Source: a virus. Taken from it: a stretch of DNA of 64,000 bases. The notes beneath the pieces are model-generated. The model saw only the letters and a list, made by a program, of their open reading frames with translations, searched no databases and had not been told where the DNA came from. The stretch is taken from IMG/VR virus record IMGVR_UViG_3300045988_164636, positions 32,001-96,000 of that record, one strand, 5' to 3'. Below are positions 1-64,000 of this stretch, piece after piece. Within the stretch, counting starts at the first letter, position 1. Each line of letters begins with the position of its first letter. The translations under genes were made by a program, and so were the position numbers.

Positions 1-21
1 AAGAGAAAGGAAATTAAAAAT

Positions 22-444
22 ATGAGGTTATGGCATACGGATTTAATATCTGTTCTTCCAAAGGAACAGCTTGTAGGTCAATGGAGAGAACTTTCCGCAA
101 TAGCAGGTTCAATTAAGCAGAAAGGTACTCCCAACCATCTTCTTGTTAATTTTGTAATGGATTATGATTTAGACCATTTTATTAATTATGCTCGTATGAT
201 AAGAGCGGAAATGACAAAAAGAGGATACAGAACTGCTAATTCTGTTTGGGAAAAGATAGCTTCTCTAAAAGAAGATTATACTCTTATAAAAGACAAAGAA
301 GTTTATCCTGATATTATGAATAGTCAATATCTTTCAATTTGTTATGAAAATCTTCTGGAAAAATTCATTAGAGGTGGCATATCAGAAGAGGATATGAACA
401 ATATAGAAGAAGTTTTTAAAGAAGCATTTGAAGTAAATATGTAA
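22..444 (+). CDS. pyrimidine-dimer DNA glycosylase / endonuclease V-like (DenV family) protein
   Basis: 140-aa ORF. The opening MRLWHTDLISVLPKEQLVGQWRE matches my memory of the MRLWH..LI..LP..QLLGQ.RE start of the Pyr_excise family. Confidence 0.55.
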   Translation: MRLWHTDLISVLPKEQLVGQWRELSAIAGSIKQKGTPNHLLVNFVMDYDLDHFINYARMIRAEMTKRGYRTANSVWEKIASLKEDYTLIKDKEVYPDIMNSQYLSICYENLLEKFIRGGISEEDMNNIEEVFKEAFEVNM

Positions 445-454
445 AAAAAATCAT

Positions 455-483
455 TTGAAAAAATAAAAAATTTTTGTTATAAT
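455..483 (+). promoter_or_regulatory. sigma-70-type promoter: TTGAAA, 17-bp spacer, TGtTATAAT (extended -10)
   Basis: TTGAAA at 455-460 and TATAAT at 478-483 with TG at -15/-14. It lies in a ~45-nt block repeated almost exactly at 1196-1240. Confidence 0.6.
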
Positions 484-512
484 ATATATACAATAAAGAA
501 AGGAAATAAAAA

Positions 513-746
513 ATGCAGACGATTTATAAGATGAAGTTAAATACAATTAATGATGTTAAGTCTTTTGTCGATGCGGCAAATGAATATAAGGGAAGAATTA
601 CTGTCCGCAATATGCACTACGCTGTAGACGGAAAGTCAATCATGGGAATTTTTTCAATTGATTTGTCGGGTATTCTTGATGTAGAATTTGATAATGAACC
701 CAGTAATGAAATACTTGATTTATTTAAGAGTTGGAGAGTTAAGTGA
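513..746 (+). CDS. HPr-like phosphocarrier-domain protein
   Basis: 77-aa ORF with an aaaggaaat RBS. The segment VDGKSIMGIFSIDLSG resembles the conserved (A/D)KSImg..sL.. core of the PTS HPr family. Confidence 0.45.
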   Translation: MQTIYKMKLNTINDVKSFVDAANEYKGRITVRNMHYAVDGKSIMGIFSIDLSGILDVEFDNEPSNEILDLFKSWRVK

Positions 747-1198
747 AGGAAGTTCATATTTTAATAGGAATCCCCGCAAGTGGTAAATCTACTTTTGCTA
801 AAAATTTTGTTTTCTCTCATAAAGGGTACAAAATTGTATCAACAGATGATATAAGATGGAAGTTATTTGGAGATGCAAGTATACAGGGAAATCCTAAGAT
901 GATTTTTGCTATTGCTCACAAAGAAATTATGTCTTATTTAGATAAAGGATATAATGTTATATTTGACGCAACAAATATATCAAGAAAAAATCGAGTAAAT
1001 CTTATTAATTTTTTAAAAGAATGTGAAGTAGAAAATGTTGTGGCGGATTATTTTCCTGTTACAATAGATGTTGCTCTTGAGAGAAATCAGCAAAGAAAAA
1101 GACACGTTCCAGAAAAAGTTATTCATAAGATGTTTGGCAAAATTGAGAAGCCTAAATATGAGGAAGGATTTTCAGAAATAAATTGCCACAACGATTAA
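743..1198 (+). CDS. P-loop kinase, polynucleotide-kinase-like (AAA_33 type)
   Basis: Walker A GIPASGKST, then STDDIR, FDATN and a lid-like ERNQQRKRHVP. The layout resembles the kinase domains of T4 Pnk and Clostridium thermocellum Pnkp. GTG start overlaps the upstream stop. Confidence 0.55.
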   Translation: MKEVHILIGIPASGKSTFAKNFVFSHKGYKIVSTDDIRWKLFGDASIQGNPKMIFAIAHKEIMSYLDKGYNVIFDATNISRKNRVNLINFLKECEVENVVADYFPVTIDVALERNQQRKRHVPEKVIHKMFGKIEKPKYEEGFSEINCHND

Positions 1199-1199
1199 T

Positions 1200-1228
1200 T
1201 TGAAAAAATAAAAAATTTTTGTTATAAT
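1200..1228 (+). promoter_or_regulatory. promoter of the tRNA cluster: TTGAAA-N17-TGtTATAAT
   Basis: TTGAAA at 1200-1205 and TATAAT at 1223-1228. It is a near-identical copy of the 455-483 promoter block. Confidence 0.6.
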
Positions 1229-1281
1229 ATATATACAGTTTGAGAAAGAAATAAAAATTAAAAAATCTCAAACTTAGATAT

Positions 1282-1357
1282 TGCGGGATGATGCAGAGGT
1301 AACATGTTAGCTTAGTAAAACTAATTACAGAGGGTTCAAGTCCTTCTCCCGCCACCA
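1282..1357 (+). tRNA. atypical tRNA-like gene, anticodon undetermined
   Basis: Exactly 76 nt. It has a 6-bp acceptor stem with a 1:72 mismatch, a T arm (gaggg/ttcaagt/ccttc), discriminator A and an encoded CCA. The D stem has only 3 bp. The anticodon arm folds as gttag/ctaat closing a 10-nt loop (cttagtaaaa), or as a longer hairpin with a tetraloop. No canonical 7-nt anticodon loop can be drawn. Confidence 0.45.
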
Positions 1358-1526
1358 GTGGATTTTCATATTCCGCTTTCTACGAGCGATAGCTTGCATG
1401 AGAAGTAGACGGGACCGGTCATCAATGATTGCAAGGTTGAGAACTTCCGCTTCAATTCCTTTAAATAGTTATATCTCCTGCGGGAATATGACAGCCTTGA
1501 AATTGCGATAGAGAGGTAGGTTTTAT
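1358..1526 (+). other. structured non-coding spacer containing a tRNA 5'-half-like segment (1400-1440)
   Basis: gagaagt at 1400-1406 is complementary to the 3' acceptor strand tcttctc at 1586-1592. The hairpin tcaat/gttga at 1422-1440 carries gattgcaag in its loop, echoing ttgattgcaatg at 1551-1562. No plausible ORF is present. Confidence 0.3.
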
Positions 1527-1596
1527 GGGAAGATAGCATAAAAAATGCACTTGATTGCAATGAGGGATATTGGTTGAAATCCAATTCTTCTCACCA
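1527..1596 (+). tRNA. atypical short tRNA-like gene (possible UGC or GCA anticodon)
   Basis: 7-bp acceptor stem gggaaga/tcttctc, U8, a perfect 4-bp D stem gcat/atgc with an all-A 5-nt D loop (no GG), and a T arm attgg/ttgaaat/ccaat (G at position 56). Discriminator A and CCA are present. Only 19 nt are available for the anticodon arm plus variable loop. The best fold is a 4-bp stem with loop attgcaa. Confidence 0.4.
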
Positions 1597-1600
1597 ATAT

Positions 1601-1676
1601 GGAGATGTAGCTCAGATGGTAGAGCAACGGGCTTTTAATCCGTGAGCCAAGGGTTCGAACCCCTTCATCTTCACCA
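1601..1676 (+). tRNA. tRNA-Lys (anticodon UUU)
   Basis: Full cloverleaf: ggagatg/catcttc acceptor, tagctcagatggtagagc D arm, acggg-cttttaa-tccgt anticodon arm, gggttcgaacccc T arm, and encoded CCA. Confidence 0.9.
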
Positions 1677-2102
1677 GCCGCAGTTTCTTATATAATTAAT
1701 CTGAGGGACTAAATTAAAATTGATTATATAGAGAGAATAAACATGGATTTAGTAGATAAACTACCACCGATTGATTAATTCAAGTATGTGGCTCGTGGCT
1801 TAAACTCTCTACAAAAAATAAGGCAAAGTAATCTACAATATGGTATTATCTGTACCAAGGTCTTAACCTCGAGACCTTATAAATAAAGAAGGAGATAATT
1901 GCTCTACTCGTAGTCTCATTAGCTTTAAAAGCAACAGAACGAGGACTAACTAAGTGATTCATGAGTCACTGGTTAGGTTCAGTAGTAGATTTAGCCTGTA
2001 TCGGCTTGGTGTACGAGAAATTGCGTCATAGACGTGGTTTCTGAGGCACGCTGGAGAATTTAGACATCCAGAGGAAGTAGATCCTACTACTGAATTAAAT
2101 AT
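1677..2102 (+). ncRNA. approximately 425-nt structured non-coding spacer between tRNA-Lys and tRNA-Glu (candidate large ncRNA)
   Basis: No ORF. Long-range helix ttcagtagtag (~1978-1988) pairs with ctactactgaa (~2083-2093). Local hairpins include aaggtct...agacctt (~1857-1878), ctcgt...acgag and ctaac..gttag around a near-palindrome gtgattcatgagtcac. Confidence 0.35.
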
Positions 2103-2179
2103 GGCACCATCTTCTAATAAGGTCAGGAAACCGGTCTTTCACATCGGTAATATGGGTTCAAATCCCGTTGGTGTCACCA
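2103..2179 (+). tRNA. tRNA-Glu (anticodon UUC)
   Basis: Acceptor ggcacca/tggtgtc, anticodon arm ccggt-ctttcac-atcgg, T arm atggg-ttcaaat-cccgt, discriminator A and CCA. Confidence 0.8.
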
Positions 2180-2184
2180 AATTT

Positions 2185-2263
2185 ACGTCATTAGCTCAGC
2201 TGGATTAGTAGCAACCGCCTTCTAAGCGGTAGGTCATAGGTTCGAATCCTATATGGCGTGCCA
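2185..2263 (+). tRNA. tRNA-Arg (anticodon UCU)
   Basis: Acceptor acgtcat/atggcgt, D arm tagctcagctggattagtagc, anticodon arm accgc-cttctaa-gcggt, T arm atagg-ttcgaat-cctat, and CCA. Confidence 0.88.
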
Positions 2264-2303
2264 ATCAAAAGAATTTTAATAATTATGGTTATTGATTCTG
2301 TTT

Positions 2304-2379
2304 ACCGGTATAGCTTAGTCGGTAAAGCGTCGGACTGTTAATCCGTAGACCGTAGGTTCAAGTCCTACTACCGGTGCCA
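2304..2379 (+). tRNA. tRNA-Asn (anticodon GUU)
   Basis: Acceptor accggta/taccggt, D arm gctt-agtcggta-aagc, anticodon loop ctgttaa, T arm gtagg-ttcaagt-cctac, and CCA. Confidence 0.85.
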
Positions 2380-2560
2380 ATGTCGTAGTTTGTATGTTTA
2401 CAGCGACTTTAAATAAATTGATTAGACATTCTATCAGGCTCATGTTGTTAGCACCTTTTGTGAAATTAGCTAATCTAAGTTAGCCGCCATCCTGATAAAA
2501 ATAAAAACTTTGCGAACAAAAGAGTGTAAGCGGATAATGCTTAGACATTTCCGTGTATTA

Positions 2561-2636
2561 GCTGGAATAGCATAATTGGTGATGCAACGCTCTTGTAAAG
2601 CGGAGACTGTAGGTTCGAGTCCCACTTCCAGCACCA
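2561..2636 (+). tRNA. tRNA-Thr (anticodon UGU)
   Basis: Acceptor gctggaa/ttccagc, D arm gcat-aattggtg-atgc, anticodon loop cttgtaa, T arm gtagg-ttcgagt-cccac, and CCA. Confidence 0.85.
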
Positions 2637-2641
2637 TTTAT

Positions 2642-2715
2642 GTGGATATAGTTCAATGGTAGAATGCTAGCCTTCCAAGCTAGATATGCGAGCTCAATTC
2701 TCGTTATCCACTCCA
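2642..2715 (+). tRNA. tRNA-Gly (anticodon UCC)
   Basis: Acceptor gtggata/tatccac, anticodon arm ctagc-cttccaa-gctag, T arm gcgag-ctcaatt-ctcgt (unusual T loop), and CCA. Confidence 0.82.
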
Positions 2716-2918
2716 TCAAGAACACCTCTTTCACTCTAAAAAGTTAAATTCTTGGAATTAATGATCAAACAACATAAAATCCGATGTTTTGTATTGGTAG
2801 TTGAAAAATAAAAAGGAATAATATTAGCAACAATATTATTATACTTATATTTTTTGAGTGCCATAGTTTTAGGTTAATAGAGTGGAGAATAAAAGGTTGC
2901 TATTTTATTCTCCGATAT

Positions 2919-2992
2919 TGCACAGTCGCCAAGTGGCAAAAGGCAGTAGACCTTGACTCTACCATTCGCTAGTTCGAATCTAGCCTGTGCAG
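2919..2992 (+). tRNA. tRNA-Gln (anticodon UUG), with C at position 33
   Basis: Acceptor tgcacag/ctgtgca, D arm gcc-...-ggc, anticodon arm gtaga-ccttgac-tctac, T arm gctag-ttcgaat-ctagc. No CCA is encoded directly. The loop reads c-c-TTG-a-c, so the usual U33 is a C. Confidence 0.7.
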
Positions 2993-3081
2993 GACCAACG
3001 TCTTTAGTAACCTCCCCGTGGTGTTGGTTGGGTAATTCTAATACTAAAGTTTCGATAGAGGACACTTCCTCATAAAGCGGC

Positions 3082-3101
3082 TACAGCAAATATTCTTATA
3101 A
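3082..3101 (+). repeat. 20-nt direct repeat copy 1 (tacagcaaatattcttataa) in a hairpin loop
   Basis: Identical 20-mer at 3226-3245. This copy is enclosed by the stem aaagcgg (3074-3080) / ccgcttt (~3124-3130). Confidence 0.8.
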
Positions 3102-3225
3102 ATTGGATTATGAAAAATTTTTTCCGCTTTGTTAATTTATTTAAGACGGACAAACAGCAACTTCAAATGATAAATTATTTTTATGTTAAGCCTCCTTCCA
3201 TCCGTCTTGAAAATAGAAAGAGCCT

Positions 3226-3245
3226 TACAGCAAATATTCTTATAA
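3226..3245 (+). repeat. 20-nt direct repeat copy 2 (tacagcaaatattcttataa) in a hairpin loop
   Basis: Identical to 3082-3101. It is enclosed by the stem agagcc (3220-3225) / ggctct (~3267-3272). Confidence 0.8.
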
Positions 3246-3281
3246 TACTTTTTATTATATTAATTAGGCTCTTGTATTTAC

Positions 3282-3325
3282 AAAAAATGCGGAATGATAA
3301 TATAAAAATCATTCCGCATTTTTTA
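3282..3325. terminator. rho-independent terminator ending the tRNA region (A-tract, hairpin, T-tract; potentially bidirectional)
   Basis: Stem gcggaatga (3289-3297) / tcattccgc (3309-3317), flanked by aaaaaat and attttttt. Confidence 0.75.
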
Positions 3326-3344
3326 ATATAGAAAGGAATTAACT

Positions 3345-3623
3345 ATGGTATCATTTGAATTAAAAGAAAATCAAACTGGATATGAAGTCATAGAAGATTA
3401 TTTTGTAAAAAAATTTAATTTTCGTTTAGGAATTTATGAACAATATCTTGTTGCTTTGGAAATATCATATGATAATGTTTATTGGACAAGAGTTACAGAT
3501 ATATTACAAACAGATTCAATGTATTTTGAATGGGGTATAGATTGGTATGAAGGTGAAAAATATATTCATCTTTTAGGTGTTAAAAATATAGAAGATATTG
3601 ACATTATTGGAGAAGGAGTTTAA
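3345..3623 (+). CDS. hypothetical protein
   Basis: 92-aa ORF with RBS gaaaggaatt. Its stop directly abuts the next start. Confidence 0.5.
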   Translation: MVSFELKENQTGYEVIEDYFVKKFNFRLGIYEQYLVALEISYDNVYWTRVTDILQTDSMYFEWGIDWYEGEKYIHLLGVKNIEDIDIIGEGV

Positions 3624-3624
3624 A

Positions 3625-5073
3625 ATGACAATTACTGAACAACTTACAGATATGTTATCAGAAAAAAGAACTGAAAATGGAGCAATCTCATGGAGTACAA
3701 CACAGTCTAGAATTATAGATATGTTTGCTTCAATAGGCGGCAAAAGAAATGCTTCAACAGAAGAAATAGAAAATATATATCTTGCCGCACGAACAGAAAA
3801 TGCGGATTTAGCTGACAAGATGATTTTCTATTGTAGAGATATTCTTGGGGGACTGGGAGAAAGACGTATTGGAAGAATATTGCTTCATAAATTAGCTTGT
3901 ATTGACCCTGATAAAATGAAAAGAAATTTTAACTTAATTGCAAAGTATGGTAGATGGGATGACTTTTATTGTTTAGAATATACTCCCTGTGAAATGGATA
4001 TGTGGGAATATTTATATGGACAACTTATATTCGATCATATGGAATATACGTTACGCACTGGAAATGTTTCATTACTTGCTAAATGGCTTAAGAGTGAAAA
4101 TGCTTCTTCTGCGGAAGCTAAAAGACTTGCCCGCAAGTTTTGTCAGATAAATAATATCTCTTATAAAAAGTATAGAAAGATACTTTCAGAATTAAGAAAA
4201 TATATAAATGTAATTGAAACTAAAATATCTAAAAATGAATGGAATACAATTGAATATTCAACTATTCCTTCAATAGCTCATCATAAATATTCAAGTGCTT
4301 TTGCAAAACATGATAGAGAAAGATATACAGAATATCTTGAAAAATTAAAATCAAATAGTCCAGAAGTAAAGATAAATGCAAAGACGATAACTCCCGCAAC
4401 AATTATTTCAAATATATCTAATCCAGCGGCAGAAGCTCAGTGGAATGCCTTACCTAACTATTTTACTGGTAACAAGAATATCATTTGTTGTGCAGATGTT
4501 AGTGGTTCAATGAGGTATAGTGGCTGTTGTTCGGGAACTCAACCAATAGATAATTCAATAGGATTAGCAATGTATTGTGCAATGCACAATAATGGAATTT
4601 ATAAAAATAAATATTTGACTTTTACTGATAAACCTACATTAATTGAATATGATTCAAAAAGAGATTTAGCATATAACGTTGGACGAGCAAAAACTCATAT
4701 AGGATATAACACTAATCTCGATGGAATGTTTGAAGCAATTTATGAGGCGGCATCCGCAGCACACAGGTCACCAGAAGGTCTTGTAATTGTTTCAGATATG
4801 GAAATAGATAGCTTTTTAGCAGAAAATAAAACAGATGGCATAGTTGATAAGTGGTCAAAAAAGTTCCATGCTGCTGAGCTTGCATTTTTCCCCGTTGTAT
4901 TTTGGAATGTTGATGCTCGTAATGACTTTACTATATTAAATAAAATTAAAAATCCTTATGTTAAATATGCAAGTGGCAATTCTCCTACAATATTTAGCAA
5001 TCTTGAAACAATTATGGATAAATCTCAGTATGATGCAATAGTAGAAATATTAAATAAGTATGAAGTGGTTTAA
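3625..5073 (+). CDS. DUF2828-type (TROVE/Ro60-related) protein with a C-terminal vWA domain
   Basis: Start chosen at ATG 3625 after RBS gaaggag. The N-terminal TENGAISWSTTQSRIIDMF matches my memory of the TENG..(Y/F).S(T/S)g...LD.F DUF2828 signature. The vWA MIDAS motif ADVSGSM is present. Confidence 0.55.
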   Translation: MTITEQLTDMLSEKRTENGAISWSTTQSRIIDMFASIGGKRNASTEEIENIYLAARTENADLADKMIFYCRDILGGLGERRIGRILLHKLACIDPDKMKRNFNLIAKYGRWDDFYCLEYTPCEMDMWEYLYGQLIFDHMEYTLRTGNVSLLAKWLKSENASSAEAKRLARKFCQINNISYKKYRKILSELRKYINVIETKISKNEWNTIEYSTIPSIAHHKYSSAFAKHDRERYTEYLEKLKSNSPEVKINAKTITPATIISNISNPAAEAQWNALPNYFTGNKNIICCADVSGSMRYSGCCSGTQPIDNSIGLAMYCAMHNNGIYKNKYLTFTDKPTLIEYDSKRDLAYNVGRAKTHIGYNTNLDGMFEAIYEAASAAHRSPEGLVIVSDMEIDSFLAENKTDGIVDKWSKKFHAAELAFFPVVFWNVDARNDFTILNKIKNPYVKYASGNSPTIFSNLETIMDKSQYDAIVEILNKYEVV

Positions 5074-5091
5074 TACCACTTCATTTTTTTA
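5062..5091 (+). terminator. rho-independent terminator
   Basis: Stem gaagtgg / ccacttc overlapping the stop codon, followed by attttttt. Confidence 0.65.
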
Positions 5092-5171
5092 TATGTATGG
5101 GTAAAATAAAAACATCTAATTGCTGTATTTTTTAATTATTATTGTAATATAAAGAAAGGAGCTAATGTCTT

Positions 5172-5333
5172 ATGATTAATATAATCGGACAAGGAGATAA
5201 AACAACAACTTATTTAATGTCTTATGTTGCTGATACAGAAGCAGATATTACTGCGGAAGAACCTTCTGATAATATAGCAATTGGTAGCACTTGCTTAGTT
5301 ATAGAAACTTCTAATGTATATATTGCTTGGTAG
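5172..5333 (+). CDS. small hypothetical protein (53 aa), possibly fibre-associated
   Basis: Too short for the ORF track. It reads ATG 5172 to TAG 5331-5333 (MINIIGQGDKTTTYLMSYVADTEADITAEEPSDNIAIGSTCLVIETSNVYIAW), with aaaggagc 9 nt upstream. Confidence 0.35.
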   Translation: MINIIGQGDKTTTYLMSYVADTEADITAEEPSDNIAIGSTCLVIETSNVYIAW

Positions 5334-5371
5334 TGATAGACAATGGCATTTATTATAAGGGGGTAATTTAA

Positions 5372-7072
5372 ATGGATATGACTTTATATGCCCTTTTAAA
5401 CAAAAAAATAAAAGGCGTTATTTCTGGAGTAGATTCTGTTCAAGTAAAAAATCAAAATTTAGTTTTTAATTTTACAGATGGGTCTACTCAAACAATGATA
5501 TTCCCTACTCCCGCAGATGGAAAAAATGGTACTAGCATTATAGATATAGATGTAGATGCGGCTAACCATTTAATTTGTACAATGTCAGATAACACTATTA
5601 TTGATGCAGGTATAGTCAATACTGTGCAAGGTGAGAGAGGTCCCGCAGGAAAAAATGGAAAAGATGGCAAAAATGGTATCAATGGACAAGATGGTATAGA
5701 TGGTATTTCGCCTACTGTTACAATAACTGAATCAACAGGCAGACATACTATATCTATTACAGATAAAGAAGGAGTAAAATCTTTTGTTGTTAAAGATGGT
5801 TCTGCTCTTGATGTAGAAGACTATTATACAAAAGATGAAGTTAATGCAGAATTAGATAAAAAAGCTAATGCGGCAGATTTACCTACTATACCTACCAATT
5901 TATCTGAATTTAATAATGATGAAAACTTCATCAAAAATACTGTTGATAATCTTATTCATTACTATAATAAAGCAGATACATATACACAGACAGAAGTTAA
6001 TAACTTAATTGCAAATATACAAAAATTAACTTCTCAAATTGTTACAGAATTACCCACTGAAAATATTGATACAAGTGTTATATATTTAATAAAGCAAGAA
6101 GAATCTAATTCTTATATGCAATATATGTATATCAATAATGCTTGGGCGGAATTAGGTACAACACAAGTAGATTTATCTAATTATTATAATAAAAGTGAAA
6201 TAGATAATAAACTTGCGGAAAAGGCTGATAAAACAGAATTACCTACAGTTCCAACTATGGTTTCCGCATTTATTAATGATGCAAAGTATATAAGTGATTA
6301 TACTGAAACAGACCCAACTGTTCCTACATGGGCTAAAGCTAAAACTAAACCTACATATACAGCTGCAGAAGTTGGAGCATTACCTGATGATACTGAGGTA
6401 CCTATTTTTACTAATAAGCAAGTGCTTGATAGCATTACTTCTGAAAAAGTTAATGGCTGGGATGAAGCTGCCGCAAATAAGCATACTCATGAAAATAAAA
6501 TTGTGATTGATAAATTCTCTGAAAATGATGAGGGGAAAGTTGTATATGATAACAAACCTTTAGCAAGTGATAATCTTTGGCATGGTACGCAGGCAGATTA
6601 TGATGCTCTTGGTGAATATGACGAGAATAAGACTTATGTTATTACTGACGGCGGCGAAGATGTTGATTTAAGCGAGGTCGTAATTGACGATAGTTCTACT
6701 ACATCTGAAAAAAAGTCTTGGTCTGTGAAGAAGATAAATGATACTATTGTTTTGAAAAATACTAGAATATTATATAAAAACGCTCCGACATCTTCAGGAA
6801 TGACAACCTTTACATTAAATATATCCTCTTTAGGATTGACCCATGGCATATATCATTTTAAATGTTATATAGTAGGTAATGGCAATGTCGCTCATTGTGC
6901 TGAAGGCAGTATTGGACAATATAATGGTAGTTATTACATATCTATTGATTATAAATCATCTCACATTTCCAGTATCGTTGTAAACGGAACAACAATTACA
7001 GTCACAACTTCTGCAGCTCATTATAATCTTAGTTTTTCTATTCAATCAATATATGATTGGGCAGAATCATAA
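5372..7072 (+). CDS. tail fibre protein with a collagen-like segment
   Basis: Gly-X-Y run GERGPAGKNGKDGKNGINGQDGIDG. There are repeated (K/T)AD(L/K)..(I/V)PT.(L/V)S.F.ND modules. RBS is aagggggt. Confidence 0.75.
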   Translation: MDMTLYALLNKKIKGVISGVDSVQVKNQNLVFNFTDGSTQTMIFPTPADGKNGTSIIDIDVDAANHLICTMSDNTIIDAGIVNTVQGERGPAGKNGKDGKNGINGQDGIDGISPTVTITESTGRHTISITDKEGVKSFVVKDGSALDVEDYYTKDEVNAELDKKANAADLPTIPTNLSEFNNDENFIKNTVDNLIHYYNKADTYTQTEVNNLIANIQKLTSQIVTELPTENIDTSVIYLIKQEESNSYMQYMYINNAWAELGTTQVDLSNYYNKSEIDNKLAEKADKTELPTVPTMVSAFINDAKYISDYTETDPTVPTWAKAKTKPTYTAAEVGALPDDTEVPIFTNKQVLDSITSEKVNGWDEAAANKHTHENKIVIDKFSENDEGKVVYDNKPLASDNLWHGTQADYDALGEYDENKTYVITDGGEDVDLSEVVIDDSSTTSEKKSWSVKKINDTIVLKNTRILYKNAPTSSGMTTFTLNISSLGLTHGIYHFKCYIVGNGNVAHCAEGSIGQYNGSYYISIDYKSSHISSIVVNGTTITVTTSAAHYNLSFSIQSIYDWAES

Positions 7073-7091
7073 AAAAGGAGAGTGAAACAAT

Positions 7092-7976
7092 ATGCCTATT
7101 ATGCAAGGTAACAAGCAAGTTGCAAATGTTTATAATATAAATAACAATTTTTATTCTATGCCTATTGGTTGCATCATTCCTTTTAGCAGTAATACAATTC
7201 CTGCAGGTTTTTTACTTTGTGATGGTTCAGAGGTATCAAAGGCGGATTATGCAGATTTGTTTGCTATTATTGGAAATATTTATGGAGCAGCAATAGATAC
7301 AAGTAAATTCAAGTTACCTGATTTAAGGGATGAATTTGTACAAGGTGCTAATAATAATTTGGGCACGGGTAAAGATGCTGGACTTCCGAATATCACCGGT
7401 ACGTTTTATCATGATACAAATGCAAAAGCTGGACTATCAGGTGCGTTTACATATAAAGGTACAGGTCGACAAAATTTAGCAAATGACACGCCAACAAATT
7501 CTGGTCTAGTAACATTTGACGCTTCAAAATCAAACTCAATATATGGTAACTCAAACACAGTCCAGCCGCCGGCGGTTTGTCTTAATTATATTATTAAGGC
7601 TACAAATGTATCTGATATACCCATAGATACGACAAATATTATTGATGATACAACAACTACCGCAACAGATAAAACTTATTCTGCTAATAAGATAAATAAT
7701 ATGATGGCTATATTCCCTTTTAAATGGGAATTAATAGGAACCTCTTCTTCAGAAGAAGTTACAACTTTTAAGCAAACAATGTCAAGCGGAAGTCCTTTCT
7801 GTGTATATCACAGTTCTGGAATATTCTGTTTCGGTAATGGCATTCCCGCCAATAGAGGAAAACTCTACGGAATGACTACTGGAGCAGTTGCTTCTGTTGA
7901 ATATACTACTGCAGGTTTACTTACAGTACAAGTAACTGCCGGAACAGCTTATATTTATGAAATGAAAACAATATAA
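7092..7976 (+). CDS. tail-collar domain fibre protein
   Basis: IIPFSSNTIPAGFLLCDGSEVSKADYADLFAIIGNIYG...FKLPDLRDEFVQG matches the phage tail collar domain pattern. Confidence 0.75.
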   Translation: MPIMQGNKQVANVYNINNNFYSMPIGCIIPFSSNTIPAGFLLCDGSEVSKADYADLFAIIGNIYGAAIDTSKFKLPDLRDEFVQGANNNLGTGKDAGLPNITGTFYHDTNAKAGLSGAFTYKGTGRQNLANDTPTNSGLVTFDASKSNSIYGNSNTVQPPAVCLNYIIKATNVSDIPIDTTNIIDDTTTTATDKTYSANKINNMMAIFPFKWELIGTSSSEEVTTFKQTMSSGSPFCVYHSSGIFCFGNGIPANRGKLYGMTTGAVASVEYTTAGLLTVQVTAGTAYIYEMKTI

Positions 7977-8060
7977 CTATTTGCAATTCCATAAAATTTT
8001 TGATATAATATAAATAGAAGATGAATTTAATATTCATTTTCTATCCCCTTTCTATTTACT

Positions 8061-8101
8061 CAGCAGTTAGATATGGAAATTATCTAGCTGCTGTTTTTTT
8101 A
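8061..8101 (+). terminator. rho-independent terminator of the plus-strand fibre genes
   Basis: Stem cagcagttagata / tatctagctgctg, followed by tttttttt. Confidence 0.75.
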
Positions 8102-8103
8102 TG

Positions 8104-8136
8104 CAAAAAAATAAAAGGGTACGATTGCTCGTACCC
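8104..8136 (-). terminator. rho-independent terminator of the minus-strand lysis/structural block
   Basis: Stem gggtacg / cgtaccc. The A-run on the plus strand is a T-run downstream on the minus strand. Confidence 0.7.
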
Positions 8137-8180
8137 TACACAATAGTAAATCCAAAACCAAAAATATGGTTTAAGATTTT

Positions 8181-9416
8181 TTATTTCAAAATTAGGTTTT
8201 TCACATTTACTGCGGCAGTTACTTGATTATTAAGTCCAATTACCGCTCTATCTCCAACTAATTCAAGAACTGTAAATTTGGTACTATATACCCAAGAAGA
8301 TAATGTGCCACCATAATAATCTTTGGCATTTTTCTTTACCATTACAATTGAACCTTTATTTATTTTCGTTGACTTGTTTGTCTTTTTATTTGCTAAGTAC
8401 AGCTTTGAATCTAATAATATTGCAGTAACTTTTCCTTTTAATCCGATAGTAATATTTTTGCCATTTACCGCTAATACATCAAATACAGTATGATAAACCC
8501 AAAAAGCTAATTTAGCTCCATTGATAGCTGTTGCATTTTTTACAACTCTAACTTTATTACCCTTCTTAAATTTAGAAGTAGTAGTGGTGGTAGTAGTAGG
8601 TTTCTTTACTGTGGAAGTTTTTACAACAATCAGATCTTTTGAATTAACTGCGGCCGTTACCGCTCCATCAATCCCGATTACGACTCTATTTCCAGACACT
8701 TCCATTACATCAAAGACTGCATCATAAACCCAAGAGGCAAGATTTCCGCCGTCGTAAATTTTTGCTCCAGATTTAACTCTTACTTTATCGCCTTTTTTAA
8801 TGGTATTAGTTGTTGGTTTATTGTCGTTGGTTGACTTATATTCTTTATAACATAAATTAGAATCAACATCTTTGCCGCCAATTTTTTCAATACCCCATTG
8901 CCACATAACTTGATTATAATTATATTTACTTGGTATTTTTGGATCATATGTCCAGTTAGCTAACCAAATATCATATTTATTTACTAATCTTGCTTTATCA
9001 AAATAATTTTCAAGCCAAGAGGGATTGGCATAGATACCATAAGGAATACCAATCTCTTTCATTGTATTACAGAAAGTTACCGCCATATCTGTTCTTTGTT
9101 TGGTTGTAAGCATTTCAATTTGCTTTTGTTCTTCCATATCAAAGAAACAAGGATAAGTAGGATTTTGACCTTTTACAACAGAAACGCAAGCATTTAATTC
9201 TTTTTCAAAAGTCTTACCATCTGTTGCTTCAAAGTACCAGTAAAATCCATAAGGAATACCATATTTTCTGCAAGCGGCAAGATTTTTATCAAAATAGCTA
9301 TCCTTATCAGTTCTAATTCCAGCTCTAATGATGATGAATTTTACCCCTGCTTTTTTTGCAGCTTCAAAATCAAAGTTTTCTTGCGCCCTGCTTATATCAA
9401 TGCCTTTAATCTGCAT
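8181..9416 (-). CDS. endolysin: GH25 muramidase with three tandem C-terminal SH3b-like wall-binding repeats
   Basis: KGIDISRAQENFDFEAAKKAGVKFIIIRAG is a GH25 opening. Three ~65-aa repeats follow (KKGDKVRV...WVYDAVFDV..., KKGNKVRV...WVYHTVFDV..., NKGSIVMV...WVYSTKFTV...). Start placed at the second ATG (9416), which has better RBS spacing. Confidence 0.85.
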   Translation of the reverse strand: MQIKGIDISRAQENFDFEAAKKAGVKFIIIRAGIRTDKDSYFDKNLAACRKYGIPYGFYWYFEATDGKTFEKELNACVSVVKGQNPTYPCFFDMEEQKQIEMLTTKQRTDMAVTFCNTMKEIGIPYGIYANPSWLENYFDKARLVNKYDIWLANWTYDPKIPSKYNYNQVMWQWGIEKIGGKDVDSNLCYKEYKSTNDNKPTTNTIKKGDKVRVKSGAKIYDGGNLASWVYDAVFDVMEVSGNRVVIGIDGAVTAAVNSKDLIVVKTSTVKKPTTTTTTTSKFKKGNKVRVVKNATAINGAKLAFWVYHTVFDVLAVNGKNITIGLKGKVTAILLDSKLYLANKKTNKSTKINKGSIVMVKKNAKDYYGGTLSSWVYSTKFTVLELVGDRAVIGLNNQVTAAVNVKNLILK

Positions 9417-9699
9417 TTGAATCATCCTTTCCTTTTGTGAAAAGTTCTTTTATATTGCCTACTAATTCGTATGAACCAGTTGAAGCAAGTCCGCTTGCAA
9501 GTCCGCCTAAAAGTATTTCAGGTGTAAATCCCCAATTATTTACCCAGCAATTAAGAACTACACCGAGAACACCCATAATAAGAGGAATAAACTTATTTAT
9601 TTTATCAGAAGGAATTACATTTTTAATGATAAATCCTATAATAAGACAAATACCTACTACAACAAGTACAATGTAATCTTTTAAAAAGCTAATATCCAT
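9406..9699 (-). CDS. holin (phage_holin_1 / phi LC3-like)
   Basis: 97 aa with two or three TM segments and a charged C-terminus. It lies immediately upstream of, and overlaps, the endolysin gene. Confidence 0.7.
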   Translation of the reverse strand: MDISFLKDYIVLVVVGICLIIGFIIKNVIPSDKINKFIPLIMGVLGVVLNCWVNNWGFTPEILLGGLASGLASTGSYELVGNIKELFTKGKDDSNAD

Positions 9700-9715
9700 T
9701 TAAAACACTCCTTTA

Positions 9716-10141
9716 TTAAAAAATTTTATATTTAGGTAAAGGTTCTTTAAAAATTAAATACCTTAAACCATCATCAACAAAAATTGCTACAACAGATAAG
9801 CCTAACCATGCAAAACAAAATGGTAAACATATCTGTCCTAAAATATTAAGCGGAAGTCCGCTATAATCCCAAACATTCCAACCTAAGATAATATTAATTA
9901 CTACTCCAGATATAAATTCAAAAGTAGTAATAATTATCATTCCTAGGACTGCTTGAGTTAATAAATTTGGGCGGAAACGGGGATACTCATTGAGTAAGCC
10001 TATCCCCGTAAAGCAAAGCCCGCCGACAATTAGCATAGTCCAATGAGTATTACCTCTAAAAGCAATTTCTATCATTCCATAGATAATTCCGCCTATAATA
10101 AATAGAAAAAACTGCTTAAGAAATTGTTTCATTTTGCCCAC
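9716..10141 (-). CDS. polytopic membrane protein (4 TM; resembles the 'putative ABC-transporter type IV' small membrane family)
   Basis: 141 aa. Hydrophobic segments include FLFIIGGIIYGMIEIAF, MLIVGGLCFTGIGLL and others. Confidence 0.5.
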   Translation of the reverse strand: MGKMKQFLKQFFLFIIGGIIYGMIEIAFRGNTHWTMLIVGGLCFTGIGLLNEYPRFRPNLLTQAVLGMIIITTFEFISGVVINIILGWNVWDYSGLPLNILGQICLPFCFAWLGLSVVAIFVDDGLRYLIFKEPLPKYKIF

Positions 10142-10715
10142 CTAAAATAGTATTCATTATTTCTTGATATTTTTCATTTAATTTTGTAACTCCATAAACT
10201 ACAACTTTAACTTCTTCTGAATTGGTCATTTCATCTACTTGTTGTTTTAGTAAATTACAATAAGTAAGATTATAAGTCTTAAAAGAAGTAATTGCCGCAA
10301 CTAAACTTAGGAACTCTTCAGAAGTATATGTTCTACAAGGGTTACCAGAAGAATGATAAGGAACTGAATTTCCTTGTTGAGCTACTGAAGACCAAGCTAA
10401 CATATTAATTTGATCTTCATCAGATAAATCATAATGTTCTCCATTATAATCATATCCGGAATAAATTAATGACGAACAAGCTTGATTTATCTCTTGCTTT
10501 TTATTTTCTTTTAATTCTTCTATTGGATAGTATTCTTCTATAGAAAGAATTTTTCCAGTTTCATCTGTTTTTGTGATTTTAAAATGTCCATTTGAATTTA
10601 TTATAAAATTTGCAATTTTAGAATTATCTTCAACCCAGTATGGTGCATTGTCATCATATTTAGAACAAGGAAAATCAGGAACCATTGTCCACGATTTATT
10701 TTTAAAAACAACCAT
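10116..10715 (-). CDS. hypothetical protein (possible fibre-assembly or accessory protein)
   Basis: Start moved to ATG 10715 (MVVFKNK), preceded by aaaggaggaag. The upstream in-frame extension would overlap the previous gene. Confidence 0.5.
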   Translation of the reverse strand: MVVFKNKSWTMVPDFPCSKYDDNAPYWVEDNSKIANFIINSNGHFKITKTDETGKILSIEEYYPIEELKENKKQEINQACSSLIYSGYDYNGEHYDLSDEDQINMLAWSSVAQQGNSVPYHSSGNPCRTYTSEEFLSLVAAITSFKTYNLTYCNLLKQQVDEMTNSEEVKVVVYGVTKLNEKYQEIMNTILGGQNETIS

Positions 10716-10728
10716 CTTTCTTCCTCCT

Positions 10729-11379
10729 TTAAATATTGTACCAAAGTAAAGATACTCGGCCTGGAATTGTTTCGCATCCAATTCTTATTTTTTGATTTTC
10801 ATCAAAAGAATAAGTTACTACATTATTATTAAAAGACATAATATTTCCAGATGTATTTATTTGAGGAACGTCTAAGCTTATATACCCCATATAACTATTT
10901 CCTTCAATTGTAATCATTGTTAATATAATTACTCTATTTTTATTTCCATCTGCTGGATAAGGAAATTCTACATATTTTGGGTCTTCAGTTGTTGTCCATA
11001 TTCCATTATAATTTAGAGTATTTAATCCTAATGTTCCATTTATTTTTGGTAGAGTTAAAGTAACTGGTTGAGTTAAATCATTTGGACTACCAAACTGAAC
11101 ATAATTTGTATTATTTCCATATATACGGAAAATACCTTTTCTATGTTCATTTCCAGATAAGCTATTTCCTATTGCTAAATAATTTATTGAAGGGCTAGAA
11201 ATATTATAAGCTAAACCTTTGTGTATATAACGGTTATCTTTTTCTTTATCACTTATTATTGGATACACCCATCCACCATTATCACTAAATTGATCAATTG
11301 ATAAAATTTTTGTTTTATCATCAACATATTTTTTATTAACAATATCTTCATCTTTTTCAATAGGAGCAATTAATTTCAT
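10729..11379 (-). CDS. hypothetical structural protein
   Basis: 216-aa ORF with RBS aaggaggaat, lying in the fibre/baseplate gene run. Confidence 0.55.
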   Translation of the reverse strand: MKLIAPIEKDEDIVNKKYVDDKTKILSIDQFSDNGGWVYPIISDKEKDNRYIHKGLAYNISSPSINYLAIGNSLSGNEHRKGIFRIYGNNTNYVQFGSPNDLTQPVTLTLPKINGTLGLNTLNYNGIWTTTEDPKYVEFPYPADGNKNRVIILTMITIEGNSYMGYISLDVPQINTSGNIMSFNNNVVTYSFDENQKIRIGCETIPGRVSLLWYNI

Positions 11380-11394
11380 TAGAATTCCTCCTTA

Positions 11395-12237
11395 TTAAGC
11401 TATATATCTTACTTCATACGTATTTTCCGCAAGAGTTCCTGTACCTACAATAGTAATAGTAATCACATTACCTGAAATTGATATATTAGGATAAACTTGT
11501 TCTCCAGTATCCACCTCAAAAACAGCGACTCCATTAATTGTCGCGGCAGCCGGACCTTCTGAAGTAACAGTCCATTTATAAGAGCCTCCTGAAGCTATAA
11601 TTGCACTATTTTTCTTTGTGTAGATCAATGTTTCTTTTTCATCACCTGAAGGAATATAGTCCCATGTAGGTGTTACTGCACTAGCAATAAACACATCTCC
11701 TACTTTTGCAGCTTGACCTGCATATGTACCAGCCTCTGCAACTTTATATGTATCTCCTACCTTAACATCCGTACTAGGTAATCCCGCAGTACTGGTAACT
11801 GTTCCCTTATAAGTCATTCCTTGAACTGTACTTATTTTAGTGTCTACATAATCATAAACTTCTTGTAAATCTGTAGTTAAAATATCTTTATCAAAAACGA
11901 CTGTGTTAACTGTTTCGCCAGTTTTTTCACCTAAATTATAAATATCTTTATGTTGTGTAATTTTTAAATGGAAGCCTCTTTTAGTTGTTGATTTGACTAA
12001 ATCAGTTTTTTCAAAAGTGTAAGTAAATTGTGTATCAGTATCTGTATCTGTGGATTCTCCGCCAAAAGCAATCCAATCCGTTCCATTATACACTTTTGGT
12101 TTATTATCTACAGTATCATAATACATCTGTCCTGCTTTTCCATTGTCTGGATGCGCCGCAAGATTTTGTAATATAACATTTCTTAATTCATTTCCATTTA
12201 AATTTAAATGTACTAAAATTTTATTTTCTGCTGACAT
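11395..12237 (-). CDS. hypothetical structural protein
   Basis: 280-aa ORF with RBS aaggaggaaatg, tightly packed with its neighbours. Confidence 0.55.
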   Translation of the reverse strand: MSAENKILVHLNLNGNELRNVILQNLAAHPDNGKAGQMYYDTVDNKPKVYNGTDWIAFGGESTDTDTDTQFTYTFEKTDLVKSTTKRGFHLKITQHKDIYNLGEKTGETVNTVVFDKDILTTDLQEVYDYVDTKISTVQGMTYKGTVTSTAGLPSTDVKVGDTYKVAEAGTYAGQAAKVGDVFIASAVTPTWDYIPSGDEKETLIYTKKNSAIIASGGSYKWTVTSEGPAAATINGVAVFEVDTGEQVYPNISISGNVITITIVGTGTLAENTYEVRYIA

Positions 12238-12251
12238 TGTTCATTTCCTCC

Positions 12252-12518
12252 TTAATTTAAATAAGCTTTTCCGCCAAAAGCTCCATTGAAAGTTATTCTT
12301 AAATTATTATTATCTATATATTCAACTGCGCCCATTACTTCATTATTAGCACTATCTATAATGGTAACAGATGGATATTTTTTCATATTATGCTGAATCT
12401 CCCAAACACTTGCGGCAATTGCTTGCTCATATATAAAAGTATCTGTTAGTATTTTTATCTTTTGAAAGACGTGTTTTACGCCTTCTTCATCTAAATAATT
12501 TTTTGTACTATCTGCCAA
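12252..12518 (-). CDS. hypothetical protein
   Basis: 88-aa ORF with RBS gggggaat. Confidence 0.5.
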   Translation of the reverse strand: MADSTKNYLDEEGVKHVFQKIKILTDTFIYEQAIAASVWEIQHNMKKYPSVTIIDSANNEVMGAVEYIDNNNLRITFNGAFGGKAYLN

Positions 12519-12530
12519 GTTAATTCCCCC

Positions 12531-15272
12531 TTAAACAAAAACTTCATTCCAAATATTATCTAAAGCCTCATTTGATATTGATGAACCTAATAACACTCCA
12601 TCGCCATTGATGATGTTACCGGCTATAGTTAAATTACCTTGATAATCTAATTCAAGAGCATTAGATCTTTTTTCATCAGATATACCATTTCCCGCAATAA
12701 ACAAATGATATGACTCTTCATATAAGGTTTCATCAATAGTATCTCCTGTAAAAATTATTCTATCACCATCTTGATTATAATATTTTTTACCTTTAACCCA
12801 TTCTGTATCAGATGTTTTAACATATTCTCCAGATGAATTTAATTCATAATAATCTTTTGGAGAGCTTGGTTTATAAAACTCTATAATAATTTTATTCTTA
12901 CCTTTGGAATCAAAATAATATATTTTATCACTTTGAATAGTATTATCTGATGTTAAGAAAAAAGTTTTTGTATCTTGATTAAATTCACCTATGATAGTTG
13001 CAGATTTTTTAGATTGATTATGAATAAGATAATTACCTAAAAGATTTTGTAGACTACCTTTTATATTATTACCATTGCCTATTACAAAATTATTCGCTCC
13101 TTCAATACTGTTTAAACTATTAAAAGCAGTATTACAAGAGCCAGTTATCTTTTGCCCCGTGCCCGCAACAATATTATAATTTCCACTAATATTTGAATTT
13201 CCACCGCCAATTAAATTGTAGCTTCCAGAGCAATCTTGATCTCCACCCATTAATAAATTATAATCGCCAGAAAAAGAAGAAGTGCTGATAGTACTGGCTA
13301 TATTACCTATCCCAGAAGACATTTGCAATCCATTTGATAAAATTAAATTATAACGTCCAACTATTTCATTATCTTGACCAGATATAATTTGCCCACCACC
13401 ATCAACATCATTTCGTTCTCCACAAATGATATTTTCGTAAGAGCCACTATTAAATCCTACTCTATTTCTCATTCCAGAGATGATAGAACGATTATCATTT
13501 TGAATAGTATTTTCTAATCCAGATATAATACTATGAGAGCTACTACTTATTTCATTCGATTGTCCACTTACAAAAATATTATTAGAATTATTAATTTTAT
13601 TATAATAACCACTGGAATGACAAGCATTTCCACCAATAATTTCATTACCTTGATTTTCCACATGATGATAATGACCGCCTATAATTTTAGTATAAAAACC
13701 TTCTGCATGGCTAGTTTGTGCATTATCAATAGTTGCACCATGTCCTTCTACATGGCTCCCCATTCCTCCATTAAGCAAGGTATTAGAAAAACCTTCTGCG
13801 TGTCCAGAATTTGTATTTTCTAATCTATTTCCATGTCCTTCAACATGAGCCGCAGTATTTTTTAAATTACTATTATTAAAACCTTCCGTATGAGTAAATT
13901 CACCTTTAGCTTGGTTATTATATCCTTCAATATGGTTATATGCGTAACGTTCATTTCCTATTTTTTCATTAGAATTTTTTTTAACCCACTTTTGATTATC
14001 GCCTTGAAAAATATAAGATTCAATTCCTGCAGCATGATTTTTTTTATAGAATTCAGATTGAGTTAATATATTATTATCACTGATATATTCTTTATTTAAA
14101 TATATTGTAAATGAATCCCCATTTTCCGCATTTGCAATAGTAATACCATATTTAGATAAATCTACTTCATTATCATCTAAGTACCATTTTTGAGAAATAA
14201 TTGTACCTGTATTATTAATTTCTTCCACATAAGTAAAAAACATCTCATTTTTTGAATAATCAACAGTAGCATTAATTAATATTAAAGAATTAAATTCTAC
14301 AGTTAAAGATTCTGATTTAATTAATTCTATAGTATAATTATTTAAATATTCCCAATTTAAATTAGATTGATTATTATATTCTGCTATATTAGTAATATCA
14401 GTTCCATAAACTACGTTTTCTTTTGTTGCGGCAGACGGATGTGATAAATAAATTTTATTTATTAATTGGAAAGAACCGTCTTGATTTGTTAAATTTTCAA
14501 TAGTTAAAACATTTGCCGCATCATAGTGTATACAAAATAAATTATTTCCTATTTCTTCATCTTTTGTAAAACTATATCCAAAATTATTTTCATTATTTAA
14601 ATATATTGTAGTAATATAATTATTATCTTGTGCTTCAAGAGTATTGATTGATAATAATAAATTTACACTATCAATAGAAAGAGGAAATGTCTTAGCTAAA
14701 TAATATCCAGTATTATTATATATTGTTAAATTGTCTGGATTTTCTGGAATATTTGCGGAAGTGTATAATTTAATAGAATTGACATCTTCTTGAAAAATAT
14801 TTGTAAGCATTAAATTAATATCTTGATATAATGTTAAATCAATTTCATCTCTTACTATGGTATACCAGTTATTATTCTTTTGAATATAATTATAATTGAA
14901 AATATCTATATTAACTGAATAACTTTCAACTATAAAAGATTGCGGCAGATTAATATCTTGTAAACTAAAAATTAATTCTTCATTATTAATATGATAGTTA
15001 TTACTATTTTCAACTAAATTAATTAATTTAATATTAGAAGAAATATTTAAGATAGGATTACCTGCATAGGCGTAATATTTGTCAGTAGTATCTGCAATTA
15101 TATTCTTTCCGCCTTCAATGTGATTATAAGGTCCAAGAGCAAGATTACTCTCATAGTCATTAAATATCTCACTCGTATAATATCCTTCTTGATATTCACC
15201 AACATCTTTTTGTCTAAGCCAAGATGTAACTTGATATAATCCTTCTCCATCTAAATATCCATTCTCCGCCAT
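12531..15272 (-). CDS. large tail fibre / adhesin with YadA-head-like (Hep_Hag-type) repeats
   Basis: 913 aa. The central region has a periodic H.EG motif (HIEG, HTEG, HVEGHG, HAEGFS, HVEGHG, HAEGFY) and then G..N.I.G-type beta-helix repeats. Confidence 0.65.
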   Translation of the reverse strand: MAENGYLDGEGLYQVTSWLRQKDVGEYQEGYYTSEIFNDYESNLALGPYNHIEGGKNIIADTTDKYYAYAGNPILNISSNIKLINLVENSNNYHINNEELIFSLQDINLPQSFIVESYSVNIDIFNYNYIQKNNNWYTIVRDEIDLTLYQDINLMLTNIFQEDVNSIKLYTSANIPENPDNLTIYNNTGYYLAKTFPLSIDSVNLLLSINTLEAQDNNYITTIYLNNENNFGYSFTKDEEIGNNLFCIHYDAANVLTIENLTNQDGSFQLINKIYLSHPSAATKENVVYGTDITNIAEYNNQSNLNWEYLNNYTIELIKSESLTVEFNSLILINATVDYSKNEMFFTYVEEINNTGTIISQKWYLDDNEVDLSKYGITIANAENGDSFTIYLNKEYISDNNILTQSEFYKKNHAAGIESYIFQGDNQKWVKKNSNEKIGNERYAYNHIEGYNNQAKGEFTHTEGFNNSNLKNTAAHVEGHGNRLENTNSGHAEGFSNTLLNGGMGSHVEGHGATIDNAQTSHAEGFYTKIIGGHYHHVENQGNEIIGGNACHSSGYYNKINNSNNIFVSGQSNEISSSSHSIISGLENTIQNDNRSIISGMRNRVGFNSGSYENIICGERNDVDGGGQIISGQDNEIVGRYNLILSNGLQMSSGIGNIASTISTSSFSGDYNLLMGGDQDCSGSYNLIGGGNSNISGNYNIVAGTGQKITGSCNTAFNSLNSIEGANNFVIGNGNNIKGSLQNLLGNYLIHNQSKKSATIIGEFNQDTKTFFLTSDNTIQSDKIYYFDSKGKNKIIIEFYKPSSPKDYYELNSSGEYVKTSDTEWVKGKKYYNQDGDRIIFTGDTIDETLYEESYHLFIAGNGISDEKRSNALELDYQGNLTIAGNIINGDGVLLGSSISNEALDNIWNEVFV

Positions 15273-15300
15273 ATTTTTCCTCCTTTCTATCTTATTTTAT

Positions 15301-16056
15301 TTAATCATCAGCAACTTCCATTGCTAAAAAAACTACCGTACTATTTCCACGATCTGTAGTAAGACCTGTAAATTTAACTACATAAGAATATAATAATCTA
15401 TAATATTTTCCTTTTGAATTAATAACTTCATTTTTATTAAAAATTCTATTAGTAGCACAACTAGAAACTTCATATAAACTATTAAAATTTCCTTGTATTA
15501 CAAATAACGGTAATTGATTTAAAGTTATCGAAGGAAGTTCTGTTGATAACCATCTTGATGAAAAATTATAATTATATATTTGTTCTTTATAAATATTATT
15601 GTTTTGTATAAAAAGATGAGCCTTCGGATCTATATTGGATTGATAATGTAAATTGCCTAACCAAAATTCAAAATAGCCAATTTCTTTTTGATAACCTATC
15701 CCAAAGTCTAGAATTCCTTCAGTAAAACTGAAACTTATTATATCTTTATTTGCACTTATATTATAATATATTTTCTTACAATCATTTATCAAGTCATTAG
15801 TCCTGCTGCTGGTTAAATAATTGTAAATATATTGGTTATTATTTATTAGATATTTGATAGATAATAGAACTGAATTTACCTGAAATCCTATTCCATTCTT
15901 TTTTTCTAAATCGAAATATATCATTGAATTATCATTGTCAATAGAACTATTTAAAAATATTGATGTTATAATAGGATATATAGCTTCTATGATACAAGCA
16001 GATAAAACACTTGCAGATGAAGCATTTATGTTGATTGATTTATCTATTAAACTCAT
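15301..16056 (-). CDS. hypothetical structural protein
   Basis: 251-aa ORF in the same operon. Confidence 0.5.
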   Translation of the reverse strand: MSLIDKSININASSASVLSACIIEAIYPIITSIFLNSSIDNDNSMIYFDLEKKNGIGFQVNSVLLSIKYLINNNQYIYNYLTSSRTNDLINDCKKIYYNISANKDIISFSFTEGILDFGIGYQKEIGYFEFWLGNLHYQSNIDPKAHLFIQNNNIYKEQIYNYNFSSRWLSTELPSITLNQLPLFVIQGNFNSLYEVSSCATNRIFNKNEVINSKGKYYRLLYSYVVKFTGLTTDRGNSTVVFLAMEVADD

Positions 16057-16058
16057 TG

Positions 16059-16256
16059 TTATTCCTCCTCAATATAAATACTTAAAGGAGTATTAACTAT
16101 ACCCAGAATACCTTGTTCAAAAGGATAACTGATAACTCTATCTTCATAGATTATCTTTTCAGTTTCTTTTTCTATAATTTGCATTCCGCTAATAGAAAGT
16201 CCTTTCATGGCTAAACCTAAAGCTAAACCTTTTTCAAATCCACTTTTTTCTGCCAT
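16059..16256 (-). CDS. hypothetical protein
   Basis: Start moved to ATG 16256 (MAEKSGF), preceded by ggggtga. Confidence 0.45.
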   Translation of the reverse strand: MAEKSGFEKGLALGLAMKGLSISGMQIIEKETEKIIYEDRVISYPFEQGILGIVNTPLSIYIEEE

Positions 16257-16260
16257 ATTA

Positions 16261-16680
16261 TCACCCCACTGAATTAAGTATATCATAAATTTCTTCTGAA
16301 GTCAAAGGGCGGCAACTATCATCGCTTATATCTAAGCCGCTTATATCTATATTTTCCCTAGTAGATTGATTAAATATACCAGTAATATATCCTTCTTCAT
16401 TTTTATTTATAATAAAATTATTTAGGATCGATTTATTATTTAACAAATAAGTTAAATCAAATCCTTCTTCATTAAAGTCAATAGCAGTAGTTTTGGGAAA
16501 AATATTTTCATCTTCCATATTAGTAACAAATAATATTCTTTTTAGTTCATTATCAATAGTACAATCTAAATAAATTTCTTGCGTATCTAAAACAAAAAAT
16601 AATTGTCCAGATATTAAAGGATAATTATCTAATTTATTAGATTTTAGTCTAATTGGTATAAATAAAGAATTTTTCTTCAT
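16261..16680 (-). CDS. hypothetical protein (first gene of this minus-strand operon within the window)
   Basis: 139-aa ORF with RBS aaaggagtatg and an upstream TATAAT in the 16681-16760 divergent region. Confidence 0.5.
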   Translation of the reverse strand: MKKNSLFIPIRLKSNKLDNYPLISGQLFFVLDTQEIYLDCTIDNELKRILFVTNMEDENIFPKTTAIDFNEEGFDLTYLLNNKSILNNFIINKNEEGYITGIFNQSTRENIDISGLDISDDSCRPLTSEEIYDILNSVG

Positions 16681-16769
16681 TTTATATCATACTCCTTTTA
16701 TCTCAATTCTATATTATAATAAAAAAATTTTTAATATAATCAATTTAAACTGCCCATTTGCTGCATTAG

Positions 16770-16798
16770 TTGACTTTTTTAAAAATTTTTGTTATAAT
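16770..16798 (+). promoter_or_regulatory. promoter: TTGACT-N17-TGtTATAAT
   Basis: TTGACT at 16770-16775 and TATAAT at 16793-16798 with an extended -10 TG. It is 34 nt upstream of the RNA ligase start. Confidence 0.65.
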
Positions 16799-16831
16799 TA
16801 TTACAGTAAAAAGAAAGGAAATGATAAAAAG

Positions 16832-18022
16832 ATGTTAAACCCCAAAACTCAAGAAAGAGAACTTTGTTATGTAGTTGAAATTAATGATATTCAGCCTATT
16901 CCTAATTATGATAGAGTTGAATTAGCAACGGTAAATGGTTGGCATATCATCGTTCAGAAGAATCAGTTTAAGGTCGGAGATAAGGCTGTTTATTTTGAAG
17001 TAGATTCAAGAGCACCTGAAAGTGCGGAATTTGATTTTCTTGCCAAGAGAAAGTATAAAATTAAGACTTTAAAAATGTGCGGCTGCATTTCTCAAGGATT
17101 ACTTATGTCTTTTGCAGATTTTGGTTTTGCAGAAGATGAATATAATATAGGAGATTTTTTAACTAAGAAATTAAATGTTACTTATGCTGATGATGAAGAT
17201 AATGCAAGAAAGGCACCTTCCGCAGATAAGTATAAAAAGATGGAAATGCGTCATAAAAAACTTTTTAAAAATTCTTTTGTAAAGAAAGTTATGCAGTATG
17301 AAGTTGGACGTAAGATAATGTTTGTTTTCTTTGGTAAGAAGAAAGATAAGAAGTCAAGTTTCCCTAACTGGGTTGTGAAAACTGATGAAGAAAGAGCCGA
17401 AAACCTACCCTATCTATTTAATAGCAAGAATAGAGAATCTATGCATTGGATGGTTACAGAAAAGATTGATGGAACTTCTGCAACATTCACTTTGAAGAAG
17501 ATAGGTAAGCATAAGTACGATTATCGAGTATGTTCAAGAAATGTATGTTTTGATAAGCCTGATAAGAAATGCTTCTATGAAACAAATGTGTATACTGAAA
17601 TTGCAGAAAGATATAATATGGAGCAGAAACTTAAGCAGCTATTTGAAATAAGTGAAGATATAGTTTTTGTTACAATTCAAGGCGAAATATACGGGAAAAA
17701 AATCCAAAAGAGAGATTATAATATGGAAGGAACAGATCTTGCTATTTTTAATGTTATTTTTGGTTATAAAGATGGTTCAACAGAAAGGTTAAATCCTCGT
17801 GAAATGGAAGTCATTATGAAGATATATAATCTTCCTACTGTTCCAGTCCTTGATTATAACTTTACTTTACCTGTAACTTGTGATGAAATGTTAGAATATG
17901 CGGCAAGTGAAAAATCAAAAATAGACGGCGGTATGCGTGAAGGTGTTGTATTAAGAAGTTTTGATGGTAAGCAATCTTTTAAGGCTGTATCAAGAGATTT
18001 CTTACTCAAATATCATAGTTAA
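16832..18022 (+). CDS. RNA ligase, DraRnl (DRB0094) type
   Basis: The N-terminal OB-like module (VVEINDIQPIPNYDRVELATVNGWHIIVQKNQFKVGDKAVYFEVDS) is typical of the DRB0094 family as I remember it. Nucleotidyl-transferase motif I TEKIDGTS (KxDG) is present. Confidence 0.7.
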   Translation: MLNPKTQERELCYVVEINDIQPIPNYDRVELATVNGWHIIVQKNQFKVGDKAVYFEVDSRAPESAEFDFLAKRKYKIKTLKMCGCISQGLLMSFADFGFAEDEYNIGDFLTKKLNVTYADDEDNARKAPSADKYKKMEMRHKKLFKNSFVKKVMQYEVGRKIMFVFFGKKKDKKSSFPNWVVKTDEERAENLPYLFNSKNRESMHWMVTEKIDGTSATFTLKKIGKHKYDYRVCSRNVCFDKPDKKCFYETNVYTEIAERYNMEQKLKQLFEISEDIVFVTIQGEIYGKKIQKRDYNMEGTDLAIFNVIFGYKDGSTERLNPREMEVIMKIYNLPTVPVLDYNFTLPVTCDEMLEYAASEKSKIDGGMREGVVLRSFDGKQSFKAVSRDFLLKYHS

Positions 18023-18036
18023 TAGGAGTAACAATA

Positions 18037-18792
18037 ATGTCAATCTATATAACAGGAGATACTCATGGAGATTTCCGCAGATTTTCTGCGGATAATTTCC
18101 CTGAAGGTAAAACACTTACAAAAAAAGATTATGTTATTATATGCGGTGATTTTGGTGGAATATGGGATGTCAAAGAATCTTCTCCGCAAGAAAAATATTG
18201 GTTAGACTGGTTAAATGGAAAACCTTGGACTACATTGTTTGTTGATGGAAATCATGAGAATTTTGATAGACTAAACTCTTTACCTGTTGAATATTGGCAT
18301 GAAGGTTACGTTCATATTGTAAGACCAAGTATTTTACATCTTATGCGTGGTGAAAGATTTATTATTGATAATTGTCGTATACTTGCTTATGGCGGAGCAC
18401 CTAGCCATGATGTATATGATGGTATTCTTGATAGAGAAAATTATCAAACTGATGCAATATTCAAATTCAATGTTAAACGGTATCAAAAGCAACATAAAGC
18501 TTTTCGTATTAATCATATTTCTTGGTGGAAAGAAGAAGTTCCTAGCATACAAGAGTATGAGTATGCTTTAGATAATTTATGCTATCGGAGGACTAATAAT
18601 TTTTTAATTACACATGAAGCTCCCGCCCCAATTTTATCTACTTTTGGCTACCCTTATAATCAGACTTCTTTCGAAATATTTGACTTTTTGCAATATGGTT
18701 ATTTTGATAAACATTATTTTGGACATCATCATATTAATCAAGATTTTGGCAAAAGTGAATGTATATATAATATAATAAAGAAAATATGGTAA
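18037..18792 (+). CDS. metallophosphoesterase (calcineurin-like)
   Basis: Motifs ITGDTHGD, CGDFGG and DGNHEN. Confidence 0.7.
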   Translation: MSIYITGDTHGDFRRFSADNFPEGKTLTKKDYVIICGDFGGIWDVKESSPQEKYWLDWLNGKPWTTLFVDGNHENFDRLNSLPVEYWHEGYVHIVRPSILHLMRGERFIIDNCRILAYGGAPSHDVYDGILDRENYQTDAIFKFNVKRYQKQHKAFRINHISWWKEEVPSIQEYEYALDNLCYRRTNNFLITHEAPAPILSTFGYPYNQTSFEIFDFLQYGYFDKHYFGHHHINQDFGKSECIYNIIKKIW

Positions 18793-18822
18793 AGTGGAGG
18801 TTTTTCTTCCACTTTATTTTTT
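18791..18822 (+). terminator. rho-independent terminator
   Basis: Stem aaagtgga / tccacttt, followed by attttttt. Confidence 0.65.
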
Positions 18823-18874
18823 AAAGAATTTTTGTTAAAATATTATTAGATTAAAAAGAAAGAGTTGATGAAAT

Positions 18875-19204
18875 ATGATAAGTAGATTTTTTTGTTGTGA
18901 ATGTGGTCAGGAAGGAATACCAATCTTCCGCAAACCAAGCTGTAAAAGAGAAAGAGGTCATTTAAAAAATTTATTTTGTGTACATTGTGGACGAGAAACT
19001 AATCATGTCGAGATAAAAGAAAATGACTTTGAATATACCTATGAAGATTTTGAAAAAGAATTTAAATTAGGTAGATTTATTAATGGAAAACGCATTCCAG
19101 TTAATGAATTGCAATACTGTAGCAATATTAATTGTAGTAGATATGTAAATGGCAAATGTTGGGATGCCGCAAATATTTCAAACTGTAAATATAAGGAGGG
19201 ATAA
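18875..19204 (+). CDS. zinc-ribbon protein
   Basis: CCECG...CVHCG pairs plus a Cys-rich C-terminus. An extended -10 (tgtTAAAAT at 18834-18841) lies upstream. Confidence 0.5.
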   Translation: MISRFFCCECGQEGIPIFRKPSCKRERGHLKNLFCVHCGRETNHVEIKENDFEYTYEDFEKEFKLGRFINGKRIPVNELQYCSNINCSRYVNGKCWDAANISNCKYKEG

Positions 19205-19205
19205 A

Positions 19206-19760
19206 ATGTCTATCTTAATAACATCAGATCTTCACTTGAATCATGATAAAGATTTTATTTATGGCTCAAGAGGATATTCTACTGTAAAAGAAATGAATGA
19301 AGATATAGTAACGAAGTGGAACATGACTATTGATAATAAAGATACAATTTATGTTCTCGGTGACATTATGATGGGTAAGGACATAGAAACTGCCGCACAC
19401 TATTGGAATAAATTAAAGGGCGATAAAAAAATAATCTTAGGTAATCATGATTCTAAGAAAAAAATTGAATTGTATCAAACCTGCCCTAACACAGAAGTAA
19501 TTGGATATGGCGGAATTATTAAATATAAAGGGTATAGATTTTATTTATCTCATTATCCTGCTCTTTGCGGAAATGCAGATGATAGAGATTTAAAATCTTG
19601 TACAATTAATTTATGTGGACATAAACATACTAAAAATGCTTTTGAAGATTGGAATTTAGGAAAAATTTATCATATTGAATTAGATACTAATTTTATGTAT
19701 CCTTGTGACTTGGACTTAATTTTATTTAATATAAAGGAGAAAATGAGAAATGACTTTTAA
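19206..19760 (+). CDS. metallophosphoesterase
   Basis: Start at ATG 19206 after taaggaggg. Motifs SDLHLNHD, GDIMMG, GNHD and GHKH. Confidence 0.7.
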   Translation: MSILITSDLHLNHDKDFIYGSRGYSTVKEMNEDIVTKWNMTIDNKDTIYVLGDIMMGKDIETAAHYWNKLKGDKKIILGNHDSKKKIELYQTCPNTEVIGYGGIIKYKGYRFYLSHYPALCGNADDRDLKSCTINLCGHKHTKNAFEDWNLGKIYHIELDTNFMYPCDLDLILFNIKEKMRNDF

Positions 19761-20241
19761 ATTATATGCAGAATATTATAATGAAGAAATGGGTATGACT
19801 TTAGTTTTTAAAACAGATCGAGGATTCTTTACGGGTCATGCCAAACTTCACGAAGGAGAAGAAAGAGTTAGTAAGTTCATTGCAGGTGAGATTGCCGAAA
19901 TGAAGGCAAGACGAGATTATTACAATGATAAAAGGAAAGAATATAATGTTCAGAAGAAAACATATGAATATCTTATTAATGCTATTGAAAGTAAATCAAC
20001 TTTTTATCCTGATGATGTTGAATATAAGACTATTTTAAAAAACTATTATAATCTTTTATCTTTAATATGTACGAATGATAAAGAGATACAAAGATTAACT
20101 AGATGTATTAAAAATAGAGCTTCTGATGAAGAATATGCTATTAATTTAAATGAATTCTTAGAAAAACAGAAAACAAAAAGAGCAAAATCAAAGAAAGAAT
20201 TTGAAGAACTTTTAAAGAAGCAGAATAAACTTAAGGAGTGA
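19750..20241 (+). CDS. hypothetical protein
   Basis: 163-aa ORF, Lys/Glu-rich at the C-terminus. Confidence 0.5.
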   Translation: MTFKLYAEYYNEEMGMTLVFKTDRGFFTGHAKLHEGEERVSKFIAGEIAEMKARRDYYNDKRKEYNVQKKTYEYLINAIESKSTFYPDDVEYKTILKNYYNLLSLICTNDKEIQRLTRCIKNRASDEEYAINLNEFLEKQKTKRAKSKKEFEELLKKQNKLKE

Positions 20242-20489
20242 ATAGATTGGGACAAGAAAATACTCCAACAGTAACAGGTAGAATTGTTAATGAAACAAAT
20301 GATACTAAAGGAACCGGTATAGTAGCAAAATTCGTTGTTATTGAAAATGCAGAGTGGTCTGAAAATATGAAATGTGTAGAAGATGAATGCGGAGATTTTT
20401 ATTTTGGATATAGATGTTCAAATTGTAAGGCTATTATGAATAGAACAAAATTTTGCGGCAATTGCGGAGCAAGAATGATTAATTATTAA
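20238..20489 (+). CDS. zinc-ribbon protein
   Basis: CSNCK...CGNCG motif. The start is uncertain: GTG 20238 or TTG 20247. Confidence 0.45.
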   Translation: MNRLGQENTPTVTGRIVNETNDTKGTGIVAKFVVIENAEWSENMKCVEDECGDFYFGYRCSNCKAIMNRTKFCGNCGARMINY

Positions 20490-20565
20490 ATGGGTAATTT
20501 TAATTTATTTCTTTAAGATTACTTTTATATATAATTGTGAAATAAATTAAAAAAGGAGCTTTCCT

Positions 20566-21753
20566 ATGAAAAAATTTTATGATACCTGTAGTCTTTTAGA
20601 TCTACAGGAAAAGGCTTTTGAGGAAGATTTTTATATTAGTATTATTACTTTAAGAGAATTAGAAAATATAAAAACCTCTGCAAATAAAGATGCGGAAACC
20701 AAATACAAAGCCAGAAAATTGTCTAAACTTTTACAAAAATATGCAGATAAATATGAAGTAATTTTAGACCAAACTAATGATATAATTACCGCAGATGATA
20801 GAATAATATCTGCCGCACAGTCAGTGGAATGTCAATTTGTAACCAAAGATATGTGTTGTTGGAATTTAGCAAAAGCCAAACATTTAAATATGGATTTTAT
20901 AATTGATAACACTATTGATGGTTATACTGGTTTCAAAGAAATATTTGTTCCAACAGAAGAAAATTTAGCTTATTTTTATGAGCATATGAATGAAAACATT
21001 TTTGATTTATTACGGAATGAATATTTAATCATAAAAACTGCGGAAGATGGTAAGATTGGTCCATATATTTGGACAGGAACAGAATATCAAGAAATTGGGT
21101 ATCCTAATTTTTGTTCAGAACAGTTTGGAAAAATAAAACCAAAAGATGAATATCAACTTGCTGCGATGGATTGTCTTAGCCGCAATCAAATAAGTATGGT
21201 AAGAGGCGGCGCCGGAACAGGCAAATCATTTCTATCTTTAGCTTATTTATTTCATCTTTTAGAGGAAGGTCAAATAGATAAAATCATTGTCTTTTGTAAT
21301 ACTATAGCTACAATTGGATCCGCTAAGCTTGGATATTACCCCGGAAGCAAGGATGAGAAGCTTTTAGACTCTCAAATTGGTAATATCTTGACCAGTAAAT
21401 TAGGTGATAGTTTTGCTGTTGAACAAATGATTGAATCTGGAAAATTACTTTTATTACCATTTTCTGATTTAAGAGGTTTTGATACAACAGGTATGAGAGC
21501 AGGAGTTTATATAACAGAAGCTCAGAATCTTGATATTAATCTTATGAAGCTGGCATTACAAAGAATTGGTGATGATTGTATTTGTATTTTAGATGGTGAT
21601 TCAGATACTCAGGTTGATGATTCTAATTATGCAGGTATTAATAATGGTATGAGAAGAACTTCTGAAATTTTCAGAGGTCATGATATATATGGAGAAGTTA
21701 CACTTCAAAGAGTTTATCGAAGCAAAATTGCGGAAATAGCTGAGCAAATGTAG
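20566..21753 (+). CDS. phoH: PIN-domain / PhoH-like ATPase
   Basis: N-terminal PIN-like region (FYDTCSLLD...). Walker A GGAGTGKS is followed by PhoH-type motifs. Confidence 0.75.
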   Translation: MKKFYDTCSLLDLQEKAFEEDFYISIITLRELENIKTSANKDAETKYKARKLSKLLQKYADKYEVILDQTNDIITADDRIISAAQSVECQFVTKDMCCWNLAKAKHLNMDFIIDNTIDGYTGFKEIFVPTEENLAYFYEHMNENIFDLLRNEYLIIKTAEDGKIGPYIWTGTEYQEIGYPNFCSEQFGKIKPKDEYQLAAMDCLSRNQISMVRGGAGTGKSFLSLAYLFHLLEEGQIDKIIVFCNTIATIGSAKLGYYPGSKDEKLLDSQIGNILTSKLGDSFAVEQMIESGKLLLLPFSDLRGFDTTGMRAGVYITEAQNLDINLMKLALQRIGDDCICILDGDSDTQVDDSNYAGINNGMRRTSEIFRGHDIYGEVTLQRVYRSKIAEIAEQM

Positions 21754-21764
21754 GAAAGGAAAAA

Positions 21765-22241
21765 ATGTTAAAACCAGCAATTTTATATAAAAAAGAAATT
21801 GAACAGAATATCTTAAATTTAGCTTATAGTGATGAAATGTTTCTATTTACTGGAACTTTAAAATATATTATCCCCGATTTTGAAGATAATAATGGATCTT
21901 TATATCAATATGCAATTCTTGATAAAGATAAAATTATAGGATATTTTACTTATTATATTGACTGGTATATTTCAAGTGTTAGTAATTTTGGACTAATTGC
22001 TTTTGAAAAAGATAACTCGAATATAGGTATAAATATTTATAGAGAAATCAAGAGGATAATTAATGAATATCATATTCATCGGATAGAATGGCGTATGGTA
22101 GGAAATAATCCAGTTGAAAAACATTATAATAAATTTTGTAAAAAATACAATGGAAATAAATATATTTTGAAAGATGCGTTAAGAGATAAACAAGGGCTTT
22201 ATCATGATGATGTAATTTATGAAATAGTTTTTAATAATTAA
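21765..22241 (+). CDS. hypothetical protein, possibly GNAT-fold
   Basis: 158 aa. The IHRIEWRMVGNNPVEKHYNKFCKKYNG segment resembles the GNAT C-terminal core. Evidence is weak. Confidence 0.35.
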   Translation: MLKPAILYKKEIEQNILNLAYSDEMFLFTGTLKYIIPDFEDNNGSLYQYAILDKDKIIGYFTYYIDWYISSVSNFGLIAFEKDNSNIGINIYREIKRIINEYHIHRIEWRMVGNNPVEKHYNKFCKKYNGNKYILKDALRDKQGLYHDDVIYEIVFNN

Positions 22242-22242
22242 A

Positions 22243-22273
22243 GGGAGAATTAAATTCTCCCTTTATTTTTTTT
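22243..22273 (+). terminator. rho-independent terminator
   Basis: Stem gggagaat / attctccc, followed by tttatttttttt. Confidence 0.7.
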
Positions 22274-22311
22274 GAATTTTATTATATAATAAAATAAAAA
22301 AGGAGAAAAAT

Positions 22312-22776
22312 ATGATAGAAATTTATACAGATGGTAGTTCAGCAAAAATTGGAAGTGGCTATGGCACAATAGTTATGTTAGATAGTCCTTATATTATATC
22401 AGAATATTTTGAAGAGGGAACTAATAATCAGATGGAACTAAAGGCAATAATTGCCGCACTAGAGTTTGCAAAAGAACATAAAGAAGATAAATTTATTATC
22501 TATTCGGATTCAGCTTATTGCGTAAATATGTGTAATGACTGGATTTTTAATTGGGCTGCGGCAGGCTGGAGGAGAGGAAAAAATAAGGAAATTTTAAATT
22601 TAGATTTAGTAAAAAAAATATATTCTTTATTAGATACCACTTTTAACCGTAATTATACTATTGAAAAGGTTGATGGACATAGCGGTAATATTGGTAATGA
22701 GATAGCTGATGCTGTTGCTACAAGAAATAAAGTAAAATTGAACAAATTTTTAGAAAAGTATGAGAGAGAAGTTTGA
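22312..22776 (+). CDS. rnhA: ribonuclease HI
   Basis: IYTDGS, NNQMELKAIIAALE, IYSDSAY and GHSGNIGNEIADAVA match the RNase H DEDD core. Confidence 0.8.
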   Translation: MIEIYTDGSSAKIGSGYGTIVMLDSPYIISEYFEEGTNNQMELKAIIAALEFAKEHKEDKFIIYSDSAYCVNMCNDWIFNWAAAGWRRGKNKEILNLDLVKKIYSLLDTTFNRNYTIEKVDGHSGNIGNEIADAVATRNKVKLNKFLEKYEREV

Positions 22777-22830
22777 AATTTATAAAAAAATTTGCTATAA
22801 TAATAAAAGATAAAAAGAAAGGAGAAAAAG

Positions 22831-24342
22831 ATGAAAAATAATATTAATTATTCTGCTGATTCAGTCCAGACGTTGATTGGACTGGAGCCTTTTAGAAAAT
22901 CTCCCGGTATGTATATTGGTGATACTGGAGAATATGGACTTCATCATATAGTTAAAGAGATTATTAATAATTCGGTAGATGAAGCTTTAAATGCCAATTG
23001 TACACATATTAATATAACATTGTTAAAAGATGGCGGAGTTCAGATTGAAGATGATGGACGAGGTTTCCCGCATGGAATGTTAGACGATACATTTTCTATT
23101 TTAGGAGGATGTTTCGGAAAGGAACATACCGGAGGAAAGTTTAACAATAATGGTGAATCAGGATATAATACTTCTGGTGGTATGCATGGTATAGGATGTA
23201 AATGTGCTGCAGCTCTTGGTATTAAAACTATAGCTATTTCGCATAGAGATGGTATTGAAGAAATAGTTGAATTTTCAAGAGGTAAAATGATTAAGCAGAT
23301 AACTGATAATAAATGTGATTCTAATTTGCATGGAACTTTAGTTATTTGGTATCCAGATCCAGAAATATTTAAGACAACAATTACATTCAATAGAGAAAAG
23401 ATTGAAAAAGAATTCTGTCAAGAATACAGTTTTTTAAATAGCGGATTATATTTTACCATTAAAGATGAGAGAACAAATTATTATAAAGAATATTATTCAA
23501 AAAATGGTATTGAAGATTACTTAAATTATTTAAATAAAGATAAGACTTATATTTTACATCCAGTGTGTTTTTCTGCGGAAGAAGGAAATTATAGTATTGA
23601 ACTTGGAATTGCTTATAATACGGAATATTCTAATTCAATAAGATTATATACTAATAGTATCCCTCAAACAAAAGGAACTCACTTAACTGGATTTAAAACA
23701 GCTTGGACTTCCGCAATTAATAAGTTTGCAAAAGAAAATAAATGGTTAAAAGCAAATGATAGTAATTTATCTGGTGATGATTTATTAGAAGGTCAGCTTT
23801 TGATAATAAACTTTAAAATGGTTGACCCTATTTTTGAAGGACAGACAAAAGAAAATTTAACCTCGGCGGAAGGTAGAACTTATACTCAGAAATTGATTTC
23901 TTCTTCTTTTGAAGAAATATTCAATAGCCGCAAAAACGAAATTAAAACAGTAGTTGATAAGGCAACAAGTGCAAGAAAAGCAAGAGATGCCGCAAAAAAG
24001 GCAAGAGAAAGAATAAGAGAAGGAAATAAAAAAGGATTAAAGGCAAAAATGGCAATCAGTAAAAAATTTGTTGATTGCATATCTAAAAATCCTGCGGAAA
24101 GAAATCTTCTCTTGGTTGAAGGAAATAGTGCGGCAAGTAGTGCAATTGAAGCAAGAAACGCAAAGACTGATTGTATTTATATGTTAAGAGGTAAAGTTGT
24201 AAGTCCGCTAAAAACTCCAATTGATAAACTTTTAGCTAATCAAGAAATTTCAGATATAGTTAAGGTAATTGGAGCTGGATTTGGTAACGACTTCGATGTG
24301 AATAAGATGAACTTTGATAAAATCGTTATAACCTCGGATGCT
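22831..24342 (+). CDS. gyrB: type IIA topoisomerase subunit B (GyrB/ParE-like), exon 1
   Basis: GHKL motifs EIINNSVDEAL, DDGRGFP, GGMHGIG, QTKENL and TOPRIM LLVEGNSAASSA. The conserved ITSDA|D.DG motif is cut after codon 504. The read-through (KRMKLAV*) is non-homologous. Confidence 0.85.
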
Positions 24343-25394
24343 AAGAGAATGAAATTGGCTGTGTAATACCTTTCAAGTTTACCACTTGGGTAACTTTATA
24401 TAAACCATCTTAGTCATTTTTGAATGAGATATAGATGGAATTAATATAAAGTTGCTAACGGGGAAACCTGACCAGATAGTGCTGAAGGTAATCCCGTGGC
24501 AAACATTATTTAATTCCTTATTATTATTAAAAGGAGAAAACATATAATGATAGGAATTTATAAAATCACTAACAAAAATACAGGTAAAGTTTATATCGGG
24601 CAATCTGATAATATTGAAAGAAGATTAAACGAACACAAACAAAAAAGAACTCAAACAATAGATAATTATATCAATGTTTTGGGTGTAGAAAATTTTGATT
24701 TTGAAATTTTGGAAGAATGTAAGAAAGAAGATTTAGATTTAAAAGAAAAGGAATATATTAAAAAATATAATTCTCAAATTAAAGGATATAATATTCAACA
24801 AGGTGGGTATAATAATTCTCAAGGTGAAGGTAATGGAAGAGCTCTTTTAACGGAGGCAGATGTTATCTTTATCAGAACAGCTTATCAAAATCATGAATCG
24901 CCAAAAGAAATTTTTGAAAAATATTTTTCAGACAAAATAACAAAAAATAATTTTCAAAGTGTTTGGCAAGGAAGAACTTGGATAAATATTATGCCAGAAG
25001 TTTATACTGAAGAAAATAAGAAATATTATATTTCTGGACAACAAAAAGCAAAATCTTCTCTTTCAAAAGAAGAAGTTCTCTTATATAGACAATATTATGT
25101 TGATCATACAAGAGAAGAAGTTTATCAAAAGATGTTATCTGATAAAGGCGATATTTTAAAAAAAGCTACTTTTTTTAAAATATTAATAGGTGATGTCAGA
25201 GATAATAGTATTTATAAAGAAATTCCAATTTATAAAAAATCAAAAAAGTGTTGGGAATTAAATAATGAGGCTGTATCGACTATCCCCGAATCGGGGGAGT
25301 AGAGCTATTATTGGTACATAGTTCGAAATGGTATCCTTAGTTTTATAGACTAAGTAAGAGATAGTCAGGGCTTATAGAAATATAAGAATAACCG
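24343..25394 (+). mobile_element. group I intron (1052 nt) carrying a GIY-YIG homing-endonuclease ORF
   Basis: The 5' exon ends in U (gct) and the intron ends in G (ccg). R/S-like core elements tatcgactat (25274-25283) and agatagtcag (25359-25368) can form P7. Joining the exons restores ITSDA-DSDGLDIELLLVTFFF. Confidence 0.8.
24547..25302 (+). CDS. GIY-YIG homing endonuclease (intron-encoded)
   Basis: GIYKITNKNTGKVYIGQSDNIERRLNEHK. RBS aaaggagaaaac. The C-terminus runs into the intron core. Confidence 0.85.
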   Translation: MIGIYKITNKNTGKVYIGQSDNIERRLNEHKQKRTQTIDNYINVLGVENFDFEILEECKKEDLDLKEKEYIKKYNSQIKGYNIQQGGYNNSQGEGNGRALLTEADVIFIRTAYQNHESPKEIFEKYFSDKITKNNFQSVWQGRTWINIMPEVYTEENKKYYISGQQKAKSSLSKEEVLLYRQYYVDHTREEVYQKMLSDKGDILKKATFFKILIGDVRDNSIYKEIPIYKKSKKCWELNNEAVSTIPESGE

Positions 25395-25793
25395 GATTCA
25401 GATGGGCTAGATATTGAACTTCTTCTAGTTACATTCTTCTTTACCTACATGAGACCACTTGTAGAAGCTGGTAAATTATATAGAGCGGTAACCCCTCTTT
25501 ATATAATCAAAAATGGTAAAGAAAAAGTATATATATATTCAGAAGATGAGTTTACAGATTGGAAGACCAGACATGGTAACCCTACCGAGATATTACGAGC
25601 GAAGGGTCTAGGAGAGTTAGACGCAACCGTACTTCACGAGGTATGTTTCGAGAACCAAAGATTTAGGCGAATTACGATTTCAGATGTAGACCAAGCGGCC
25701 GCACTTCTTGATACATTACAGGGTAAAGCAGTTGAACCTCGTAAAAAGTATATTTATGAAAATGCGGAACATTTAGGATTTAATTTTGATTAA
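25395..25793 (+). CDS. gyrB: type IIA topoisomerase subunit B, exon 2
   Basis: An open frame with no start codon begins at DSDGLDIELLLVTFFFTYMRPLVEAGKLYRAVTPLY. This is the conserved GyrB TOPRIM/tail segment and is in frame with exon 1. Confidence 0.8.
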   Translation, partial: DSDGLDIELLLVTFFFTYMRPLVEAGKLYRAVTPLYIIKNGKEKVYIYSEDEFTDWKTRHGNPTEILRAKGLGELDATVLHEVCFENQRFRRITISDVDQAAALLDTLQGKAVEPRKKYIYENAEHLGFNFD

Positions 25794-25806
25794 TGGAGGC
25801 GTATAA

Positions 25807-28176
25807 ATGAGTTTAATTACAGAAAATGATATATTAAATGAAGCAAAAGATTGTTTCTTAGGATACGCTTCAGAAGTTTTAACAGATAGAGCAATTCCTG
25901 CGGCGGAAGATGGATTACTTTCCGCACAAAGGAAAATTATATGGACTCTTGAAGATTATCTTAAAATGAATAGTAAGAGTAAGACAAAGAAGTGTCAAGC
26001 TATTGTTGGGTCAACTCTAGCTACATCATATTATCACGGTGATGCCGCTTGTTATGGAGTTTTATGCAAAATGTCTCAACCTTACCTTATGAGGTACCCC
26101 CTCATTGATGGACAAGGTTCATTAGGTACACAGGAGGATAATGACCTCGTTGCTTCTTCAAGATATACGGAGGCTAGACCCTCTAAATATTCTGACCTAA
26201 TGATGAAAGATTTTAAGAAAAAAGTTGTTCCATTAAAAGAAACATATAATGGAGAATTTATGGAGCCTGTAGTTCTTCCATCTTTATTTCCTAATGCTAT
26301 ATGTAATGGTAGACAGGCTATCGGCATCTCAATGTCTCATACATCGGCTCCACACAATCTCGGAGAAGTATGCGATGCTATCATAACTTATCTTAAACAA
26401 AATAAGTCTATAACTTTAGATGAACTGTTAGATATAATGCCCGGACCAGATTTCCCACTTCCTAATACTATTATAAATAAGAAGGACATTCGTACAGCTT
26501 ATGCAACAGGGCATTCCGCAGTTTCTCTTAAAATAAGAGGTCATTATGAAATTAAAGGTCAGAATTTAATTTTTACAACTATTCCATATAGAACTTATAG
26601 AAATAAGATAAAAGAACAAATTGAAAAGAATGTTGATGAATTAGATAAATATATTGATGATTTTGATGATGAATCTGCTCTTGGAGAAAATAAATTAGTA
26701 TTTAGATGTAAGAAGAATGTTGACCCAGAAGCAGTTGCACAAAAATTATTTGCATTAACAGATTTACAAACAACTTTATCTTACAATATGAACTTTATTG
26801 TAGATGGAACACCTAAAATGTGTTCAATGATAGATTTAATTAAATCTTATGTAAAGCATCAAGAAAATATTATAATTAAGATTGCGGAAGATGATAAAAG
26901 TAAAGCAGAATTAAAAAAGCATACTACAGAAGGGCTTATTATAATTTTAAATGATATTGACAATGCTATTCAGATAATAAAAAATTCAGAAAATAGGAAC
27001 ACCGCAAAAATTTCTTTAATGAATCATTATAAATTAACAGATGTTCAGGCGGATGCTGTTCTTGATATGAAGTTAGTAAAACTTACTAAATTAGATAAAG
27101 ATGAATTATTAAATTTATTAAAAGAATTAGAAGTTATAATTGCGGAATGTAATAAACTTATTTCTGATGAAGAATACAGAGCAAATCATTTAATTGAAAA
27201 AGTGCGGGAAATGAAAAGTAAATATGCAGACCCCCGCAGAACTATACTTACACAAATTGATGTATCAAAAGAAGAAAAAGAAGTTGCAGAAATTATACCT
27301 GAAGATTGTGTAGTTATTATTACAAGAAATGGTATGATAAAGAGGATTCCTTCACAATCATTTAAAGTACAAAAGAAAAATGGTAAGGGAGTAAAAAATG
27401 CGGAAGATACTTTATTAACTACTATATCAACTAATACTATTGATACTTTAATGCTTTTTACTGATAAAGGAAAGATGTATAGAGTTTCAATTAATGAGAT
27501 CCCAGAAGGAACAAACACTGGAAAAGGTAGTTTAATTAGTTCTATTGTATCAACAGAACAAGATGAAAAGGTTATTGCCGCAACATCCTTATACCATAAA
27601 AGTAAAGCTAAGTATGTTATCTTTATAACAAAAAATGGTATGATAAAGAAAACCGCCTTAAGTGAATATGAAGGTGGAAAAAAGAAAACTGGTATAGTGG
27701 CAATTAAATTTAAAGATAATGATACTCTTGCTAATGTTACTTTTGCGGAAGAAGAAGATTTTATTGTTATTACTAAAAATGGCATGGGCATAAGAATAGA
27801 AAGTAAGAGTATTTCTCCAATAGGTAGAGTATCTATGGGAGTGAAGGCAATTAAGCTCAATGATAATGATGAAGTTTTATGCGGACTTCCTATTCATAAA
27901 AATAGTGATAAATTAGCTCTTTTTACTATTGACGGATTAGGCAAAAAAATAGCCTTAAATGAACTTTATACACAAGGTAGAGGCGGAAAAGGTATCATCC
28001 TTTCGAAGGAACATCTTGCTGGAGCATTATTAATTGATAATAAAGATATTATATTAATTAATGGTAAGCCTAATTTAATATGTATAGCGGCAGAAGATAT
28101 ACCTGAATGTTCACGAATTGCCGCAGGCAATAAGATTATTAAAGGTAGTATAATTGAGTCTGTTGTTAAATTATAA
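25807..28176 (+). CDS. gyrA: type IIA topoisomerase subunit A (GyrA/ParC-like)
   Basis: AAEDGLLSAQRKIIW and the active-site region SSRYTEAR. The C-terminal beta-pinwheel-like repeats contain G.G. motifs. Confidence 0.85.
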   Translation: MSLITENDILNEAKDCFLGYASEVLTDRAIPAAEDGLLSAQRKIIWTLEDYLKMNSKSKTKKCQAIVGSTLATSYYHGDAACYGVLCKMSQPYLMRYPLIDGQGSLGTQEDNDLVASSRYTEARPSKYSDLMMKDFKKKVVPLKETYNGEFMEPVVLPSLFPNAICNGRQAIGISMSHTSAPHNLGEVCDAIITYLKQNKSITLDELLDIMPGPDFPLPNTIINKKDIRTAYATGHSAVSLKIRGHYEIKGQNLIFTTIPYRTYRNKIKEQIEKNVDELDKYIDDFDDESALGENKLVFRCKKNVDPEAVAQKLFALTDLQTTLSYNMNFIVDGTPKMCSMIDLIKSYVKHQENIIIKIAEDDKSKAELKKHTTEGLIIILNDIDNAIQIIKNSENRNTAKISLMNHYKLTDVQADAVLDMKLVKLTKLDKDELLNLLKELEVIIAECNKLISDEEYRANHLIEKVREMKSKYADPRRTILTQIDVSKEEKEVAEIIPEDCVVIITRNGMIKRIPSQSFKVQKKNGKGVKNAEDTLLTTISTNTIDTLMLFTDKGKMYRVSINEIPEGTNTGKGSLISSIVSTEQDEKVIAATSLYHKSKAKYVIFITKNGMIKKTALSEYEGGKKKTGIVAIKFKDNDTLANVTFAEEEDFIVITKNGMGIRIESKSISPIGRVSMGVKAIKLNDNDEVLCGLPIHKNSDKLALFTIDGLGKKIALNELYTQGRGGKGIILSKEHLAGALLIDNKDIILINGKPNLICIAAEDIPECSRIAAGNKIIKGSIIESVVKL

Positions 28177-28210
28177 GAGATAAAGGAGAGTTGATCTCTT
28201 CTTTATTTTT
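28175..28210 (+). terminator. probable rho-independent terminator
   Basis: Stem aagagat / atctctt, followed by ctttattttt. Confidence 0.5.
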
Positions 28211-28259
28211 ATATAAATTTTTGTTATAATATAATTACAGTAAAAAAGGAGAAATAAAT

Positions 28260-28616
28260 ATGAGAATTGATTTTAAATATAATGTGAGAAAGATAAAATG
28301 GTTTTTTCAGAAATATAAAAGAGGATATTCTGATAGAGATTTATGGAATTTAGATAACTGGATATTAGATATGCTTGAAAAAGTAATAAATGATTTTAAA
28401 ATTCAAAATAATCATAGTTATCCCGCCACTTTTGATTCAATGGACGATTGGACGGCTGAATTAGAATACGCTCATTCACTGTTGAAACATCTCAATGAAA
28501 TTAAGGAAAATGATAGTGGATATTCTTCTTATGAAGAATATTATGAAGATTTAAATTATACAAAAGATAAGCTCTTTGATTGGCTAAAAGAATATTTGTT
28601 TAATTTATGGGACTAA
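28260..28616 (+). CDS. hypothetical protein
   Basis: 118-aa ORF with RBS aaaggagaaat and an upstream tgtTATAAT at 28222-28230. Confidence 0.5.
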   Translation: MRIDFKYNVRKIKWFFQKYKRGYSDRDLWNLDNWILDMLEKVINDFKIQNNHSYPATFDSMDDWTAELEYAHSLLKHLNEIKENDSGYSSYEEYYEDLNYTKDKLFDWLKEYLFNLWD

Positions 28617-28674
28617 TTGATTTTCTTAAAAATTTATTATAAAATAATTATAGTAAAAAGAAAGAGGAAAAAAT

Positions 28675-30621
28675 ATGAGTAGATTAGAATCATTAATCGA
28701 AGAATTAAATACTGCATCATATAATTATTATAATGGGTTGCCACTTTTAATGTCAGATGAAGAATATGATAAGAAGTATGATGAATTAAAAGAAATTGAA
28801 AAGTCAACTGGACTTATATTATCTAATTCTCCGACCCAAAAAATTGGAGCTTCAATTCTTCCTAATTTGAACAAAATTACTATTACTGATAGACCAATGT
28901 TATCATTAGATAAATGTCACACAATAGAAGAATTAGAAAAATTTTCTAAAAATCAGCTTATGTGTGCAACTTGTAAATGTGATGGTTTATCTGTAAGAAT
29001 TATCTATGAAAACGGAAAAATTGTTTCCGCAAATACAAGAGGAAATGGATTTGAAGGACAGGACATAACTGAGCATATTAAGCATTTTCTTAATGTTCCT
29101 CTCGTAATTCCGACAAGAGATAGGGTAATTGTTGATGGTGAAGCAATAATCTTCATTAAAGATTTTGAAGAAATAAATATAAACAAGGAATTTAAAAATC
29201 CTCGTAATCTTGCGGCAGGTACTTTAGCTAGTCTTGATACTTCACTATGCACTTCTCGAAGAATGAGATTCATAGCTTGGGATTTAATTCAATATGGAAA
29301 TATACAATTTGAAGAATATAATGAAAAATTTGATATTTTATATGATTTAGGTTTTGAATTTGTTATAGGTAATCTAGCTATGGCAGAAGAGTTTGATTAT
29401 ATGAATGATTTATTAAAAGCACAAGCTGCACGATATGCAAGAAAAGGATTACCAATTGATGGTATTGTTTGGCGATTTAATGATGAAAATTTCGATACAA
29501 CTCGTACAGCTAAATTCTTTAATAATGCTATAGCATTTAAGTTTAAAGATGAGGAAGCAGTAAGTACATTATTGGATATAGAGTGGAGCATGGGTAAAAC
29601 TGGAGTTCTTACCCCCGTAGCAATTTTTGAACCCGTAGAACTAGAAGGAACAGAAGTATCTAGGTCTAGTATTCATAATGTAAATATTATGAATGATTTA
29701 GCTCCTAATGGGTGGTATAAGGGATCAAGAGTAACAATTGTTAAATCTAATCAAATAATTCCGCAAATTATAAAAGTAGAACCTCCGAAATTTATTGATA
29801 GTGATGAAATACTTGAACCACCTTTAATGTGTCCGATTTGCGGAAAACCCACATTGATAGAAGATACTGGAAACAGTTTGGTTCTCGTATGCAAAAATCC
29901 AGATTGTGAAGGACAATTATTAAATAGAATTGACCATTTTGTTGGAAAAAAAGGACTAGATATAAAAGGATTATCAAAAGCAACTATTTCTAAATTAATT
30001 TCTTGGAATTGGTTAAATAATATTGATGATGTATTTAATTTGAAAGAATACCGGCAGGAATGGATAAAAAAATCTGGTTTTGGAACTGCTTCTGTTGATA
30101 AAATTTTAAATAAAATAGAAGAAAGAAGAAATGATTGTGAATTATGGCAATTTATTTCTGGGTTAAGTATACCTTTAATTGGTTCAACTTATGCAAAACA
30201 ACTTGCCGCATATTTTAAAACTTGGGATAATTTTTTAAATGCAATAAATCATCATTTTGATTTTTCTTCTCTTGAAGGATTTGGTGATGAGATGCATCGT
30301 TCATTGACAACTTATAATTATACAATAGCATCAAAAATTGCTTCCTTGTTAATTTTTAAAGAAAAGAAAGAAGAATTATCAGATGAATGCAAAGGTTCTA
30401 CTTTCTGTATTACAGGTAAATTATCTCATTTTAAAAATAGAGATGAACTTAAAACTTTGATTGAAAAATGCGGCGGCAAGGTTACTGGAAGTGTAACAGC
30501 TAAAACATCTTTTTTAATTAATAATGATGTTAATAGCAATTCAGCAAAAAATGTTGCCGCACAAAGATTGAATATTCCAATTCTTACAGAAGAAGAATTT
30601 TTAAATATGGTGGGCAAATGA
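28675..30621 (+). CDS. ligA: NAD-dependent DNA ligase
   Basis: Adenylation motif CKCDGLS, Zn finger CPICG...CKNPDC, HhH region, and a C-terminal BRCT-like FCITGKL... Confidence 0.85.
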   Translation: MSRLESLIEELNTASYNYYNGLPLLMSDEEYDKKYDELKEIEKSTGLILSNSPTQKIGASILPNLNKITITDRPMLSLDKCHTIEELEKFSKNQLMCATCKCDGLSVRIIYENGKIVSANTRGNGFEGQDITEHIKHFLNVPLVIPTRDRVIVDGEAIIFIKDFEEININKEFKNPRNLAAGTLASLDTSLCTSRRMRFIAWDLIQYGNIQFEEYNEKFDILYDLGFEFVIGNLAMAEEFDYMNDLLKAQAARYARKGLPIDGIVWRFNDENFDTTRTAKFFNNAIAFKFKDEEAVSTLLDIEWSMGKTGVLTPVAIFEPVELEGTEVSRSSIHNVNIMNDLAPNGWYKGSRVTIVKSNQIIPQIIKVEPPKFIDSDEILEPPLMCPICGKPTLIEDTGNSLVLVCKNPDCEGQLLNRIDHFVGKKGLDIKGLSKATISKLISWNWLNNIDDVFNLKEYRQEWIKKSGFGTASVDKILNKIEERRNDCELWQFISGLSIPLIGSTYAKQLAAYFKTWDNFLNAINHHFDFSSLEGFGDEMHRSLTTYNYTIASKIASLLIFKEKKEELSDECKGSTFCITGKLSHFKNRDELKTLIEKCGGKVTGSVTAKTSFLINNDVNSNSAKNVAAQRLNIPILTEEEFLNMVGK

Positions 30622-30806
30622 GAAAAAACCAATTAAAGAATTTATCAAATAAAATTGCAGCACTTGAAAATGAAATAAGATTAGGTAATAATATAGAAAA
30701 AAATGAAAAAGAAATTACTATATTGATGTCAAGACTATCTTTTCAAGAGCTGATACAACTTGAGGAATATTTATCAAATATTTTTGACAATAGCGAAAAT
30801 TTTTGA
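30618..30806 (+). CDS. hypothetical small protein
   Basis: 62-aa ORF overlapping the ligA stop. Confidence 0.4.
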   Translation: MRKNQLKNLSNKIAALENEIRLGNNIEKNEKEITILMSRLSFQELIQLEEYLSNIFDNSENF

Positions 30807-30812
30807 TATAAT
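30784..30812 (+). promoter_or_regulatory. promoter: TTGACA-N17-TATAAT
   Basis: TTGACA at 30784-30789 and TATAAT at 30807-30812 with tga just upstream. Confidence 0.65.
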
Positions 30813-30884
30813 ATATAAGTAATAAGGGAAAAGAAAAATCCCAAAAACAAAAATATTTTTTAGATTTAAAGGAGAAAAAAGGTT

Positions 30885-31163
30885 ATGACAGATAACGCTA
30901 TTAAGGTATTTAACTACATCAAGGAAAACGAAGATAAGAACATTACAGCAGCAGATATTGCTGAAGCAACTGGACTTAATAAGAAGTCAGTAGATGGTAC
31001 AATTACAATGTCGCTTTACAGACATAAGGATGCAGATAAGAATGAAATTCCCCTTGCAGTTCGTGTAGAAGGCGGAGTTGAAGTTGTAAATGGTAAGCCC
31101 AAGGTAATTAAGTATATTAAGCTTACAGATGCAGGTAGAGAATTCGTTCCTACAGAAGACTAA
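30885..31163 (+). CDS. small winged-helix DNA-binding-like protein
   Basis: ITAADIAEATGLNKKSVDGTITMSL looks like an HTH. Confidence 0.4.
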   Translation: MTDNAIKVFNYIKENEDKNITAADIAEATGLNKKSVDGTITMSLYRHKDADKNEIPLAVRVEGGVEVVNGKPKVIKYIKLTDAGREFVPTED

Positions 31164-31179
31164 TTCTATAAATAAAATA

Positions 31180-31210
31180 AGGAGAAGTAATTTTTGCTTC
31201 TCCTTTTTCT
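31180..31210 (+). terminator. rho-independent terminator
   Basis: Stem ggagaag / cttctcc, followed by tttttc. Confidence 0.65.
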
Positions 31211-31227
31211 TATTATAAGGAGAAATA

Positions 31228-32190
31228 ATGATCTGGATAATTTTATGTGTTATAATATGCGGCGGCATCATAGTGGCAGCCGCAATTATAAGTAGTAAAT
31301 TAATAAAGAAGATAAAAAAACAATATAATGAACATTTTGAATTATCTAAAGATTTAGAAAAGTTAAAAAATGAAATCTCAAAATGGGATAAAGAAAGAGA
31401 ACAACTTTTCATTTCTAAATTTAAATTGATAACAGAAGTAAATAATTTAAATGAAAAAAGAAACAATTATGTAAATGATATTATAAAAGTAAAAGACGAA
31501 ATCCTTGCGGGCTATCAATCTTATGAAGATAATTTAAATAAGCAATATTTATCTATTGAAGATGATTTTGATAAAAAAATAAGTAATTTACAAGAACGAT
31601 ATGAAAATACTTGTAGTCAGTATTTCTGTGAATTAGAAAAAGCAAAGTTGGAATTAGACAATATAAAAGAAAAAAGAAAAAGAACAGTAGAAGTTTTAAA
31701 TAGAGAACAAACAGAATTAGAAGATGAAGAAAATCATCGTTTAAAAATTACAGCGGCAGATATTGCAGATATAAATACATTAGAAAAAATCCGTCCACAA
31801 CTTTCTAAACCAAGAGTATTAAGTATGTTAATATGGAGTACTTGGTTCCAAAAACCTATGACAGAACTATGCAATAAATTAATTGGTACTTCTGTAAAAA
31901 GTGGGGTTTATAAGATTACTAATATTTTGACTAATGAATGTTATATAGGTCAGGCGACCGATCTAGCTAAAAGACTAAAGGAACACGCTAAATGCGGCTT
32001 AGGAATAGATACTCCGCAAGGACATAAATTATATAAAGCAATGCAAGAAAATGGATTATGGAACTTCTCTTGGAGTGTTTTAGAACTCTGTCCTTCCGCA
32101 GAATTAAATGCGAGAGAAAGTTTTTATATTGATTTATTTAATTCTTATAATTACGGTTATAATCAAAATCAAGGCATAAGAAAAAGTTGA
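31228..32190 (+). CDS. membrane-anchored coiled-coil protein with a C-terminal GIY-YIG-like (T5orf172/DUF4041-type) nuclease domain
   Basis: N-terminal TM segment IWIILCVIICGGIIVAAAIISS, a long Lys/Glu coiled coil, then GVYKITNILTNECYIGQATDLAKRLKEH. Confidence 0.6.
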   Translation: MIWIILCVIICGGIIVAAAIISSKLIKKIKKQYNEHFELSKDLEKLKNEISKWDKEREQLFISKFKLITEVNNLNEKRNNYVNDIIKVKDEILAGYQSYEDNLNKQYLSIEDDFDKKISNLQERYENTCSQYFCELEKAKLELDNIKEKRKRTVEVLNREQTELEDEENHRLKITAADIADINTLEKIRPQLSKPRVLSMLIWSTWFQKPMTELCNKLIGTSVKSGVYKITNILTNECYIGQATDLAKRLKEHAKCGLGIDTPQGHKLYKAMQENGLWNFSWSVLELCPSAELNARESFYIDLFNSYNYGYNQNQGIRKS

Positions 32191-32245
32191 ATTTTTAAAG
32201 AAATTATTATATAATTATTATAGTAATTAAAAAGGAGAAAAATAA

Positions 32246-32869
32246 ATGACAAATTTAGTAACAAAAACTTTAATGTTTTTAAAAAATAATGAAAAGGAAG
32301 TTAAACATTTTGCCGATGCAGTAGATTTAAGTTTTAATCTTGATAGACAGGCTTATATTGGTGAAGAAATTGATATGGCTACAGCAGAAACTGTTGATAA
32401 TTTAATTCGCTTCTGGAATATGTATGATGAAGAAAATAAGATTCCAGTAGAAGATAGAAAACCTATTAAGATTTATATTGACTCCCCCGGTGGTAATCTA
32501 CTTGCAGGATTTTTAGTTGTAGACTCTATTAGATTATCTAAGACTCCTGTATGGGTAATTAATACTGGTATGGCATATTCTACTGCATTTTTGATTTTTA
32601 TTTCTGGTCACAAGAGATTTGCTTATCCGCAGTCTTCATTCTTACTGCACGAAGGTGGAGTTCAGATGGGATATGAAGATGCACACAAATTTGCAAATTA
32701 TGCCGCATTTTATAAGAAGCAGCTTGCAAAGTTAGAAGAAGCTGTTATAGAATATACAAAAATTACAAAAGAAGAATATAATGAATCAAAGAAAGACGAT
32801 GTTTGGTATTTAGCAGATGAAGCTCTTGAAAAGGGTATTTGTGATGAGATTTTAGGAGAGTTCATATAA
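32246..32869 (+). CDS. clpP: ClpP-family serine protease
   Basis: IYIDSPGGNLLAG, GMAYSTAFLIFISG (Ser nucleophile region) and FLLHEG (His). Confidence 0.7.
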   Translation: MTNLVTKTLMFLKNNEKEVKHFADAVDLSFNLDRQAYIGEEIDMATAETVDNLIRFWNMYDEENKIPVEDRKPIKIYIDSPGGNLLAGFLVVDSIRLSKTPVWVINTGMAYSTAFLIFISGHKRFAYPQSSFLLHEGGVQMGYEDAHKFANYAAFYKKQLAKLEEAVIEYTKITKEEYNESKKDDVWYLADEALEKGICDEILGEFI

Positions 32870-33630
32870 TGAAATTAGAAGATAGTAAAGTTTATAATTT
32901 TCAGAATGCTTTTAGCGGAATGAGGTATCCGCTAAAAAGCAATCAAAAATCTGACAGTGTTTTTGGTTATTGTTCTATTTACGAAATTAATAATTTAATT
33001 CATGCTTTTGTTTCTGAACATTATACTGATGATAAGTTAGAGAAAATGTTTAATTATTATCTTAGTAATTGTATAATAAATCAGAATAATACATTTTGTG
33101 AATACGCCCTTATTGGTCCAGAAGATTTAGATCTTGCCACACGCTTAATCAAAGGCGGAAGTGTTCATCGTAAATTCCTAAGACAGATTTTAACTTCTGT
33201 GGATATAACTGCTCCTATTTATCTTTGGAGTGAGATAGATACTTACAAAGTAGCAACAGTAGCAAATAGTGAGAGCACGATGCATACTCTTCATAAAGAA
33301 AATATCAATTGGGATAGATTTGAAATGGATGATGCGGCAGATGATGAATATACCGCAGAACCTCTTATTAATTTCTTAAATTGGTTAGAAGATTTAAGAA
33401 AAGATTATGAACAAACAAAAGATAAGAAAACTTGGAAGGTACTAAAGAGATGGCTTCCCGCAAGTTGGCTTCAAAAGAGAGCTTACACTTGTAATTATGA
33501 AACTTTAACAAATTGGTATTATTGGCGGAAAGGACACAAACTTTCTGAATGGAAAACAGTTTTAGACTGGATAGAAAGTTTACCTTATGCAAACATTTTA
33601 ATTTTAGGAGAAACAGTAAATGACATTTAA
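32869..33630 (+). CDS. ThyX-fold protein with a diverged active-site motif
   Basis: HRKFLRQILTSVDITAPIYLWSEIDTYKVATVANSESTMH aligns by eye to ThyX HE.pFEH..ftF.i.aPi.v.rQ..RHRi.S.nE.S.RY. RHR is replaced by TYK, and S.RY by STMH. Confidence 0.45.
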   Translation: MKLEDSKVYNFQNAFSGMRYPLKSNQKSDSVFGYCSIYEINNLIHAFVSEHYTDDKLEKMFNYYLSNCIINQNNTFCEYALIGPEDLDLATRLIKGGSVHRKFLRQILTSVDITAPIYLWSEIDTYKVATVANSESTMHTLHKENINWDRFEMDDAADDEYTAEPLINFLNWLEDLRKDYEQTKDKKTWKVLKRWLPASWLQKRAYTCNYETLTNWYYWRKGHKLSEWKTVLDWIESLPYANILILGETVNDI

Positions 33631-33934
33631 GGAAAAGTTTTTAGAAGAATTTGAAAAGAATAAAGAATATTTTTCAGAAGATAGTATAAGTTATATTAAA
33701 ACATTAAAAAATGAGAAAACAAATGGTAAATTAACTGAATTAAACCATTTAATTTTAGACTTTATGAAAGAAAATAAGGATAAGTATGATAACTCATTTT
33801 CATCAAAGATAATTGCGGAAGGTCTTGATACTGCCGCCAAGAAAATTTCTGGTTCAATCAGAAAGTTGGTTACTCTTGGTTTAGTTGAAAAAACAAATGA
33901 AAATCCTGTTATATATGCTTTAAGAGAAGATTGA
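33620..33934 (+). CDS. winged-helix (MarR-like) DNA-binding protein
   Basis: FSSKIIAEGLDTAAKKISGSIRKLVTLGLVEK. Confidence 0.45.
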   Translation: MTFKEKFLEEFEKNKEYFSEDSISYIKTLKNEKTNGKLTELNHLILDFMKENKDKYDNSFSSKIIAEGLDTAAKKISGSIRKLVTLGLVEKTNENPVIYALRED

Positions 33935-33992
33935 TTTTATTAAAAAATTATTATATAATATATTTATGATTTAAAAAAGGAGAAAAAAGATT

Positions 33993-34946
33993 ATGAAGAA
34001 GATGAATAATACAGAAATAATTCAGGGTAGAATTTTTAATCATAGTTTATCTGTTAAGCGGGTTGAGAACAAAGAATCTGCAAGTTTTGGTCAGAACTTT
34101 ATTAAGGGTACAATTAATGTAGCTATTGATGAAGATGGACTTAGCGTAATTCCTGTGGACTATCGCTTTGTTAAGGAAACAACTTCAAAGGGAGCAATTA
34201 ATAAGACATATACTACTCTTATAAACATTATAAATAGCGGCAAGACGTGGGAAACTGATGGTAAGGATGCCGCAACAAAAGTAAAGATTACAGCTTCTCT
34301 TGGCGTAAATGATTTTGTTAATAAAGATAATGAAATGACTTCTTATAAGATAAATGCAGGTAGTTTTATTGACGTTATCACAAAGTTGCCAGAACTTGAT
34401 AAGGAAAGACATAGCTTTACAGTTGATATTCTTATGACTAAGGCAACTCTTAAGGAAGCAGATGGAGAAAGAATTAAAGAAGATTACCTTGTTATTAAGG
34501 GTGCGGTTTTTGATTTCAGAGGTACATTAATGCCTGTTGAACTTGTTGTCCGCAATAAGAACGGTATTGATGCTTTCCAGAGTCTTGAACCTTCTAATTC
34601 AAATCCTATTTTAAATAAGGTATGGGGTATAATTAATTTCCATTCAGAAACAGAAACAAAGGTTGAAGAAACACTTTTCGGTGAACAGAATGTAACTACT
34701 TATACAAAGGAAAATAAGGAATGGCTTATCACTGGAGCAAATCCTGATCCTTATGAGTTTGGTGATGAAGCAGTTCTTACAGTTGAAGAAGTTCAGAAGG
34801 CTTCGCAGGAAAGAGAAGTATATCTTGCAGAGGTAAGAAAGAAGCATGATGACTATATCAATTCACTTAAGACTCCAGAGCCTAAGTCAATTGATGAACA
34901 GGTAATTAATGCAGATACAATTAAAAAGAGTGGATTTAATTTCTAA
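33993..34946 (+). CDS. hypothetical protein, possible ssDNA-binding/recombination partner of the Sak4-like ATPase
   Basis: The call rests on its position immediately upstream of the Sak4-like gene. No motif was recognised. Confidence 0.3.
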   Translation: MKKMNNTEIIQGRIFNHSLSVKRVENKESASFGQNFIKGTINVAIDEDGLSVIPVDYRFVKETTSKGAINKTYTTLINIINSGKTWETDGKDAATKVKITASLGVNDFVNKDNEMTSYKINAGSFIDVITKLPELDKERHSFTVDILMTKATLKEADGERIKEDYLVIKGAVFDFRGTLMPVELVVRNKNGIDAFQSLEPSNSNPILNKVWGIINFHSETETKVEETLFGEQNVTTYTKENKEWLITGANPDPYEFGDEAVLTVEEVQKASQEREVYLAEVRKKHDDYINSLKTPEPKSIDEQVINADTIKKSGFNF

Positions 34947-34962
34947 TTAAAGGAGAATATTA

Positions 34963-35055
34963 ATGGCAACAATTAATTTATTAGCTTTAGAGCCTCATAA
35001 GGTTAGTAGAGATTTATCTGGGTACATTACCTACATATACGGAGCAGCAAAGACT
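34963..35055 (+). CDS. Sak4-like RecA-fold ATPase (AAA_24), exon 1
   Basis: MATINLLALEPHKVSRDLSGYITYIYGAAKT stops inside the Walker A motif. RBS is aaaggagaat. Confidence 0.7.
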
Positions 35056-36121
35056 AGAGAGTTACTGGTCTCTTGATATGTAAATATCAAGCAAACATTG
35101 TAGTAAAAACGGGAACCCTAAACCAGTTTGGCAAGGGAATCCGAACGGAAGTTAATTTGTAATAAAGTTAACACGTGCAACGCGTGGTTTTGAAACTAAA
35201 TAAGGAGTGTATATCGCATATGATAACCCAAGAAAATAAATTATTAATAGTAAAAATGTATAATGAAGGAAGTTCGTTATCAGAATTATCAAGATTATTT
35301 GCTATTGATACAACAGTTATAAAATCAATTTTAAATGAATATAATATTCATATAAGGACAAGAGGAGAACAAACTCGTCTGACAAATATGAAGAGAAGTA
35401 AATCAGTTGATAATTTTTATTTCTCTAATATAAATACAATAAATAAGGCGTGGATGTTAGGCTTTCTTGCCGCAGATGGTAGTATAGCAAAAGAAAGAAA
35501 TACAATTTCAATTGCATTAAGTACAGTAGATAGAGAAATTTTAGAAAAAATAAAAGAAGAAATTAAAATAGAAAAAACTATTTATGATAGTGAAACTAAT
35601 AATGGATTTTTAGTATCAAAATTAGAATGGTCAAGCTTACAACAGAAAACAGATCTAAGTAAATATGATATAGTAAATAATAAAACTTATTTACCAATTC
35701 ATTTGCCACATTTTGATAATGATAACCTAACGTTAGCTTATATTTTAGGGTACTTTGATGGAGATGGCTCTATTACTATCAATAATAATAAGTATTTAAG
35801 ATTTAGGATCTGCTCTCATAGAAATGAAATTCTGCAAGATATAGCTAATTTTATTGAAAAAAAATATGGAGCGACATATTCTTTAAATCAAGACAAAAGA
35901 AAATTATATGAATTAAGTATTTCTACTACTTATGCTATACCTTTATTAAATGACTGTTATAATTTAAATTCTATCCATCTTGATAGAAAATATCAAAAAT
36001 ATTTAGAATATAAAAGAAACCAAGAGACTACAACATCCATGTAATTGGGATGAGAGGGTACGCTGAACTTATAGGAAACTATAAGAAGTAAAGGATAAAA
36101 AGCCTTTACGATAACAAATTG
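35056..36121 (+). mobile_element. group I intron (1066 nt) carrying a LAGLIDADG homing-endonuclease ORF
   Basis: The 5' exon ends in U (act) and the intron ends in G (ttg). Joining the exons gives the Walker A GAAKTGKTT. A 25-nt block (36063-36087) is shared with the minus-strand intron at 58958-58982. Confidence 0.7.
35220..36044 (+). CDS. LAGLIDADG homing endonuclease (double-motif)
   Basis: MLGFLAADGS and ILGYFDGDGS motifs. ATG 35220 follows taaggag. The track ORF begins at GTG 35175. Confidence 0.8.
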   Translation: MITQENKLLIVKMYNEGSSLSELSRLFAIDTTVIKSILNEYNIHIRTRGEQTRLTNMKRSKSVDNFYFSNINTINKAWMLGFLAADGSIAKERNTISIALSTVDREILEKIKEEIKIEKTIYDSETNNGFLVSKLEWSSLQQKTDLSKYDIVNNKTYLPIHLPHFDNDNLTLAYILGYFDGDGSITINNNKYLRFRICSHRNEILQDIANFIEKKYGATYSLNQDKRKLYELSISTTYAIPLLNDCYNLNSIHLDRKYQKYLEYKRNQETTTSM

Positions 36122-37015
36122 GGTAAGACCACTCTCGCCACAAGAGCGGGAGGATCACTTCTTCTTGCCTTTGAACGTGGATATAATGCTTTACCCGGAG
36201 TTATTGCTCAGGATATTACATCATGGACAGAAATGAGAGCAGTATTAAGAGAACTAAAAAAGCCAGAAGTAAGAGAAAAGTTCAAGAGTGTAATAGTAGA
36301 TACTGTAGATATTGCGGGAAGTTTTTGTGAAAAATACATTTGTACACAGAATGATGTTAATAAGATAGGTGATATCCCTTATGGTGGAGGTTGGAACCTA
36401 ATGAAGAAGGAATTTGAAGATGTCTTCCGTACGATCACTCAGCTGGGTTTTGCCGTTTTCTTTATCTCACATGATAAAGACAAGGTTTTTAAGACAGAGG
36501 AAGGTTTTGAGTATAATCAAGTTATTCCTTCTTGTCCCACTTCTTTCAATAATATTGCAAAGGATATGAGTGATATTTATGCTTATGCTAAGAAATATCA
36601 GGAAAATGGAGTAGCTAAGGTAAAGTTAATTCTTCGTTCAAAAGATAATAGCGTAGATACCGGTTGCCGCTTCAAATATATTGAACCAGAAATTCCAATG
36701 AGTTATGAAGCTCTTGTTGATGCTTTAAATAAAGCAATTGACGAAGAAGCAAAAGAATATGACAATGAATTTGTTACTGATGAAAGAAATGTTGATGTGG
36801 TAAAGAAAGAATTAAATTATGATGAATTAATCAAAGAATTTAATTCTATTACAGCAGAATTAATGAATAAAGATGCTGAAACATTCGGTCCTAGAATTGT
36901 TTATATTGTTGAAAAATATTTAGGTAAGGGAAAGAAAGTTGCAGAATCTTCAATAGCACAGGTCGAATTAATTGATTTAATAGTTAGTGAAATTAAAGAT
37001 GACCTCTTAAAGTAA
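36122..37015 (+). CDS. Sak4-like RecA-fold ATPase, exon 2
   Basis: The frame opens with GKTTLATRAGG, followed by a Walker B-like SVIVDTVD. Confidence 0.7.
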   Translation, partial: GKTTLATRAGGSLLLAFERGYNALPGVIAQDITSWTEMRAVLRELKKPEVREKFKSVIVDTVDIAGSFCEKYICTQNDVNKIGDIPYGGGWNLMKKEFEDVFRTITQLGFAVFFISHDKDKVFKTEEGFEYNQVIPSCPTSFNNIAKDMSDIYAYAKKYQENGVAKVKLILRSKDNSVDTGCRFKYIEPEIPMSYEALVDALNKAIDEEAKEYDNEFVTDERNVDVVKKELNYDELIKEFNSITAELMNKDAETFGPRIVYIVEKYLGKGKKVAESSIAQVELIDLIVSEIKDDLLK

Positions 37016-37077
37016 AAATATAGGGGGAGTTATGAAATATTAACTTCCCTTTATTTAATTTAAGAAAGGAGAAATAA

Positions 37078-37560
37078 ATGGCTCACGCTGTAAAATGTGT
37101 TTATTGCGGAGAAATTTTTGATAGAGATAGAGAAATATGTGTAGAAGTATCTCCAAGAAGATACGCTCACGCCACTTGCGATAAACAAGGAATTGAAGAT
37201 TTAAAAGAACTTGAAGAATATATAAAAAAGATATTTTGTGAAACCACAGTAAATGCGAAGATAAAGAAACAGATAAATGATTTTAGAAAAGATTATGGGT
37301 ATACTTATAGTGGTATATTAAAATGTTTAAAATGGTGGTTTGAAATTCAAGGTAATACAATAGATAAAGCAATGGGCGGAATTGGTATTGTACCTTATAT
37401 TTATAAAGAAGTAGAAAAATACTATTATTCTATTTATATTGCTCAAGAAAAAAATCAGAATAAAGAATTAAATAATCAAGTAATTGAAGTAGTAGTATCT
37501 CCTCCCGCAAGAGATGAGAAAAAAAGATTATTTAATATTGAGGTGGAAGATAGTGACTAA
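37078..37560 (+). CDS. zinc-finger protein (possible replication organiser/helicase loader)
   Basis: CVYCGE...HATC. The call also rests on its position upstream of the dnaB-like gene. Confidence 0.35.
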   Translation: MAHAVKCVYCGEIFDRDREICVEVSPRRYAHATCDKQGIEDLKELEEYIKKIFCETTVNAKIKKQINDFRKDYGYTYSGILKCLKWWFEIQGNTIDKAMGGIGIVPYIYKEVEKYYYSIYIAQEKNQNKELNNQVIEVVVSPPARDEKKRLFNIEVEDSD

Positions 37561-39082
37561 ATATACTGATACTACAGCAATTATAAATATTATAGGTAAT
37601 ATTTATAAAAATCCCTCTTTATTAGAAGATGAAAAATATAAATTTATTGAGGAATATTTTCCTAATGAATTTCACAGAATTGTTTTCGGAGCAATTTATA
37701 ATTTATACCAGTTAGGAACAAAAGATATAAGTCTTGCGGCAATTGATGATTATTTATCACAAAGACCGAAACAGTATGGAATATACAAAACTAATAAAGG
37801 TCAAGAATATCTTGAAAAAGCAAAAGAGTATGCAGATATATCTACTTTTCCTTATTATTATAATAGAATAAAGAAACTTACTTTATTAAGAATGTATCAA
37901 GAAAAATGCGGAATGGATTTATCTTCTTTATATGATATGGATAATATTCTTGACGTAAAGAAGAAACAAAAGCAAGAAGATTGGTTAGATAATACAACTG
38001 TTGAAGAAATTGCTGATATTATTGATAAAAAAATTCAAGACATTAGATTAGATTATGCGGAAGATTTTAATAAGAAGAGTATTCAGGCGGGAGACGGAAT
38101 TGATAATCTAATTGATACTTTTATGACCACTCCTGATTTTGGTTATCCTATGTATGGTGATTATATCAATACTATAACTCGTGGAGCAAGACTGAAAAAA
38201 GTATATATGAGGTCGGCCGCTACAGGATTGGGCAAGACGAGAACAATGATTGCAGATATATGTACTTTTGCTTGTAATAGAATATATAATCCTTACATTA
38301 GACAATGGGAAGATAATGGAACAAAAGAACCAACTCTATTTATATCAACAGAGCAAGAAAAAGCGGAAATCCAGTCTATGATGTTATGTTTTGTTAGTGG
38401 AGTTAATGAAGATCATATTCTTACTGGTAGATATGAGGAAGGAGAACTTGAAAGAGTTCGTGAAGCTGCCGCCATTTTAAGAGAATCACCACTTTATATA
38501 GAAGAACTTCCAGACTTTAGTATGGAAGATATTGAAAACACTATTAAAAGGAATATTAGAGATAATGGTGTTAAGTATGTAGCTTTTGATTATATTCATT
38601 CAAGTATGAAAATTTTAAGTGAAATTTCAAGTAAGGCGGGAGTTAAAGGATTGCGTGAAGACAATATTCTTTTTATGATTGGCGTAAGATTAAAAGATCT
38701 TGCTAATCAGTATGAAGTATTTATCTTGACTGCCACTCAATTGAATGGGTCTTATACTGAAGCCAAGGAATTCGATCAAAACCTACTTAGGGGAGCGAAA
38801 AGCTTGGGCGACAAAATTGACACGGGACTAATTCTACTAAAAGCTACGCCTACGGATTTAGATGCACTCAAAACAATTTTAATTAAGCAAGGCATTGATA
38901 CCCCCGATATGAAAATTTCTGTTTATAAGAATAGACGAGGAAGATATAAAGATATATTAATTTGGTGCAAGAGCGATAGAGGAACTTGTCGAATAAACCC
39001 ATTATTTATTACTGATTATCAATACGAATTAATGGATATTCCTAAGACTAAGATAAAAATTAGGGAGAAGGACTTTGAATAA
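37553..39082 (+). CDS. dnaB: DnaB-type replicative helicase
   Basis: Walker A SAATGLGKT, RecA-like C-terminal domain (VAFDYIHS, ILTATQLN). GTG 37553 after gaggtggaag is preferred over ATG 37514. Confidence 0.75.
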   Translation: MTKYTDTTAIINIIGNIYKNPSLLEDEKYKFIEEYFPNEFHRIVFGAIYNLYQLGTKDISLAAIDDYLSQRPKQYGIYKTNKGQEYLEKAKEYADISTFPYYYNRIKKLTLLRMYQEKCGMDLSSLYDMDNILDVKKKQKQEDWLDNTTVEEIADIIDKKIQDIRLDYAEDFNKKSIQAGDGIDNLIDTFMTTPDFGYPMYGDYINTITRGARLKKVYMRSAATGLGKTRTMIADICTFACNRIYNPYIRQWEDNGTKEPTLFISTEQEKAEIQSMMLCFVSGVNEDHILTGRYEEGELERVREAAAILRESPLYIEELPDFSMEDIENTIKRNIRDNGVKYVAFDYIHSSMKILSEISSKAGVKGLREDNILFMIGVRLKDLANQYEVFILTATQLNGSYTEAKEFDQNLLRGAKSLGDKIDTGLILLKATPTDLDALKTILIKQGIDTPDMKISVYKNRRGRYKDILIWCKSDRGTCRINPLFITDYQYELMDIPKTKIKIREKDFE

Positions 39083-40166
39083 AGATTTAATAAAACAGGG
39101 GCTTACAATAGAAAATATAGAGGATTTTGTAAATAATTATGGTGGAGAAGCAATAAGAAAAGATGATGTTCTTATTTGCCGCACAATCTGTCATAATAAT
39201 ATTGGTGAAGGTCATCATAAATTATATTATTATGATAATTCTCATTTATTTAAATGTTATACAGGATGTGAAAATGATACTTTTGATATTTTTGAATTAA
39301 TTATCAAAATAAAAGAACATCAAGGTATACAATTATCTCTGCCACAAGCAATATATGAAATTTGTAATTACTTTAATCTTTCTTTTGAAGAAGAAATACC
39401 GGAAGAAATTTCAAAAGATTTAAAAGACGACTGGACACTTTTACAAAAATATGATAATTTATATACCCCAAAAGAAGAAAAAATTATACAATTAAAAGGG
39501 TATGATGATTCTATTATTAAAAATTATCCTCAGCCTACAATTTTATCTTGGCAAGAAGAGGGTATAAAAAAAGAAGTGTGTGATTATCATAATATTAGAT
39601 ATGATCCTTGTAATTGTGGAATTATTATTCCTCATTATGATATAAATAATAATTTAGTCGGAATAAGAGAAAGGACATTAATTAAAGAAAATGAGCAGTA
39701 TGGTAAATATCGTCCTGCAATTTTTAAAGGAGTTATGTATAATCATGCTCTTGGCTACAATTTATATAATTTAAATTGGAGCAAAAATAATATTAAAGCT
39801 TTACAAAAGGCTCTCGTATTAGAAGGAGAAAAAGGATGTCTTCAATTAGCCTCTTATCTTGGTAGAGATGTAGATTTCTCTGTTGCTGTGTGCGGAAGTG
39901 CATTACTATCTTATCAAGTTGAATTACTTCTGAAGTGTGGAGTAAAAGAAATTATTATTGGTTTTGATAAACAATTTGAAGATGTTAATTCAGATGAAGG
40001 AAAGAAATGGATAAAAAAATTGAAAGATATAAACAAGAAATATTGTAATTTTGTTAATATATCTTTTTTGTTTGATAAAGATAACTTATTACCTTATAAA
40101 GCTTCTCCAACAGATAAGGGAATAGAAATATTTATGAAGTTATTTAATGAAAGGATTTTTCTATAA
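39075..40166 (+). CDS. dnaG: DNA primase (DnaG-like: zinc finger plus TOPRIM)
   Basis: CRTICHNN...HKLYYYDNSHLFKCYTGC zinc-binding region and TOPRIM VLEGEKG. TTG start after tagggagaagg. Confidence 0.7.
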   Translation: MNKDLIKQGLTIENIEDFVNNYGGEAIRKDDVLICRTICHNNIGEGHHKLYYYDNSHLFKCYTGCENDTFDIFELIIKIKEHQGIQLSLPQAIYEICNYFNLSFEEEIPEEISKDLKDDWTLLQKYDNLYTPKEEKIIQLKGYDDSIIKNYPQPTILSWQEEGIKKEVCDYHNIRYDPCNCGIIIPHYDINNNLVGIRERTLIKENEQYGKYRPAIFKGVMYNHALGYNLYNLNWSKNNIKALQKALVLEGEKGCLQLASYLGRDVDFSVAVCGSALLSYQVELLLKCGVKEIIIGFDKQFEDVNSDEGKKWIKKLKDINKKYCNFVNISFLFDKDNLLPYKASPTDKGIEIFMKLFNERIFL

Positions 40167-40609
40167 TGGTCATTGAAAAAGAAATTGATTTATTTTCTTT
40201 ACCTGCGGAAGATTTTTATTTTGTGCAGTGTGTAAGTTCAGATTTTAAAATGGGAAAAGGGATAGCTTTACAATTTAATCAACATTTTGAATGTAAAAAA
40301 GCTATGAGTAAAAGTTATAGTAGTTATAAATGGACGGGCAAAGGCGATTGTCTTTTACCTAAAAATCATAAAGTTTTTCATTTGATTACTAAAAATAGAT
40401 ATTGGGATAAACCAACTTACAGGACAATAAAAGAAAGTTTATTTCAACTTAAAGAATTTTGTTCAGAATTAAATATTAAAAAAATTGCAATGCCACAAAT
40501 TGGATGTGGATTGGATAATCTTATTTGGGAAAAAGTTAAAAAAATATTAATAGAATTATTTGAAGATGAGAATATTGAAGTGATAGTTTGTATTTGGAAA
40601 GGAGAATAA
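40166..40609 (+). CDS. macrodomain protein (ADP-ribose binding/hydrolase family)
   Basis: FVQCVSSDFKMGKGIALQF and IAMPQIGCGLDNL resemble the macro-domain N-terminal and G-rich loop motifs. Confidence 0.55.
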   Translation: MVIEKEIDLFSLPAEDFYFVQCVSSDFKMGKGIALQFNQHFECKKAMSKSYSSYKWTGKGDCLLPKNHKVFHLITKNRYWDKPTYRTIKESLFQLKEFCSELNIKKIAMPQIGCGLDNLIWEKVKKILIELFEDENIEVIVCIWKGE

Positions 40610-40615
40610 TTTGCT

Positions 40616-40846
40616 ATGGAAAAAGAGAATATAATGACAAATATTATTGATAAAGCTCTCATTGATTATCTTATGGCGTATTATAATACTTCTATTACTA
40701 CACGACCTGTATTATTATTAAACTCAAAAATGGCGGAAATTATGAAAAATAAATTAAGTTACGATAATAATCAGATCATGTATCTTGATAAAATAGAAGT
40801 TCTTATTGCAAATCATTTAGGAGATTTTGAAGTAGATGTCCATTAA
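40616..40846 (+). CDS. hypothetical protein
   Basis: 76-aa ORF. Confidence 0.4.
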   Translation: MEKENIMTNIIDKALIDYLMAYYNTSITTRPVLLLNSKMAEIMKNKLSYDNNQIMYLDKIEVLIANHLGDFEVDVH

Positions 40847-42623
40847 ATATAAATTAATAAATGAGCCTCAAGGCTTTTCCGCCACAGAACAAATTATGTT
40901 TAATAGAGGGATTCCTACTTCTGATTTTGGTAATTATATATATACTTCTGATGAAGATGTAAATGATTATAAATTACTTAATCTTCATCAACTTATGAGA
41001 GCAGAAACAGCCTTAGCTAAAGCTCTTGAACAAAAGAAAAAGATATGTATAATAGTTGATAGTGATTGTGATGGATTTACATCTGCCGCATTACTTATTA
41101 ATTATCTATTTCAAATAGATAAAGAAGCAGTAGAAGAAAGAATTGATTGGTTAATTCATGAAGGCAAACAGCATGGATTAGCAGATCATATAGATAATAT
41201 TTTGACAAAAGATTATGGACTTGTAATTGTTCCCGATGCGGGAAGCAATGATTTATTAGAACATAAAGCATTAGCTAAAAATCATATTGATTGTTTAATT
41301 TTAGATCATCATGATGTAGATATTGAAAATTTTGATATTGAATCTTATGAAGATGCAATTATTATAAATAATCAGTTGTGTAATTATCCAAATAAGGATT
41401 TATCTGGTGCAGGAGTGGTATATCAATTTTGTCGCTATTTAGATGATAAGTGGAACTGTTGCTATGCGGATGATTTTCTTGACTTAGTAGCAACGGGTCT
41501 AGACGGCGATATGATGAGCTTGCTCTCGAGAGAAACCAAGCACCTTATCTGGAAGGGGTTCAAAAGTATTGATAATATTCGGAATCCTTTTATTTCAGGT
41601 ATGGTTAAGAAAAATGATTTTAGTTTAAATAAAGCTGAATATAAGTCTGAATATTTAGCGATAAGTCCTATGGGAGCCGCATTTTTCATTGTTCCTTTTA
41701 TAAATGCTACAATGCGAAGTGGAACAACAGAAGAAAAAGAGCTGGTTTTTGAAGCAATGTTAACACATAAAGCTTTTCAAAAAATTCCTTCCAATAAAAG
41801 AGGACATTCTATAGGAGAAATGGAATCAGTATTAGAGCAAGCTTTAAGAACAGTAACTAATATTAAAAACAGGCAGACAAAAGCTCAAGATTCTGGGTTA
41901 ATGGCGATTGAAAAAGAAATAGAAGAAAATCATCTTATGGAACATAAAACTCTTTTATTTTGTGAGCCATCTGGTATTATATCTCCAAATGTAGCAGGAT
42001 TAGTTGCAAACAAGATTATGGCAAAATACCAACGTCCTGTTTGTATTTTAATTGATTGCGGAGATGCATATCAGGGCTCCGCAAGAGGTTGTGAAAAAGC
42101 AGATGTAAAAGATTTTAAAAAGTATTGCTTAAATTATGAAAACACTAATTATGCTGTTGGGCATCCGGGGGCTTTTGGATTATCAATTCCTAAAAATAAA
42201 AAAGAAGATTTTATTTCTTATATGGATAAAAATCTGCCGCCTATGTCTAATAAGCCAATTTATTTTGTTGATTATATTTTTCAAGGAGAGAATTTTGAAA
42301 AAGAAACAATATTAGATATAGCTAAAATGAATGACTTTTGGGGAAAAGATTTTGATAGAAGTCAAATTGCGATTGAAAATTTAAAATTAGATTTAAAGAA
42401 AATAAATGTATATCAAAAGAAAAATATTACAATAAAAATACAATTAAATAATGACGTTGCAATAATGTGGTTTGATGTGCCTGAAGATATATTAAATAAA
42501 ATTGAAACTAATTCTAATTCATTATCTTTAAATTTAGTTGGAGAATGTGTTAAAAATGAATTTATGGGTACAATAACTCCTCAAATTAAAATAGTAGATT
42601 ATGAGCTAAATTATATTTTTTAG
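40836..42623 (+). CDS. recJ: RecJ-like DHH-family ssDNA exonuclease
   Basis: DSDCDGFTSAALL, DAGSND, LILDHHD and DHHA1 GHPGAFG. Confidence 0.75.
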   Translation: MSIKYKLINEPQGFSATEQIMFNRGIPTSDFGNYIYTSDEDVNDYKLLNLHQLMRAETALAKALEQKKKICIIVDSDCDGFTSAALLINYLFQIDKEAVEERIDWLIHEGKQHGLADHIDNILTKDYGLVIVPDAGSNDLLEHKALAKNHIDCLILDHHDVDIENFDIESYEDAIIINNQLCNYPNKDLSGAGVVYQFCRYLDDKWNCCYADDFLDLVATGLDGDMMSLLSRETKHLIWKGFKSIDNIRNPFISGMVKKNDFSLNKAEYKSEYLAISPMGAAFFIVPFINATMRSGTTEEKELVFEAMLTHKAFQKIPSNKRGHSIGEMESVLEQALRTVTNIKNRQTKAQDSGLMAIEKEIEENHLMEHKTLLFCEPSGIISPNVAGLVANKIMAKYQRPVCILIDCGDAYQGSARGCEKADVKDFKKYCLNYENTNYAVGHPGAFGLSIPKNKKEDFISYMDKNLPPMSNKPIYFVDYIFQGENFEKETILDIAKMNDFWGKDFDRSQIAIENLKLDLKKINVYQKKNITIKIQLNNDVAIMWFDVPEDILNKIETNSNSLSLNLVGECVKNEFMGTITPQIKIVDYELNYIF

Positions 42624-42653
42624 GCGGCTGGAGAGCAACCTATAGAAATCTTA

Positions 42654-42710
42654 AAAAGCAAAAATGGGTTTAGAAATTTTTCATCCGATTTTTGCTTTTT
42701 TGATTTTTTT
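42654..42710 (+). terminator. rho-independent terminator
   Basis: 11-bp stem aaagcaaaaat / atttttgcttt, followed by a T-rich tail. Confidence 0.7.
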
Positions 42711-42762
42711 ATAAAAAAATGATATAATAAATTATAAGAAATAAAAGGAGAAAAAATAATTA

Positions 42763-43965
42763 ATGCAACTTACTAAAAAACAAGAAGAAGGTTTAAGAAT
42801 AGCGGTTCAAAGATATAGAAATGGAGAAAAATGCACGGTTATATCGGGATACGCCGGGTCGGGAAAGTCAACATTGATTAAGTTTATTATTGAAGCCCTA
42901 AAAATGATAAACCCCTGCCTAGCAGATAAAGATATTGTATATACTTGCTTTACGGGTAAAGCTTGCAACGTATTAATGCAAAAAGGATTAAAGAATGTTA
43001 AAACTTTAAATAAATTATTATATGAGAGCCGTCCTAAAAAAGAAGGCGGATACACCAATACTCCTGTACGTCGCATAACAGAAAAAATTGTTATTGTAGA
43101 CGAAGTAAGTATGGCTCCAGTTAAATTAATGAAATTATTATTTTCATATAATGTATATGTGATTTGTTGCGGAGATCCTTTCCAGCTGCCGCCTGTATCA
43201 AAAGATGAAGATAATCATTTATTAGACCATCCTCATATTTTTCTTGATAAAATTATGCGGCAGGCTCAAGATTCAGAAATTATAAGATTAAGTATGAAAA
43301 TTAGAAATTATCAGCCTATTGTTCCTTCTGATTATAATAAAGAAGTTTTAGTTTTTAATAAAGATGATTTAACTGATGGTATGTTAACTTGGGCAGATCA
43401 AATTCTCGTAGCAACAAATAAAACTCGAACATCTATTAATACAACAATGCGTACTCTTGCGGGTAGGGGAGAAAAGCCTGAAAATGGAGATAAAGTTATT
43501 TGTTTGAGAAATTATTGGGACGAAAGAAACTCAAATGGAGATGCCCTTGTAAATGGAACAATTGGACAAATTATGACACCTTCTGAATTAACAGTAAATT
43601 TTCCTTCTTATATACAAGGACTCGACCACTATTCTTGCCCTTGTATTAGTGGATTTTTTGTTGATGAGCTGGGTAACACATACAATAAAAGTTTTAATAT
43701 AGATAAACAGTTGTTTAATACTGGAGAAAATTTCTTAACTTGGAAAGATGAATATAATATATGCAAAAGGAAAGGCGGAAAATATTTAATTCCTTATGAA
43801 TTTACTTATGGATATGCAATTACAACACATAGAGCACAAGGTTCTCAGTGGGATAAAGTTCTTGTAGTTGAAGAACAATTCCCGCATAATAGAGAAGAAC
43901 ACGCTCGTTGGCTATATACTGCGGCAACTCGCGCCGCTTCCAAATTAGTATTAATAAGAGAATAA
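42763..43965 (+). CDS. Dda/RecD-like SF1 helicase
   Basis: GYAGSGKST, IVIVDEVSM, GDPFQLPPV and YAITTHRAQGSQWDKV. Confidence 0.8.
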   Translation: MQLTKKQEEGLRIAVQRYRNGEKCTVISGYAGSGKSTLIKFIIEALKMINPCLADKDIVYTCFTGKACNVLMQKGLKNVKTLNKLLYESRPKKEGGYTNTPVRRITEKIVIVDEVSMAPVKLMKLLFSYNVYVICCGDPFQLPPVSKDEDNHLLDHPHIFLDKIMRQAQDSEIIRLSMKIRNYQPIVPSDYNKEVLVFNKDDLTDGMLTWADQILVATNKTRTSINTTMRTLAGRGEKPENGDKVICLRNYWDERNSNGDALVNGTIGQIMTPSELTVNFPSYIQGLDHYSCPCISGFFVDELGNTYNKSFNIDKQLFNTGENFLTWKDEYNICKRKGGKYLIPYEFTYGYAITTHRAQGSQWDKVLVVEEQFPHNREEHARWLYTAATRAASKLVLIRE

Positions 43966-43978
43966 AGGAGAAAATAAT

Positions 43979-44761
43979 ATGACTTATATGGGAAGTAAAA
44001 GAAAATATTGTAAATATATTGTTCCAATTATTCAGAAATATATTGATGAACATAATATTACGGTTTTTGCTGATGTCTTTTGTGGAGGAGCAAATTTAAC
44101 AGATAAAATTCAATGTTAAAAAGTAATTGGTAATGATTTATCTCCAACTTTAATTGCTTTACATCAAACTGCACAGAAAGACTTTTCTAAAATTCCAACG
44201 GATGGAAGTAGAGAATATTGGGATAAAGCATATACTGAATACAAAAAAATTAAATCTGCTATGGATAAGGGAGAAGAATATCAGCCAGAAATGCCATTGT
44301 TTGAAATAGGTGCAATTGAATGGTATGCAAGCTTTTCTAATGGCGGATTTCCACGAGGTTATGCTAAAAATACTCAAACTCGTAATTATTATCAAGAAGG
44401 TTGGCGGAATCACAAAAAACAGCTTGAAAATCCTTTGTATAAAAATATTAATTTTATACAAGGTAACTATAAAGATATTTTATCTAATTTAGATAGCATT
44501 GACCTTAGTCATACACTTTTCTATTGTGACAGCCCTTATAAAGGAACAAAAAATCCTAAATTTAATCATGAAGAATATTATAATTGGTTAAGAGAAACAA
44601 GTAAATATGTTCCAATTTTTATTAGCGAACAGATAATGCCAGAAGACTTTTCTATTCTTTGGGAAAAAGAAGCAAAAAGAACAGCTGGAAAAGATAATAA
44701 TTTTAAAGCTTATGAAAGACTTTATTTTATAGATAATAGAAAGGATATTAATAATGGATAA
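43979..44761 (+). pseudogene. dam: Dam-like (D12 class) N6-adenine DNA methyltransferase interrupted by one in-frame TAA (44117-44119)
   Basis: YMGSKRK, motif I FCGGAN, then ...KIQC-TAA-KVIGNDLSP..., and motif IV CDSPY all lie in one frame. No other stop occurs between 43979 and 44761. Confidence 0.7.
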
Positions 44762-45422
44762 CAGAAAATCGCATTACAATAAGAAGGGTTTATATATGGG
44801 ATATGATAAAAATCATAAAGAGAGAGAAGCTCTTGATTATTATGCCACAGATCCAAAAGAAGTAAAAAATATATTAGATGTTTTAAAAATAAAAGATATT
44901 GATAAATCAATTATTTTAGAACCCTGTGCAGGTGGGGGACATATGCTTTATGCAATACTCAATTATTTGAATAATAATTATAATACTTATTTTACACCTC
45001 TTGCAACAGATGTTCAGAAAAGAGAATTATTTGATGAGCATTTAGAAATTTCAACTGGAAAAGAATTTGACTTTTTATCTGATGATTATCCTTATACAGA
45101 AAATATAGATTATATTATTATGAATCCGCCTTATTCAGTTATTCAACCTTTTGTTATGAAATCTCTAGAGATTGCAAATAAGGGTGTACTAATATTGGGT
45201 AGACTTCAGTTTTTAGAAGGAGGTAAAAGATATGAAAGTATTTTTAAAGAAAATCCGCCAACAGATATATATGTATATGTAGATAGAATAAATTGCTATA
45301 AAAATGGAGATTTTAGTCGAGGCTCTGGACAACAAGCTTATGCTTGGTATTATTGGGATTTTACGAAAAAAGAACAAAATAAAATTGAAACTCATTTTAT
45401 AAGAAGAGCAGATAAAAAATGA
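44754..45422 (+). CDS. N6-adenine DNA methyltransferase (NPPY type)
   Basis: Motif I ILEPCAGGGHM and motif IV IIMNPPYS. Confidence 0.7.
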   Translation: MDNRKSHYNKKGLYMGYDKNHKEREALDYYATDPKEVKNILDVLKIKDIDKSIILEPCAGGGHMLYAILNYLNNNYNTYFTPLATDVQKRELFDEHLEISTGKEFDFLSDDYPYTENIDYIIMNPPYSVIQPFVMKSLEIANKGVLILGRLQFLEGGKRYESIFKENPPTDIYVYVDRINCYKNGDFSRGSGQQAYAWYYWDFTKKEQNKIETHFIRRADKK

Positions 45423-45476
45423 TTTTATTATAAAAATATGATATAATATATATGATAAATAAGAAAGGAGATAAAA

Positions 45477-48400
45477 ATGGAATACTTATCTCGTTTTGAG
45501 CCACACAGTCATACAACTTTTAGTAATATCCGATTACTTGATTGTATAAATTCGCCAGAAGCTCTTATAGATAGGGCGGTACAATTAGGTCTGAATGGAA
45601 TTGCAATAACAGACCATGAAAGCTTAGGTAGTGCAGTTATAATTAAGAAATATGAGAAGATTATTCAAGAAAGTAATCCTAATTTTAAGGTTGCTATTGG
45701 AGATGAAATTTACTTAACAAAAGATAGAAGAAATGGACAGAAATATTACCATTTTATTTTAATTGCAAAAAATGAAATAGGTTTTAGAGCTTTAAAAGAG
45801 ATTTCTTCTAAAGCGTGGTTAAATGGTTATACTGATAGAAGAATGTTCAGAGTTCCTATTACTTATGATGAATTAGAAAAAATAATTAAAAAGTTTCCTA
45901 ATTCAATTATGGCGACTACAGCTTGTTTAGGTGGACAGACTTCCTCAAAGTTATCTGAGCTAATTCAGGCAGAAAAGGCAGGAGATGAAGCAACTGCCGC
46001 AATTATTCACAATGAATTAGTAGACTTTATTTTATGGTGTAAAGAATTATTTGGAGAAGATTTTTATATTGAATGTGCGCCTGGTTGTTCCCATGAACAA
46101 ATTGAAGTAAATAAAAGATTAAAATCTCTTGCAGATTGTTTTAATTTGCCAATGGTTATAGGCACAGACGCCCACTTCCTTAAGAAAGAGGACAGATATG
46201 TTCATAAAGCATATTTAACTTCAAAGCCCGGAGATGGCAACAGAGAAGTAGATGCATTCTATGAATATGCTTATTTACAATCTAATGAAGAAATTATCAA
46301 TCATTTAAGTCAGTCAAATTTTTTAAGACAAGAAGTCTTACAGATGTTTGATAATAGTATAAAAATGTATGATAAGATTAAGAATTATGACATATTTAAA
46401 ACGCAGCAAATTCCGCCTGTGCCAGTTAAAGATTATCCCAAAACAGATTGGTTTAAAAATGAAGAGTTTGATTATCCAAATTTAAAAAATATGTTTACTT
46501 CTGATAATAAAGTTGAACGAAATTGGGTTAATCAATGTTGGACTGCTCTTAATGAAAAAATAGGTAATTGGAAAGAACATCGTAATTATGTAGAAGAATT
46601 AGAAGAAGAAGCAAGAGTAAAGAAGGTTATCAGTGGTAAGCTTCACAACAATATGTTTCAATATCCTATAACACTTCAATATTATATTGATATGATTTGG
46701 GAATGTGGAAGTACAATTGGTGCAGGAAGAGGATCTGCCTGTGCTGCATTAAATCATTATCTACTTGGAATTACTCAGCTAGATCCAGTAGAATATAATC
46801 TACCTTTTTTCCGTTATCTCAACGATGAACGTGAAGAACTTGGTGATATAGATATAGATTTAGCTCCTTCTAAAAGACCGACAATTATAAAGAAAATAAA
46901 AAATGAAAGACGACAGTATTTAAATCAAGATTTAGATGAAGAATTTTTAAAAGAATTAGGAGCTACTTTTGTAGCAACATATGGAACAGAAAATACCAAA
47001 TCTGCAATATTAGCTGGTTGTCGAGGATATAGAAGTGAAGATTATCCCGAAGGCATTATGCCAGAAGATGCACAATATTTATCTTCATTAATTCCAGTTG
47101 AAAGAGGTTTTAACTGGACATTAAAAGATGCTTATTACGGAAATAAAGAAAAAGGAAGATATTATGTCAAATTGTTTAGGGCGGAAATGGATAATTATCC
47201 TAGACTATTAGAAATAATTTCAGGTATTGAAAATATCATTAAGTCAAGAGGTATTCATGCTTCTGGAGTAGTATTTTTTGACGGAGATCCTTTTGAAACA
47301 ACTGCTTTTATGCGGGCACCAAGTGGTGAAGTAGTAACACAGTTTGATTTGCATGATGTAGAATACTGTGGCGGAACTAAATTCGATTTTCTTTTAACTA
47401 AGATACAAGATAAAATAACTACGTTTATAAATTTACTTCAGAAAGAAAAAATTATTGAAGAAGGTTCTTTAAGAGAAATTTATAATAAATATTTTCATCC
47501 CAGTAAACTTCCTCTCGACCGAGATAAGATTTGGACAGCAATCGAAAACAACGAGGTTCTTGATTTGTTTCAATTCGACTCGGATGTCGGCCGTCAAGCG
47601 GCTAAAAAAATTAAGCCTAAAACAATTATGGAATTATCAGATGCTAATGGACTTCTCCGCTTAATGCCAGAAGAAAAAAATGCAGAAACACCATTGGATA
47701 AGTATGTTAGATATAAAAATAACATTGGTCTTTGGTATAAAGAAATGGCAGATAATGGATTAACTAATGAGGAAATAAAATATATTGAGCCTTATTTTAA
47801 ATCGTCTTATGGTGTTCCACCTAGTCAAGAGCAAATGATGCTAATGCTAATGGATCCACATATATGTAATTTTACATTGAAAGCGGCAAATGCGGCACGC
47901 AAGATAGTAGCGAAGAAACAAATGGACAAAATACCAGAATTAAAGGAAAAAATTGAAAAGCAAGCCCTTTCTCCTAGTCTAGGTAAATACATATGGATGT
48001 ACGGTGTAACTCCCCAGCTAGGTTATTCATTTAGCGTCATACATGCGCTCGCATACTCGTTTATAGGCGTACAATGTGCATATTCCGCAACAAACTGGAA
48101 TCCTATTTTTTGGAATACCGCTTGTCTTATTGTGAATACAGATTCACTTGAAACAGATGATTGGGATGCAGAAGATGAAGATGAAGTAGTTGAAGTAAAA
48201 GAGAAAGCAAAAGATTATGGTAAATTAGCAACTGCAATTGGAGCAATTCGCTCAAGAGGTATAAAATTAAGTTTAATTGATATTAATAATTCAGATTATA
48301 CTTTTATTCCAGATGTTAAGAATAATGAGATTCTTTTTGGATTAAAAGGATGTAATAAGATTAATAACAATGTTATTGAACAAATTAAAGCGGGAAGACC

Positions 48401-49445
48401 TTATTCTAGTATAAAAGATTTTATGGTGAGATGTCCATTATCTAAACCTATTATGGTTTCACTTATTAAAGCAGGAGCATTTGATAAACTTGATTATGAG
48501 TGGGCTAGGAAAATTTGTTCAGAACCTCGTATTGCAATTATGGCTTACTATATTTCAATAATTAGTGAACCAAAAACTAATTTAACATTGCAGAACTTTA
48601 CGAGTTTAATGAAATATCATTTAATTCCAGATGAACTTGCAGAAACAAAGAAATTATTTGAATTTAACAAATATATAAAACAACTTAGTAAGAAAACAAA
48701 AGAATACTATATATTAGATAATGCAGCTTATAATTATTATAAGAAGTTTTATGATGAAGAATTACTTGAATCTTTTAATAATTCAATTTGTATAAAACAA
48801 AAAACTTGGGATAAGATTTATTCTTATGAAATGGATAAAGTAAGAGAATGGCTTAAAGAAAATAAAACACAAATTTTACAGCAGTTAAATAGCATATTGT
48901 TTAAACAAACTTGGGAAAAATATGCAAATAAAAATATTTCCGCTTGGGAAATGGAATCATTATGTTTCTATTATCATGATCATGAATTAGCTAATATTGA
49001 TTTTGAAAAATATGGTATTAGCGATTTTAACAATCTTAATGATAGAGAAATTAGTAGTTATTTTAAAAGAAATGGAAGAGAGATTCCGCTTTATAAAATA
49101 TCTACAATTGTTGGAACAGTTATTGCTAAAAATGATACAAAAGCAACAATTAATTTATTAACACCTACTGGTGTTGTTCCAGTAAAATTCGGCAAAGAGT
49201 ATTATTCAATGTTTAAAAAGAGAATTTCTCGTCTAAATCCAGAAACAAATAAAAAGCAAATAGTTGAAGAAGGATGGTTTAAAAAAGGTACTTTATTAAT
49301 GATTAATGGTTATCGCAGAGATGATACTTTTGTTAGTAAAACTTATAAGAACACCAATGCTCATCAGTTGTATAAGATTGTAAATGTTAAAGGACGAGAT
49401 ATTATTTTAACTCACGAAAGAGAAAAAGGAGAAGAAGATGAATAA
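45477..49445 (+). CDS. dnaE: DNA polymerase III alpha subunit (DnaE-type, with PHP domain)
   Basis: PHP FEPHSHTTFS...ITDHESL, palm/fingers GAGRGSACAALNHYLLGITQLDP, DIDIDL, GIHASGVV. Confidence 0.85.
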   Translation: MEYLSRFEPHSHTTFSNIRLLDCINSPEALIDRAVQLGLNGIAITDHESLGSAVIIKKYEKIIQESNPNFKVAIGDEIYLTKDRRNGQKYYHFILIAKNEIGFRALKEISSKAWLNGYTDRRMFRVPITYDELEKIIKKFPNSIMATTACLGGQTSSKLSELIQAEKAGDEATAAIIHNELVDFILWCKELFGEDFYIECAPGCSHEQIEVNKRLKSLADCFNLPMVIGTDAHFLKKEDRYVHKAYLTSKPGDGNREVDAFYEYAYLQSNEEIINHLSQSNFLRQEVLQMFDNSIKMYDKIKNYDIFKTQQIPPVPVKDYPKTDWFKNEEFDYPNLKNMFTSDNKVERNWVNQCWTALNEKIGNWKEHRNYVEELEEEARVKKVISGKLHNNMFQYPITLQYYIDMIWECGSTIGAGRGSACAALNHYLLGITQLDPVEYNLPFFRYLNDEREELGDIDIDLAPSKRPTIIKKIKNERRQYLNQDLDEEFLKELGATFVATYGTENTKSAILAGCRGYRSEDYPEGIMPEDAQYLSSLIPVERGFNWTLKDAYYGNKEKGRYYVKLFRAEMDNYPRLLEIISGIENIIKSRGIHASGVVFFDGDPFETTAFMRAPSGEVVTQFDLHDVEYCGGTKFDFLLTKIQDKITTFINLLQKEKIIEEGSLREIYNKYFHPSKLPLDRDKIWTAIENNEVLDLFQFDSDVGRQAAKKIKPKTIMELSDANGLLRLMPEEKNAETPLDKYVRYKNNIGLWYKEMADNGLTNEEIKYIEPYFKSSYGVPPSQEQMMLMLMDPHICNFTLKAANAARKIVAKKQMDKIPELKEKIEKQALSPSLGKYIWMYGVTPQLGYSFSVIHALAYSFIGVQCAYSATNWNPIFWNTACLIVNTDSLETDDWDAEDEDEVVEVKEKAKDYGKLATAIGAIRSRGIKLSLIDINNSDYTFIPDVKNNEILFGLKGCNKINNNVIEQIKAGRPYSSIKDFMVRCPLSKPIMVSLIKAGAFDKLDYEWARKICSEPRIAIMAYYISIISEPKTNLTLQNFTSLMKYHLIPDELAETKKLFEFNKYIKQLSKKTKEYYILDNAAYNYYKKFYDEELLESFNNSICIKQKTWDKIYSYEMDKVREWLKENKTQILQQLNSILFKQTWEKYANKNISAWEMESLCFYYHDHELANIDFEKYGISDFNNLNDREISSYFKRNGREIPLYKISTIVGTVIAKNDTKATINLLTPTGVVPVKFGKEYYSMFKKRISRLNPETNKKQIVEEGWFKKGTLLMINGYRRDDTFVSKTYKNTNAHQLYKIVNVKGRDIILTHEREKGEEDE

Positions 49446-50019
49446 AACAGTTTTAATTGCCTTATTTGGTGAAAGCGGAAGTGGCAAGGATACTGGGGTT
49501 AATTATTTAACCCATAACTATCCTTATCATAAAATTATATTAACCACATCCCGCCCAATAAGAGAAAATGAAACTCCTGATATTGATTATCATTATAACA
49601 CAACAGAAGAAATAATCTATAAAAATAATCAAAGTAAATTTTTAAATTTAGAGTGTTTTAATGGTTGGTTTTATGGCATTGAAAATTCTGAAATTTTAGA
49701 AAATCAAATTAATATAGGAGCCTTTTCAATTCAGTCGATTATAGATATTATGGAAGAAAGAGATGAAACTATTACTGTTATTCCTATTTATATCAAGACA
49801 AATGAAAAAGATAGACTTTTAAGAACCTTATGTAGAGAAGAAAATCCTAATTGCAGAGAAATTTGTCGAAGATTTTATAGTGATGCAGATGATTTTAGCA
49901 AAGTTTACTTTGATTATGACGTTGTAGAAAATCTTTCTTCTTATGATGAATTTTATAAAAATTTAATCAAAACTGTTAAATCATGCTTAGCGAATTATGA
50001 AATAAATATGGAGGAGTAA
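49438..50019 (+). CDS. guanylate-kinase-like dNMP kinase
   Basis: GESGSGKDT and TTSRPIRENETPDIDYHY. Confidence 0.65.
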   Translation: MNKTVLIALFGESGSGKDTGVNYLTHNYPYHKIILTTSRPIRENETPDIDYHYNTTEEIIYKNNQSKFLNLECFNGWFYGIENSEILENQINIGAFSIQSIIDIMEERDETITVIPIYIKTNEKDRLLRTLCREENPNCREICRRFYSDADDFSKVYFDYDVVENLSSYDEFYKNLIKTVKSCLANYEINMEE

Positions 50020-50021
50020 AA

Positions 50022-50228
50022 ATGATTTTATATTCAACAGGTTGTCCTAAATGTAATGTGTTAAAAAAGAAAATGGCGGCAGTTGGGATCAACTATACTG
50101 AGATCAATGATCCCGCCGCAATAAAAGAAAAAGGAATTGTATTTGTTCCTGTTCTTGAAGTCAATGATAAACTCTACAACTTCAAAGAAGCTGTAGATTA
50201 TATAAATAATTTAAATAAGGGTGATTAA
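50022..50228 (+). CDS. nrdH: glutaredoxin-like protein (NrdH-like)
   Basis: 68 aa with a CPKC redox motif and a VPVLEV segment. Confidence 0.6.
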   Translation: MILYSTGCPKCNVLKKKMAAVGINYTEINDPAAIKEKGIVFVPVLEVNDKLYNFKEAVDYINNLNKGD

Positions 50229-51519
50229 ATTGAACAAAAAAATTAAATTAAGTAAAAACTTTACTACTGAATTTAATAAACTTACAGAAGAATTAGGAGA
50301 AGAATTTGAATTAATAAATGGTTTTCATGAAACACAGTTAAATGGAACTGATTTTATTGATAATTTTACCGCAGACAACAAACCTGTTGCGGACACTACG
50401 ATTGATGCTAATGCTTCTGTAACAACTAAAGACATTCAGTCTTTATTAAAAGAAAAAGATAAATCTGAAAATAAGTTGCTTGCTTTTAATAAAATATTTT
50501 ATGAATTACAGAAGGAATATGGAATAAAAATTGCTAGAGAGTGGCTGGCTATGGAAATGGGTCCATTCTTATATATGCATGATGCACCTACATCTACGTT
50601 CTTCAGCTATTGCTTTGCGTACGATTTATCTAGATTAGCAACGGAAGGTCTATTTTTTATTGACAACTACAATAACGAGCCTCCTAAACATCTCCAAACA
50701 TTCTTAGACGACGTCATAGAATATATATCCTACATGTCGAACAGATCATCTGGGGCAGTAGGAATACCCGATATTCTTATCTGGATGTTTTACTTCTGGA
50801 AGCATGATGTAGAACAGAATTATTATTTAGTATCGCCAGAATATTACTTAAAACAAGCTTTTCAAAAATTAATTTATAGATTAAATCAAAAGTTCTATAG
50901 AGATCAAACTCAAACAGTATTTTCAAATATGAGTATTTTTGACAGTCTTTATCTTGAAGCTTTATTTGGCGGAAGAGAATATCCTGATGGTACATTTGTT
51001 ATCGATTATCTTGATGATATTATGAAAGTTCAGAAAATGTTTATGGACACAGTATCAGAAATTAGAAGCCAGAATCTATTCACATATCCAGTCTTGACGT
51101 TTTCTTTAATCTACCGTAACGGTCATTTCGAAGATGAAGAGTTCGCTAGGTGGGCTAGCAATCATAACCGCAAGTGGAATGATTCAAATTTCTTTATTAG
51201 CGAAAATCCCGGAGCTTTATCCAATTGTTGCCGGCTCATTTCAGACACTACACAATTAGATCCATTTATTAATTCAATAGGTGGAACAGCTTTATCAGTT
51301 GGTTCTGTAAAAGTTTCAACAATTAATCTTGAAGCTATTGCGTTTGAATATCCTAATAATGAAGATAAATTTATTGAAAAATTAAATAGAGTGCAATATA
51401 TTGATATGTGTGCTTTAGACAGGGTAAGACATATTATTCAAAGAAACATAGAAAAGAAACTTCTTCCTAACTTTATTGAAGGCGGGGTTGAAATGGATAA
51501 ACTATTTAATACAGTAGGT
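50221..51519 (+). CDS. nrdD: anaerobic ribonucleoside-triphosphate reductase NrdD, exon 1
   Basis: The class III RNR body ends at ...KLFNTVG. The read-through gives SI*. The start (GTG 50221 or TTG 50230) is uncertain. Confidence 0.75.
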
Positions 51520-52808
51520 TCAATCTAAAGAGCCTTATATTACTTAACCAATTTAAAATATTGGGGTCACAAGGGTGGCTAACGGGGAAAGCTAAGTTAA
51601 AAATATGCCAATCCCGTGGGAGGTTATTAAAAATGAATAGACATAATCATAAGAAAAAAGATATTTATATTATAAAAAATGATATTAACAATAAGGTTTA
51701 TATAGGACAAACTGTTAACCCTAAACAAAGATGGGAACAATATTGCTCTTTAGTAAAACATAAACCGAATACCCAAGTTATTACTAAAGCAATGAAAAAA
51801 TATGGTATTGAACATTTTACTATGTCAATCTTAGAAAATGATGTTGTAAATTATGATGAGAGGGAAAAATATTGGATACAAAAATATAATAGTCTTGTTC
51901 CAAATGGCTATAATGTAGCTATCGGTGGAGATGGAATAGGAAGTGGAGTTAATAATCCAATAGCAAAAGTAAAAAGTGAAGATGTTTTAATGGAATTAAT
52001 TGATGAAATAATTCAAAATGTTTTGCCTTTTAAAATTTTAGCAAAAAAATATGATTTATCTGAGGGACAAATTTCAGAAATTAATAGGGGAAAGGCATAT
52101 TATAATTCAGAATTAAGCTATCCTCTGCGACAATCAAGATACACAGAAGAAAAAATTAAACAATTAACATATTCTTTAAAATATGAACTTGATAAAAGTT
52201 TAAAACAAATAGCGAAAGAATATGAGATTGATTTATCTTATCTTAATGACATCAACCAAGGCAGAGTTTGGTATAGGAGCTATATAAATTACCCTATAAG
52301 ATTAGGAAAAATGAAAAAAGCTGAAATTATTCATCCTCAAATAAAAGAATTATTAAAAAACTCAACTCTCTCTCAAAAAGAAATCGCAAAAAAATTCAAT
52401 ATAAGTCAAATGGTGGTTAGTGAAATTAATCAAGGGAAAAAAGGATATGATAAAAACATTGATTATCCTATTAGAAAAAATTATCAAAAGGAAAGAAAAG
52501 AAACTACTTTATCTCCAGACATAATTGATGAAATTTGCAATATCATATTAAATACCAATCTTTCATTAAAAGAAATTTCAAAAAAATACGAAGTTTCATA
52601 TGCTACTATTCAGAATATAAATAGTGGAAAAGTAATAAAATATCGCAATGAAAAAAAATATAAATATCCTTTAAGAGATAATAGAAAATAACTGCCTGTA
52701 TCGACTATTCGTGGATAACGAAGTAGGTAAAATACCAAAAGAGTAATAGCATTAACAAGGGTTAGTGTTAAAAGATAGTCAGTACCATTAGAAATAATGG
52801 ATAATATG
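51520..52808 (+). mobile_element. group I intron 1 in nrdD (1289 nt) with a GIY-YIG homing-endonuclease ORF
   Basis: The 5' exon ends in U (ggt) and the intron ends in G (atg). It shares gctaacggggaaa, aatcccgtgg, ctgtatcgactat and agatagtcag with the gyrB intron. Splicing restores NTVG-FLGLYEV (compare E. coli LGYIGIHE). Confidence 0.8.
51633..52691 (+). CDS. GIY-YIG homing endonuclease with four tandem HTH-like DNA-binding repeats
   Basis: IYIIKNDINNKVYIGQTVNPKQRWEQY. Four repeats fit the pattern L..IAKKY.(I/L)S...(I/V)S.IN.G......YP(L/I)R. ATG 51633 follows gggagg. Confidence 0.8.
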   Translation: MNRHNHKKKDIYIIKNDINNKVYIGQTVNPKQRWEQYCSLVKHKPNTQVITKAMKKYGIEHFTMSILENDVVNYDEREKYWIQKYNSLVPNGYNVAIGGDGIGSGVNNPIAKVKSEDVLMELIDEIIQNVLPFKILAKKYDLSEGQISEINRGKAYYNSELSYPLRQSRYTEEKIKQLTYSLKYELDKSLKQIAKEYEIDLSYLNDINQGRVWYRSYINYPIRLGKMKKAEIIHPQIKELLKNSTLSQKEIAKKFNISQMVVSEINQGKKGYDKNIDYPIRKNYQKERKETTLSPDIIDEICNIILNTNLSLKEISKKYEVSYATIQNINSGKVIKYRNEKKYKYPLRDNRK

Positions 52809-52988
52809 TTTTTAGGTTTATATGAAGTAATGGATATTTATGGGTATATTAATGAAGATGAATTTGGCTATAAGAGTTATTCAGATAAAGGTATAGCCTT
52901 TGCTCAAAAAATATTTGACGCATTAAATAAAAATAAAGAGGTTTTCTGCGCAGACCGAGATTATAAGATAAACCTCGAATCCGTCCCT
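52809..52988 (+). CDS. nrdD: NrdD exon 2 (60 codons)
   Basis: FLGLYEVMDIYGY...KINLESVP is in frame with both neighbouring exons. Its length matches the corresponding E. coli NrdD segment as I remember it. Confidence 0.7.
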
Positions 52989-54203
52989 AAAAAATCTGGG
53001 GCTAAATAAATTAAAACTTATTTAGAAAATTCTCTCTAATTGACTTGGAACGCCCCATCGGGGTGGACAGGGCGGAAGGAGTTTTTCCACCGTGAACGAC
53101 TAAATGAGAGAACACCTGAAAAAGGTGATGCGATAGTCTGAGCTCTACCATATAAAGAAAGTAGAGAATGAAATTTAACGATTTCATCGCCATACAATAA
53201 ATACCACTCATTTGAAGAGTATAAAAAGAAAGGAAAACTATGAAAAATATTATTAAAAATGCCAGTGGCAAGCCCATTGGAACGGTTGAATTGACAGCAA
53301 ACACAATAAAAATAATGAATGATACTAAACCCGTTTTAGAAATTCAAAATTCTAACTTAGCTCAACAAATTATAAATAAAGATAATAGCCCAGAAATTTT
53401 AAAGATACTATATGATAATTATTTTTTATCTGCCGGAGAAATTGCAGCTTTATATGAAGTTTGTTATTCTAATATGAACAAACAACTTAAATCAGTTAGT
53501 TTAGAAACAAGTGCTAAACAGGGACGAAGAAATAGATCCTACGGGAAACCTCAGTCCGAAGAATGCTTAAGAAAAAAATCTGAAACAATGAAAAGAAAAG
53601 TTGCTAATGGCGAATATACTCCTCCAAATTATGAAAGAACGCCTGAAATAAAAGAAAAGATTTCTCGTGGACTAAAAGAATATTATAAAAATCATCCTCA
53701 AGATCCAACTCCTCATATAAATAATTGGAAAAAAGGAGTTTATGATAATGTAGATTTTCATATAAGTATTGGTGGGAAAATGTTTTCTATAAAAAATCAA
53801 AAAACATATAATTTTAGAAGTTTATTAGAATTATATTATATGTTGTTACTCGAAGATTCAACAGAAGTAGAATTTTATGAATATGAGCCTATACATATTA
53901 ATTGTGAAAATGGACATATATATACACCAGATATTCTAATTAATAATACAACTTTAATAGAATTAAAGTCATACAAATATATTCATAGTAAAGACGAAAT
54001 TTTAAATTCCTTTAATTATAAAAAAGAACAGGCTGAAAAATATTGTAAAAATACAGAAATGCAATATAAAGTAGTATTTGATATTGATATTGATTTTGAT
54101 TCTTCTCGATATAAAAGAGAACTAAAAAATCATCCTGAAATTATTGAAAAATATCACATTATTTTCAATCAGCCAGAACGTATGGTCATAAAGTAACAGA
54201 TTG
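52989..54203 (+). mobile_element. group I intron 2 in nrdD (1215 nt) with a 3'-located endonuclease ORF
   Basis: The 5' exon ends in U (cct) and the intron ends in G (ttg). The core precedes the ORF (ccccatcgggg hairpin; acgactaaa / gcgatagtct P7-like pair). Splicing gives LESVP-GESAAVKLAAKD (compare E. coli YGTPSESL). Confidence 0.75.
53240..54196 (+). CDS. intron-encoded endonuclease: NUMOD3-like motifs plus a C-terminal PD-(D/E)xK-like domain
   Basis: GRRNRSYGKPQSEECLRKKSETMK resembles NUMOD3. YTPDILI...LIELK gives a candidate D...E.K nuclease motif. RBS is aaagaaaggaaaac. Confidence 0.55.
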   Translation: MKNIIKNASGKPIGTVELTANTIKIMNDTKPVLEIQNSNLAQQIINKDNSPEILKILYDNYFLSAGEIAALYEVCYSNMNKQLKSVSLETSAKQGRRNRSYGKPQSEECLRKKSETMKRKVANGEYTPPNYERTPEIKEKISRGLKEYYKNHPQDPTPHINNWKKGVYDNVDFHISIGGKMFSIKNQKTYNFRSLLELYYMLLLEDSTEVEFYEYEPIHINCENGHIYTPDILINNTTLIELKSYKYIHSKDEILNSFNYKKEQAEKYCKNTEMQYKVVFDIDIDFDSSRYKRELKNHPEIIEKYHIIFNQPERMVIK

Positions 54204-54674
54204 GGAGAGTCGGCTGCAGTCAAACTCGCGGCAAAAGATAGATTATACTATGCTCATCCTAAATGTCACGAAATTTTAAGTAATCAGTGGATACCATTAA
54301 CAGAAAAATGTACAATAGAGGAAAAAGCAAGATTATCAGGATTATTTGATAAACGTTGCGGAGGCGGAGTTATTGCACATATTAACATAGAAAGCGAGTT
54401 CCCAACAGAAGAATCAGCTTGGAATATGTTAAATTATTTAGCTTCACATAATGTTATTTATTTTGCTTTCAATAGCAGAATAAATGAGTGTGCAAATCAT
54501 CATGGCTTTGTTGGAACTAAAATTTGTCCAGAGTGCGGAGGAGAGGTTATAGATACTTATCAGAGAATCGTGGGTTATTTAGTACCTACAAGATCTTATT
54601 CTGCCGCCCGCAAAAAAGAATTCGGTAAAAGGCAATGGTATAATATAGGAAATATGATAGATACGATAGGTTAA
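54204..54674 (+). CDS. nrdD: NrdD exon 3 (zinc ribbon and glycyl-radical domain)
   Basis: CANHHG...CPECGG Zn site and the glycyl-radical motif QRIVGYL. Confidence 0.8.
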   Translation, partial: GESAAVKLAAKDRLYYAHPKCHEILSNQWIPLTEKCTIEEKARLSGLFDKRCGGGVIAHINIESEFPTEESAWNMLNYLASHNVIYFAFNSRINECANHHGFVGTKICPECGGEVIDTYQRIVGYLVPTRSYSAARKKEFGKRQWYNIGNMIDTIG

Positions 54675-54676
54675 AT

Positions 54677-55147
54677 ATGAAGATTAGACAATTAATTATC
54701 GGGGATTTTATCAATTATAAAAAACCAAGTATGGTAATCGCAATGCCATATTGTAGTTTCAAATGCGAAAAAGAGTGCGGAATAGCTTGCTGTCAAAACA
54801 GCGAGCTAGCCACTGCCCCTCTTATAGAAACAGATGTTCAAACATTAATAAAATATTTTGATAAATCGGATATTTGTCAGGTAGTTGTTTTTGGTGGTTT
54901 AGAACCTTTTGATAGTTATGATGATTTATTCATCTTTATTAAAGAATTTAGAAAAAATCATACTAATGATATAGTTATCTATACAGGATATTATAAAAAT
55001 GAAATAATTGATAAAATTGAACCTCTTAAAAAATATCAAAATATTATTATAAAATATGGGCGTTTTATTCCTAATGAAAAAGAAAAATTTGATTCTATTT
55101 TAGGAATAAAATTAGCAAGTCCTAATCAATATGCGGAGGTATTATGA
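54677..55147 (+). CDS. nrdG: anaerobic RNR activating enzyme NrdG (radical SAM)
   Basis: 156 aa, the same size as T4 NrdG. Cys cluster YCSFKCEKECGIACCQN. It lies directly downstream of nrdD. Confidence 0.65.
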   Translation: MKIRQLIIGDFINYKKPSMVIAMPYCSFKCEKECGIACCQNSELATAPLIETDVQTLIKYFDKSDICQVVVFGGLEPFDSYDDLFIFIKEFRKNHTNDIVIYTGYYKNEIIDKIEPLKKYQNIIIKYGRFIPNEKEKFDSILGIKLASPNQYAEVL

Positions 55148-55743
55148 AATATATTTTAACTGATGATGTTGAAGTAAAAACGGAAATATTAGAAGGATTA
55201 AAAAAGAATAAAAAACAATATGGAGAAAGATATTGTCCTTGCGTCAATCCTTCTGAATATAATGAAGATTACATTTGTCCTTGTAAGGATTTTAGAGAAA
55301 ATGTTAAAGGCGGAGAACCTTGTCATTGTGGTTTATATATAAAAGAAAAAACAGAAGAAGAAAAAACTCATATGAACTTAGGTTCAATATATGATTATAA
55401 TAAATCTGTTTATGACAACTTTAAACCTTTAGATAGGATAATGTTAAATTTGAATCAAAATTTAGTTGATCATTTTATTGAAGATACTAAAAATAAATAT
55501 TATATGCTTCTCAATAGAGAAAATGCAGACTATACTATTTTTACAGTCGATTATACCAGACCTGCAAAAAGAAAATCTGCCGCAAAAATTCTTATTGATG
55601 AATGTATCTATAATAGAGGTCAAGCTATTGATATAAATTTAACAGAAGATAAAACAGCTATTGAAATTTGGCTTCGTAATGCGGAAAATGAAAATTTATG
55701 TTATTATTTCTTTCCTTATGATGCCGCAATAATTGAGGTGTGA
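55144..55743 (+). CDS. ferredoxin-thioredoxin-reductase-catalytic-subunit-like Cys-motif domain fused to an unknown C-terminal domain
   Basis: The N-terminal ~70 aa carry CPC-x16-CPC-x13-CHC (CPCVNPSEYNEDYICPCKDFRENVKGGEPCHCGLY). The remaining ~125 aa were not recognised. Confidence 0.5.
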   Translation: MKYILTDDVEVKTEILEGLKKNKKQYGERYCPCVNPSEYNEDYICPCKDFRENVKGGEPCHCGLYIKEKTEEEKTHMNLGSIYDYNKSVYDNFKPLDRIMLNLNQNLVDHFIEDTKNKYYMLLNRENADYTIFTVDYTRPAKRKSAAKILIDECIYNRGQAIDINLTEDKTAIEIWLRNAENENLCYYFFPYDAAIIEV

Positions 55744-56033
55744 GAATGAAAACTTTATTCTTTTTTATTAGTCCTTTTGTTTTGAATCAAAAAGCTGTAA
55801 TTGTAGATAGTGAAAATATAGAATATTATCAAGAAAAGCAATTTTCAATTACAGAACTAAAAGATATAGGATTAAATTTAATAAATAGTTATGATATAAA
55901 CAAGATTATCTTTAAAGGTCCTCTTAAATATACAAAGAGAATTTATAATGATTTTAAAGAAGAAGCAACTACTAAATATAATTATTCAAATATAGAATTT
56001 GAATTAAAAGGCGAAGAAGGAGAAACAATATGA
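55740..56033 (+). CDS. hypothetical protein
   Basis: 97-aa ORF with a GTG start overlapping the upstream stop. Confidence 0.4.
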   Translation: MRMKTLFFFISPFVLNQKAVIVDSENIEYYQEKQFSITELKDIGLNLINSYDINKIIFKGPLKYTKRIYNDFKEEATTKYNYSNIEFELKGEEGETI

Positions 56034-56290
56034 AGTATTTAATAAACACGACAGAAACTTATAGGGTTGAATCGGAAAGTGAAGCAAAGGCTCTTATTGA
56101 AGCAGCAAAGAGTAATAGTATGTATTCTCTTAGTAAATATAGCTGTACTTATAAGGAGAGAAAACAGAAGGGTGAAGTTGTTGATGCTTATTATAAGGTA
56201 ATTTTGACAAAAGCTATTGATGATGAAAAAGAACCTTGCAATAGCACTATTGTTAAATATGTTCTGGATGGTGAATTTGATGAAAATTAA
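56030..56290 (+). CDS. hypothetical protein
   Basis: 86-aa ORF with RBS gaaggagaaac. Confidence 0.45.
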   Translation: MKYLINTTETYRVESESEAKALIEAAKSNSMYSLSKYSCTYKERKQKGEVVDAYYKVILTKAIDDEKEPCNSTIVKYVLDGEFDEN

Positions 56291-56705
56291 GCTTTTAGAT
56301 GAAAATGCTAAAATTCCTTTTAGAGGCAGTGATATGGCGGCAGGTTATGATTTATATAGTGCTGAAGAAGCAATAATCCCTGCAGGAGACTGTAGATTAA
56401 TATCTACTGGAATTGCTCTTGAAATACCTAATAATTATTTTGGAGGTATTTTCCCTCGTAGTGGAACTGCGGTAAAGCGAGGTCTGAGATTAGCAAATTG
56501 CGTAGGTATTATTGATGCAGACTACCGGGGAGAGGTTAAGGTACCGCTTTATAACGATAGCTCTGTTCCACAAAAGATAGAGTTGAATGAACGTATAGCT
56601 CAATTAATTATTTTACCTTTTGCAACAATTGAATATGAAGTAGTAAATGAATTATCTGATACTGAGCGTGGCGAGGGCGGATTTAATTCAACAGGTAGAA
56701 AATAA
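56280..56705 (+). CDS. dut: dUTPase
   Basis: Start at ATG 56280 (MKIKLLDENAKIPFRGSDMAAGYDLYS). Motifs PRSG, GIIDADYRGE and ERGEGGFNSTG. Confidence 0.85.
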   Translation: MKIKLLDENAKIPFRGSDMAAGYDLYSAEEAIIPAGDCRLISTGIALEIPNNYFGGIFPRSGTAVKRGLRLANCVGIIDADYRGEVKVPLYNDSSVPQKIELNERIAQLIILPFATIEYEVVNELSDTERGEGGFNSTGRK

Positions 56706-56707
56706 AA

Positions 56708-56742
56708 ATATGCGGAGAATAAAAATCTCCGCATATTTTTTT
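56708..56742 (+). terminator. rho-independent terminator
   Basis: Stem atatgcggaga / tctccgcatat, followed by ttttttt. Confidence 0.8.
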
Positions 56743-56769
56743 GACTTTTTTTAAAATTTTTGTTATATT
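56741..56769 (+). promoter_or_regulatory. promoter: TTGACT-N17-TGtTATATT
   Basis: TTGACT at 56741-46 and the -10 TATATT at 56764-69 with an extended TG. Confidence 0.55.
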
Positions 56770-56780
56770 AAGGTAAAGGA

Positions 56781-57299
56781 GTGATAATGATGATAATGAG
56801 CTTAGATTTAAGCACAAAAAGTAGCGGGGTTGCTATTTTTAATCAAGAAGAATTAATTGACTATTATTGCATTACAGCTTCTTCTACCGATTTAATAAAA
56901 AGGATATATAAGATAATAAATGAAATCAAGAAATTTTGTGAAGAATATACGATAGAAACAATCATTGTAGAAGAAGTAAGACCAGAGGGCAATCAATACG
57001 GAGTGGGCAATCAAAAAACTCATAAGGCATTAATGTACTTACAAGCAGCACTCGCTTTTATGATACATGATTTTTTTCCAACTATTCAAATTGAGTATTT
57101 ATATCCAAGCGAATGGAGAAGTATTTGTGGTTTAAAAACTGGTAGAGGCATCAAAAGAGAAGAGTTAAAAAAGAAAGATATTGAATTTGCGGCGAATAAA
57201 TATAATATTCAAGTTAATGATGATATAGCTGATGCTATTGGAATCGGCTATGCTTGGTTAAAAAGAACACCTGAATTGCCGCAAATAGACTGGGCATAA
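56781..57299 (+). CDS. RuvC-like Holliday-junction resolvase
   Basis: SLDLSTKSSGVAIF (first Asp), IIVEEV (Glu) and NDDIADAIGIG (C-terminal Asp pair). Confidence 0.6.
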   Translation: MIMMIMSLDLSTKSSGVAIFNQEELIDYYCITASSTDLIKRIYKIINEIKKFCEEYTIETIIVEEVRPEGNQYGVGNQKTHKALMYLQAALAFMIHDFFPTIQIEYLYPSEWRSICGLKTGRGIKREELKKKDIEFAANKYNIQVNDDIADAIGIGYAWLKRTPELPQIDWA

Positions 57300-57303
57300 A
57301 AAA

Positions 57304-57332
57304 AAGAGAGGTTTAATTAAAAACCTCTCTTT
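57304..57332. terminator. bidirectional hairpin terminator at the convergent junction
   Basis: Stem gagaggttt / aaacctctc, flanked by an A-run and a T-rich tail. Confidence 0.6.
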
Positions 57333-57637
57333 ATTGTTTCATAAACTTCTTCTGTTGTCATTAAAATTTCTCCGCCATAAGTTGCAACTAAGTCTGCTAA
57401 AACTTCTTCTTCGTATAAATTTAAATTTATATCGTAAGAAAATAATACTGCATGAGTAATTTCATGACATAAAACTCTCCAAAGCATAAATTCTGATAAG
57501 CCATCTTGAATATAAATTGTATGAGTTATATTATCACAAGAACCATGAGTATAAGTTCCATCCTGCCTCTGAAGGCTGTAAGACATAGGTGGAACAAATA
57601 TTATAGTCCATTCTTGATTTCTTATATAAAATATCAT
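57317..57637 (-). CDS. small HExxH zinc-metallopeptidase-like protein
   Basis: 106 aa containing LCHEITHAV. Confidence 0.45.
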   Translation of the reverse strand: MIFYIRNQEWTIIFVPPMSYSLQRQDGTYTHGSCDNITHTIYIQDGLSEFMLWRVLCHEITHAVLFSYDINLNLYEEEVLADLVATYGGEILMTTEEVYETIKRGF

Positions 57638-58128
57638 ACTGATATTCTTTGAGCTAATTCATTCAGCTTATGTTGGAGAACAGTCTTTTCTTCGGTTGTT
57701 GCATTTTGTATCATTTCTGTAATATCATTTGATAATTCTTCCATATAAATTTTTAATTCCTTCATTTGTTCAGTAGGATCTTTATGAAGTTTCTTTGATT
57801 CCATATACATTTTTCTGTGCTGAGGAGAGCGACCTTCATTCATATCTCTCATATTTGTATCATTATTCCATCTTTCAGTTCTACTATCGTTCCATATTGT
57901 AGGATAAGCTCTTTCTCTTTCAGGATAATAAGGAGTATAATATTTATAATTATTTTCTTCTTTTTCTTCCATAGCTTTTGATATAGAATGATAATATTTA
58001 GCTTCTTCCATATCTTTTATCATATCAACAACTTCACCTAATTCTTTAGCGTCAACATCAGAAGTATTACCCATTTGTCCTTGAACTAAAGAAATTAAGC
58101 AATCTTCAATTGCTTTTAATCTGTGCAT
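57634..58128 (-). CDS. hypothetical acidic protein
   Basis: 164-aa ORF with RBS aaggggg. Confidence 0.5.
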   Translation of the reverse strand: MHRLKAIEDCLISLVQGQMGNTSDVDAKELGEVVDMIKDMEEAKYYHSISKAMEEKEENNYKYYTPYYPERERAYPTIWNDSRTERWNNDTNMRDMNEGRSPQHRKMYMESKKLHKDPTEQMKELKIYMEELSNDITEMIQNATTEEKTVLQHKLNELAQRISV

Positions 58129-58140
58129 AAAATAACCCCC

Positions 58141-58566
58141 TTATTCTTTTGTGATAATTAAATTTGCATTTTGAACGTCTATTGCTTGAGTCGAAGTATT
58201 TTCAACAGCAATAGATACACAGCAACAAGCAGGAACATCAATATAAGTGCTACTTGCTACATTATTATATTGAGAAACTGCACCGGGAGTTGTAATCATA
58301 GTTGTACTTACAATAGGTTCTCCGTCAATAGCAATAGCTAAAGAAATTGCAGGATCTGTTGTAGTACCTGCTGCAGGAATAGCAATATTACCACCGAAAC
58401 TTACTTTAAAGCGGGTACGACATTTTCCCGTCGTACCCTTTAAAGTAATTACTCCACTACCAGCTCGATGAATAACATTGCAACAGCCGCTTACAACAGT
58501 ATTGGTAAATAATACATTTCCATTAGTAGCTACTGTCTGTACTGCATTTGCAATATATTCTGCCAT
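58141..58566 (-). CDS. C1q/TNF-like (BclA C-terminal-domain-like) protein
   Basis: The pattern AVQTVATNGNVLF...HRAGSGVITL...FKVSFGGNI...NANLIITKE resembles the beta-sandwich domains of exosporium BclA-type proteins. This is from memory only. Confidence 0.35.
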   Translation of the reverse strand: MAEYIANAVQTVATNGNVLFTNTVVSGCCNVIHRAGSGVITLKGTTGKCRTRFKVSFGGNIAIPAAGTTTDPAISLAIAIDGEPIVSTTMITTPGAVSQYNNVASSTYIDVPACCCVSIAVENTSTQAIDVQNANLIITKE

Positions 58567-58579
58567 ATTAGTGTCCTCC

Positions 58580-58923
58580 TTAAGAATTTACGCCACAGTT
58601 ACATCCGCAACCATTATATCCATAATTCGCATAAGGACTCTGAACAATATATGCGGGGATTGCAGCCTTCTGTCCTAACTGACTTACAAGATAATTGTTT
58701 TGAGCTTCTTGAGATGCAGCAAACTTAAGACTCTGATTTTCTGCTGTAAGTGTAGCAATTTTATCCTGAGTTAAGAAGTCTAAGATAGAACGAGTATTTG
58801 CATCTTGGTTAGTTGTAATAGCTGTTGTTGCATCAGCTATAGCCTGTCTTGTCTGACATGATTGTTCTGCTAATCTGTAATTAAGATCTGATGCCTGAGT
58901 AGCTGATTGATAACGTAAATCAC
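58580..58923 (-). CDS. Cys-rich coiled-coil/membrane late protein, exon 2
   Basis: A 114-codon open frame with no Met codon at all (so absent from the ORF track) ends ...YGYNGCGCNCGVNS*. It is followed at once by the RBS of the next gene. The exact 5' boundary is inferred. Confidence 0.55.
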
Positions 58924-60022
58924 CGTTTTGTTACCCTAGAGATTCTTTATTCTCTAGTTCTTATAGTTTCCTATAAGTTCAGACTATATCTTCACCCTTT
59001 TGTTAAAGGGGTTCGGCACTCGTGTTGGTATTATTGTCTGTCATGACTCAACCATTAGTCGTTGAACCTTCCAATTACTTTTATTGACTTTCATTGGCTT
59101 GGCTGCTGATTGGCATATTCACAAGTATGACCCATACAAATTTTTCTTCCTTCTCGTAAACTTTTATTTAATGTCACTGGTTTTAATCCTACTGCTAATG
59201 CGGCTTCTGTCCCTGAGTTATAATAAATTCCATCAACAATAACAGGGTGTCCTTGTCTAGATGGTTTCTTTAAACCGTCTTTATATCTACATTCTTTTCC
59301 GTCCGGTGATTTTCCCAATTGACACCAACTTGAAATTGTTGTCTGAGAAACCCCATAATAAGTAGCTGCATCAATAGCCCCTTCAAATTCTTTACCCTCT
59401 ATAATGACTGCTCTTTTATGAGCTTTTCCATTCTTCTGGGCAACTTCTTTATTATACATAGGATTCTTTTCTCTCATGCGCTGTCGTTGTTCTTCTGATT
59501 TCATCGGATTATTTTTTGACCAATATTCTCTTAATTCTGGTGTCCAAACAACTTCTAAACCACCATGACCAGCTTCAGCCAGATTACATTTACACTGATT
59601 TTGTTTTTTATATTCATCTGTAATCTTTTTTTCTTCTATAAAAGCCTCTTGTTCAGTAAGATTATCTGATATAATTCTAACTTCTGTGTTATGCGTAGCA
59701 AAATAATTAAGAAATTCTTGATTTCTATGTCTAGTATCTGAATATCTTTTTCCGCATCCTTTTCCTACATAAAACACTTCTCCAGTATCTAAATCATACC
59801 ATTCATACACATAAAATTTACATAATTCTTCTTGCATAATTTTAAACTCCTCTATATTATATTTTATCAGATACCGTATATCTGATTTCATATATCTTAG
59901 AAAAATCTAAAAATATAATTATTTTGTATTGACCATTTTTTGTGAACTTAGCTTTCCAGCAATTCACCGAATTATTTTTCTAATAATTACTTATTAGGCT
60001 GCCATGATTTTGTTATAGCAGC
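58924..60022 (-). mobile_element. group I intron (about 1.1 kb) with a GIY-YIG homing-endonuclease ORF, in a late gene
   Basis: On the minus strand, R-like gttcaacgactaa and S-like gaagatatagtctgaac form a T4-td-like core. A 25-nt block is shared with the Sak4-gene intron. Boundaries were chosen so the 5' exon ends in U, the intron ends in G, and the frame is kept (..QMSN-C-DLRY..). Confidence 0.6.
59091..59837 (-). CDS. GIY-YIG homing endonuclease (intron-encoded)
   Basis: FYVYEWYDLDTGEVFYVGKGCGKRY. ATG 59837 follows agaggag. A C-terminal HTH-like region is present (AATYYGVSQTTISSW). Confidence 0.75.
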   Translation of the reverse strand: MQEELCKFYVYEWYDLDTGEVFYVGKGCGKRYSDTRHRNQEFLNYFATHNTEVRIISDNLTEQEAFIEEKKITDEYKKQNQCKCNLAEAGHGGLEVVWTPELREYWSKNNPMKSEEQRQRMREKNPMYNKEVAQKNGKAHKRAVIIEGKEFEGAIDAATYYGVSQTTISSWCQLGKSPDGKECRYKDGLKKPSRQGHPVIVDGIYYNSGTEAALAVGLKPVTLNKSLREGRKICMGHTCEYANQQPSQ

Positions 60023-60470
60023 AATTCGACATCTGTGTTCCTAAGCTAGTTAACTGAGCACCAATAGCATTAGTATTTTGCATAGCTTCTACTGTATTAT
60101 TGTTGATTGCAGCAGTTACACCCGCCTGAGCTGTTTGAATTGAGTTCTGTATAGTATTAAAACCATTTAACATTCCAGTGTTCATTGCATAGAAGCCATC
60201 ACAAATACCGCTATTTACAGTATCCAGTTTTCTTTCGATGTTAGCAAAGTCAGATGTTAGTATATAACCATCTGTAATGCCCGAACCTGTAGATGAACCT
60301 CCGAAAAGTCCACCATTATTCCATCCACCTGCAAAGCAGAAAAGGAACAAGATAATAATCCACCAGGCAGAATTTCCACCCATAAATCCATCGTCATAAT
60401 TTCTGTTGTTGCCACCGGTTGCAGCAGCAATGTCGGCTAAAGAATAGCCACTATTTGTTGTGTTGAACAT
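60023..60470 (-). CDS. Cys-rich coiled-coil/membrane late protein, exon 1
   Basis: RBS gggagg. A Gly-rich N-terminus carries one TM segment (WWIIILFLFCFAGGW), followed by Asn/Gln-rich helical repeats. The track ORF reads on into the intron (..NCCYNKIMAA*). Confidence 0.55.
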
Positions 60471-60505
60471 ATAATGTCCTCCCTTTTCTTAAAAATATAA
60501 TATAT

Positions 60506-60742
60506 TTAAATGCCTAAAGTTTTTCTAAAGGCATTAAATTCTTTATCAAAATCAATTCCTTTTTCTTTCATTAAATTTCTTGCAAAAGTTTCAATACCTT
60601 TTTCATCATTCGATTGAGCCATTTGCATTAAATTTGCCATTAAAGGATTGTTGTTATTTTGTTGTAATAAATTTAACATTAATTGTTGTGGGTTATTTCC
60701 ACTTTTCATCATTTGAATTAATTGCATAGGATTAACTTTCAT
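60506..60742 (-). CDS. hypothetical Asn/Gln/Met-rich small protein
   Basis: 78-aa ORF with RBS aaggaggaaat. Confidence 0.5.
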   Translation of the reverse strand: MKVNPMQLIQMMKSGNNPQQLMLNLLQQNNNNPLMANLMQMAQSNDEKGIETFARNLMKEKGIDFDKEFNAFRKTLGI

Positions 60743-60754
60743 TTTATTTCCTCC

Positions 60755-61150
60755 TTAAAAATTAATTTCTGCGGAAGGCTTAGGTTGAACGCCTCCACCC
60801 ATCTCCGCCCGCAATGACTGAATAGCTTTCTCAAATTCATCTCTCGTTATATAACTTGATGAGGTTGTATCTTCAATTAATTGGTAAACATTTAAAGTAG
60901 CTGTACCATCTAAATTAATTTGTTTGGTATAAATTTTTTTATTCCCAATATCAGTAAAAATATGTAAACTTCCATCTAAATCAATTTGAGCTGCACGTGC
61001 TTCTTCTATTGATACAACAGGACGACCTTTAAGAAAATTTTGTGGTATTGGTGCTTGCGTTTCCATCTGCATAGGCTGAGATGGCATTTGAGGACGCTGT
61101 TGAAATTGCGGCTGATAATAATATTGAGGTTGTTGTGGAAAATTATACAT
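60755..61150 (-). CDS. hypothetical protein with a Gln/Pro-rich N-terminus
   Basis: 131-aa ORF opening MYNFPQQPQYYYQPQFQQRPQMPSQPMQ. RBS is aaaggagtg. Confidence 0.5.
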   Translation of the reverse strand: MYNFPQQPQYYYQPQFQQRPQMPSQPMQMETQAPIPQNFLKGRPVVSIEEARAAQIDLDGSLHIFTDIGNKKIYTKQINLDGTATLNVYQLIEDTTSSSYITRDEFEKAIQSLRAEMGGGVQPKPSAEINF

Positions 61151-61320
61151 TTTTTTATCACTCCTTTCGCTCTCACTTATTATTAAAAAATAGCTGGTAA
61201 TATTTTTCTTACTTTTACCAATTTTTGGAAATTTATTAAATTGTAAATTTTAATAGAAAAGTAACGATAGAAGTATCATTTTTATTTTTATTAATTATTA
61301 ATTGCTAACAAAAACAGATA

Positions 61321-61355
61321 AAAAAAATAGGAGTACATATAAATGTACTCCTTAT
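61321..61355 (-). terminator. rho-independent terminator (hairpin symmetric, flanked by A and T runs)
   Basis: Stem aggagtacat / atgtactcct. On the minus strand it is followed by tattttttttt. Confidence 0.75.
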
Positions 61356-61363
61356 TTTTATTA

Positions 61364-63412
61364 TTATCTTCTTTGAATTACTCTTTTTGCAGTAATTGAC
61401 ATTGTTCCGCCCAAATCCATGGGTATAGTCATACTATTAATTACATACTCTCCACTAATTAAACTTTCTTCATCTTCAACAGTAATAATCATATTTGGTT
61501 CTAAATAATATATTGGTAAACATTGCAACGTAATGCTCTCATTATAATTAGTATATTCATAGATTAAATCTTTCATTAAGTTATATGCAGAATTAAGAGT
61601 TCCGCCTAGAATTGTATTTATTTCTATTAAATTGTTTTTATCTTTATCTAATAATGAGGATACATTTAAATATTTTTGTCCTCTATCTTGACACCATTTA
61701 ATCTCTTCTGTAGTATAACAAAATACATAGTCTTCGATTATAGGTTCAAAAATACAATTTACCTTATCATCAGATACTACTTTCGTCATTCTCCCTATTG
61801 TTGAAACACTTATATTATTATATGCTTCTCCTTTTTCAATGAAATCTAAAAAATAATCTATATTAGAACATTGTTCTATAGACTTTTCTTTAAATCTGCC
61901 TTTTATAACATCATAGATTTTTGTCCATTCATTAACAAGTTCTGTATAATAATAGTTACTATCTGTCGCATATCTTTCCGATAAACAACCTTGAATATAT
62001 AATTCTGTCCGCCAATCTTTAATAGCTATATCTTTATAAATTTTCAGATTGGTATCATTGTTATCTTTATCTATTGTTTTCCAAGAATTATCTTCCCAAT
62101 AGCTATATTCATCTAAATCTTTGGTATGATAAATCATTCCGGGATACCCTTGTAAAGGTCTGTTACTATGAGTATTAATTTCAATAGGTGGTTTAATTAA
62201 AGTTGTTGTTTCATATATTTCTTTATCTTTATCTACTAATTGAGTATAATCCCATTGAACAAAATCGCAAGTTTTTCGAAGCGGTGGTTTTTTATCTAAA
62301 GTTAAATGATACCTAATTGGAACTTCTTTATCTGCTGCAGTTTTTCTCTTGCCCCATACAATAAAATCATTTTTTACCATATCATATTGTGGAGTATTTT
62401 GATATGAAACAATTAAATTACTATTATCAAAATTATATGCACTATAGACCGTAGAAGGTGTAGTATTATATTGAATTTGTTCTAAATTTTGAGTAGATGC
62501 TTTTGTAGTATTATAGTAATTCTTTTTTTCTTGAAAATGGAAATATCCTTGCGTATCAAAAAAATATTCATAATTACCAAGTTTATTTTTTATTTTATCA
62601 AGAATTGTGCAAACATTATCTCCTTGATTGGCAGTCAGTTCTTCATCATAATAAAAGTTTGTATAATGAAAACCAATATCATCTCCTTCATAGAAGATTT
62701 TTTCCCAAGTATCAAGTAATTCCGCATCATTATCAACCATCATTACTTGATTAGTAGAATAATTCACACAAAGTTTCTTTGAACTATTATTCCACCTTAG
62801 TACTTCTTTAGCAATAGTATCAATATCTTTAATAATAATTTTCTCTAATGGTATATTTCCAAAATGATTTACAACTTCTTGAATAATTTGATAAATAGGA
62901 ATTTTTTTTGTTTCTATATCGCCAGAAGGTGTTATTTCATCAACTTTATCAAATATACAATAGGCGGGAAGAATACCTCCACGACTACCATTTAATAAAC
63001 ACATTTTATCTTGTAAAGATAAACTAATTGAAACACCATTTGTACCTCTGCTAATATTAGGATTAATAATAATAAAAATACCAAGAGGAAACCAAATTAT
63101 TTTTTCTTCTTGATATTTAGCTGTACGATTAGCATACCCAATAAATATTTTTATTCTTTTATTTATAGATAGTAAATTACTTGTTTCCATAACATTTCTA
63201 TATTTATCATCTGCAATCATATTTAAAGTACAAGTGCGGCGGACGGAGGAATCTCCATTTATAGATAAAGTTCCGCCGCTTGTAACATATCCTTGAATTT
63301 CTTCAAGTTCATATTCGTTTTGATCTAATACAATAATTCTTATGTACTGCTCTTTTTCCGACATTTCGTCTAATTCTCTTAAAAAATTTTTATCATTTAA
63401 ATAGTTATTCAT
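61364..63412 (-). CDS. large baseplate/tail structural protein
   Basis: 682 aa. The N-terminal part (IQGYVTSGGTLSINGDSSVRRTCTLNM) resembles tail/baseplate hub-type proteins. No enzymatic motif was recognised. Confidence 0.5.
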   Translation of the reverse strand: MNNYLNDKNFLRELDEMSEKEQYIRIIVLDQNEYELEEIQGYVTSGGTLSINGDSSVRRTCTLNMIADDKYRNVMETSNLLSINKRIKIFIGYANRTAKYQEEKIIWFPLGIFIIINPNISRGTNGVSISLSLQDKMCLLNGSRGGILPAYCIFDKVDEITPSGDIETKKIPIYQIIQEVVNHFGNIPLEKIIIKDIDTIAKEVLRWNNSSKKLCVNYSTNQVMMVDNDAELLDTWEKIFYEGDDIGFHYTNFYYDEELTANQGDNVCTILDKIKNKLGNYEYFFDTQGYFHFQEKKNYYNTTKASTQNLEQIQYNTTPSTVYSAYNFDNSNLIVSYQNTPQYDMVKNDFIVWGKRKTAADKEVPIRYHLTLDKKPPLRKTCDFVQWDYTQLVDKDKEIYETTTLIKPPIEINTHSNRPLQGYPGMIYHTKDLDEYSYWEDNSWKTIDKDNNDTNLKIYKDIAIKDWRTELYIQGCLSERYATDSNYYYTELVNEWTKIYDVIKGRFKEKSIEQCSNIDYFLDFIEKGEAYNNISVSTIGRMTKVVSDDKVNCIFEPIIEDYVFCYTTEEIKWCQDRGQKYLNVSSLLDKDKNNLIEINTILGGTLNSAYNLMKDLIYEYTNYNESITLQCLPIYYLEPNMIITVEDEESLISGEYVINSMTIPMDLGGTMSITAKRVIQRR

Positions 63413-63416
63413 ATTA

Positions 63417-63965
63417 TCAATCCTCCACCCATATTAAATAAAGTATTAATTGATTATCTTTATCTTTTTCTAATTCTTTAGTTAATACAGAAGTAGCATT
63501 ATAATTACTAATTAATTGATTATCTTTAAAAGTAAGTGCAGAATTAGCCGCCTTAAGAATATATTCAAAATGACCTTTAATTTCATCTGTCTTTAACACA
63601 TTATACTTATTATAATTTTCAATAGTATCTTCTGCAATTTCTGTGGCTGTTGCGGAAAAGCTATATATTCTACGACTTAAAGTCTTATTTGGGGTTAAAG
63701 AAATATTCGTTAATTTTACAAGAATATTACCTTCTGTTAATGTTCTTAATAATTTAACATTATTTGCATATAAAATATCTATAACTTTATCCCTAAAGTA
63801 TTTTTCATATATATAATTATTTACATTAGGTTGGATATTATATTGTTTTATAAAATTATTATAACATTCTTCTCCCACTTTACTTTTAATAATATCTTCT
63901 GAATATAATATATTCTTAGAAATTTCTTCAATAAGAATATTTTCTTGAGATTTATTATGTATCAT
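63417..63965 (-). CDS. hypothetical structural protein
   Basis: 182-aa ORF immediately upstream of the 682-aa gene. Confidence 0.45.
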   Translation of the reverse strand: MIHNKSQENILIEEISKNILYSEDIIKSKVGEECYNNFIKQYNIQPNVNNYIYEKYFRDKVIDILYANNVKLLRTLTEGNILVKLTNISLTPNKTLSRRIYSFSATATEIAEDTIENYNKYNVLKTDEIKGHFEYILKAANSALTFKDNQLISNYNATSVLTKELEKDKDNQLILYLIWVED

Positions 63966-64000
63966 TACACTATTATTAAAAATGCCAACTGAATTATCAT

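Follow-up and report, generated by a model that had tools for sequence, protein, structure and literature searches.

The known Chi sites of Bacillus subtilis and Staphylococcus aureus are the AddAB-read words 5'-AGCGG-3' and 5'-GAAGCGG-3', which have the core GCGG in common (bioRxiv 10.1101/2021.07.08.451572). Some lambdoid phages and P1 over-represent Chi, a precedent for Chi enrichment in phages. Host Chi is strongly over-represented in some phages, and among lambdoids those with their own recombinases avoid it (PMC3784561); in staphylococci, AddAB and Chi bound spacer acquisition (PMC8860600). The initiation sites of primases (T7, DnaG, Aquifex, M. tuberculosis) are likewise oriented words and are read on single strands. 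The T7 site, 5'-(G/T)2GTC-3', consists of four copied bases and one 3' base and gives a purine-started primer. T7 carries 177 such pentanucleotide sites per ~37 kb, few of which fire, and the primase triplet of M. tuberculosis is G/C-rich, 5'-GC(G/C)-3' (PMC12839067); for Aquifex primase, C/G-only triplets are described (PMC2532735).

A GCGG/CCGC word written by silent codon choice

The window analyzed here, a 64-kb stretch of DNA with 29.7% GC, belongs to an AT-rich phage of ~121 kb from a clade of gut phages that measure ~120-200 kb and have an SPbeta-like replication module. It holds 297 GCGG/CCGC words (155 GCGG and 142 CCGC), roughly equal on both strands with a mean spacing of 215 bp, which is 4.75 times the 62.5 predicted from base composition and compares with 140 under a maximal-order (trinucleotide) Markov model (z 13.3), so that the over-representation claimed in the preliminary description was confirmed, with the word ranking first of all tetramers by Markov z. 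Shuffling of synonymous codons within each gene, which had been proposed as a check, falls short of the observed count, as the 78 ORFs contain 283 words and the shuffled ones 114.0 +/- 8.4 (z 20.1); the strongest 5-mer is TGCGG/CCGCA (151 vs 43.8 under codon shuffling, z 19.6). The earlier hand counts were reproduced for 20521-21780 (4 GCGG and 4 CCGC, with TGCGG/CCGCA exactly at 20691, 20789, 20813, 21039, 21180 and 21729) and for 3601-4200 (five words), while in 12531-15272 the high density stands but the figure of 11 has to be corrected to 12. GGCC and CGCG, described as almost absent, do not occur in any of these three stretches, and in the window GGCC, GCGC and CGCG are strongly under-represented (5, 9 and 4 copies). 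CpG is otherwise depleted, and 32% of the CpGs of the window sit in the word. The excess extends to intergenic DNA (14 words vs 4.7 expected) and to 10 kb beyond the window (55 and 45 words vs ~10 expected).

Within genes the word is produced by codon choice, as had been proposed for Ala and TCC codons: GCG is used for Ala at 26% before G and at 4-5% before A, C or T, and TCC at 33% before GC and at 5% in other contexts. Similar shifts affect TGC and GGC before GG (69% vs 23% and 55% vs 24%), CGC following C (28% vs ~3%) and CGG following G (12% vs ~2%), and thus every frame on both strands. The coding strands carry an excess of 89 GCGG and 80 CCGC, in agreement with the claim that the word occurs on both strands whatever the gene orientation. 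No strand bias relative to gene orientation was seen in the window, and the suggested check for orientation skew revealed no polarity over 64 kb. GCGG/CCGC is a DNA-level word that is written by silent choices in all frames and in non-coding DNA.

Restriction-site avoidance is known from phages, and the window avoids GGCC, GCGC, CGCG, GATC, GATATC, CCWGG, GCWGC and CAGC/GCTG, also by synonymous choice, with Ala-Ala moved from GCWGC to GCSGC. It is nevertheless highly improbable that the excess as a whole results trivially from the avoidance of GCGC, CGCG, GGCC, GCWGC and CAGC, from codon or codon-pair bias, from tRNA genes or from the G/C clamps that hairpins need. The codon-preserving shuffles leave the excess in place, the template strand shows it too, as does every frame, and contexts without a competing avoided word, such as TGC before GG, are shifted as much; masking of tRNAs changes nothing, and hairpins, although real for a fraction of the sites (see below), explain at most a few dozen of the ~170-235 excess words. 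GCGG is enriched, not avoided, and is non-palindromic, and it is still the top tetramer in relatives that do not avoid GCGC, CGCG and GGCC (GCGC and CGCG at 2-3x). Hence, the excess is not a by-product of palindrome or restriction-site avoidance.

Table 1. Position of the word field, of selected word arrangements and of relevant genes in the window.
Feature	Position	Strand	Remarks
Word field	1..64000	.	297 GCGG/CCGC (155 +, 142 -), preferred context B-GCGG-V
Bidirectional terminator hairpin	3282..3324	.	dG -21.2/-22.4 kcal/mol, z -8.5/-7.2
Example stretch (PhoH-like gene)	20521..21780	+	8 words, 6 TGCGG/CCGCA
Tightest convergent pair GCGGCCGC	25695..25702	.	distance 4
DnaB-type replicative helicase, primase partner	37514..39082	+	adjoins primase
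YorJ-like DNA primase	39075..40166	+	phrog_47 E 2e-34; NF006382 E 6e-80
Two adjacent amino-methyltransferase-like ORFs (DSPY; NPPY)	44261..45422	+	
DnaE-type polymerase (YorL-like)	45477..49445	+	clade marker
GIY-YIG homing-endonuclease ORF inside nrdD	51561..52691	+	0 words vs 5.5 expected
TnsA/endonuclease-I-like ORF inside nrdD	53240..54196	+	0 words vs 4.6 expected
Bidirectional terminator hairpin	56704..56740	.	dG -19.5/-20.9 kcal/mol, z -8.2/-9.1

Clade distribution and retention of the word

Related phages, whose analysis had also been suggested, share the trait. When the clade was defined by the DnaE-type polymerase as marker, GCGG was the top tetramer in most of 45 relatives (44-98% identity), and further subclades show enrichment ratios of 2-3.5x. 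No enrichment was found in the cultured Firmicute phages K, c-st, EF1 and SPbeta (ratios 1.0, 0.3, 1.0 and 0.8). The enrichment is a heritable trait of a large gut-phage clade, in which the context rule B-GCGG-V is alike in every subclade.

Compared with a 94.3%-identical relative, 17% of the synonymous G/C positions inside the word differ, as opposed to 28% outside the word (p 8e-4) and 49% for other CpGs (p 2e-13). Among 14-18 related genomes, 41% of the toggling synonymous SNPs have the site allele as the major one, vs 23% for other CpGs (p 6e-5). In this population, which consists of metagenome-assembled genomes from one subclade with the rare allele taken as derived, singletons indicate an ordinary input of losses per site (0.11 vs 0.11-0.12) and an input of gains raised at most ~1.5x. 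Both sets of data, on divergence and on the population, indicate that the word is preferentially retained or fixed, and not that it is sustained by mutational input. As the word is both written in excess and preferentially kept, some enzyme probably reads it. The mobile endonuclease ORFs inside nrdD contain no word at all, so that mobile DNA lacks the mark. With the nulls, the spread over all frames, strands and intergenic DNA, and the occurrence across the clade, these data support the earlier proposal of a selected DNA-level motif independent of protein.

It is unlikely, in our estimate, that the word has no function and that biased repair or gene conversion, or a context-specific mutation spectrum of the clade's DnaE replisome, drives near-cognates to GCGG/CCGC, or that the context of the word is exempt from whatever purges G/C and CpG. 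E. coli would offer a parallel: Dcm-linked very-short-patch repair is said, in work of Bhagwat and McClelland and of Merkl et al. from 1992, to cause word biases, a repair-driven, strand-symmetric distortion of tetramers and pentamers in which the word itself has no function. The excess in the phage is likewise strand-symmetric and independent of frame, and per potential site the two strands do not differ; it is as clade-specific as the replication module and missing from recently arrived mobile ORFs, and CpGs outside the word show a very rapid turnover. Gain input may be up ~1.5x, and fixation bias and biased conversion have the same appearance in these data. However, T:G repair of the very-short-patch kind affects a single position, whereas in the phage all four positions are tuned, and transversions contribute alongside transitions (GCT|G to GCG|G, TCA|GC to TCC|GC); the one-step transition neighbors show no depletion (GTGG 1.06, GCAG 0.97, ACGG 0.89). 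The effect is also much larger, the window and the 10 kb upstream of it contain no Vsr-like or cytosine-methylase gene, singletons reveal losses at an ordinary rate, and the convergent ordering of the sites would be left unexplained.

Convergent ordering of sites

A finding missed by the preliminary description is that the sites follow an order. A GCGG with a CCGC after it within ~100 nt shows a 1.9-fold excess. Convergent and divergent pairs number 60 and 19 in the window (p 4e-6), 373 and 247 in 33 relatives (p 5e-7), and of 120 tetramer pairs no other is ordered in this way (|z| 8.8, next 3.2). Same-orientation and divergent pairs are depleted in the window (0.60 and 0.59), a depletion that was not replicated in distant relatives (1.12 and 0.95). 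The commonest spacings in the clade are distances 4 and 7. Of the convergent pairs 8-30 nt apart, about one quarter are real hairpins; the ordering is not accounted for by protein sequence or tRNAs, nor, beyond 30 nt, by hairpins. Among the hairpins are two bidirectional terminators, in whose stems (3289-3317 and 56711-56735) the word had been noticed before; both are strong and are closed by TGCGG...CCGCA, which form convergent pairs 25 and 17 nt apart, respectively.

Such an arrangement might reflect a clade-encoded protein that binds or modifies double-stranded B-GCGG-V as a self mark or as a nucleoid or packaging organizer, an asymmetric protein that would sit head-to-head with a partner bound within ~100 bp. 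Strand symmetry, clade specificity and a conserved flank rule that extends the site to ~6 bp would fit, and the pair pattern of the window resembles cooperative and exclusive binding. We regard this as distinctly unlikely, since the spacing varies widely (4-100 nt) and shows no evident helical phasing, the depletion of the other arrangements fails in distant relatives, and no candidate protein emerged among the genes inspected, about half of the genome. The two methyltransferase-like ORFs of the window were rejected as writers of a GCGG mark: they are of the adenine type (DSPY/NPPY amino-methylases) while GCGG contains no adenine, and they are lineage-specific, being missing from 26-28 of 28 relatives that keep the enrichment. 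The modification mark considered earlier thus finds no support in the window.

Candidate readers of the word

The word, read on the 3'-ended strand, might be a Chi-like site for host AddAB or RexAB, the other earlier reading, at which the helicase-nuclease would be switched from degradation to protection and recombination. Words in both orientations everywhere would guard randomly permuted genome ends, rolling-circle tails and breaks, and less DNA would feed CRISPR spacer acquisition, so that protection of DNA ends and reduced CRISPR adaptation would be a plausible gain for the phage. Like a Firmicute Chi, the word is short, non-palindromic, over-represented and built on the common GCGG core, and a short site of the B. 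subtilis type implies a high site density, which this phage matches. Firmicutes are the hosts of the nearest cultured relatives, MAG bins are low-GC Bacilli or Clostridia, and the evidence for selection fits equally well. Still, we think it rather improbable that Chi explains the word. The 5' A of the known forms is the least favored flank (0.44-0.66x in every subclade) and GAAGCGG occurs 4 times; the B-GCGG-V rule disfavors AGCGG, the form of the Bacillus and Staphylococcus sites. Chi is polar in phages and hosts, whereas the phage word is strand-symmetric and without polarity, and the phage has its own Sak4-like, RecJ-like, Dda-like and RuvC-like functions, which places it in the class whose lambdoid members avoid Chi. 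Moreover, the enrichment is lacking in phages K, SPbeta, EF1 and c-st, and the word and its flank rule are constant throughout a deep clade whose subclades differ in their restriction-avoidance profiles and hence in their hosts. The arrangement as convergent pairs is not predicted. The Chi reading is therefore weakened by flank, symmetry and the phage's own recombinases.

As a tentative leading candidate, inferred from sequence and by no means the expected outcome, we propose that the YorJ-type primase of the phage, a zinc-finger enzyme, uses GCGG/CCGC as a word for priming or recognition. Several points count against it. Known bacterial primases read only trinucleotides (PMC2978363), SPbeta possesses a YorJ homolog and yet lacks the enrichment, primase presence does not correlate with enrichment strength, and no comparative signal ties the word to the primase. 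In the literature we found no example of a genome in which selection has enriched priming sites throughout. A lagging-strand signal should bias the strand with respect to replication direction, and no bias relative to gene orientation is seen; the model does not predict that pairs of the same orientation and divergent pairs are depleted in the window, and the identity of the core with that of Bacillus and Staphylococcus Chi would be a coincidence. The specificity of the primase is putative.

A factor conserved in the clade would read the word orientation-dependently on single-stranded DNA and, being conserved, would most likely be phage-encoded. In favor of the primase, this DnaG-type enzyme carries the zinc-ribbon pattern C-x3-C-H...C-x3-C at its N terminus, in addition to a Toprim region, and it would work with the adjoining DnaB helicase. 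On a template 5'-CCGC-M-3' it might synthesize the purine-started tetranucleotide primer pppGCGG, with one additional cryptic 3' base, as at the T7 site, and as in T7 many sites would be needed and few used. By chance, DNA of 30% GC would offer one site per ~4.1 kb per strand; the actual density of one per ~530 nt may be due to selection, which would allow forks of either direction to prime. The excess of convergent pairs within ~100 nt would match a small bubble or D-loop from which two helicase-primase complexes depart, each of them meeting a template site. CCGCM occurs 117 and 125 times on the two strands vs 15.6 expected.

A strand-symmetric excess written by codon choice

The enrichment of GCGG and its complement CCGC is real and statistically very strong. 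Together the two forms occur 297 times in the window (155 on the plus and 142 on the minus strand) compared to 62.5 predicted by base composition, and are the most over-represented tetramer; a Markov model preserving trinucleotides expects 140. The local counts and positions listed in the preliminary description were reproduced almost exactly on recounting. TGCGG/CCGCA was found 158 times, AGCGG/CCGCT 53 times and GAAGCGG four times. When synonymous codons were shuffled within each gene, keeping proteins and codon usage, the ORFs retained 114 ± 8.4 words compared to 283 observed (z 20), and 44 instead of 151 copies of TGCGG/CCGCA. Both strands are affected: under the same null, GCGG on the coding strand occurs 169 times vs 80 and CCGC 114 times vs 34, leaving a nearly equal excess on the coding (+89) and the template strand (+80). 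Similarly, non-coding DNA holds 14 words where 4.7 are expected. Two sister contigs, counted over 10 kb upstream of the window, contain 55 and 45 words compared to about 10. Outside the word CpG is scarce: eight contexts lie at 0.23-0.64 of expectation and CCGG at 1.06, but within GCGG/CCGC it stands at 4.75; as a result, 297 of the 939 CpGs, a third of those of the phage genome, are held by a four-base word.

The word is written by synonymous choice, and the excess appears at whichever of its positions is synonymous.

Codon choice inside and outside the word
Codon and context	In word	Elsewhere
GCG before G	26%	5%
TGC before GG	69%	23%
GGC before GG	55%	24%
TCC before GC	33%	5%
CCG before C	26%	~5%
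CGC after C	28%	~3%
CGG after G	12%	~2%

As explanations, a bias in codons or codon pairs and a constraint on the proteins are ruled out by the shuffling result and by the presence of the excess in all frames, on the template strand and in intergenic DNA. The general proposal of a motif favoured at the DNA level is, accordingly, supported.

Avoidance of restriction sites was considered as a further cause, as GGCC, GCGC, CGCG, GATC, CCWGG, GATATC, GCWGC and CAGC/GCTG are strongly avoided in the window, GAATTC and GTCTC are avoided as well, and the excess of GCSGC is in part a substitute for GCWGC at Ala-Ala. However, relatives that do not avoid such palindromes (the loci L017-L045, with GCGC and CGCG at 2-2.8x and GGCC at about 1.2x) keep GCGG at 3.3-3.7x, rank 1-4, and contexts without an avoided competitor are shifted equally. 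Avoidance is therefore rejected as the cause, and it is highly improbable that the word is a trivial by-product. With respect to the avoidance itself, GATC stands at 0.35x in the window, four related loci (L005, L006, L013 and L024) avoid GATC, GGCC and CCGG but not GCGC/CGCG, and the subclade with 46% DnaE identity avoids none of the listed restriction palindromes. This variation by lineage indicates that the restriction repertoire of the hosts varies across the clade.

The finding is more structured than the preliminary description had recognized. At distances of 8-100 nt, the window contains 60 convergent pairs (GCGG followed by CCGC; 1.88x) but only 19 divergent ones (CCGC followed by GCGG; 0.59x) and 38 pairs in the same orientation (0.60x), while direct pairs of all other tetramers range from 0.94 to 1.40. 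This asymmetry is unique among all 120 non-palindromic tetramer pairs (|z| 8.8, next 3.2). The convergent bias is gone beyond about 100 nt, and the approximately 100 nt 3' of an oriented GCGG are slightly richer in G/C. Among 33 divergent relatives the convergent excess is kept (373 pairs, 1.43x, vs 247 divergent pairs, 0.95x), whereas the depletion of divergent and direct pairs is not; phages of about 55 kb from the same metagenome display no pair asymmetry. The protein sequence is not the source of the ordering (616 vs 578 potential-site pairs; convergent fraction 0.25 under the null vs 0.63 observed), and masking of the tRNAs ruled out their acceptor stems. Of the pairs 8-30 nt apart, about 24% form stems of 7 bp or more compared to 8% in the control, two strong bidirectional terminators among them. 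Pairs at 31-100 nt show no extra complementarity and still have a convergent bias of about 3:1, so that hairpins account only for pairs 30 nt or less apart and not for the ordering in general. Inside the convergent intervals, no enriched motif was found, just a slightly raised GC content. The ordering rule is predicted by no known system.

Distribution within the clade and maintenance of the word

In 45 IMG/VR loci found via DnaE (44-98% identity), the word occurs at 1.6-5.1x base composition and ranks first in most, and in further subclades found via GyrA, the helicase and a small protein it occurs at 1.8-3.3x. All subclades follow one flank rule: the position preceding GCGG disfavours A (0.44-0.66) and favours T or G, and the position following it favours C and disfavours T. 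A generic trait of AT-rich Firmicute phages was rejected, since phages K, c-st, EF1 and SPbeta, four cultured phages including the two nearest relatives, show values of 0.3-1.0.

Comparison of the window lineage with a 94.3%-identical relative showed 159 of 198 aligned words to be common to both. Synonymous G/C differed in 17% of cases within the word and in 28% elsewhere (p 8e-4), and CpGs outside the word differed in 49%, against the same 17% (p 2e-13). A population-like sample was provided by 14-18 genomes of another subclade (94-98% identity), which were analyzed at synonymous third positions in three regions of about 24 kb. Here, 80% of the singletons among ordinary G/C SNPs create the G/C allele, which has a standing occupancy of 18%; for other CpG SNPs the values are 88% and 11%, and for GCGG-forming SNPs 65% and 42%. 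New ordinary G/C and CpG alleles are frequent in origin yet remain rare, while in 41% of the GCGG-toggling SNPs the site allele is the more common of the two, vs 23% among CpGs elsewhere (p 6e-5). The input of new losses per word site (0.11) is as elsewhere, and that of gains is at most about 1.5x higher. An initial, loosely controlled SNP test had given no signal (37% vs 35%) and is superseded by this synonymous-site, haplotype-aware version. With the caveats that the genomes are metagenome-assembled and that rare alleles were taken as derived, we conclude that the excess is upheld mainly by fixation or retention, through selection or biased conversion, and not by mutational input. It is through a bias in fixation that the word persists across this clade of large gut phages, which is abundant and uncultured.

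In alignments of the 46% subclade (L017-L045, L080-L092 and L160-L176), 80-88% of the singleton transitions at synonymous third positions create G/C, but G/C occupy only about 11-18% of these positions. New G/C alleles, CpGs above all, seldom reach high frequency, a sign that fixation in these phages strongly favours A/T.

Non-adaptive biased repair or conversion might likewise generate the word, biased conversion being one of the two forms of retention named here, but we consider this unlikely: all four word positions are tuned, transversions included, and the transition neighbours GTGG, GCAG and ACGG, at 1.06, 0.97 and 0.89 of the null, are undepleted, which argues against a process resembling very-short-patch repair. 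No match to Vsr or a C5-methylase was found in the window and the 10 kb upstream.

Candidate readers of the word

Chi, KOPS and uptake sequences are short, over-represented, oriented words, each of which revealed a DNA-processing machine. The word described here is best filed with this class; literature searches retrieved no earlier description of a GCGG/CCGC enrichment. Its constancy throughout the clade points to a reader that would be clade-conserved and phage-encoded.

It is conceivable, and we propose it tentatively as the preferred reading, that the zinc-finger primase reads the word as a priming signal. This protein, whose ORF carries a C-x3-C-H...C-x3-C pattern, is the one sequence-specific reader of single strands that can be recognized in the replication module. 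CCGC followed by A or C occurs 117 and 125 times per strand vs 15.6 expected, and CCGCM is met once per about 530 nt and strand, where chance would give one per about 4.1 kb. By analogy, the most enriched pentamer, CCGCA, would suit the format of the T7 primase, with four copied bases, one 3' base and a primer started by a purine. The T7 format consists of copied bases plus a cryptic 3' template base, and T7 has one pentanucleotide site per about 209 nt, few of which are used (PMC12839067). Convergent pairs would then be the places where a pair of helicase-primase complexes, setting out from a small bubble, first come upon a template site. On the other hand, the flank of CCGC may equally reflect coding constraints, a lagging-strand bias does not show in the distribution of the word relative to gene orientation, primase presence does not correlate with enrichment, and no precedent for such a role was found in the literature. 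The presence or absence of genes near DnaE showed no credible association with enrichment strength, since phylogeny and the truncation of loci confound the comparison. If the word is a priming signal, it would offer the first example of a genome remodelled to provide its own primase with sites, and would show how AT-rich phages manage a G/C-specific primase.

The suggestion that the word is a Chi-like site of the host AddAB has been weakened and appears somewhat doubtful. The core GCGG is indeed shared with known Firmicute Chi, there are phage precedents, and the benefit to the phage would be clear. However, the known forms AGCGG and GAAGCGG are not matched, given the disfavoured A in front of the core. 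The proposed check for orientation skew revealed no polarity across the 64 kb; the word is strand-symmetric, whereas lambdoid Chi is polar, although words in both orientations might still be required if the genome is circularly permuted. Moreover, the phage encodes its own set of recombinases, other Firmicute phages are not enriched, and word and flanks are constant across subclades with different restriction histories. If the word is Chi, the Chi of a Firmicute lineage not yet in culture would have been defined from phage data alone, and a Chi-rich strategy against AddAB and CRISPR adaptation would be present in large phages of virulent type.

A rather unlikely reading, though one that we retain, is a genome-wide signal of a kind not described before, in which a factor encoded by the phage, be it the primase-helicase or a DNA-binding protein, would read convergent B-GCGG-V pairs within about 100 bp. 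At any place in a CpG-poor, AT-rich genome, the words would license the initiation of replication or recombination, or label the DNA as the phage's own. Such a signal would be a phage-intrinsic counterpart of Chi and uptake sequences and not mimicry of a host signal.

That the word is the site of a double-strand binder or a mark seems quite improbable. A modification mark, as suggested in the preliminary description, found no support in the genes inspected (about 74 kb of about 121 kb). The two methyltransferase-like ORFs of the window were rejected as writers, as they carry the DSPY and NPPY motifs of amino-methylases, GCGG contains no adenine, and they occur in 0 and 2 of 28 relatives.

Genome, mobile ORFs and host

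The window has 29.7% GC and is 91% coding under the standard code. Its replication genes encode GyrB/GyrA, an NAD-dependent ligase, RNase H, a DnaB-type helicase, a YorJ-like primase and a YorL-like DnaE-type polymerase; recombination and repair are represented by a RecJ-like exonuclease, a Dda/RecD-like helicase, a Sak4-like annealing protein and a RuvC-like resolvase. NrdD/NrdG, dUTPase, tail-fibre proteins, a GH25 lysin, seven tRNAs and several homing-endonuclease ORFs are also present.

Positions of features in the window
Feature	Position	Remarks
Pyrimidine-dimer glycosylase, T4 endonuclease V-like, first ORF	22-444	PF03013, precomputed annotation of identical protein
tRNA cluster	1601-2993	Lys, Glu, Arg, Asn, Thr, Gly, Gln
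GyrB	22831-24366	ends with partial Toprim match
GIY-YIG ORF between GyrB and GyrA	24547-25302	
114-aa ORF, following	25449-25793	
GyrA	25807-28176	
Homing-endonuclease-type ORF	31228-32190	GIY-YIG
Homing-endonuclease-type ORF	35175-36044	LAGLIDADG
DnaB helicase, partner of primase	37514-39082	
DnaG-type primase, YorJ-like	39075-40166	phrog_47 E 2e-34; NF006382 E 6e-80; Toprim-region match TIGR01391
Two adjacent amino-methyltransferase-like ORFs just upstream of DnaE	44261-45422	166 aa, DSPY, Dam-like; 222 aa, EPCAGGG and NPPY, phrog_799 E 1e-44
DnaE	45477-49445	
nrdD region	50221-54674	split
nrdD, N-terminal part	50221-51528	
GIY-YIG endonuclease ORF in nrdD	51561-52691	26% GC, zero GCGG/CCGC
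TnsA/endonuclease-I-like ORF in nrdD	53240-54196	26% GC, zero GCGG/CCGC
nrdD, C-terminal part	54201-54674	
Homing-endonuclease-type ORF	59091-59891	I-TevI-like DNA-binding domain

The only genes significantly devoid of the word are the two mobile endonuclease ORFs in nrdD (0 vs 5.5 and 0 vs 4.6 expected). Since these homing-endonuclease ORFs are without it, the word marks resident DNA and offers a practical means of telling it from recently acquired DNA in these genomes; it could also aid the assignment of metagenomic contigs to host or clade. The GIY-YIG ORF at 31228-32190 is, unlike the two in nrdD, dense in words (8.3 per kb), and may for this reason be an old resident. gyrB may be interrupted by a mobile endonuclease as well, and the GyrA homologue P0225 (1190 aa) carries LAGLIDADG/intein-type domains.

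The source is a large phage from the animal or human gut, with a host of low-GC Gram-positive type. By DnaE (about 38% identity), its nearest cultured relatives are Enterococcus phages and Bacillus SPbeta. An IMG/VR contig of 121,473 bp, 94-95% identical, wraps around the window, which indicates a genome of about 121 kb; further copies reside on metagenomic contigs of 119-127 kb. As leads to the host, lysin homologues pointed to a Clostridia prophage host of 45% GC without word enrichment (Markov z -0.4 on this contig, the only bacterial DNA sampled), which is probably not the host. The MAG bins holding clade contigs gave inconsistent taxonomy and no host assignment, and the 120 top homologues of GyrA were all phage proteins. 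The bacterial contig with the lysin homologue carries, at L049:12984-19657, a prophage lysis module followed by a three-gene pPIWI_RE module, related to prokaryotic Argonaute and unrelated to the word enrichment, and an integrase.

In the 46% subclade, split ORFs (e.g. L018:3806-5572 and L018:14564-16849) fuse when TAG is read as sense. Stop-free ORF coverage in L018 and the other loci of the subclade rises from 0.83 to 0.95 with TAG as sense, compared to 0.84 with TGA, a pattern of reading frames that suggests TAG recoding in this subclade.

What the first reader, a model, noticed from the sequence alone, without database searches (positions are those of the whole stretch)
1200..3325. A 2.1-kb non-coding tRNA island: 7 canonical tRNAs, 2 aberrant tRNA-like genes and about 1.4 kb of structured spacer
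A promoter at 1200-1228 and a terminator at 3282-3325 bracket a region with no credible ORF. It holds canonical tRNAs for Lys(UUU), Glu(UUC), Arg(UCU), Asn(GUU), Thr(UGU), Gly(UCC) and Gln(UUG). All of these read A-ending or AT-rich codons. Two elements have good acceptor and T arms plus CCA but cannot form a normal anticodon arm. Element 1282-1357 has a 10-nt loop (or an extended hairpin) in place of the anticodon loop. Element 1527-1596 has an all-A D loop, G56 in the T loop and only a 4-bp anticodon stem. A third partial copy (1400-1440) repeats the acceptor 5' strand and the 'gattgcaa' loop. Acceptor/T-arm mimics without a decoding loop could be substrates or decoys for CCA-adding enzymes, aminoacyl-tRNA synthetases or host anticodon nucleases. 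They could also be Y-RNA-like partners of the neighbouring TROVE-like protein.
Basis: partly seen in the sequence, partly recalled or inferred. Interest (0 to 1): 0.7.

Follow-up and report, generated by a model that had tools for sequence, protein, structure and literature searches.

The report
Phage tRNA operon with Y-RNA-like hairpins
This 2.1-kb stretch of a gut phage is one long RNA-only operon that makes seven ordinary tRNAs, two odd tRNA look-alikes, a self-cleaving ribozyme and three small hairpin RNAs, and those hairpins, not the look-alikes, are the likely partners of the Ro60-like RNA-binding protein encoded next door.

Summary
The observation largely holds. Window 1200-3325 lies between a promoter and a terminator, has no conserved ORF, and holds seven canonical tRNAs plus two tRNA-like genes that pass Rfam's tRNA threshold but fail default ARAGORN.

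Element 1 (1282-1357) sits where more distant relatives have a canonical tRNA-Met(CAU). Here it has an 8-nt anticodon loop.

Element 2 (1527-1596) is a sporadic 70-nt cassette. It folds as a reduced tRNA(UGC) with a normal 7-nt loop. Its stems are conserved by pair-preserving changes.

The claimed "third partial copy" is one strand of a covarying helix in a separate structured RNA (1358-1524).

The spacers resolve into modules:
- an HDV-like theta ribozyme (2993-3049) fused to tRNA-Gln;
- a 245-nt structured RNA (1857-2100);
- an ultraconserved 167-nt spacer (1677-1843);
- three hairpins (3072-3273) carrying a CAGCAA motif.

The neighbouring DUF2828 protein has a Ro60/TROVE fold. CAGCAA hairpins are strongly enriched upstream of its homologues in 79 phage loci. 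Long forms are YrlA-like. So a Y-RNA link is supported, but mainly for these hairpins, not for the two tRNA-like genes.

Verdict: a new variant of known kinds, moderately to highly interesting.

The parts
1200..1228 (+). sigma-70-type promoter (TTGAAA-17-TATAAT, TG-extended). It is the same about 40-nt sequence as at 455-483.
   Evidence: conserved in L001-L003
1282..1357 (+). Element 1: a tRNA-like gene with a cloverleaf, U1.C72, encoded CCA, and an 8-nt anticodon loop UUAGUAAA closed by C31.A39. It sits where relatives have tRNA-Met(CAU).
   Evidence: Rfam tRNA 34.3 bits. ARAGORN -ps80 calls tRNA-?(agta). Same-position genes compared.
1358..1524 (+). Structured RNA module 'sp1'. It also follows tRNA-Leu(UAA) in L057/L058.
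   Evidence: RNAalifold on 8 sequences gives 48 pairs, 7 with compensatory double changes. Distribution.
1527..1596 (+). Element 2: a 70-nt reduced tRNA(UGC)-like cassette with encoded CCA. It is present only in the window, L052 and L060.
   Evidence: Rfam tRNA 37.5 bits. ARAGORN -ps80 calls tRNA-Ala(tgc). Absent in L001-L003. Three copies compared. T-arm survey.
1601..1676 (+). tRNA-Lys(UUU)
1677..1843 (+). Ultraconserved 167-nt spacer 'sp2', bounded by the CCA of the upstream tRNA and the 5' end of tRNA-Glu. Non-coding; no convincing fold.
   Evidence: 92-100% identical in 12 loci, including L004/L005 whose proteins are about 55% identical. z = -0.76.
1844..2104 (+). Window-specific 261-nt insertion flanked by AATATGG repeats. 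It contains a structured RNA of about 245 nt (1857-2100).
   Evidence: Absent from the 98%-identical L052. 85-89% homologues upstream of tRNA-Leu(CAA) in L056-L058. z = -4.26. Pair-preserving changes.
2103..2179 (+). tRNA-Glu(UUC)
2185..2263 (+). tRNA-Arg(UCU). Among relatives it was seen only in L060.
2304..2379 (+). tRNA-Asn(GUU)
2380..2560 (+). Conserved spacer 'sp4' (95-97% in 5 relatives), with a possible internal promoter (TTGCGA-17-GATAAT at 2510-2538).
   Evidence: z about 0
2561..2636 (+). tRNA-Thr(UGU)
2642..2715 (+). tRNA-Gly(UCC)
2716..2917 (+). Spacer 'sp5' with two strong hairpins: 2821-2845, followed by a T-run, and 2888-2917.
   Evidence: z = -2.81; 86-99% in 6 loci including L005
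2919..2992 (+). tRNA-Gln(UUG), the only tRNA here without an encoded CCA
2993..3049 (+). HDV-like (theta-type) self-cleaving ribozyme. P1 is 2993-2999/3023-3029 (G1.U), P2 is 3002-3009/3042-3049, P3 is 3010-3012/3020-3022, and the putative catalytic C is 3038. The cleavage site lies directly after G73 of tRNA-Gln.
   Evidence: drz-agam-1 scores 30.6 bits, E 0.0014. A descriptor scan finds it only next to tRNAs. L005 has fully compensated P1 and P2.
3072..3132 (+). Y-RNA-like hairpin Y1: a 9-bp stem, then CUA-CAGCAA and an AU-rich loop
3140..3211 (+). Y-RNA-like hairpin Y2: an 11-bp stem and CAGCAA at 3155-3160. The stem covaries with the L001/L003 version.
3218..3273 (+). Y-RNA-like hairpin Y3: an 8-bp stem and CAGCAA at 3228-3233
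   Evidence: (identical copy in L052)
3282..3325 (.). Bidirectional intrinsic terminator: a 12-bp stem at 3287-3298/3308-3319, flanked by an A-run and a T-run
3625..5073 (+). Ro60/TROVE-like protein (Pfam DUF2828+DUF7788), preceded by a conserved 92-aa ORF at 3345-3623
743..1198 (+). P-loop kinase (AAA_33/KTI12; resembles PSTK and the Pnkp kinase domain) directly upstream of the operon

Best explanation
Window 1200-3325 is one promoter-to-terminator RNA operon of a gut phage of about 124 kb, probably infecting Bacillota. The primary transcript is cut into modules, mainly by the host tRNA-processing enzymes (inferred).

1. Seven decoding tRNAs supply A-ending codons.
2. tRNA-Gln, which lacks an encoded CCA, gets its 3' end from a cis-acting HDV-like theta ribozyme that cuts right after G73. 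The 2',3'-cyclic phosphate must then be removed and CCA added. This step is inferred; the phage encodes a metallophosphoesterase, a DRB0094-type RNA ligase and a P-loop kinase.
3. The same cut releases a 3' segment that carries three short stem-loop RNAs with a single-stranded CAGCAA next to the 5' strand of the stem. These are the Y-RNA-like ligands of the Ro60-like protein encoded just downstream. Binding is inferred from position, strand, motif and homology of the long forms to YrlA.
4. Element 1 occupies the position of the phage's tRNA-Met(CAU) gene and shares its acceptor stem and D loop. Homing-endonuclease cassettes and variant alleles circulate at this position. The allele here keeps the cloverleaf and CCA, so it should be processed like a tRNA. 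Its 8-nt loop has no CAU, so it most likely no longer decodes Met.
5. Element 2 is a sporadically present, selectively maintained, reduced tRNA(UGC)-like cassette. It enters the tRNA pathway but lacks the G3.U70 alanine identity pair and the normal elbow. It is either an unusual GCA decoder or, given its YrlA-type T arm, a tRNA-shaped non-decoding RNA.
6. The remaining spacers are discrete conserved RNA modules of unknown role: sp1, the ultraconserved sp2 and the 245-nt RNA.
For: Operon frame:
- Promoter and terminator are present and conserved, and there is no conserved ORF.

tRNAs.

Ribozyme:
- Partial Rfam hits.
- By inspection it has the complete nested P1/P1.1/P2/P3 fold with a G1.U wobble and a C in J4/2.
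- A strict descriptor gives 8 hits in 1.1 Mb. Seven directly follow a called tRNA. The eighth (L006) lies 42 nt from the end of its short contig, so no tRNA can be called there.
- L005 has different but complementary P1 and P2.
- It matches the published theta-ribozyme context: a gut phage, a tRNA without CCA, and a DRB0094-type ligase in the genome (PMC10879173).

Ro-like protein: Foldseek top hits are Ro60 structures, including phage phiLo Ro60.

CAGCAA hairpins:
- 175 motifs lie in the 1 kb upstream of the gene in 79 loci, against 21 expected from the reverse strand.
- 52% have stems of at least 8 bp, against 8% on the reverse strand (Fisher p 1e-25).
- 73 of 83 loci have at least one such hairpin.
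- All four Watson-Crick pair types, and G.U pairs, occur at each stem position.
- The long form in L117 hits Rfam YrlA at E 2e-8 and folds with T, closed-stem and D arms.

Element 1:
- L004, L005, L053 and L059 have canonical tRNA-Met at the same position.
- The acceptor stem covaries: G2-C71, G.U and A-U at one pair, and G6-C67 and A6-U67 at another.

Element 2:
- Across three copies, all 5 stem substitutions preserve pairing and the loops are invariant.
- Its T arm is shared with YrlA-like RNAs.
Against: - No expression, processing or binding data exist. Every RNA boundary is inferred.
- The window's three hairpins have no YrlA hit and lack the GNCGAA/CGAA motif of known bacterial and phage Y RNAs.
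- At 56-72 nt they are shorter than the 80-130 nt of characterised Y RNAs.
- A DNA-level role for the CAGCAA repeats, such as a phage-specific promoter or operator, is not excluded. Strand bias and G.U pairs argue for RNA.
- The ribozyme scores below Rfam's gathering thresholds (30.6 vs 37; 20.3 vs 44).
- For element 1, signs of relaxed constraint exist in relatives: U55C in L054, CAA instead of CCA in L002, and a broken acceptor stem in L001/L060. It may simply be a decaying gene.
- L057 has sp1, sp2 and the 245-nt RNA but no Ro-like gene in the locus held, which extends about 10 kb downstream of the island.
Confidence: 0.6

Rival explanations
1. Elements 1 and 2 are neutral relics. They are tRNA genes inactivated by mobile-element traffic (homing endonuclease cassettes, anticodon-loop insertions and their deletion scars), still co-transcribed but without function.
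For: - Element 1 is highly polymorphic among phages about 90% identical. There is a canonical CAU allele with a GIY-YIG cassette (L053, L059), a CAU allele with a broken acceptor stem (L001, L060) and the 8-nt-loop allele (window, L052, L054, L002, L003).
- L054 has C55 and L002 has a CAA end.
- Anticodon loops are insertion sites in this lineage. An HNH-like ORF sits in tRNA-Glu of L001. The 6-nt-loop Glu alleles of L053 and L002 carry TTTTAC, as at the insert's 3' end.
- Element 2 is present in only 3 of about 10 relatives.
Against: - Every stem substitution seen in elements 1 and 2 preserves pairing, including two-sided changes in the acceptor stem of element 1.
- Among its 8-nt-loop copies, element 1 is 92-94% identical. 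That equals the coding neighbours and exceeds sp1 at about 80%.
- The loops of element 2 are invariant in three copies.
Confidence: 0.25
2. Elements 1 and 2 are tRNA mimics that act as decoys or sponges for host anticodon nucleases, synthetases or the CCA-adding enzyme.
For: - The phage carries an RNA end-healing and sealing kit: a kinase at 743-1198, a ligase at 16832-18022 and a phosphoesterase at 19149-19760. This suggests pressure from tRNA-cleaving defences.
- Both elements keep the acceptor stem, T arm and CCA.
- Off-size anticodon loops recur in these phages.
Against: - Element 2 has a regular 7-nt loop with U33 and A37.
- The odd loop of element 1 is not conserved beyond close relatives, and sister phages carry a canonical allele.
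- Off-size loops are rare overall: 8 of 414 tRNA calls in 80 loci.
- There is no direct evidence for any target.
Confidence: 0.12
3. Element 2, and perhaps element 1, is itself a tRNA-shaped Y RNA bound by the Ro60-like protein.
For: - The AUUGG-N7-CCAAU T arm of element 2 occurs in only 2 of 368 distinct canonical tRNAs. It does occur in YrlA-like RNAs (L117 twice, L088) and in the CGAA-containing minihelix inserted in tRNA-Leu(UAA) of L052 and L005.
- L127, L129 and L136 have tRNA-like RNAs with CUACAGCAA in an arm that replaces the anticodon arm.
- M. smegmatis YrlA is cut by RNase P and receives CCA (PMC4201824).
- Element 1 has UUACAG(A) at the variable loop, and its CAU allele has GUCGAAG there.
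Against: - Neither element has a CAGCAA or GNCGAA motif, and there is no YrlA hit at E<=10.
- The arm order is that of a normal tRNA, not permuted.
- Element 2 is absent from most relatives that keep the Ro-like gene.
Confidence: 0.15
4. Element 1 is a functional frameshift-suppressor or quadruplet-decoding tRNA.
For: - The 8-nt loop is kept in five loci, with a compensating change in L003 (C31-G39, loop UUCGUAAA).
- Read as NGU, the anticodon would remain Thr-type in both versions.
- An independent 8-nt-loop tRNA (CUUAGUGA) occurs in L005.
Against: - No candidate frameshift site was looked for or seen.
- The body derives from tRNA-Met, whose synthetase needs CAU (established knowledge).
- There are signs of relaxed constraint, such as U55C in L054.
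- The allele is dispensable in sister phages.
Confidence: 0.06

Closest known systems
Bacterial and phage Ro60 (Rsr)-Y RNA systems: YrlA/YrlB (Chen et al. 2014, PMC4201824; Rfam RF02553) and Thermus phage phiLo Ro60 with Yrl1/Yrl2 (PMC12135203)
   Same: - A Ro60-fold protein.
- Small RNAs encoded just upstream on the same strand.
- Each RNA has a terminal stem next to a conserved single-stranded motif.
- Several tandem copies are present.
- Related phages have long forms with a permuted tRNA-like domain (T arm, closed stem, D arm) that hit the YrlA model.
   Different: - The protein is Pfam DUF2828/DUF7788, not TROVE.
- The motif is CAGCAA, not GNCGAA/CGAA.
- The window's copies are only 56-72 nt and have no tRNA-like domain.
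- The RNAs form the 3' end of a tRNA operon and are separated from the last tRNA by a ribozyme.
- Binding is untested.
Theta ribozymes: minimal HDV-like ribozymes at tRNA 3' ends in gut Caudoviricetes (Kienbeck et al. 2024, PMC10879173)
   Same: - A minimal HDV-like fold.
- G1 lies directly after the tRNA discriminator base.
- The tRNA lacks CCA.
- The phage comes from the gut.
- A DRB0094-type RNA ligase is in the genome.
   Different: - It is attached to a sense tRNA-Gln(UUG), not a suppressor, Met or Leu tRNA.
- The junction varies among relatives: G73|G, G73-C|G and G73-CCAA|G.
- It is followed by Y-RNA-like hairpins and a Ro-like gene.
- It scores below Rfam thresholds for the older HDV-like families.
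- The authors' own descriptor was not available to run.
Stable non-tRNA RNAs inside phage tRNA clusters: T4 species 1 and 2 RNAs (from memory, not checked here), and the ROOL/GOLLD RNAs found near phage tRNAs
   Same: Conserved non-tRNA RNA modules (sp1, sp2, the 245-nt RNA) are interleaved with tRNA genes and bounded by tRNA ends. The sister phage L003 carries a bona fide ROOL RNA in the same island (257.6 bits).
   Different: No sequence or model match to ROOL, GOLLD or any Rfam family in the window. The modules are smaller (167-245 nt).
Frameshift-suppressor tRNAs with 8-nt anticodon loops (sufD/sufB2 type; established knowledge)
   Same: Element 1 has an intact cloverleaf with one extra loop nucleotide.
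   Different: It arose in a tRNA-Met body. There is no evidence of charging or decoding, and the allele is polymorphic.

Membership tests
tRNA (Rfam RF00005), elements 1 and 2 | Covariance-model score at or above the gathering score (29 bits) | tested here: met
   34.3 bits (1282-1354) and 37.5 bits (1527-1593). Canonical neighbours score 53-76 bits.
tRNA, elements 1 and 2 | 7-nt anticodon loop with U33 and a purine at 37 on a 5-bp stem | tested here: not met
   Element 1 has the 8-nt loop UUAGUAAA with C31.A39, even in relaxed ARAGORN. Element 2 has the 7-nt loop AUUGCAA with U33 and A37, but its stem has 4 pairs plus A.G.
tRNA, elements 1 and 2 | Elbow contacts: G18G19 in the D loop with U55C56 in the T loop | tested here: inconclusive
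   Element 1 has AGAGGUA and UUCAAGU, which are compatible. Element 2 has D loop AAAAA and T loop UUGAAAU, which are not compatible.
tRNA-Ala identity, element 2 | G3.U70 pair in the acceptor stem | tested here: not met
   G3-C70 in all three copies. Each copy carries a G.U pair elsewhere: 2:71 in the window, 4:69 in L052 and 6:67 in L060.
tRNA, elements 1 and 2 | Aminoacylation and use on the ribosome | not testable with these tools
   Needs tRNA-seq, acid gels or in vitro charging.
HDV-like / theta ribozyme, 2993-3049 | Nested double pseudoknot (P1, P1.1, P2, P3) with a G1.U wobble and a C at the first position of J4/2 | tested here: met
   Inspection. The descriptor scan recovers it. L005 has fully different but complementary P1 and P2.
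HDV-like / theta ribozyme | Cleavage site within +/-5 nt of a tRNA 3' end (the criterion of PMC10879173) | tested here: met
   G1 at 2993 follows G73 at 2992. Seven of the 8 descriptor hits lie -1 to +1 nt from an ARAGORN tRNA end. The eighth is at a contig edge.
HDV-like ribozyme families in Rfam | Score at or above the gathering threshold | tested here: not met
   drz-agam-1 scores 30.6 against 37. HDV-F-prausnitzii scores 20.3 against 44.
HDV-like / theta ribozyme | Self-cleavage activity | not testable with these tools
   Needs in vitro transcription and a C3038U control.
Ro60/TROVE protein, 3625-5073 | HEAT-repeat ring plus a C-terminal vWA domain | tested here: met
   AF2 model with pLDDT 86 and pTM 0.86. 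Foldseek hits 9kop, 1yvr, 2i91 and 9l5y at E 6e-9 to 3e-7 over about 500 columns, with TM 0.50-0.64.
Ro60/TROVE protein | Sequence-level match to TROVE or to solved Ro60 chains | tested here: not met
   Pfam finds only DUF2828+DUF7788. phmmer against PDB gives nothing below E 0.1. NCBIfam gives nothing.
YrlA (Rfam RF02553), window hairpins Y1-Y3 and elements 1/2 | Covariance-model match | tested here: not met
   No YrlA hit at E<=10 in 1150-3400. The related phage L117 gives 43.3 bits, E 2e-8, below the gathering score of 69.
YrlA / Yrl RNAs | GNCGAA(N0-1)G or CGAA motif near the 5' end | tested here: not met
   None in 1200-3625. A different motif, CAGCAA, takes the equivalent place.
YrlA / Yrl RNAs | Encoded within 4 kb of the Ro60 gene on the same strand | tested here: met
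   Y1-Y3 lie 350-550 nt upstream on the + strand. The same holds in 73 of 83 loci.
YrlA | Permuted tRNA-like domain (T arm, closed acceptor-like stem, D arm) | tested here: not met
   Absent from the window's Y1-Y3. Present in L117 and L080.
Y RNA (general) | Bound by the Ro60 protein | not testable with these tools
   Needs EMSA or RIP-seq.

The most novel reading that the evidence does not exclude
DUF2828-family proteins, found in hundreds of gut-phage contigs, are Ro60 homologues built into tRNA operons. They are partnered by a previously undescribed class of Y RNAs marked by CAGCAA: short hairpins as in this window, and YrlA-like tRNA mimics in other phages. In this lineage a theta ribozyme separates the tRNA part of the transcript from the Y-RNA part. 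tRNA-shaped cassettes with the same AUUGG T arm are further members of this Ro-linked RNA repertoire, that is, tRNA/Y-RNA chimeras. These cassettes are element 2 and the minihelix inserted in the anticodon loop of tRNA-Leu(UAA) in the sister phage. Together with the phage's kinase, phosphoesterase and ligase, they would form a phage-borne tRNA quality-control and repair system.
Probability: 0.3. Interest if true: 0.8.

Novelty: new variant of a known kind. Interest (0 to 1): 0.62.

Why it matters
Ro60-Y RNA particles are known from animals, some bacteria and a few phages, but what they do in phages is barely understood.

This work finds that a large, unannotated protein family has the Ro60 fold. 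It sits inside tRNA operons in about two thirds of the loci sampled. It is preceded by a recognisable RNA motif.

That gives a concrete, testable handle on a widespread phage RNA system, and it links three topics usually treated apart: phage tRNA islands, self-cleaving theta ribozymes and Y RNAs.

It also shows that 'spacers' in phage tRNA islands can be discrete conserved RNAs. One is 96-97% identical between phages whose proteins are about 55% identical.

Finally, aberrant tRNA genes there are shaped by homing-endonuclease traffic. This matters for anyone who annotates or counts phage tRNAs.

Tried and rejected
- blastn of the island against 50,697 GenBank phages found only generic tRNA similarity.
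- A 17-mer from element 1 scanned over IMG/VR gave 45 loci, all but one of them chance hits.
- I tested whether the 880-nt insert after element 1 in L052/L053 is a group I intron. There is no Rfam intron hit at E<=1, so it is treated as a free-standing GIY-YIG cassette that brings a replacement acceptor 3' strand.
- I tested whether the ultraconserved spacer sp2 is a small ORF (MDLVDKLPPID). This is rejected, because codon 3 is TAA in L054, L004 and L005.
- I looked for covariation in sp2. It varies too little for a conclusion.
- I looked for antisense matches of sp1, sp2, sp4, sp5 and the 245-nt RNA to the rest of the window. All were at chance level.
- I searched the island for the GNCGAA/GGUCCGA Ro-binding motifs and found none.
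- A sequence search of the neighbouring protein against PDB gave nothing. Only the fold comparison revealed Ro60.
- I tried to build a covariance model of the CAGCAA hairpins. MAFFT aligned the 5' strand and the motif but not the 3' strands, because loop lengths vary. No model was built. I used strand and position controls in a script instead.
- I first misread the two differences between the window and L052 copies of element 2 as one compensatory pair. They are two separate pair-preserving transitions, G2.U71 to G2-C71 and A4-U69 to G4.U69.

Full report
**1. The observation**

Rfam's tRNA model finds these seven at 53-76 bits. It also finds two weaker hits above its gathering score of 29: 1527-1593 (37.5 bits) and 1282-1354 (34.3 bits).

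The promoter-like site at 1200-1228 matches 11 of 12 consensus positions and has an extended TG. It repeats the site at 455-483. The hairpin plus T-run at 3287-3325 is plain in the sequence. No ORF in the region exceeds 73 aa, and relatives differ by many indels. So the outline of the finding is right.

**2. Relatives**

No GenBank phage is close. I fetched relatives in three ways.
- Through the neighbouring protein and the upstream kinase: L001, L002, L003, L052, L053, L054, L059 and L060, which are 77-100% identical in DNA.
- Two more distant relatives, L004 and L005, with proteins about 55% identical.
- Through a spacer 20-mer: L056-L058.

All share the gene order HPr-like gene, P-loop kinase, tRNA island, Ro-like gene. 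The island itself is a mosaic. tRNA genes and spacer blocks come and go as cassettes with sharp boundaries at tRNA ends.

**3. Element 1 (1282-1357)**

At the same position, directly after the conserved promoter and leader, L004 and L005 have a canonical tRNA-Met(CAU). It shares the U1.C72 mismatch, the acceptor sequence and the D loop with element 1.

The close relatives carry three alleles.
- A fully canonical tRNA-Met with loop CCCAUAA, scoring 58.9 bits (L053, L059). A cassette of about 880 nt with a GIY-YIG-like ORF follows it and brings a replacement acceptor 3' strand.
- A CAU allele whose acceptor stem is reduced to 3 pairs (L001, L060).
- The allele seen here, with the 8-nt loop UUAGUAAA (window, L052, L054, L002). 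L003 has UUCGUAAA together with a change that restores C31-G39.

Within the 8-nt-loop allele every stem difference preserves pairing. Pair 2:71 is G-C, G.U or A-U, pair 6:67 is G-C, G.U or A-U, and pair 51:63 is G.U or A-U. These copies are 92-94% identical, like the flanking coding DNA. Against this, L054 has C55 and L002 ends in CAA.

Relaxed ARAGORN still gives an 8-nt loop. My reading is a tRNA-Met-derived gene at a homing-endonuclease hot spot. The cloverleaf is kept, but Met decoding is most likely lost. Whether it has a new role is open.

**4. Element 2 (1527-1596)**

It is a precise 70-72-nt insertion before tRNA-Lys. It is present in the window, L052 and L060 and absent from L001-L003, L053 and L054.

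Relaxed ARAGORN folds it as tRNA-Ala(UGC) with a 7-nt loop AUUGCAA. It has a short anticodon stem, a D loop of five A and a T loop UUGAAAU. Among the three copies there are five stem substitutions, all pair-preserving, and one change in the variable region. All loops are identical. This points to selection on the fold.

It lacks G3.U70, so ordinary alanine charging is doubtful (established AlaRS rule).

Its T arm pattern ATTGGTTNANNNCCAAT occurs in 10 distinct contexts in all loci held. Two are among 368 distinct canonical tRNAs. The other eight are the three element-2 copies, a 50-nt minihelix inserted in tRNA-Leu(UAA), and YrlA-like RNAs.

**5. The 'third copy'**

Positions 1400-1440 lie in a conserved module of about 167 nt (1358-1524). 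In L057 and L058 this module follows a different tRNA. RNAalifold on eight sequences predicts 48 pairs, and 7 of them have two-sided compensatory changes. The 'gattgcaa' stretch is one strand of such a helix, 1393-1398 with 1430-1435. This is a structured RNA of unknown function, not a tRNA fragment.

**6. Other spacers**

- **1677-1843.** It is 92-100% identical in 12 loci. In L004 and L005 it is 96-97% identical although the neighbouring tRNAs are only 75-83% identical there. Conservation starts exactly after the CCA of whatever tRNA lies upstream and stops at the first base of tRNA-Glu. It is not coding, and it has no significant predicted fold (z = -0.76).
- **1844-2104.** This is an insertion absent from the 98%-identical L052. 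Its core has z = -4.26 and has 85-89% homologues in L056-L058 in front of a different tRNA. Changes there preserve pairing, and one hairpin has been swapped for another.
- **2380-2560 and 2716-2917.** Both are conserved among close relatives. They may hold internal promoters and terminator-like hairpins.

**7. Ribozyme**

Directly after G73 of tRNA-Gln, the only tRNA here without an encoded CCA, Rfam gives sub-threshold hits to two HDV-like families.

By inspection the sequence forms these elements:
- P1, GACCAAC with GTTGGTT, including the G1.U wobble;
- P2, 8 bp;
- P3, ACC with GGT;
- L3, UCCCCGU;
- P1.1, GG with CC;
- J4/2, beginning with C3038.

A strict descriptor written for this fold gives 8 hits in 1.1 Mb. 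Seven lie within 1 nt of a tRNA 3' end and the eighth is at a contig edge. The L005 copy has entirely different but complementary P1 and P2 around the same core.

This matches the published theta ribozymes of gut phages, including the co-occurring DRB0094-type RNA ligase (PMC10879173). The tRNA/ribozyme junction differs among relatives.

**8. The neighbour and the Y-RNA question**

Pfam sees DUF2828+DUF7788. An AlphaFold model built from 32 homologues (pLDDT 86) matches Ro60 structures end to end, including the Ro60 of Thermus phage phiLo.

I examined 80 further IMG/VR loci with homologues 36-46% identical.
- 45 of the 70 loci with enough upstream DNA have a same-strand tRNA within 3 kb upstream, often within 500 nt.
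- The stretch before the gene repeatedly holds hairpins built the same way: a 5' stem strand, 0-4 nt, CAGCAA, 25-120 nt, then the 3' stem strand.
- In 79 non-redundant loci, CAGCAA occurs 175 times in the 1 kb upstream, against 21 expected from the reverse strand.
- 52% of these motifs have a closing stem of at least 8 bp, against 8% on the reverse strand (p 1e-25).
- 73 of 83 loci have at least one such hairpin.
- Stems differ in sequence but keep pairing, and G.U pairs point to RNA.

Long forms (L117, L080) fold into a terminal stem, a T arm, a closed stem-loop and a D arm. L117 aligns over the full Rfam YrlA model at E 2e-8.

The window has three short forms, Y1 3072-3132, Y2 3140-3211 and Y3 3218-3273. 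They lie between the ribozyme and the terminator. They lack the tRNA-like domain and the GNCGAA motif of known YrlA RNAs.

I therefore place them as a new variant of Y RNA. They work like Y RNAs by inference but are not members of YrlA. They are the most likely partners of the Ro-like protein.

**9. Context**

The window also encodes these proteins:
- a DRB0094-type RNA ligase (16832-18022);
- a metallophosphoesterase (19149-19760);
- a PhoH/PIN protein (20566-21753);
- the kinase at 743-1198, which resembles PSTK and the Pnkp kinase domain;
- several homing endonucleases.

This fits both the need to heal the cyclic-phosphate end left by the ribozyme (inferred) and the heavy mobile-element traffic seen at the tRNA genes.

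**10. Verdict**

The finding pointed at a rich region, but its emphasis needs shifting.

The two aberrant tRNA-like genes are real. One is best explained as a derivative of the phage's tRNA-Met gene. The other is a maintained, reduced tRNA-like cassette. Their function is unresolved.

The more informative content is in the 'spacer':
- a theta ribozyme;
- at least two covarying structured RNAs;
- one ultraconserved element;
- a triplet of Y-RNA-like hairpins tied to a Ro60-fold protein family that is widespread in gut phages.

All functional statements are inferences from sequence, structure prediction and comparative genomics.

Noticed in passing
L005 3208-3330; L052 about 3105-3225 (sister phage of the window; outside the window itself): A tRNA-Leu(UAA) gene carries a 50-nt insert exactly between U34 and A35. 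The insert looks like a tRNA minihelix: acceptor-like stem GCGAAAU/AUUUCGC containing CGAA, T arm AUUGG-UUCAAC(C/U)-CCAAU, and an ACCA end. Rfam scores the whole as tRNA at 43.2 bits. It could be a tRNA/Y-RNA chimera, or an intron-like element removed by tRNA-processing enzymes.
   Followed up: partly
L003 794-1382: A bona fide ROOL RNA (257.6 bits, gathering score 99) sits inside the homologous tRNA island of a sister phage, between tRNA-Tyr and tRNA-Asn. The window has none.
   Followed up: no
L001 3829-4698; L053 2105-2180; L002 1418-1494: - In L001, tRNA-Glu is interrupted in its anticodon loop by about 870 nt with a 246-aa ORF that gives weak HNH hits. No ribozyme was recognised there.
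- In L053 and L002, the same gene has a 6-nt loop UUUUAC with compensated stems. This resembles the 3' end of that insert and may be a deletion scar.
   Followed up: partly
L052 6611-7489; L053 about 805-1680; L059 from 1160: A cassette with a GIY-YIG-like ORF is inserted in the 3' acceptor strand of the element-1 gene. It supplies a new acceptor 3' strand (TTCCGCAA), and the old one (CTCCCGCCACCA) remains downstream. Rfam finds no group I intron there.
   Followed up: partly
window 1677-1843: This 167-nt non-coding spacer is 96-97% identical between phages whose proteins are about 55% identical. The borders are sharp at the flanking tRNA ends. There is no predicted structure, no ORF and no antisense target in the window.
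   Followed up: partly
window 455-483 and 1200-1228: The same promoter block of about 40 nt (TTGAAAAAATAAAAAATTTTTGTTATAATATATATAC) occurs twice. Parts of it (AAAATAAAAA) recur at 2497-2507 and 2804-2814 inside the island, which suggests internal promoters.
   Followed up: no
window 16832-18022, 19149-19760, 20566-21753, 743-1198: An RNA end-healing and sealing kit is encoded as separate genes: a DRB0094-type RNA ligase with an OB domain, a calcineurin-like phosphoesterase, a PhoH/PIN protein, and a PSTK/Pnkp-like kinase.
   Followed up: partly
window 24547-25302, 31228-32190, 35175-36044, 51561-52691: Three GIY-YIG ORFs and one LAGLIDADG homing-endonuclease-like ORF lie among replication genes, for example between the gyrase B and gyrase A genes and after the NrdD-like ORF. 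This phage is rich in mobile endonucleases.
   Followed up: no
L004 3342-3418; L052 2770-2846 and 3530-3606; L005 3096-3173: These are 77-nt tRNAs with Leu anticodons (UAG, CAA, CAG). They have a class-II-type D arm but no long variable arm. The L005 copy of the UAG gene has an 8-nt loop, CUUAGUGA.
   Followed up: partly
L057 1256-1316: A tRNA-like element with an acceptor stem, D arm and T arm but no anticodon arm lies directly upstream of the 245-nt structured RNA. The start of the window insertion (1844-1880) is a decayed remnant of this junction.
   Followed up: no
L127, L129 (5504-5618), L136: These are tRNA-like RNAs with an open acceptor stem, D arm and T arm. The anticodon arm is replaced by a branched arm containing CUACAGCAA, so the CAGCAA motif sits on a tRNA-shaped body.
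   Followed up: partly
window 1325-1331; L053 and L059, same position: At the junction of the variable loop and the T stem, the 8-nt-loop allele of element 1 reads UUACAG(A), like the start of the Y-hairpin motif UUACAGCAA. The canonical CAU allele reads GUCGAAG, which fits the YrlA motif GNCGAAN0-1G. This may be coincidence and is unexplained.
   Followed up: no
L130, L134, L135, L138, L139 (tRNA-? acca); L074, L096, L097 (tRNA-? aa): Further tRNA genes with 8-nt or 6-nt anticodon loops occur in more distant Ro-like-gene loci. They make up 8 of 414 ARAGORN calls and 3 distinct sequences.
   Followed up: no

What the first reader, a model, noticed from the sequence alone, without database searches (positions are those of the whole stretch)
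3625..5073. TROVE/Ro60-related vWA protein placed directly after the tRNA-like RNAs
The protein starts with the DUF2828-type signature (TENGAISWSTT...IDMF). I recall this family being described as TROVE-related (the Ro60 family). It ends with a vWA domain carrying an intact MIDAS DVSGSM, which is the Ro60 architecture. Bacterial Ro60 orthologues work with Y RNAs that contain tRNA-like modules and are linked to RNA-repair operons. Here the gene follows a cluster containing tRNA-like RNAs that lack anticodon loops. A phage-encoded Ro-like RNP for RNA quality control or repair during infection would be unusual.
Basis: inference. Interest (0 to 1): 0.65.

Follow-up and report, generated by a model that had tools for sequence, protein, structure and literature searches.

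The report
Phage Ro-like protein with companion hairpin RNAs
The gene is an ordinary member of a very common phage family of Ro60-like RNA-binding proteins that sit beside phage tRNA genes, but here and in most relatives it is flanked by an apparently undescribed small hairpin RNA motif that may be its RNA partner.

Summary
The ORF at 3625-5073 (+) is real. It matches Pfam DUF2828 plus DUF7788 (a vWA domain with an intact MIDAS) and PHROG 850, "RNA-binding protein". Its AlphaFold model hits only Ro60/TROVE structures over its full length. Sequence profiles link only the vWA part to Ro60.

The family is not rare. It occurs in 701 deposited phage genomes and is often annotated "Ro-like RNA binding protein". 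The homologue Bas63 gp130 (32% identical) was reported to counter the Ppl defence, and its Ro60 likeness and tRNA adjacency were noted then.

Linkage to tRNA arrays is strong: 67 of 83 related loci have tRNAs within 6 kb, and all 445 tRNAs are on the gene's strand.

I found a better candidate: a 55-75 nt hairpin with a covarying 7-9 bp stem and a single-stranded NCAGCWA at the 5' side of its loop. It lies next to the gene in 59 of 75 loci, against 7 of 75 on the opposite strand. It is present in all ten cultured phages examined and as three tandem copies here (3072-3273). It has no Rfam match, and one literature search found no description of it.

Most likely this is a Ro-like RNP module serving tRNA maintenance or counter-defence. 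RNA binding is untested.

The parts
743..1198 (+). P-loop kinase, polynucleotide-kinase-like, directly upstream of the tRNA array
   Evidence: Pfam AAA_33 (2.5e-22) and KTI12. Best PDB sequence matches are Pnkp1, seryl-tRNA(Sec) kinase, the C. thermocellum Pnkp kinase domain and T4 Pnk. Position is conserved in relatives L083-L085.
1200..1228 (+). Sigma-70-type promoter-like site in front of the tRNA array
   Evidence: TTGAAA-17-TATAAT with TG, 11 of 12 matches. Identical in L083. A consensus match only.
1282..1357 (+). tRNA-like gene with an abnormal anticodon arm
   Evidence: Rfam tRNA 34.3 bits. Default ARAGORN rejects it; relaxed ARAGORN calls a 4-nt anticodon in an 8-nt loop. Conserved in L083 with a compensatory acceptor-stem change.
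1527..1596 (+). Weak tRNA-like gene, possibly tRNA-Ala(UGC) with a 4-bp anticodon stem
   Evidence: Rfam tRNA 37.5 bits. Relaxed ARAGORN calls tRNA-Ala. Absent from L083 as a clean indel of about 71 nt.
1601..2993 (+). Array of 7 canonical tRNA genes (Lys, Glu, Arg, Asn, Thr, Gly, Gln) with conserved spacers
   Evidence: ARAGORN and Rfam, 53-76 bits.
1855..2102 (+). Stable structured non-coding RNA inside the array, function unknown
   Evidence: MFE -78.5 kcal/mol, z -4.71, 0 of 200 shuffles fold as well. About 89% conserved in relatives L092-L094. No Rfam match.
2988..3050 (+). HDV-like (theta-type) ribozyme-like element abutting the 3' end of tRNA-Gln
   Evidence: Rfam drz-agam-1 30.6 bits, below the gathering score of 37. 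The same arrangement occurs in L083 and L085.
3072..3132 (+). NCAGCWA hairpin unit 1
   Evidence: Stem AUAAAGCGG/CCGCUUUGU with ACAGCAA at the 5' side of the loop. The MFE keeps the closing stem, z -2.2.
3142..3209 (+). NCAGCWA hairpin unit 2
   Evidence: Stem UAAGACGGA/UCCGUCUUG plus ACAGCAA. z -2.5.
3218..3273 (+). NCAGCWA hairpin unit 3
   Evidence: Stem AAGAGCCU/AGGCUCUU plus ACAGCAA. z -2.7. Only these three of the eight plus-strand ACAGCAA sites in the 64-kb window carry the upstream stem consensus.
3287..3327 (+). Terminator-like hairpin followed by a T run
   Evidence: Read from the sequence: GCGGAAUGA...UCAUUCCGC then UUUUUU. The scan tool did not call it because the loop is longer than 8 nt.
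3345..3623 (+). 92-aa ORF of unknown function whose stop lies 1 nt before the Ro-like start codon
   Evidence: No Pfam match. 88.5% nucleotide identity in L083.
3625..5073 (+). Ro60-like RNA-binding protein of the DUF2828/DUF7788 family: helical ring plus vWA domain with MIDAS
5060..5084 (+). Intrinsic-terminator-like hairpin at the end of the gene
   Evidence: 10-bp stem followed by TTTTTTT.
16832..18022 (+). Rnl5-type RNA ligase; part of the phage's RNA-repair equipment, not adjacent to the gene
   Evidence: Pfam PHA02142 OB domain plus RNA_ligase. Naegleria RNA ligase 5cot, E 5.5e-25.

Best explanation
Gene 3625-5073 encodes a member of the DUF2828/PHROG-850 family, a divergent Ro60-like protein. 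Its N-terminal alpha-helical TROVE-like domain and its C-terminal vWA domain with an intact MIDAS would form a Ro60-like ring.

The gene belongs to the phage's tRNA/RNA-maintenance region. That region runs: Pnk-like kinase, promoter, tRNA array with embedded non-coding RNAs, three NCAGCWA hairpins, small ORF, Ro-like gene, terminator.

Proposed mechanism: the ring binds small structured RNAs encoded next to it, most plausibly the 55-75 nt NCAGCWA hairpins. These have a stem formed by the 5' and 3' ends and a large loop with a conserved single-stranded motif, which recalls the general Y-RNA layout (5'/3' stem plus large loop). The resulting RNP would either chaperone or screen phage tRNA transcripts, or occupy or redirect a host nuclease or defence protein during infection.

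Shown here: family membership, the Ro60-like predicted fold, the MIDAS, the linkage to tRNA arrays, and the linkage to the hairpin motif.
Shown by others for relatives: counter-defence by Bas63 gp130. For the Thermus phage phiLo Ro60, which my model resembles only in fold: binding of Y-like RNAs and of host PNPase.
Inferred: RNA binding by this protein, the hairpins as its ligand, and the target of the RNP.
For: Identity:
- Pfam and PHROG matches.
- More than 6000 homologues, all listed ones with the same two domains.
- Full-length homology to Bas63 gp130: 32% identity, E 5e-70.

Fold:
- AlphaFold2 pLDDT 84.7, pTM 0.76.
- Foldseek ranks 1-13 are all Ro60/TROVE, including the phage phiLo Ro60 entries 9kop and 9l5y.
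- hhalign aligns the vWA domain to Ro60's (80-90% probability) with DVSGSM in register; the first run also took in the preceding helix.

tRNA linkage:
- The nearest tRNA is within 500 nt in 36 of 83 loci, within 2 kb in 56 of 83, and within 6 kb in 67 of 83.
- 30 loci have tRNAs on both sides, and 445 of 445 tRNAs are on the gene's strand.
- The same holds in Felixounavirus, Tsamsavirus, Pecentumvirus, Fletchervirus, Schiekvirus and a Klebsiella phage.

Y RNA link:
- The DUF2828-type gene of mycobacteriophage UPIE is followed by a YrlA-like RNA (39.8 bits, E 2.5e-5 in the 59.6-kb multi-locus search, full model length).

Hairpin motif:
- ACAGCAA occurs 221 times on the gene strand against 48 on the other strand (about 49.5 expected per strand).
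- 50 copies lie within 250 nt upstream of the start, where about 1 is expected.
- Stems of at least 7 bp occur at 92 of 226 sites, against 83 of 700 random positions and 1 of 51 opposite-strand sites.
- G.U pairs are favoured over A.C, 41 against 13, which indicates RNA-level pairing.
- With the relaxed definition, 59 of 75 loci have a unit within 700 nt, against 7 of 75 on the opposite strand. Density is 1.10 per kb near the gene and 0.13 per kb further away.
- All ten cultured phages examined have it next to the gene.
- Reverse search from the motif: 12 of 23 stem-bearing matches have a DUF2828 gene on the same strand, against 2 of 58 stem-less matches (p-values).

Published function of relatives: PMC11482910 (gp130 counters Ppl) and PMC12135203 (phiLo Ro60 binds Yrl1/Yrl2 and host PNPase).
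Against: - No experiment shows RNA binding by any DUF2828 protein.
- Bas63 gp130 expressed alone from a plasmid rescued T7, which has no tRNAs or hairpins, on Ppl cells (PMC11482910). At least that activity therefore needs no phage RNA.
- The N-terminal domain shows no significant sequence-profile similarity to TROVE in my tests. The Ro60 relationship for that half rests on a predicted structure with modest TM scores (0.44-0.59, rmsd 7-11 A).
- The hairpins also occur away from the gene inside tRNA arrays, and 16 of 75 loci lack a detectable unit nearby. Several of these are truncated contigs.
- In some phages the hairpin abuts or covers the RBS (Vibrio L217, L014). This fits a cis-regulatory role as well as a trans partner.
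- The loci are phylogenetically related, so the p-values overstate independence.
- I could not make a proper covariance-model or R-scape test.
Confidence: 0.5

Rival explanations
1. The protein is a protein-targeting anti-defence factor. It inhibits a host defence enzyme of the Ppl type directly, for example through its vWA/MIDAS surface. The neighbouring RNAs are only co-regulated early or middle genes. The hairpins are cis elements (5'/3' UTR stabilisers, translational operators or processing sites) for this gene and for tRNA transcripts.
For: - gp130 alone, from a plasmid or inserted into T7, restores plaquing on Ppl cells (PMC11482910).
- vWA/MIDAS domains are classic protein-interaction modules (established knowledge).
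- Some hairpins sit immediately before or over the RBS/start codon (L014, L021, Vibrio L217).
- Many follow a -10 box by 10-20 nt, so they would form the 5' leader.
Against: - The whole-protein fold matches an RNA-binding ring, not only a vWA domain.
- Hairpins lie upstream, downstream or separated from the gene by tRNAs, often in 2-5 tandem copies. That is atypical for a single cis operator.
- One lineage pairs the gene with a YrlA-like Y RNA.
- gp130 acting without phage RNAs does not exclude a host RNA partner.
Confidence: 0.25
2. The hairpins are generic punctuation of phage tRNA arrays, such as RNase processing signals or spacers. They appear linked to the gene only because the gene sits in or beside the array. 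The Ro-like protein acts on tRNA precursors or damaged tRNAs themselves.
For: - 84 units lie in far flanks, mostly in tRNA arrays.
- Several units start about 5 nt after a tRNA 3' end.
- Some loops contain T-arm-like or anticodon-arm-like hairpins.
- 14 of 23 independently found units have same-strand tRNAs nearby.
Against: - Units flank the gene where no canonical tRNA is within the locus or within 1.5 kb: L042, L046, L048, UPIE, Staphylococcus phage 6ec, Vibrio L217.
- Density is 8-fold higher within 700 nt of the gene than in the rest of the loci, which include the arrays.
- In the 64-kb window the three units lie after the array, next to the gene, not between tRNAs.
Confidence: 0.12
3. One reading: this is a canonical Ro60-Y RNA pair whose Y RNAs are the tRNA-like RNAs at 1282-1596 (or RNAs in 1677-2102).
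For: - Two tRNA-like genes with abnormal anticodon arms exist.
- Sub-threshold tRNA-like elements, many with 30-60 nt insertions in the anticodon loop, are in large excess on the gene strand (162 against 27).
- 16 of them lie within 350 nt upstream of the gene, including in loci without canonical tRNAs.
- YrlA RNAs mimic tRNA (PMC4201824).
Against: - There is no YrlA match in the window at E<=10 in 1200-3350, or at E<=1 in 1-9000.
- The window's two elements have open acceptor ends with encoded CCA, unlike the permuted YrlA layout seen.
- They lie 2.0-2.3 kb from the gene.
- 1527-1596 is missing from the relative whose protein is 90% identical.
- Many of the 'insertion' tRNA-like calls contain the NCAGCWA hairpin, so they may be the same signal.
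Confidence: 0.08

Closest known systems
Bas63 (Escherichia phage JohannRWettstein) gp130, reported counter of the Ppl defence system (PhageMaP preprint, PMC11482910)
   Same: Full-length homologue: 32% identity, E 5e-70, with the same DUF2828 plus DUF7788 domains. It lies beside a tRNA array on the same strand. An NCAGCWA hairpin is present in that array (L082 32239-32296).
   Different: In Bas63 the gene lies upstream of the array; here it lies downstream. No defence context or phenotype is known for the window's phage. The authors did not report the hairpin motif; they speculated that some of the tRNA genes are Y RNAs.
Bacterial Ro60 (Rsr) with Y RNAs (Yrn1, YrlA), including the rsr-yrlBA-rtcBA RNA-repair operon
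   Same: Predicted ring of helical repeats closed by a vWA/MIDAS domain. The DVSGSM motif aligns. Genes for small structured or tRNA-related RNAs lie next to the protein gene. RNA-repair enzymes are in the same genome or nearby (RtcB in the Listeria phage).
   Different: No Pfam TROVE or vWA_Ro60 match. About 10-15% identity in the structural alignments. About 480 aa against about 530. No YrlA in the window. The companion RNA is a simple hairpin with NCAGCWA, not a tRNA-mimicking Y RNA.
Thermus phage phiLo Ro60 with Yrl1/Yrl2 (PDB 9KOP, 9L5Y; PMC12135203)
   Same: It is the best structural match (E 3.5e-9, TM 0.57-0.59) and is of similar length, 463 aa. It is phage-encoded, with small RNAs encoded directly upstream of the gene. 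It was shown to bind those RNAs and host PNPase.
   Different: No detectable sequence similarity to the DUF2828 profile. Yrl RNAs were defined by a CGAA motif, not NCAGCWA. No tRNA-array context was reported.
Mycobacteriophage cluster C Ro (Bxz1 gp220) with YrlA-like RNA (PMC4201824)
   Same: A phage Ro protein with an adjacent Y RNA. I recovered a YrlA-like hit upstream of gp220 (32.5 bits).
   Different: gp220 is a canonical TROVE plus vWA_Ro60 protein. No convincing NCAGCWA hairpin lies near it.

Membership tests
DUF2828/DUF7788 family (Pfam PF11443 + PF25043; PHROG 850 'RNA-binding protein') | Matches to both Pfam models above the gathering score, in N-to-C order | tested here: met
   PF11443 101.3 bits (cut-off 29) and PF25043 63.5 bits (cut-off 27.1).
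DUF2828/DUF7788 family (Pfam PF11443 + PF25043; PHROG 850 'RNA-binding protein') | Full-length match to PHROG 850 | tested here: met
   E 4.2e-99, residues 9-478 on profile positions 12-471 of 476.
DUF2828/DUF7788 family (Pfam PF11443 + PF25043; PHROG 850 'RNA-binding protein') | Conserved N-terminal TENGA motif and DxSxS...T...D MIDAS | tested here: met
   E17, N18, D291, S293, S295, T363 and D391 are invariant in 34 sequences.
Ro60 / TROVE family (Pfam PF05731 + PF25045) | Sequence match to the TROVE domain model | tested here: not met
   No PF05731 or PF25045 hit at E<=1. Neither phmmer with the protein nor an HMM of 34 homologues finds any Ro60 chain in the PDB. hhalign of the N-terminal halves gives probability 0.6% and finds no N-terminal alignment with deeper profiles. 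My profiles were shallow (Neff 2-3.4), so a deep HHpred run could still succeed.
Ro60 / TROVE family (Pfam PF05731 + PF25045) | vWA domain of the Ro60 type with MIDAS | tested here: met
   hhalign to the Ro60 vWA domain gives 90% (E 1.5e-6) and 79.5% (E 1.5e-5), with DVSGSM aligned.
Ro60 / TROVE family (Pfam PF05731 + PF25045) | Fold: ring of helical (HEAT-like) repeats closed by the vWA domain | tested here: met
   Predicted structure only. Foldseek ranks 1-13 are Ro60 structures aligned over 503-572 columns, TM 0.44-0.59. vWA-only hits have TM about 0.24. Ring closure itself was not inspected.
Ro60 / TROVE family (Pfam PF05731 + PF25045) | Adjacent Y RNA (YrlA/Yrn type) | tested here: not met
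   No YrlA or Y_RNA hit in window 1-9000 at E<=1, or in 1200-3350 at E<=10. The feature is met for one family member, mycobacteriophage UPIE (39.8 bits).
Ro60 / TROVE family (Pfam PF05731 + PF25045) | Binds Y RNA or misfolded RNA | not testable with these tools
   Needs biochemistry.
Anti-Ppl counter-defence proteins (Bas63 gp130 type) | Homology to gp130 over the full length | tested here: met
   32% identity over 482 columns, E 5e-70.
Anti-Ppl counter-defence proteins (Bas63 gp130 type) | Relieves Ppl-mediated restriction | not testable with these tools
   Reported only for gp130, in a preprint (PMC11482910).
NCAGCWA hairpin RNA motif (defined here) | 7-9 bp closing stem, 0-4 nt linker, NCAGCWA at the 5' side of a 10-75 nt loop, on the gene strand within 700 nt of a DUF2828 gene | tested here: met
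   Three units at 3072-3132, 3142-3209 and 3218-3273, ending 352 nt upstream of the gene. The motif is found in 59 of 75 loci.

The most novel reading that the evidence does not exclude
The NCAGCWA hairpins are a previously undescribed class of small phage RNAs. They would be the cognate, Y-RNA-like ligands of DUF2828 Ro-like proteins in phages of at least four bacterial phyla (Bacillota, Pseudomonadota, Campylobacterota, Actinomycetota). Protein and hairpins together would form an RNP that protects the phage's tRNA supply or neutralises host RNA-directed or nuclease defences.
Probability: 0.3. Interest if true: 0.8.

Novelty: new variant of a known kind. Interest (0 to 1): 0.6.

Why it matters
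Ro60-Y RNA particles are conserved from bacteria to humans, and in bacteria they work with exoribonucleases on structured RNA. Their role in phages is barely explored.

DUF2828 proteins occur in about 700 deposited phage genomes, including well-used model and therapy-relevant phages (Felix O1-like, Listeria P100-like, Enterococcus Schiekvirus and Campylobacter Fletchervirus phages, and Staphylococcus phage 6ec). One member has been reported as a transferable counter-defence gene.

A conserved small RNA that travels with the gene gives a concrete, testable candidate for the missing RNA partner. It also offers a handle on why phage tRNA arrays so often carry this gene.

If the hairpins are only regulatory, they are still a widespread phage RNA motif absent from Rfam.

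As far as the protein alone goes, the finding is ordinary: a new member of a known, already annotated family.

Tried and rejected
1. Sequence searches of the PDB with the protein and with a 34-sequence profile found no Ro60. Only structure comparison did.
2. I ran hhalign against a 4-sequence TROVE alignment and then a 124-sequence one. The larger one was built from Bxz1 gp220 homologues plus Ro60 sequences copied from the PDB alignments. Only the vWA part aligned. The N-terminal relation remains unproven by sequence.
3. YrlA/Y RNA searches in the window were negative. Searches in five tRNA-less related loci were negative apart from a weak lone tRNA-like hit in L048.
4. I built a tRNA covariance model (R1) to list sub-threshold tRNA-like elements. 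I replaced it with relaxed ARAGORN, using the opposite strand as control.
5. The spacer 1677-1843 is 95-97% identical in relatives whose proteins are 54-57% identical. It is not unusually stable (z -0.7) and has no match in the phage collection. It remains unexplained.
6. The spacer 1355-1526 shows some compensatory changes (7 of 50 predicted pairs) but no unusual stability. This is inconclusive.
7. I considered ACAGCAA as a promoter element; some copies read TGCTTA-CAGCAA, like a T4 MotA box. I rejected this for four reasons. The motif usually lies downstream of -10 boxes. It is strand-specific. Its flanking stems covary. G.U pairs outnumber A.C.
8. MAFFT alignment of 40 hairpins (A7) did not put the 3' strands in register. 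I therefore built no covariance model of the motif and ran no formal covariation test. Support rests on enrichment statistics instead.
9. The supplement of Chen et al. 2014 listing the phage YrlA RNAs was not available.
10. A literature search for the motif found only unrelated primer sequences.
Full report
**1. The observation**

The ORF at 3625-5073 (+) is real. It has an ATG preceded by AAGGAG and encodes 482 aa. The N-terminus reads KRTENGAISWSTTQSRIIDMF and the C-terminal half contains CCADVSGSM.

Pfam places it in PF11443 (DUF2828, E 7e-29) and PF25043 (DUF7788, E 2e-17). PHROGs places it in phrog_850, 'RNA-binding protein' (E 4e-99, full length). In an alignment of 34 homologues, the MIDAS residues D291, S293, S295, T363 and D391 and the TENGA residues E17 and N18 are invariant.

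The gene follows a same-strand cluster of seven canonical tRNAs at 1601-2993. The cluster also contains two weaker tRNA-like genes:
- 1282-1354: Rfam tRNA 34.3 bits.
- 1527-1593: Rfam tRNA 37.5 bits (gathering score 29).

Default ARAGORN rejects both. With relaxed thresholds it reads the first as a tRNA with a 4-nt anticodon in an 8-nt loop, and the second as a weak tRNA-Ala(UGC). The anticodon arms are therefore abnormal rather than missing.

The gene is not directly adjacent to the tRNAs. About 630 nt separate it from tRNA-Gln. That interval holds other elements and a 92-aa ORF.

**2. Is it Ro60-like?**

Sequence alone does not show it.
- phmmer and an HMM of 34 homologues find no Ro60 chain in the PDB.
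- Pfam TROVE does not match.

An AlphaFold2 model built from the 34-sequence alignment is confident (mean pLDDT 84.7, pTM 0.76). Residues 1-280 are all-helical and a Rossmann-like domain follows.

Foldseek against the PDB gives the following:
- Ranks 1-13 are exclusively Ro60/TROVE structures: Thermus phage phiLo 9kop and 9l5y, Xenopus 1yvp/1yvr/2i91, human 9nen and related entries, and Deinococcus Rsr 2nvo.
- These have E 3.5e-9 to 4e-6 and are aligned over 503-572 columns at TM 0.44-0.59.
- Proteins that share only a vWA domain follow at TM about 0.24.

For a positive control I fetched Bxz1 gp220, a canonical TROVE plus vWA_Ro60 protein. I then built TROVE alignments of 4 sequences and later 124 sequences. 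hhalign links the C-terminal part to Ro60's vWA domain at 90% and 79.5% probability, with DVSGSM in register; the first run also took in the preceding helix. The N-terminal halves do not align significantly (probability 0.6%).

My conclusion is a Ro60-like architecture by predicted fold, Ro60-type vWA homology by profile, and no demonstrated TROVE sequence membership.

**3. How common and how known?**

The family is large. More than 6000 proteins at E<=1e-5 were found among the candidates scored, and all listed ones have the same two domains.

tblastn finds it in 701 of 50,697 deposited phage records:

| Host genus | Records |
|---|---|
| Escherichia | 120 |
| Mycobacterium | 95 |
| Salmonella | 77 |
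| Vibrio | 56 |
| Listeria | 54 |
| Staphylococcus | 42 |
| Campylobacter | 37 |
| Enterococcus | 36 |
| Bacillus | 28 |

Annotators already call it 'Ro-like RNA binding protein' or 'RNA-binding protein'.

The literature holds several relevant points:
- Y RNAs lie next to Ro60 in bacteria and mycobacteriophages (PMC4201824).
- The phiLo phage Ro60 has a solved structure. It binds two upstream Y-like RNAs and host PNPase (PMC12135203).
- A review notes ROT/TROVE proteins in jumbo phages as RNA-repair platforms (PMC7824862).
- The PhageMaP preprint reports that Bas63 gp130 counters the Ppl defence and can be moved to T7. The authors remark on its Ro60-like structure and its position next to the tRNA genes (PMC11482910).

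I verified that gp130 is a full-length homologue of the window protein: 32% identity, E 5e-70, same domains.

**4. Linkage to tRNA arrays**

I collected 80 related viral loci and 3 contigs of close relatives. Results:

| Distance to nearest tRNA | Loci (of 83) |
|---|---|
| within 500 nt | 36 |
| within 2 kb | 56 |
| within 6 kb | 67 |

- 30 loci have tRNAs on both sides of the gene.
- All 445 tRNAs are on the gene's strand.

Cultured phages show the same pattern:
- Felixounavirus VpaE1 and Bas63: the array starts 165 nt after the gene.
- Bacillus phage Tsamsa: 19 tRNAs, then the gene.
- Listeria phage LMTA-148: tRNAs and a ROOL RNA upstream, split RtcB 1.3 kb downstream.
- Campylobacter F360: tRNA-Met 243 nt upstream.
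- Enterococcus Bop: an array upstream.
- A Klebsiella phage: the gene is embedded in the array.

Exceptions are a Vibrio Schizotequatrovirus and mycobacteriophage UPIE. UPIE instead has a YrlA-like RNA directly after the gene. It scores 39.8 bits, at E 2.5e-5 in the 59.6-kb multi-locus search and E 1.9e-7 when only the intergenic stretch is searched, and covers the full model length, with T arm, closed acceptor-like hairpin and D arm well matched. That is the first sequence-level tie between a DUF2828 protein and a Y RNA that I am aware of from these data.

**5.

- tRNA-like 1282-1357 is conserved in the relative whose protein is 90% identical (L083). It shows a compensatory acceptor-stem change there.
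- tRNA-like 1527-1596 is absent from L083 as a clean indel.
- Stretch 1677-1843 is 95-97% identical in relatives whose proteins are only 54-57% identical. It is not unusually stable.
- Stretch 1855-2102 folds very stably (z -4.7) and is conserved in relatives.

None of these is specifically tied to the gene.

A broader pattern does exist. Relaxed ARAGORN finds 162 extra tRNA-like elements on the gene strand against 27 on the opposite strand in 69 loci. Many have 30-60 nt insertions in the anticodon loop. Sixteen lie within 350 nt upstream of the gene, including in loci without canonical tRNAs.

**6. A hairpin motif that tracks the gene**

Folding those elements exposed a recurring 'hairpin + ACAGCAA'.

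*The 7-mer* (p-values):
- ACAGCAA occurs 221 times on the gene strand against 48 on the other strand, in 0.81 Mb (about 49.5 expected per strand).
- 50 copies lie within 250 nt upstream of the start codon, where about 1 is expected.
- 80 copies lie within 600 nt, in 41 of 70 loci.

*Architecture*. Each copy sits 0-4 nt after the 5' strand of a 7-9 bp stem. The 3' strand lies 10-75 nt downstream. A typical form is 5'-(U)AAG-RC-RC..ACAGCAA..loop..GY-GY-CUU-G.

*Stem variation*. Stem sequences differ freely while pairing is kept. Examples are AAGGCGC/GCGCCUU, AAGACAC/GUGUCUU, GUGAUGCUU/AAGCAUCAU, AGACCAA/UUGGUCU and UGAGCGC/GCGCUCA.

*Stem statistics*:
- Stems of at least 7 bp occur at 92 of 226 sites. 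The controls are 83 of 700 random positions and 1 of 51 opposite-strand sites.
- G.U pairs add 41 further stems of at least 8 bp, while A.C pairs add 13. This points to RNA pairing on the gene strand.

*Core motif*. Close relatives L084 and L085 carry the variants CCAGCAA, UCAGCAA and ACAGCUA, so the core is NCAGCWA.

*Relaxed definition*:

| Measure | Gene strand | Control |
|---|---|---|
| Loci with a unit within 700 nt of the gene | 59 of 75 | 7 of 75 (opposite strand) |
| Units within 700 nt | 114 | 7 (opposite strand) |
| Density | 1.10 per kb (near the gene) | 0.13 per kb (remaining flanks) |

*Cultured phages*. All ten examined have units beside the gene:

| Phage | Position of the units |
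|---|---|
| VpaE1 | about 340 nt downstream |
| Bas63 | about 500 nt downstream |
| UPIE | 42 nt downstream |
| Tsamsa | 93 nt upstream |
| LMTA-148 | three units, 74 nt upstream |
| Staphylococcus 6ec | three units, 20 nt downstream |
| Campylobacter F360 | two units, 22 nt upstream |
| Vibrio | one unit, over the start codon |
| Enterococcus Bop | three motif copies upstream; one with a detected stem ends 83 nt before the gene |
| Klebsiella | two units, 120 nt downstream |

*Reverse test*. A scan of viral contigs for AAGGCGCNNACAGCAA gave 81 matches. Of the 23 with the complementary 3' strand, 12 have a DUF2828 gene in the short locus held, all on the same strand. Of the 58 without it, which are chance matches, 2 do.

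*In the window*. Only three of the eight plus-strand ACAGCAA sites carry the upstream stem consensus, and they are tandem: 3072-3132, 3142-3209 and 3218-3273. They lie between the tRNA-Gln/ribozyme-like element and the small ORF plus Ro-like gene. Their MFE structures keep the closing stem and leave ACAGCAA single-stranded, with z from -2.2 to -2.7.

*Prior description*. No Rfam 15 family matches these positions in the window or in the annotated phage loci. One literature search for the motif found no description of it. The canonical TROVE gene of Bxz1 has no such hairpin nearby.

*Caveats*. The loci are related, so the p-values overstate independence. The stem search is permissive. I could not produce a register-correct alignment for a covariance model.

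**7. Context in the window**

The window is part of a large low-GC phage genome. It encodes Pol III alpha, gyrase A and B, NAD-dependent ligase, NrdD, DnaB-like and UvrD-like helicases, RecJ and several homing endonucleases. Relatives occur in viral contigs of the IMG/VR collection.

The local order is conserved in relatives:
1. DenV-like glycosylase
2. HPr-like protein
3. Pnk-like kinase
4. Promoter-like site (1200-1228)
5. tRNA array
6. Hairpins
7. ORF92
8. Ro-like gene
9. Terminator (5060-5084)
10. Tail fibre and lysis genes

The kinase's best PDB matches are RNA-repair and tRNA kinases. An Rnl5-type RNA ligase lies at 16832-18022. The phage therefore carries end-healing and sealing enzymes as well as the Ro-like protein.

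**8. Interpretation**

Most likely (about 0.5): a Ro60-like RNA-binding protein works as part of the phage's tRNA/RNA-maintenance and counter-defence equipment, with the NCAGCWA hairpins as its RNA ligand or scaffold. Those hairpins recall Y RNAs in general layout (5'/3' stem plus large loop).

Rivals:
- A protein-targeting anti-defence factor whose neighbouring hairpins are cis-regulatory (about 0.25). This is supported by gp130 working alone in T7.
- Hairpins as generic tRNA-array punctuation (about 0.12).

**9. Verdict**

The protein by itself is a new member of a known, already annotated family, and the Ro60/tRNA idea has been published for a homologue. The added value is the quantified tRNA-array linkage, the YrlA-like RNA beside a DUF2828 gene, and above all the apparently undescribed hairpin motif that accompanies the gene across distant phages.

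Noticed in passing
window 2988-3050 (also L083 2216-2279, L085 5741-5797): An HDV-like ribozyme-like element starts at the 3' end of tRNA-Gln(UUG). It scores drz-agam-1 30.6 and 30.2 bits and HDV-F-prausnitzii 30.0 bits, all below the gathering scores. The arrangement is conserved in relatives and resembles the 'theta ribozymes' reported next to tRNAs of gut phages (PMC10879173).
   Followed up: partly
window 1677-1843: A 167-nt spacer between tRNA-Lys and the next element is 95-97% identical in L083, L084 and L085. Their Ro-like proteins are only 90%, 57% and 54% identical. It is not unusually stable (z -0.7), has no Rfam hit and has no match in the deposited phage collection. Four more viral contigs carry it.
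   Followed up: partly
window 1855-2102: A 248-nt non-coding stretch inside the tRNA array folds far better than shuffles (-78.5 kcal/mol, z -4.7), with a 12-bp long-range helix. It is about 89% conserved in L092-L094, where it sits after tRNA-Glu instead of before it. No Rfam family matches.
   Followed up: partly
69 related loci (L001-L091), gene strand: Relaxed ARAGORN finds 162 sub-threshold tRNA-like elements on the gene strand against 27 on the opposite strand. Many have 30-60 nt insertions at anticodon-loop position about 32. Several of these insertions contain the NCAGCWA hairpin. One example is L048 5703-5825, a lone tRNA-like RNA 176 nt upstream of the gene in a locus without tRNAs.
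   Followed up: partly
L089 4538-4646 (Mycobacterium phage UPIE, JF704113 record 40257-40365): A YrlA-like Y RNA (39.8 bits, full model length) lies directly downstream of the DUF2828-type 'Ro-like' gene gp53. It is flanked by NCAGCWA-type hairpins at 4455-4508 and 4654-4743.
   Followed up: partly
L091 2424-2975 (Listeria phage LMTA-148): A ROOL RNA (90 bits, E 7.5e-17, just under the gathering score of 99.1) lies in the tRNA region about 1 kb upstream of the DUF2828 gene. A split RtcB RNA ligase lies 1.3 kb downstream.
   Followed up: no
window 743-1198 and 16832-18022: There is a polynucleotide-kinase-like P-loop kinase (best PDB matches Pnkp1, PSTK, CthPnkp and T4 Pnk) and an Rnl5-type RNA ligase (Naegleria RNA ligase, E 5.5e-25). 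Together they form a potential RNA end-healing and sealing pair. A 77-aa HPr-like protein (513-746) always precedes the kinase in relatives.
   Followed up: partly
L010 1766-1846, L016 1692-1768, L017 8554-8630, L021 580-735, L038 876-960; Klebsiella phage L219 2032-2106: tRNAs with a CUA anticodon (amber suppressors, labelled 'Pyl' by the tools) occur in several tRNA arrays that carry the gene. This hints at stop-codon recoding in those phages. The window itself has none.
   Followed up: no
L082 32748-32900 (Bas63 CDS bas63_0137, opposite strand): A further copy of the AGACCGUUUACAGCAA motif (L082 32790) lies inside a 50-aa hypothetical CDS annotated on the opposite strand, within the tRNA array. 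That small CDS may be a mis-annotation of a non-coding RNA region.
   Followed up: no
window 31228-32190, 35175-36044, 51561-52691: Three homing-endonuclease-like ORFs (two GIY-YIG, one LAGLIDADG) are interspersed in the replication and nucleotide-metabolism module. The one at 51561-52691 follows an apparently short NrdD ORF (50221-51528), so a split or intron-interrupted gene is possible.
   Followed up: no
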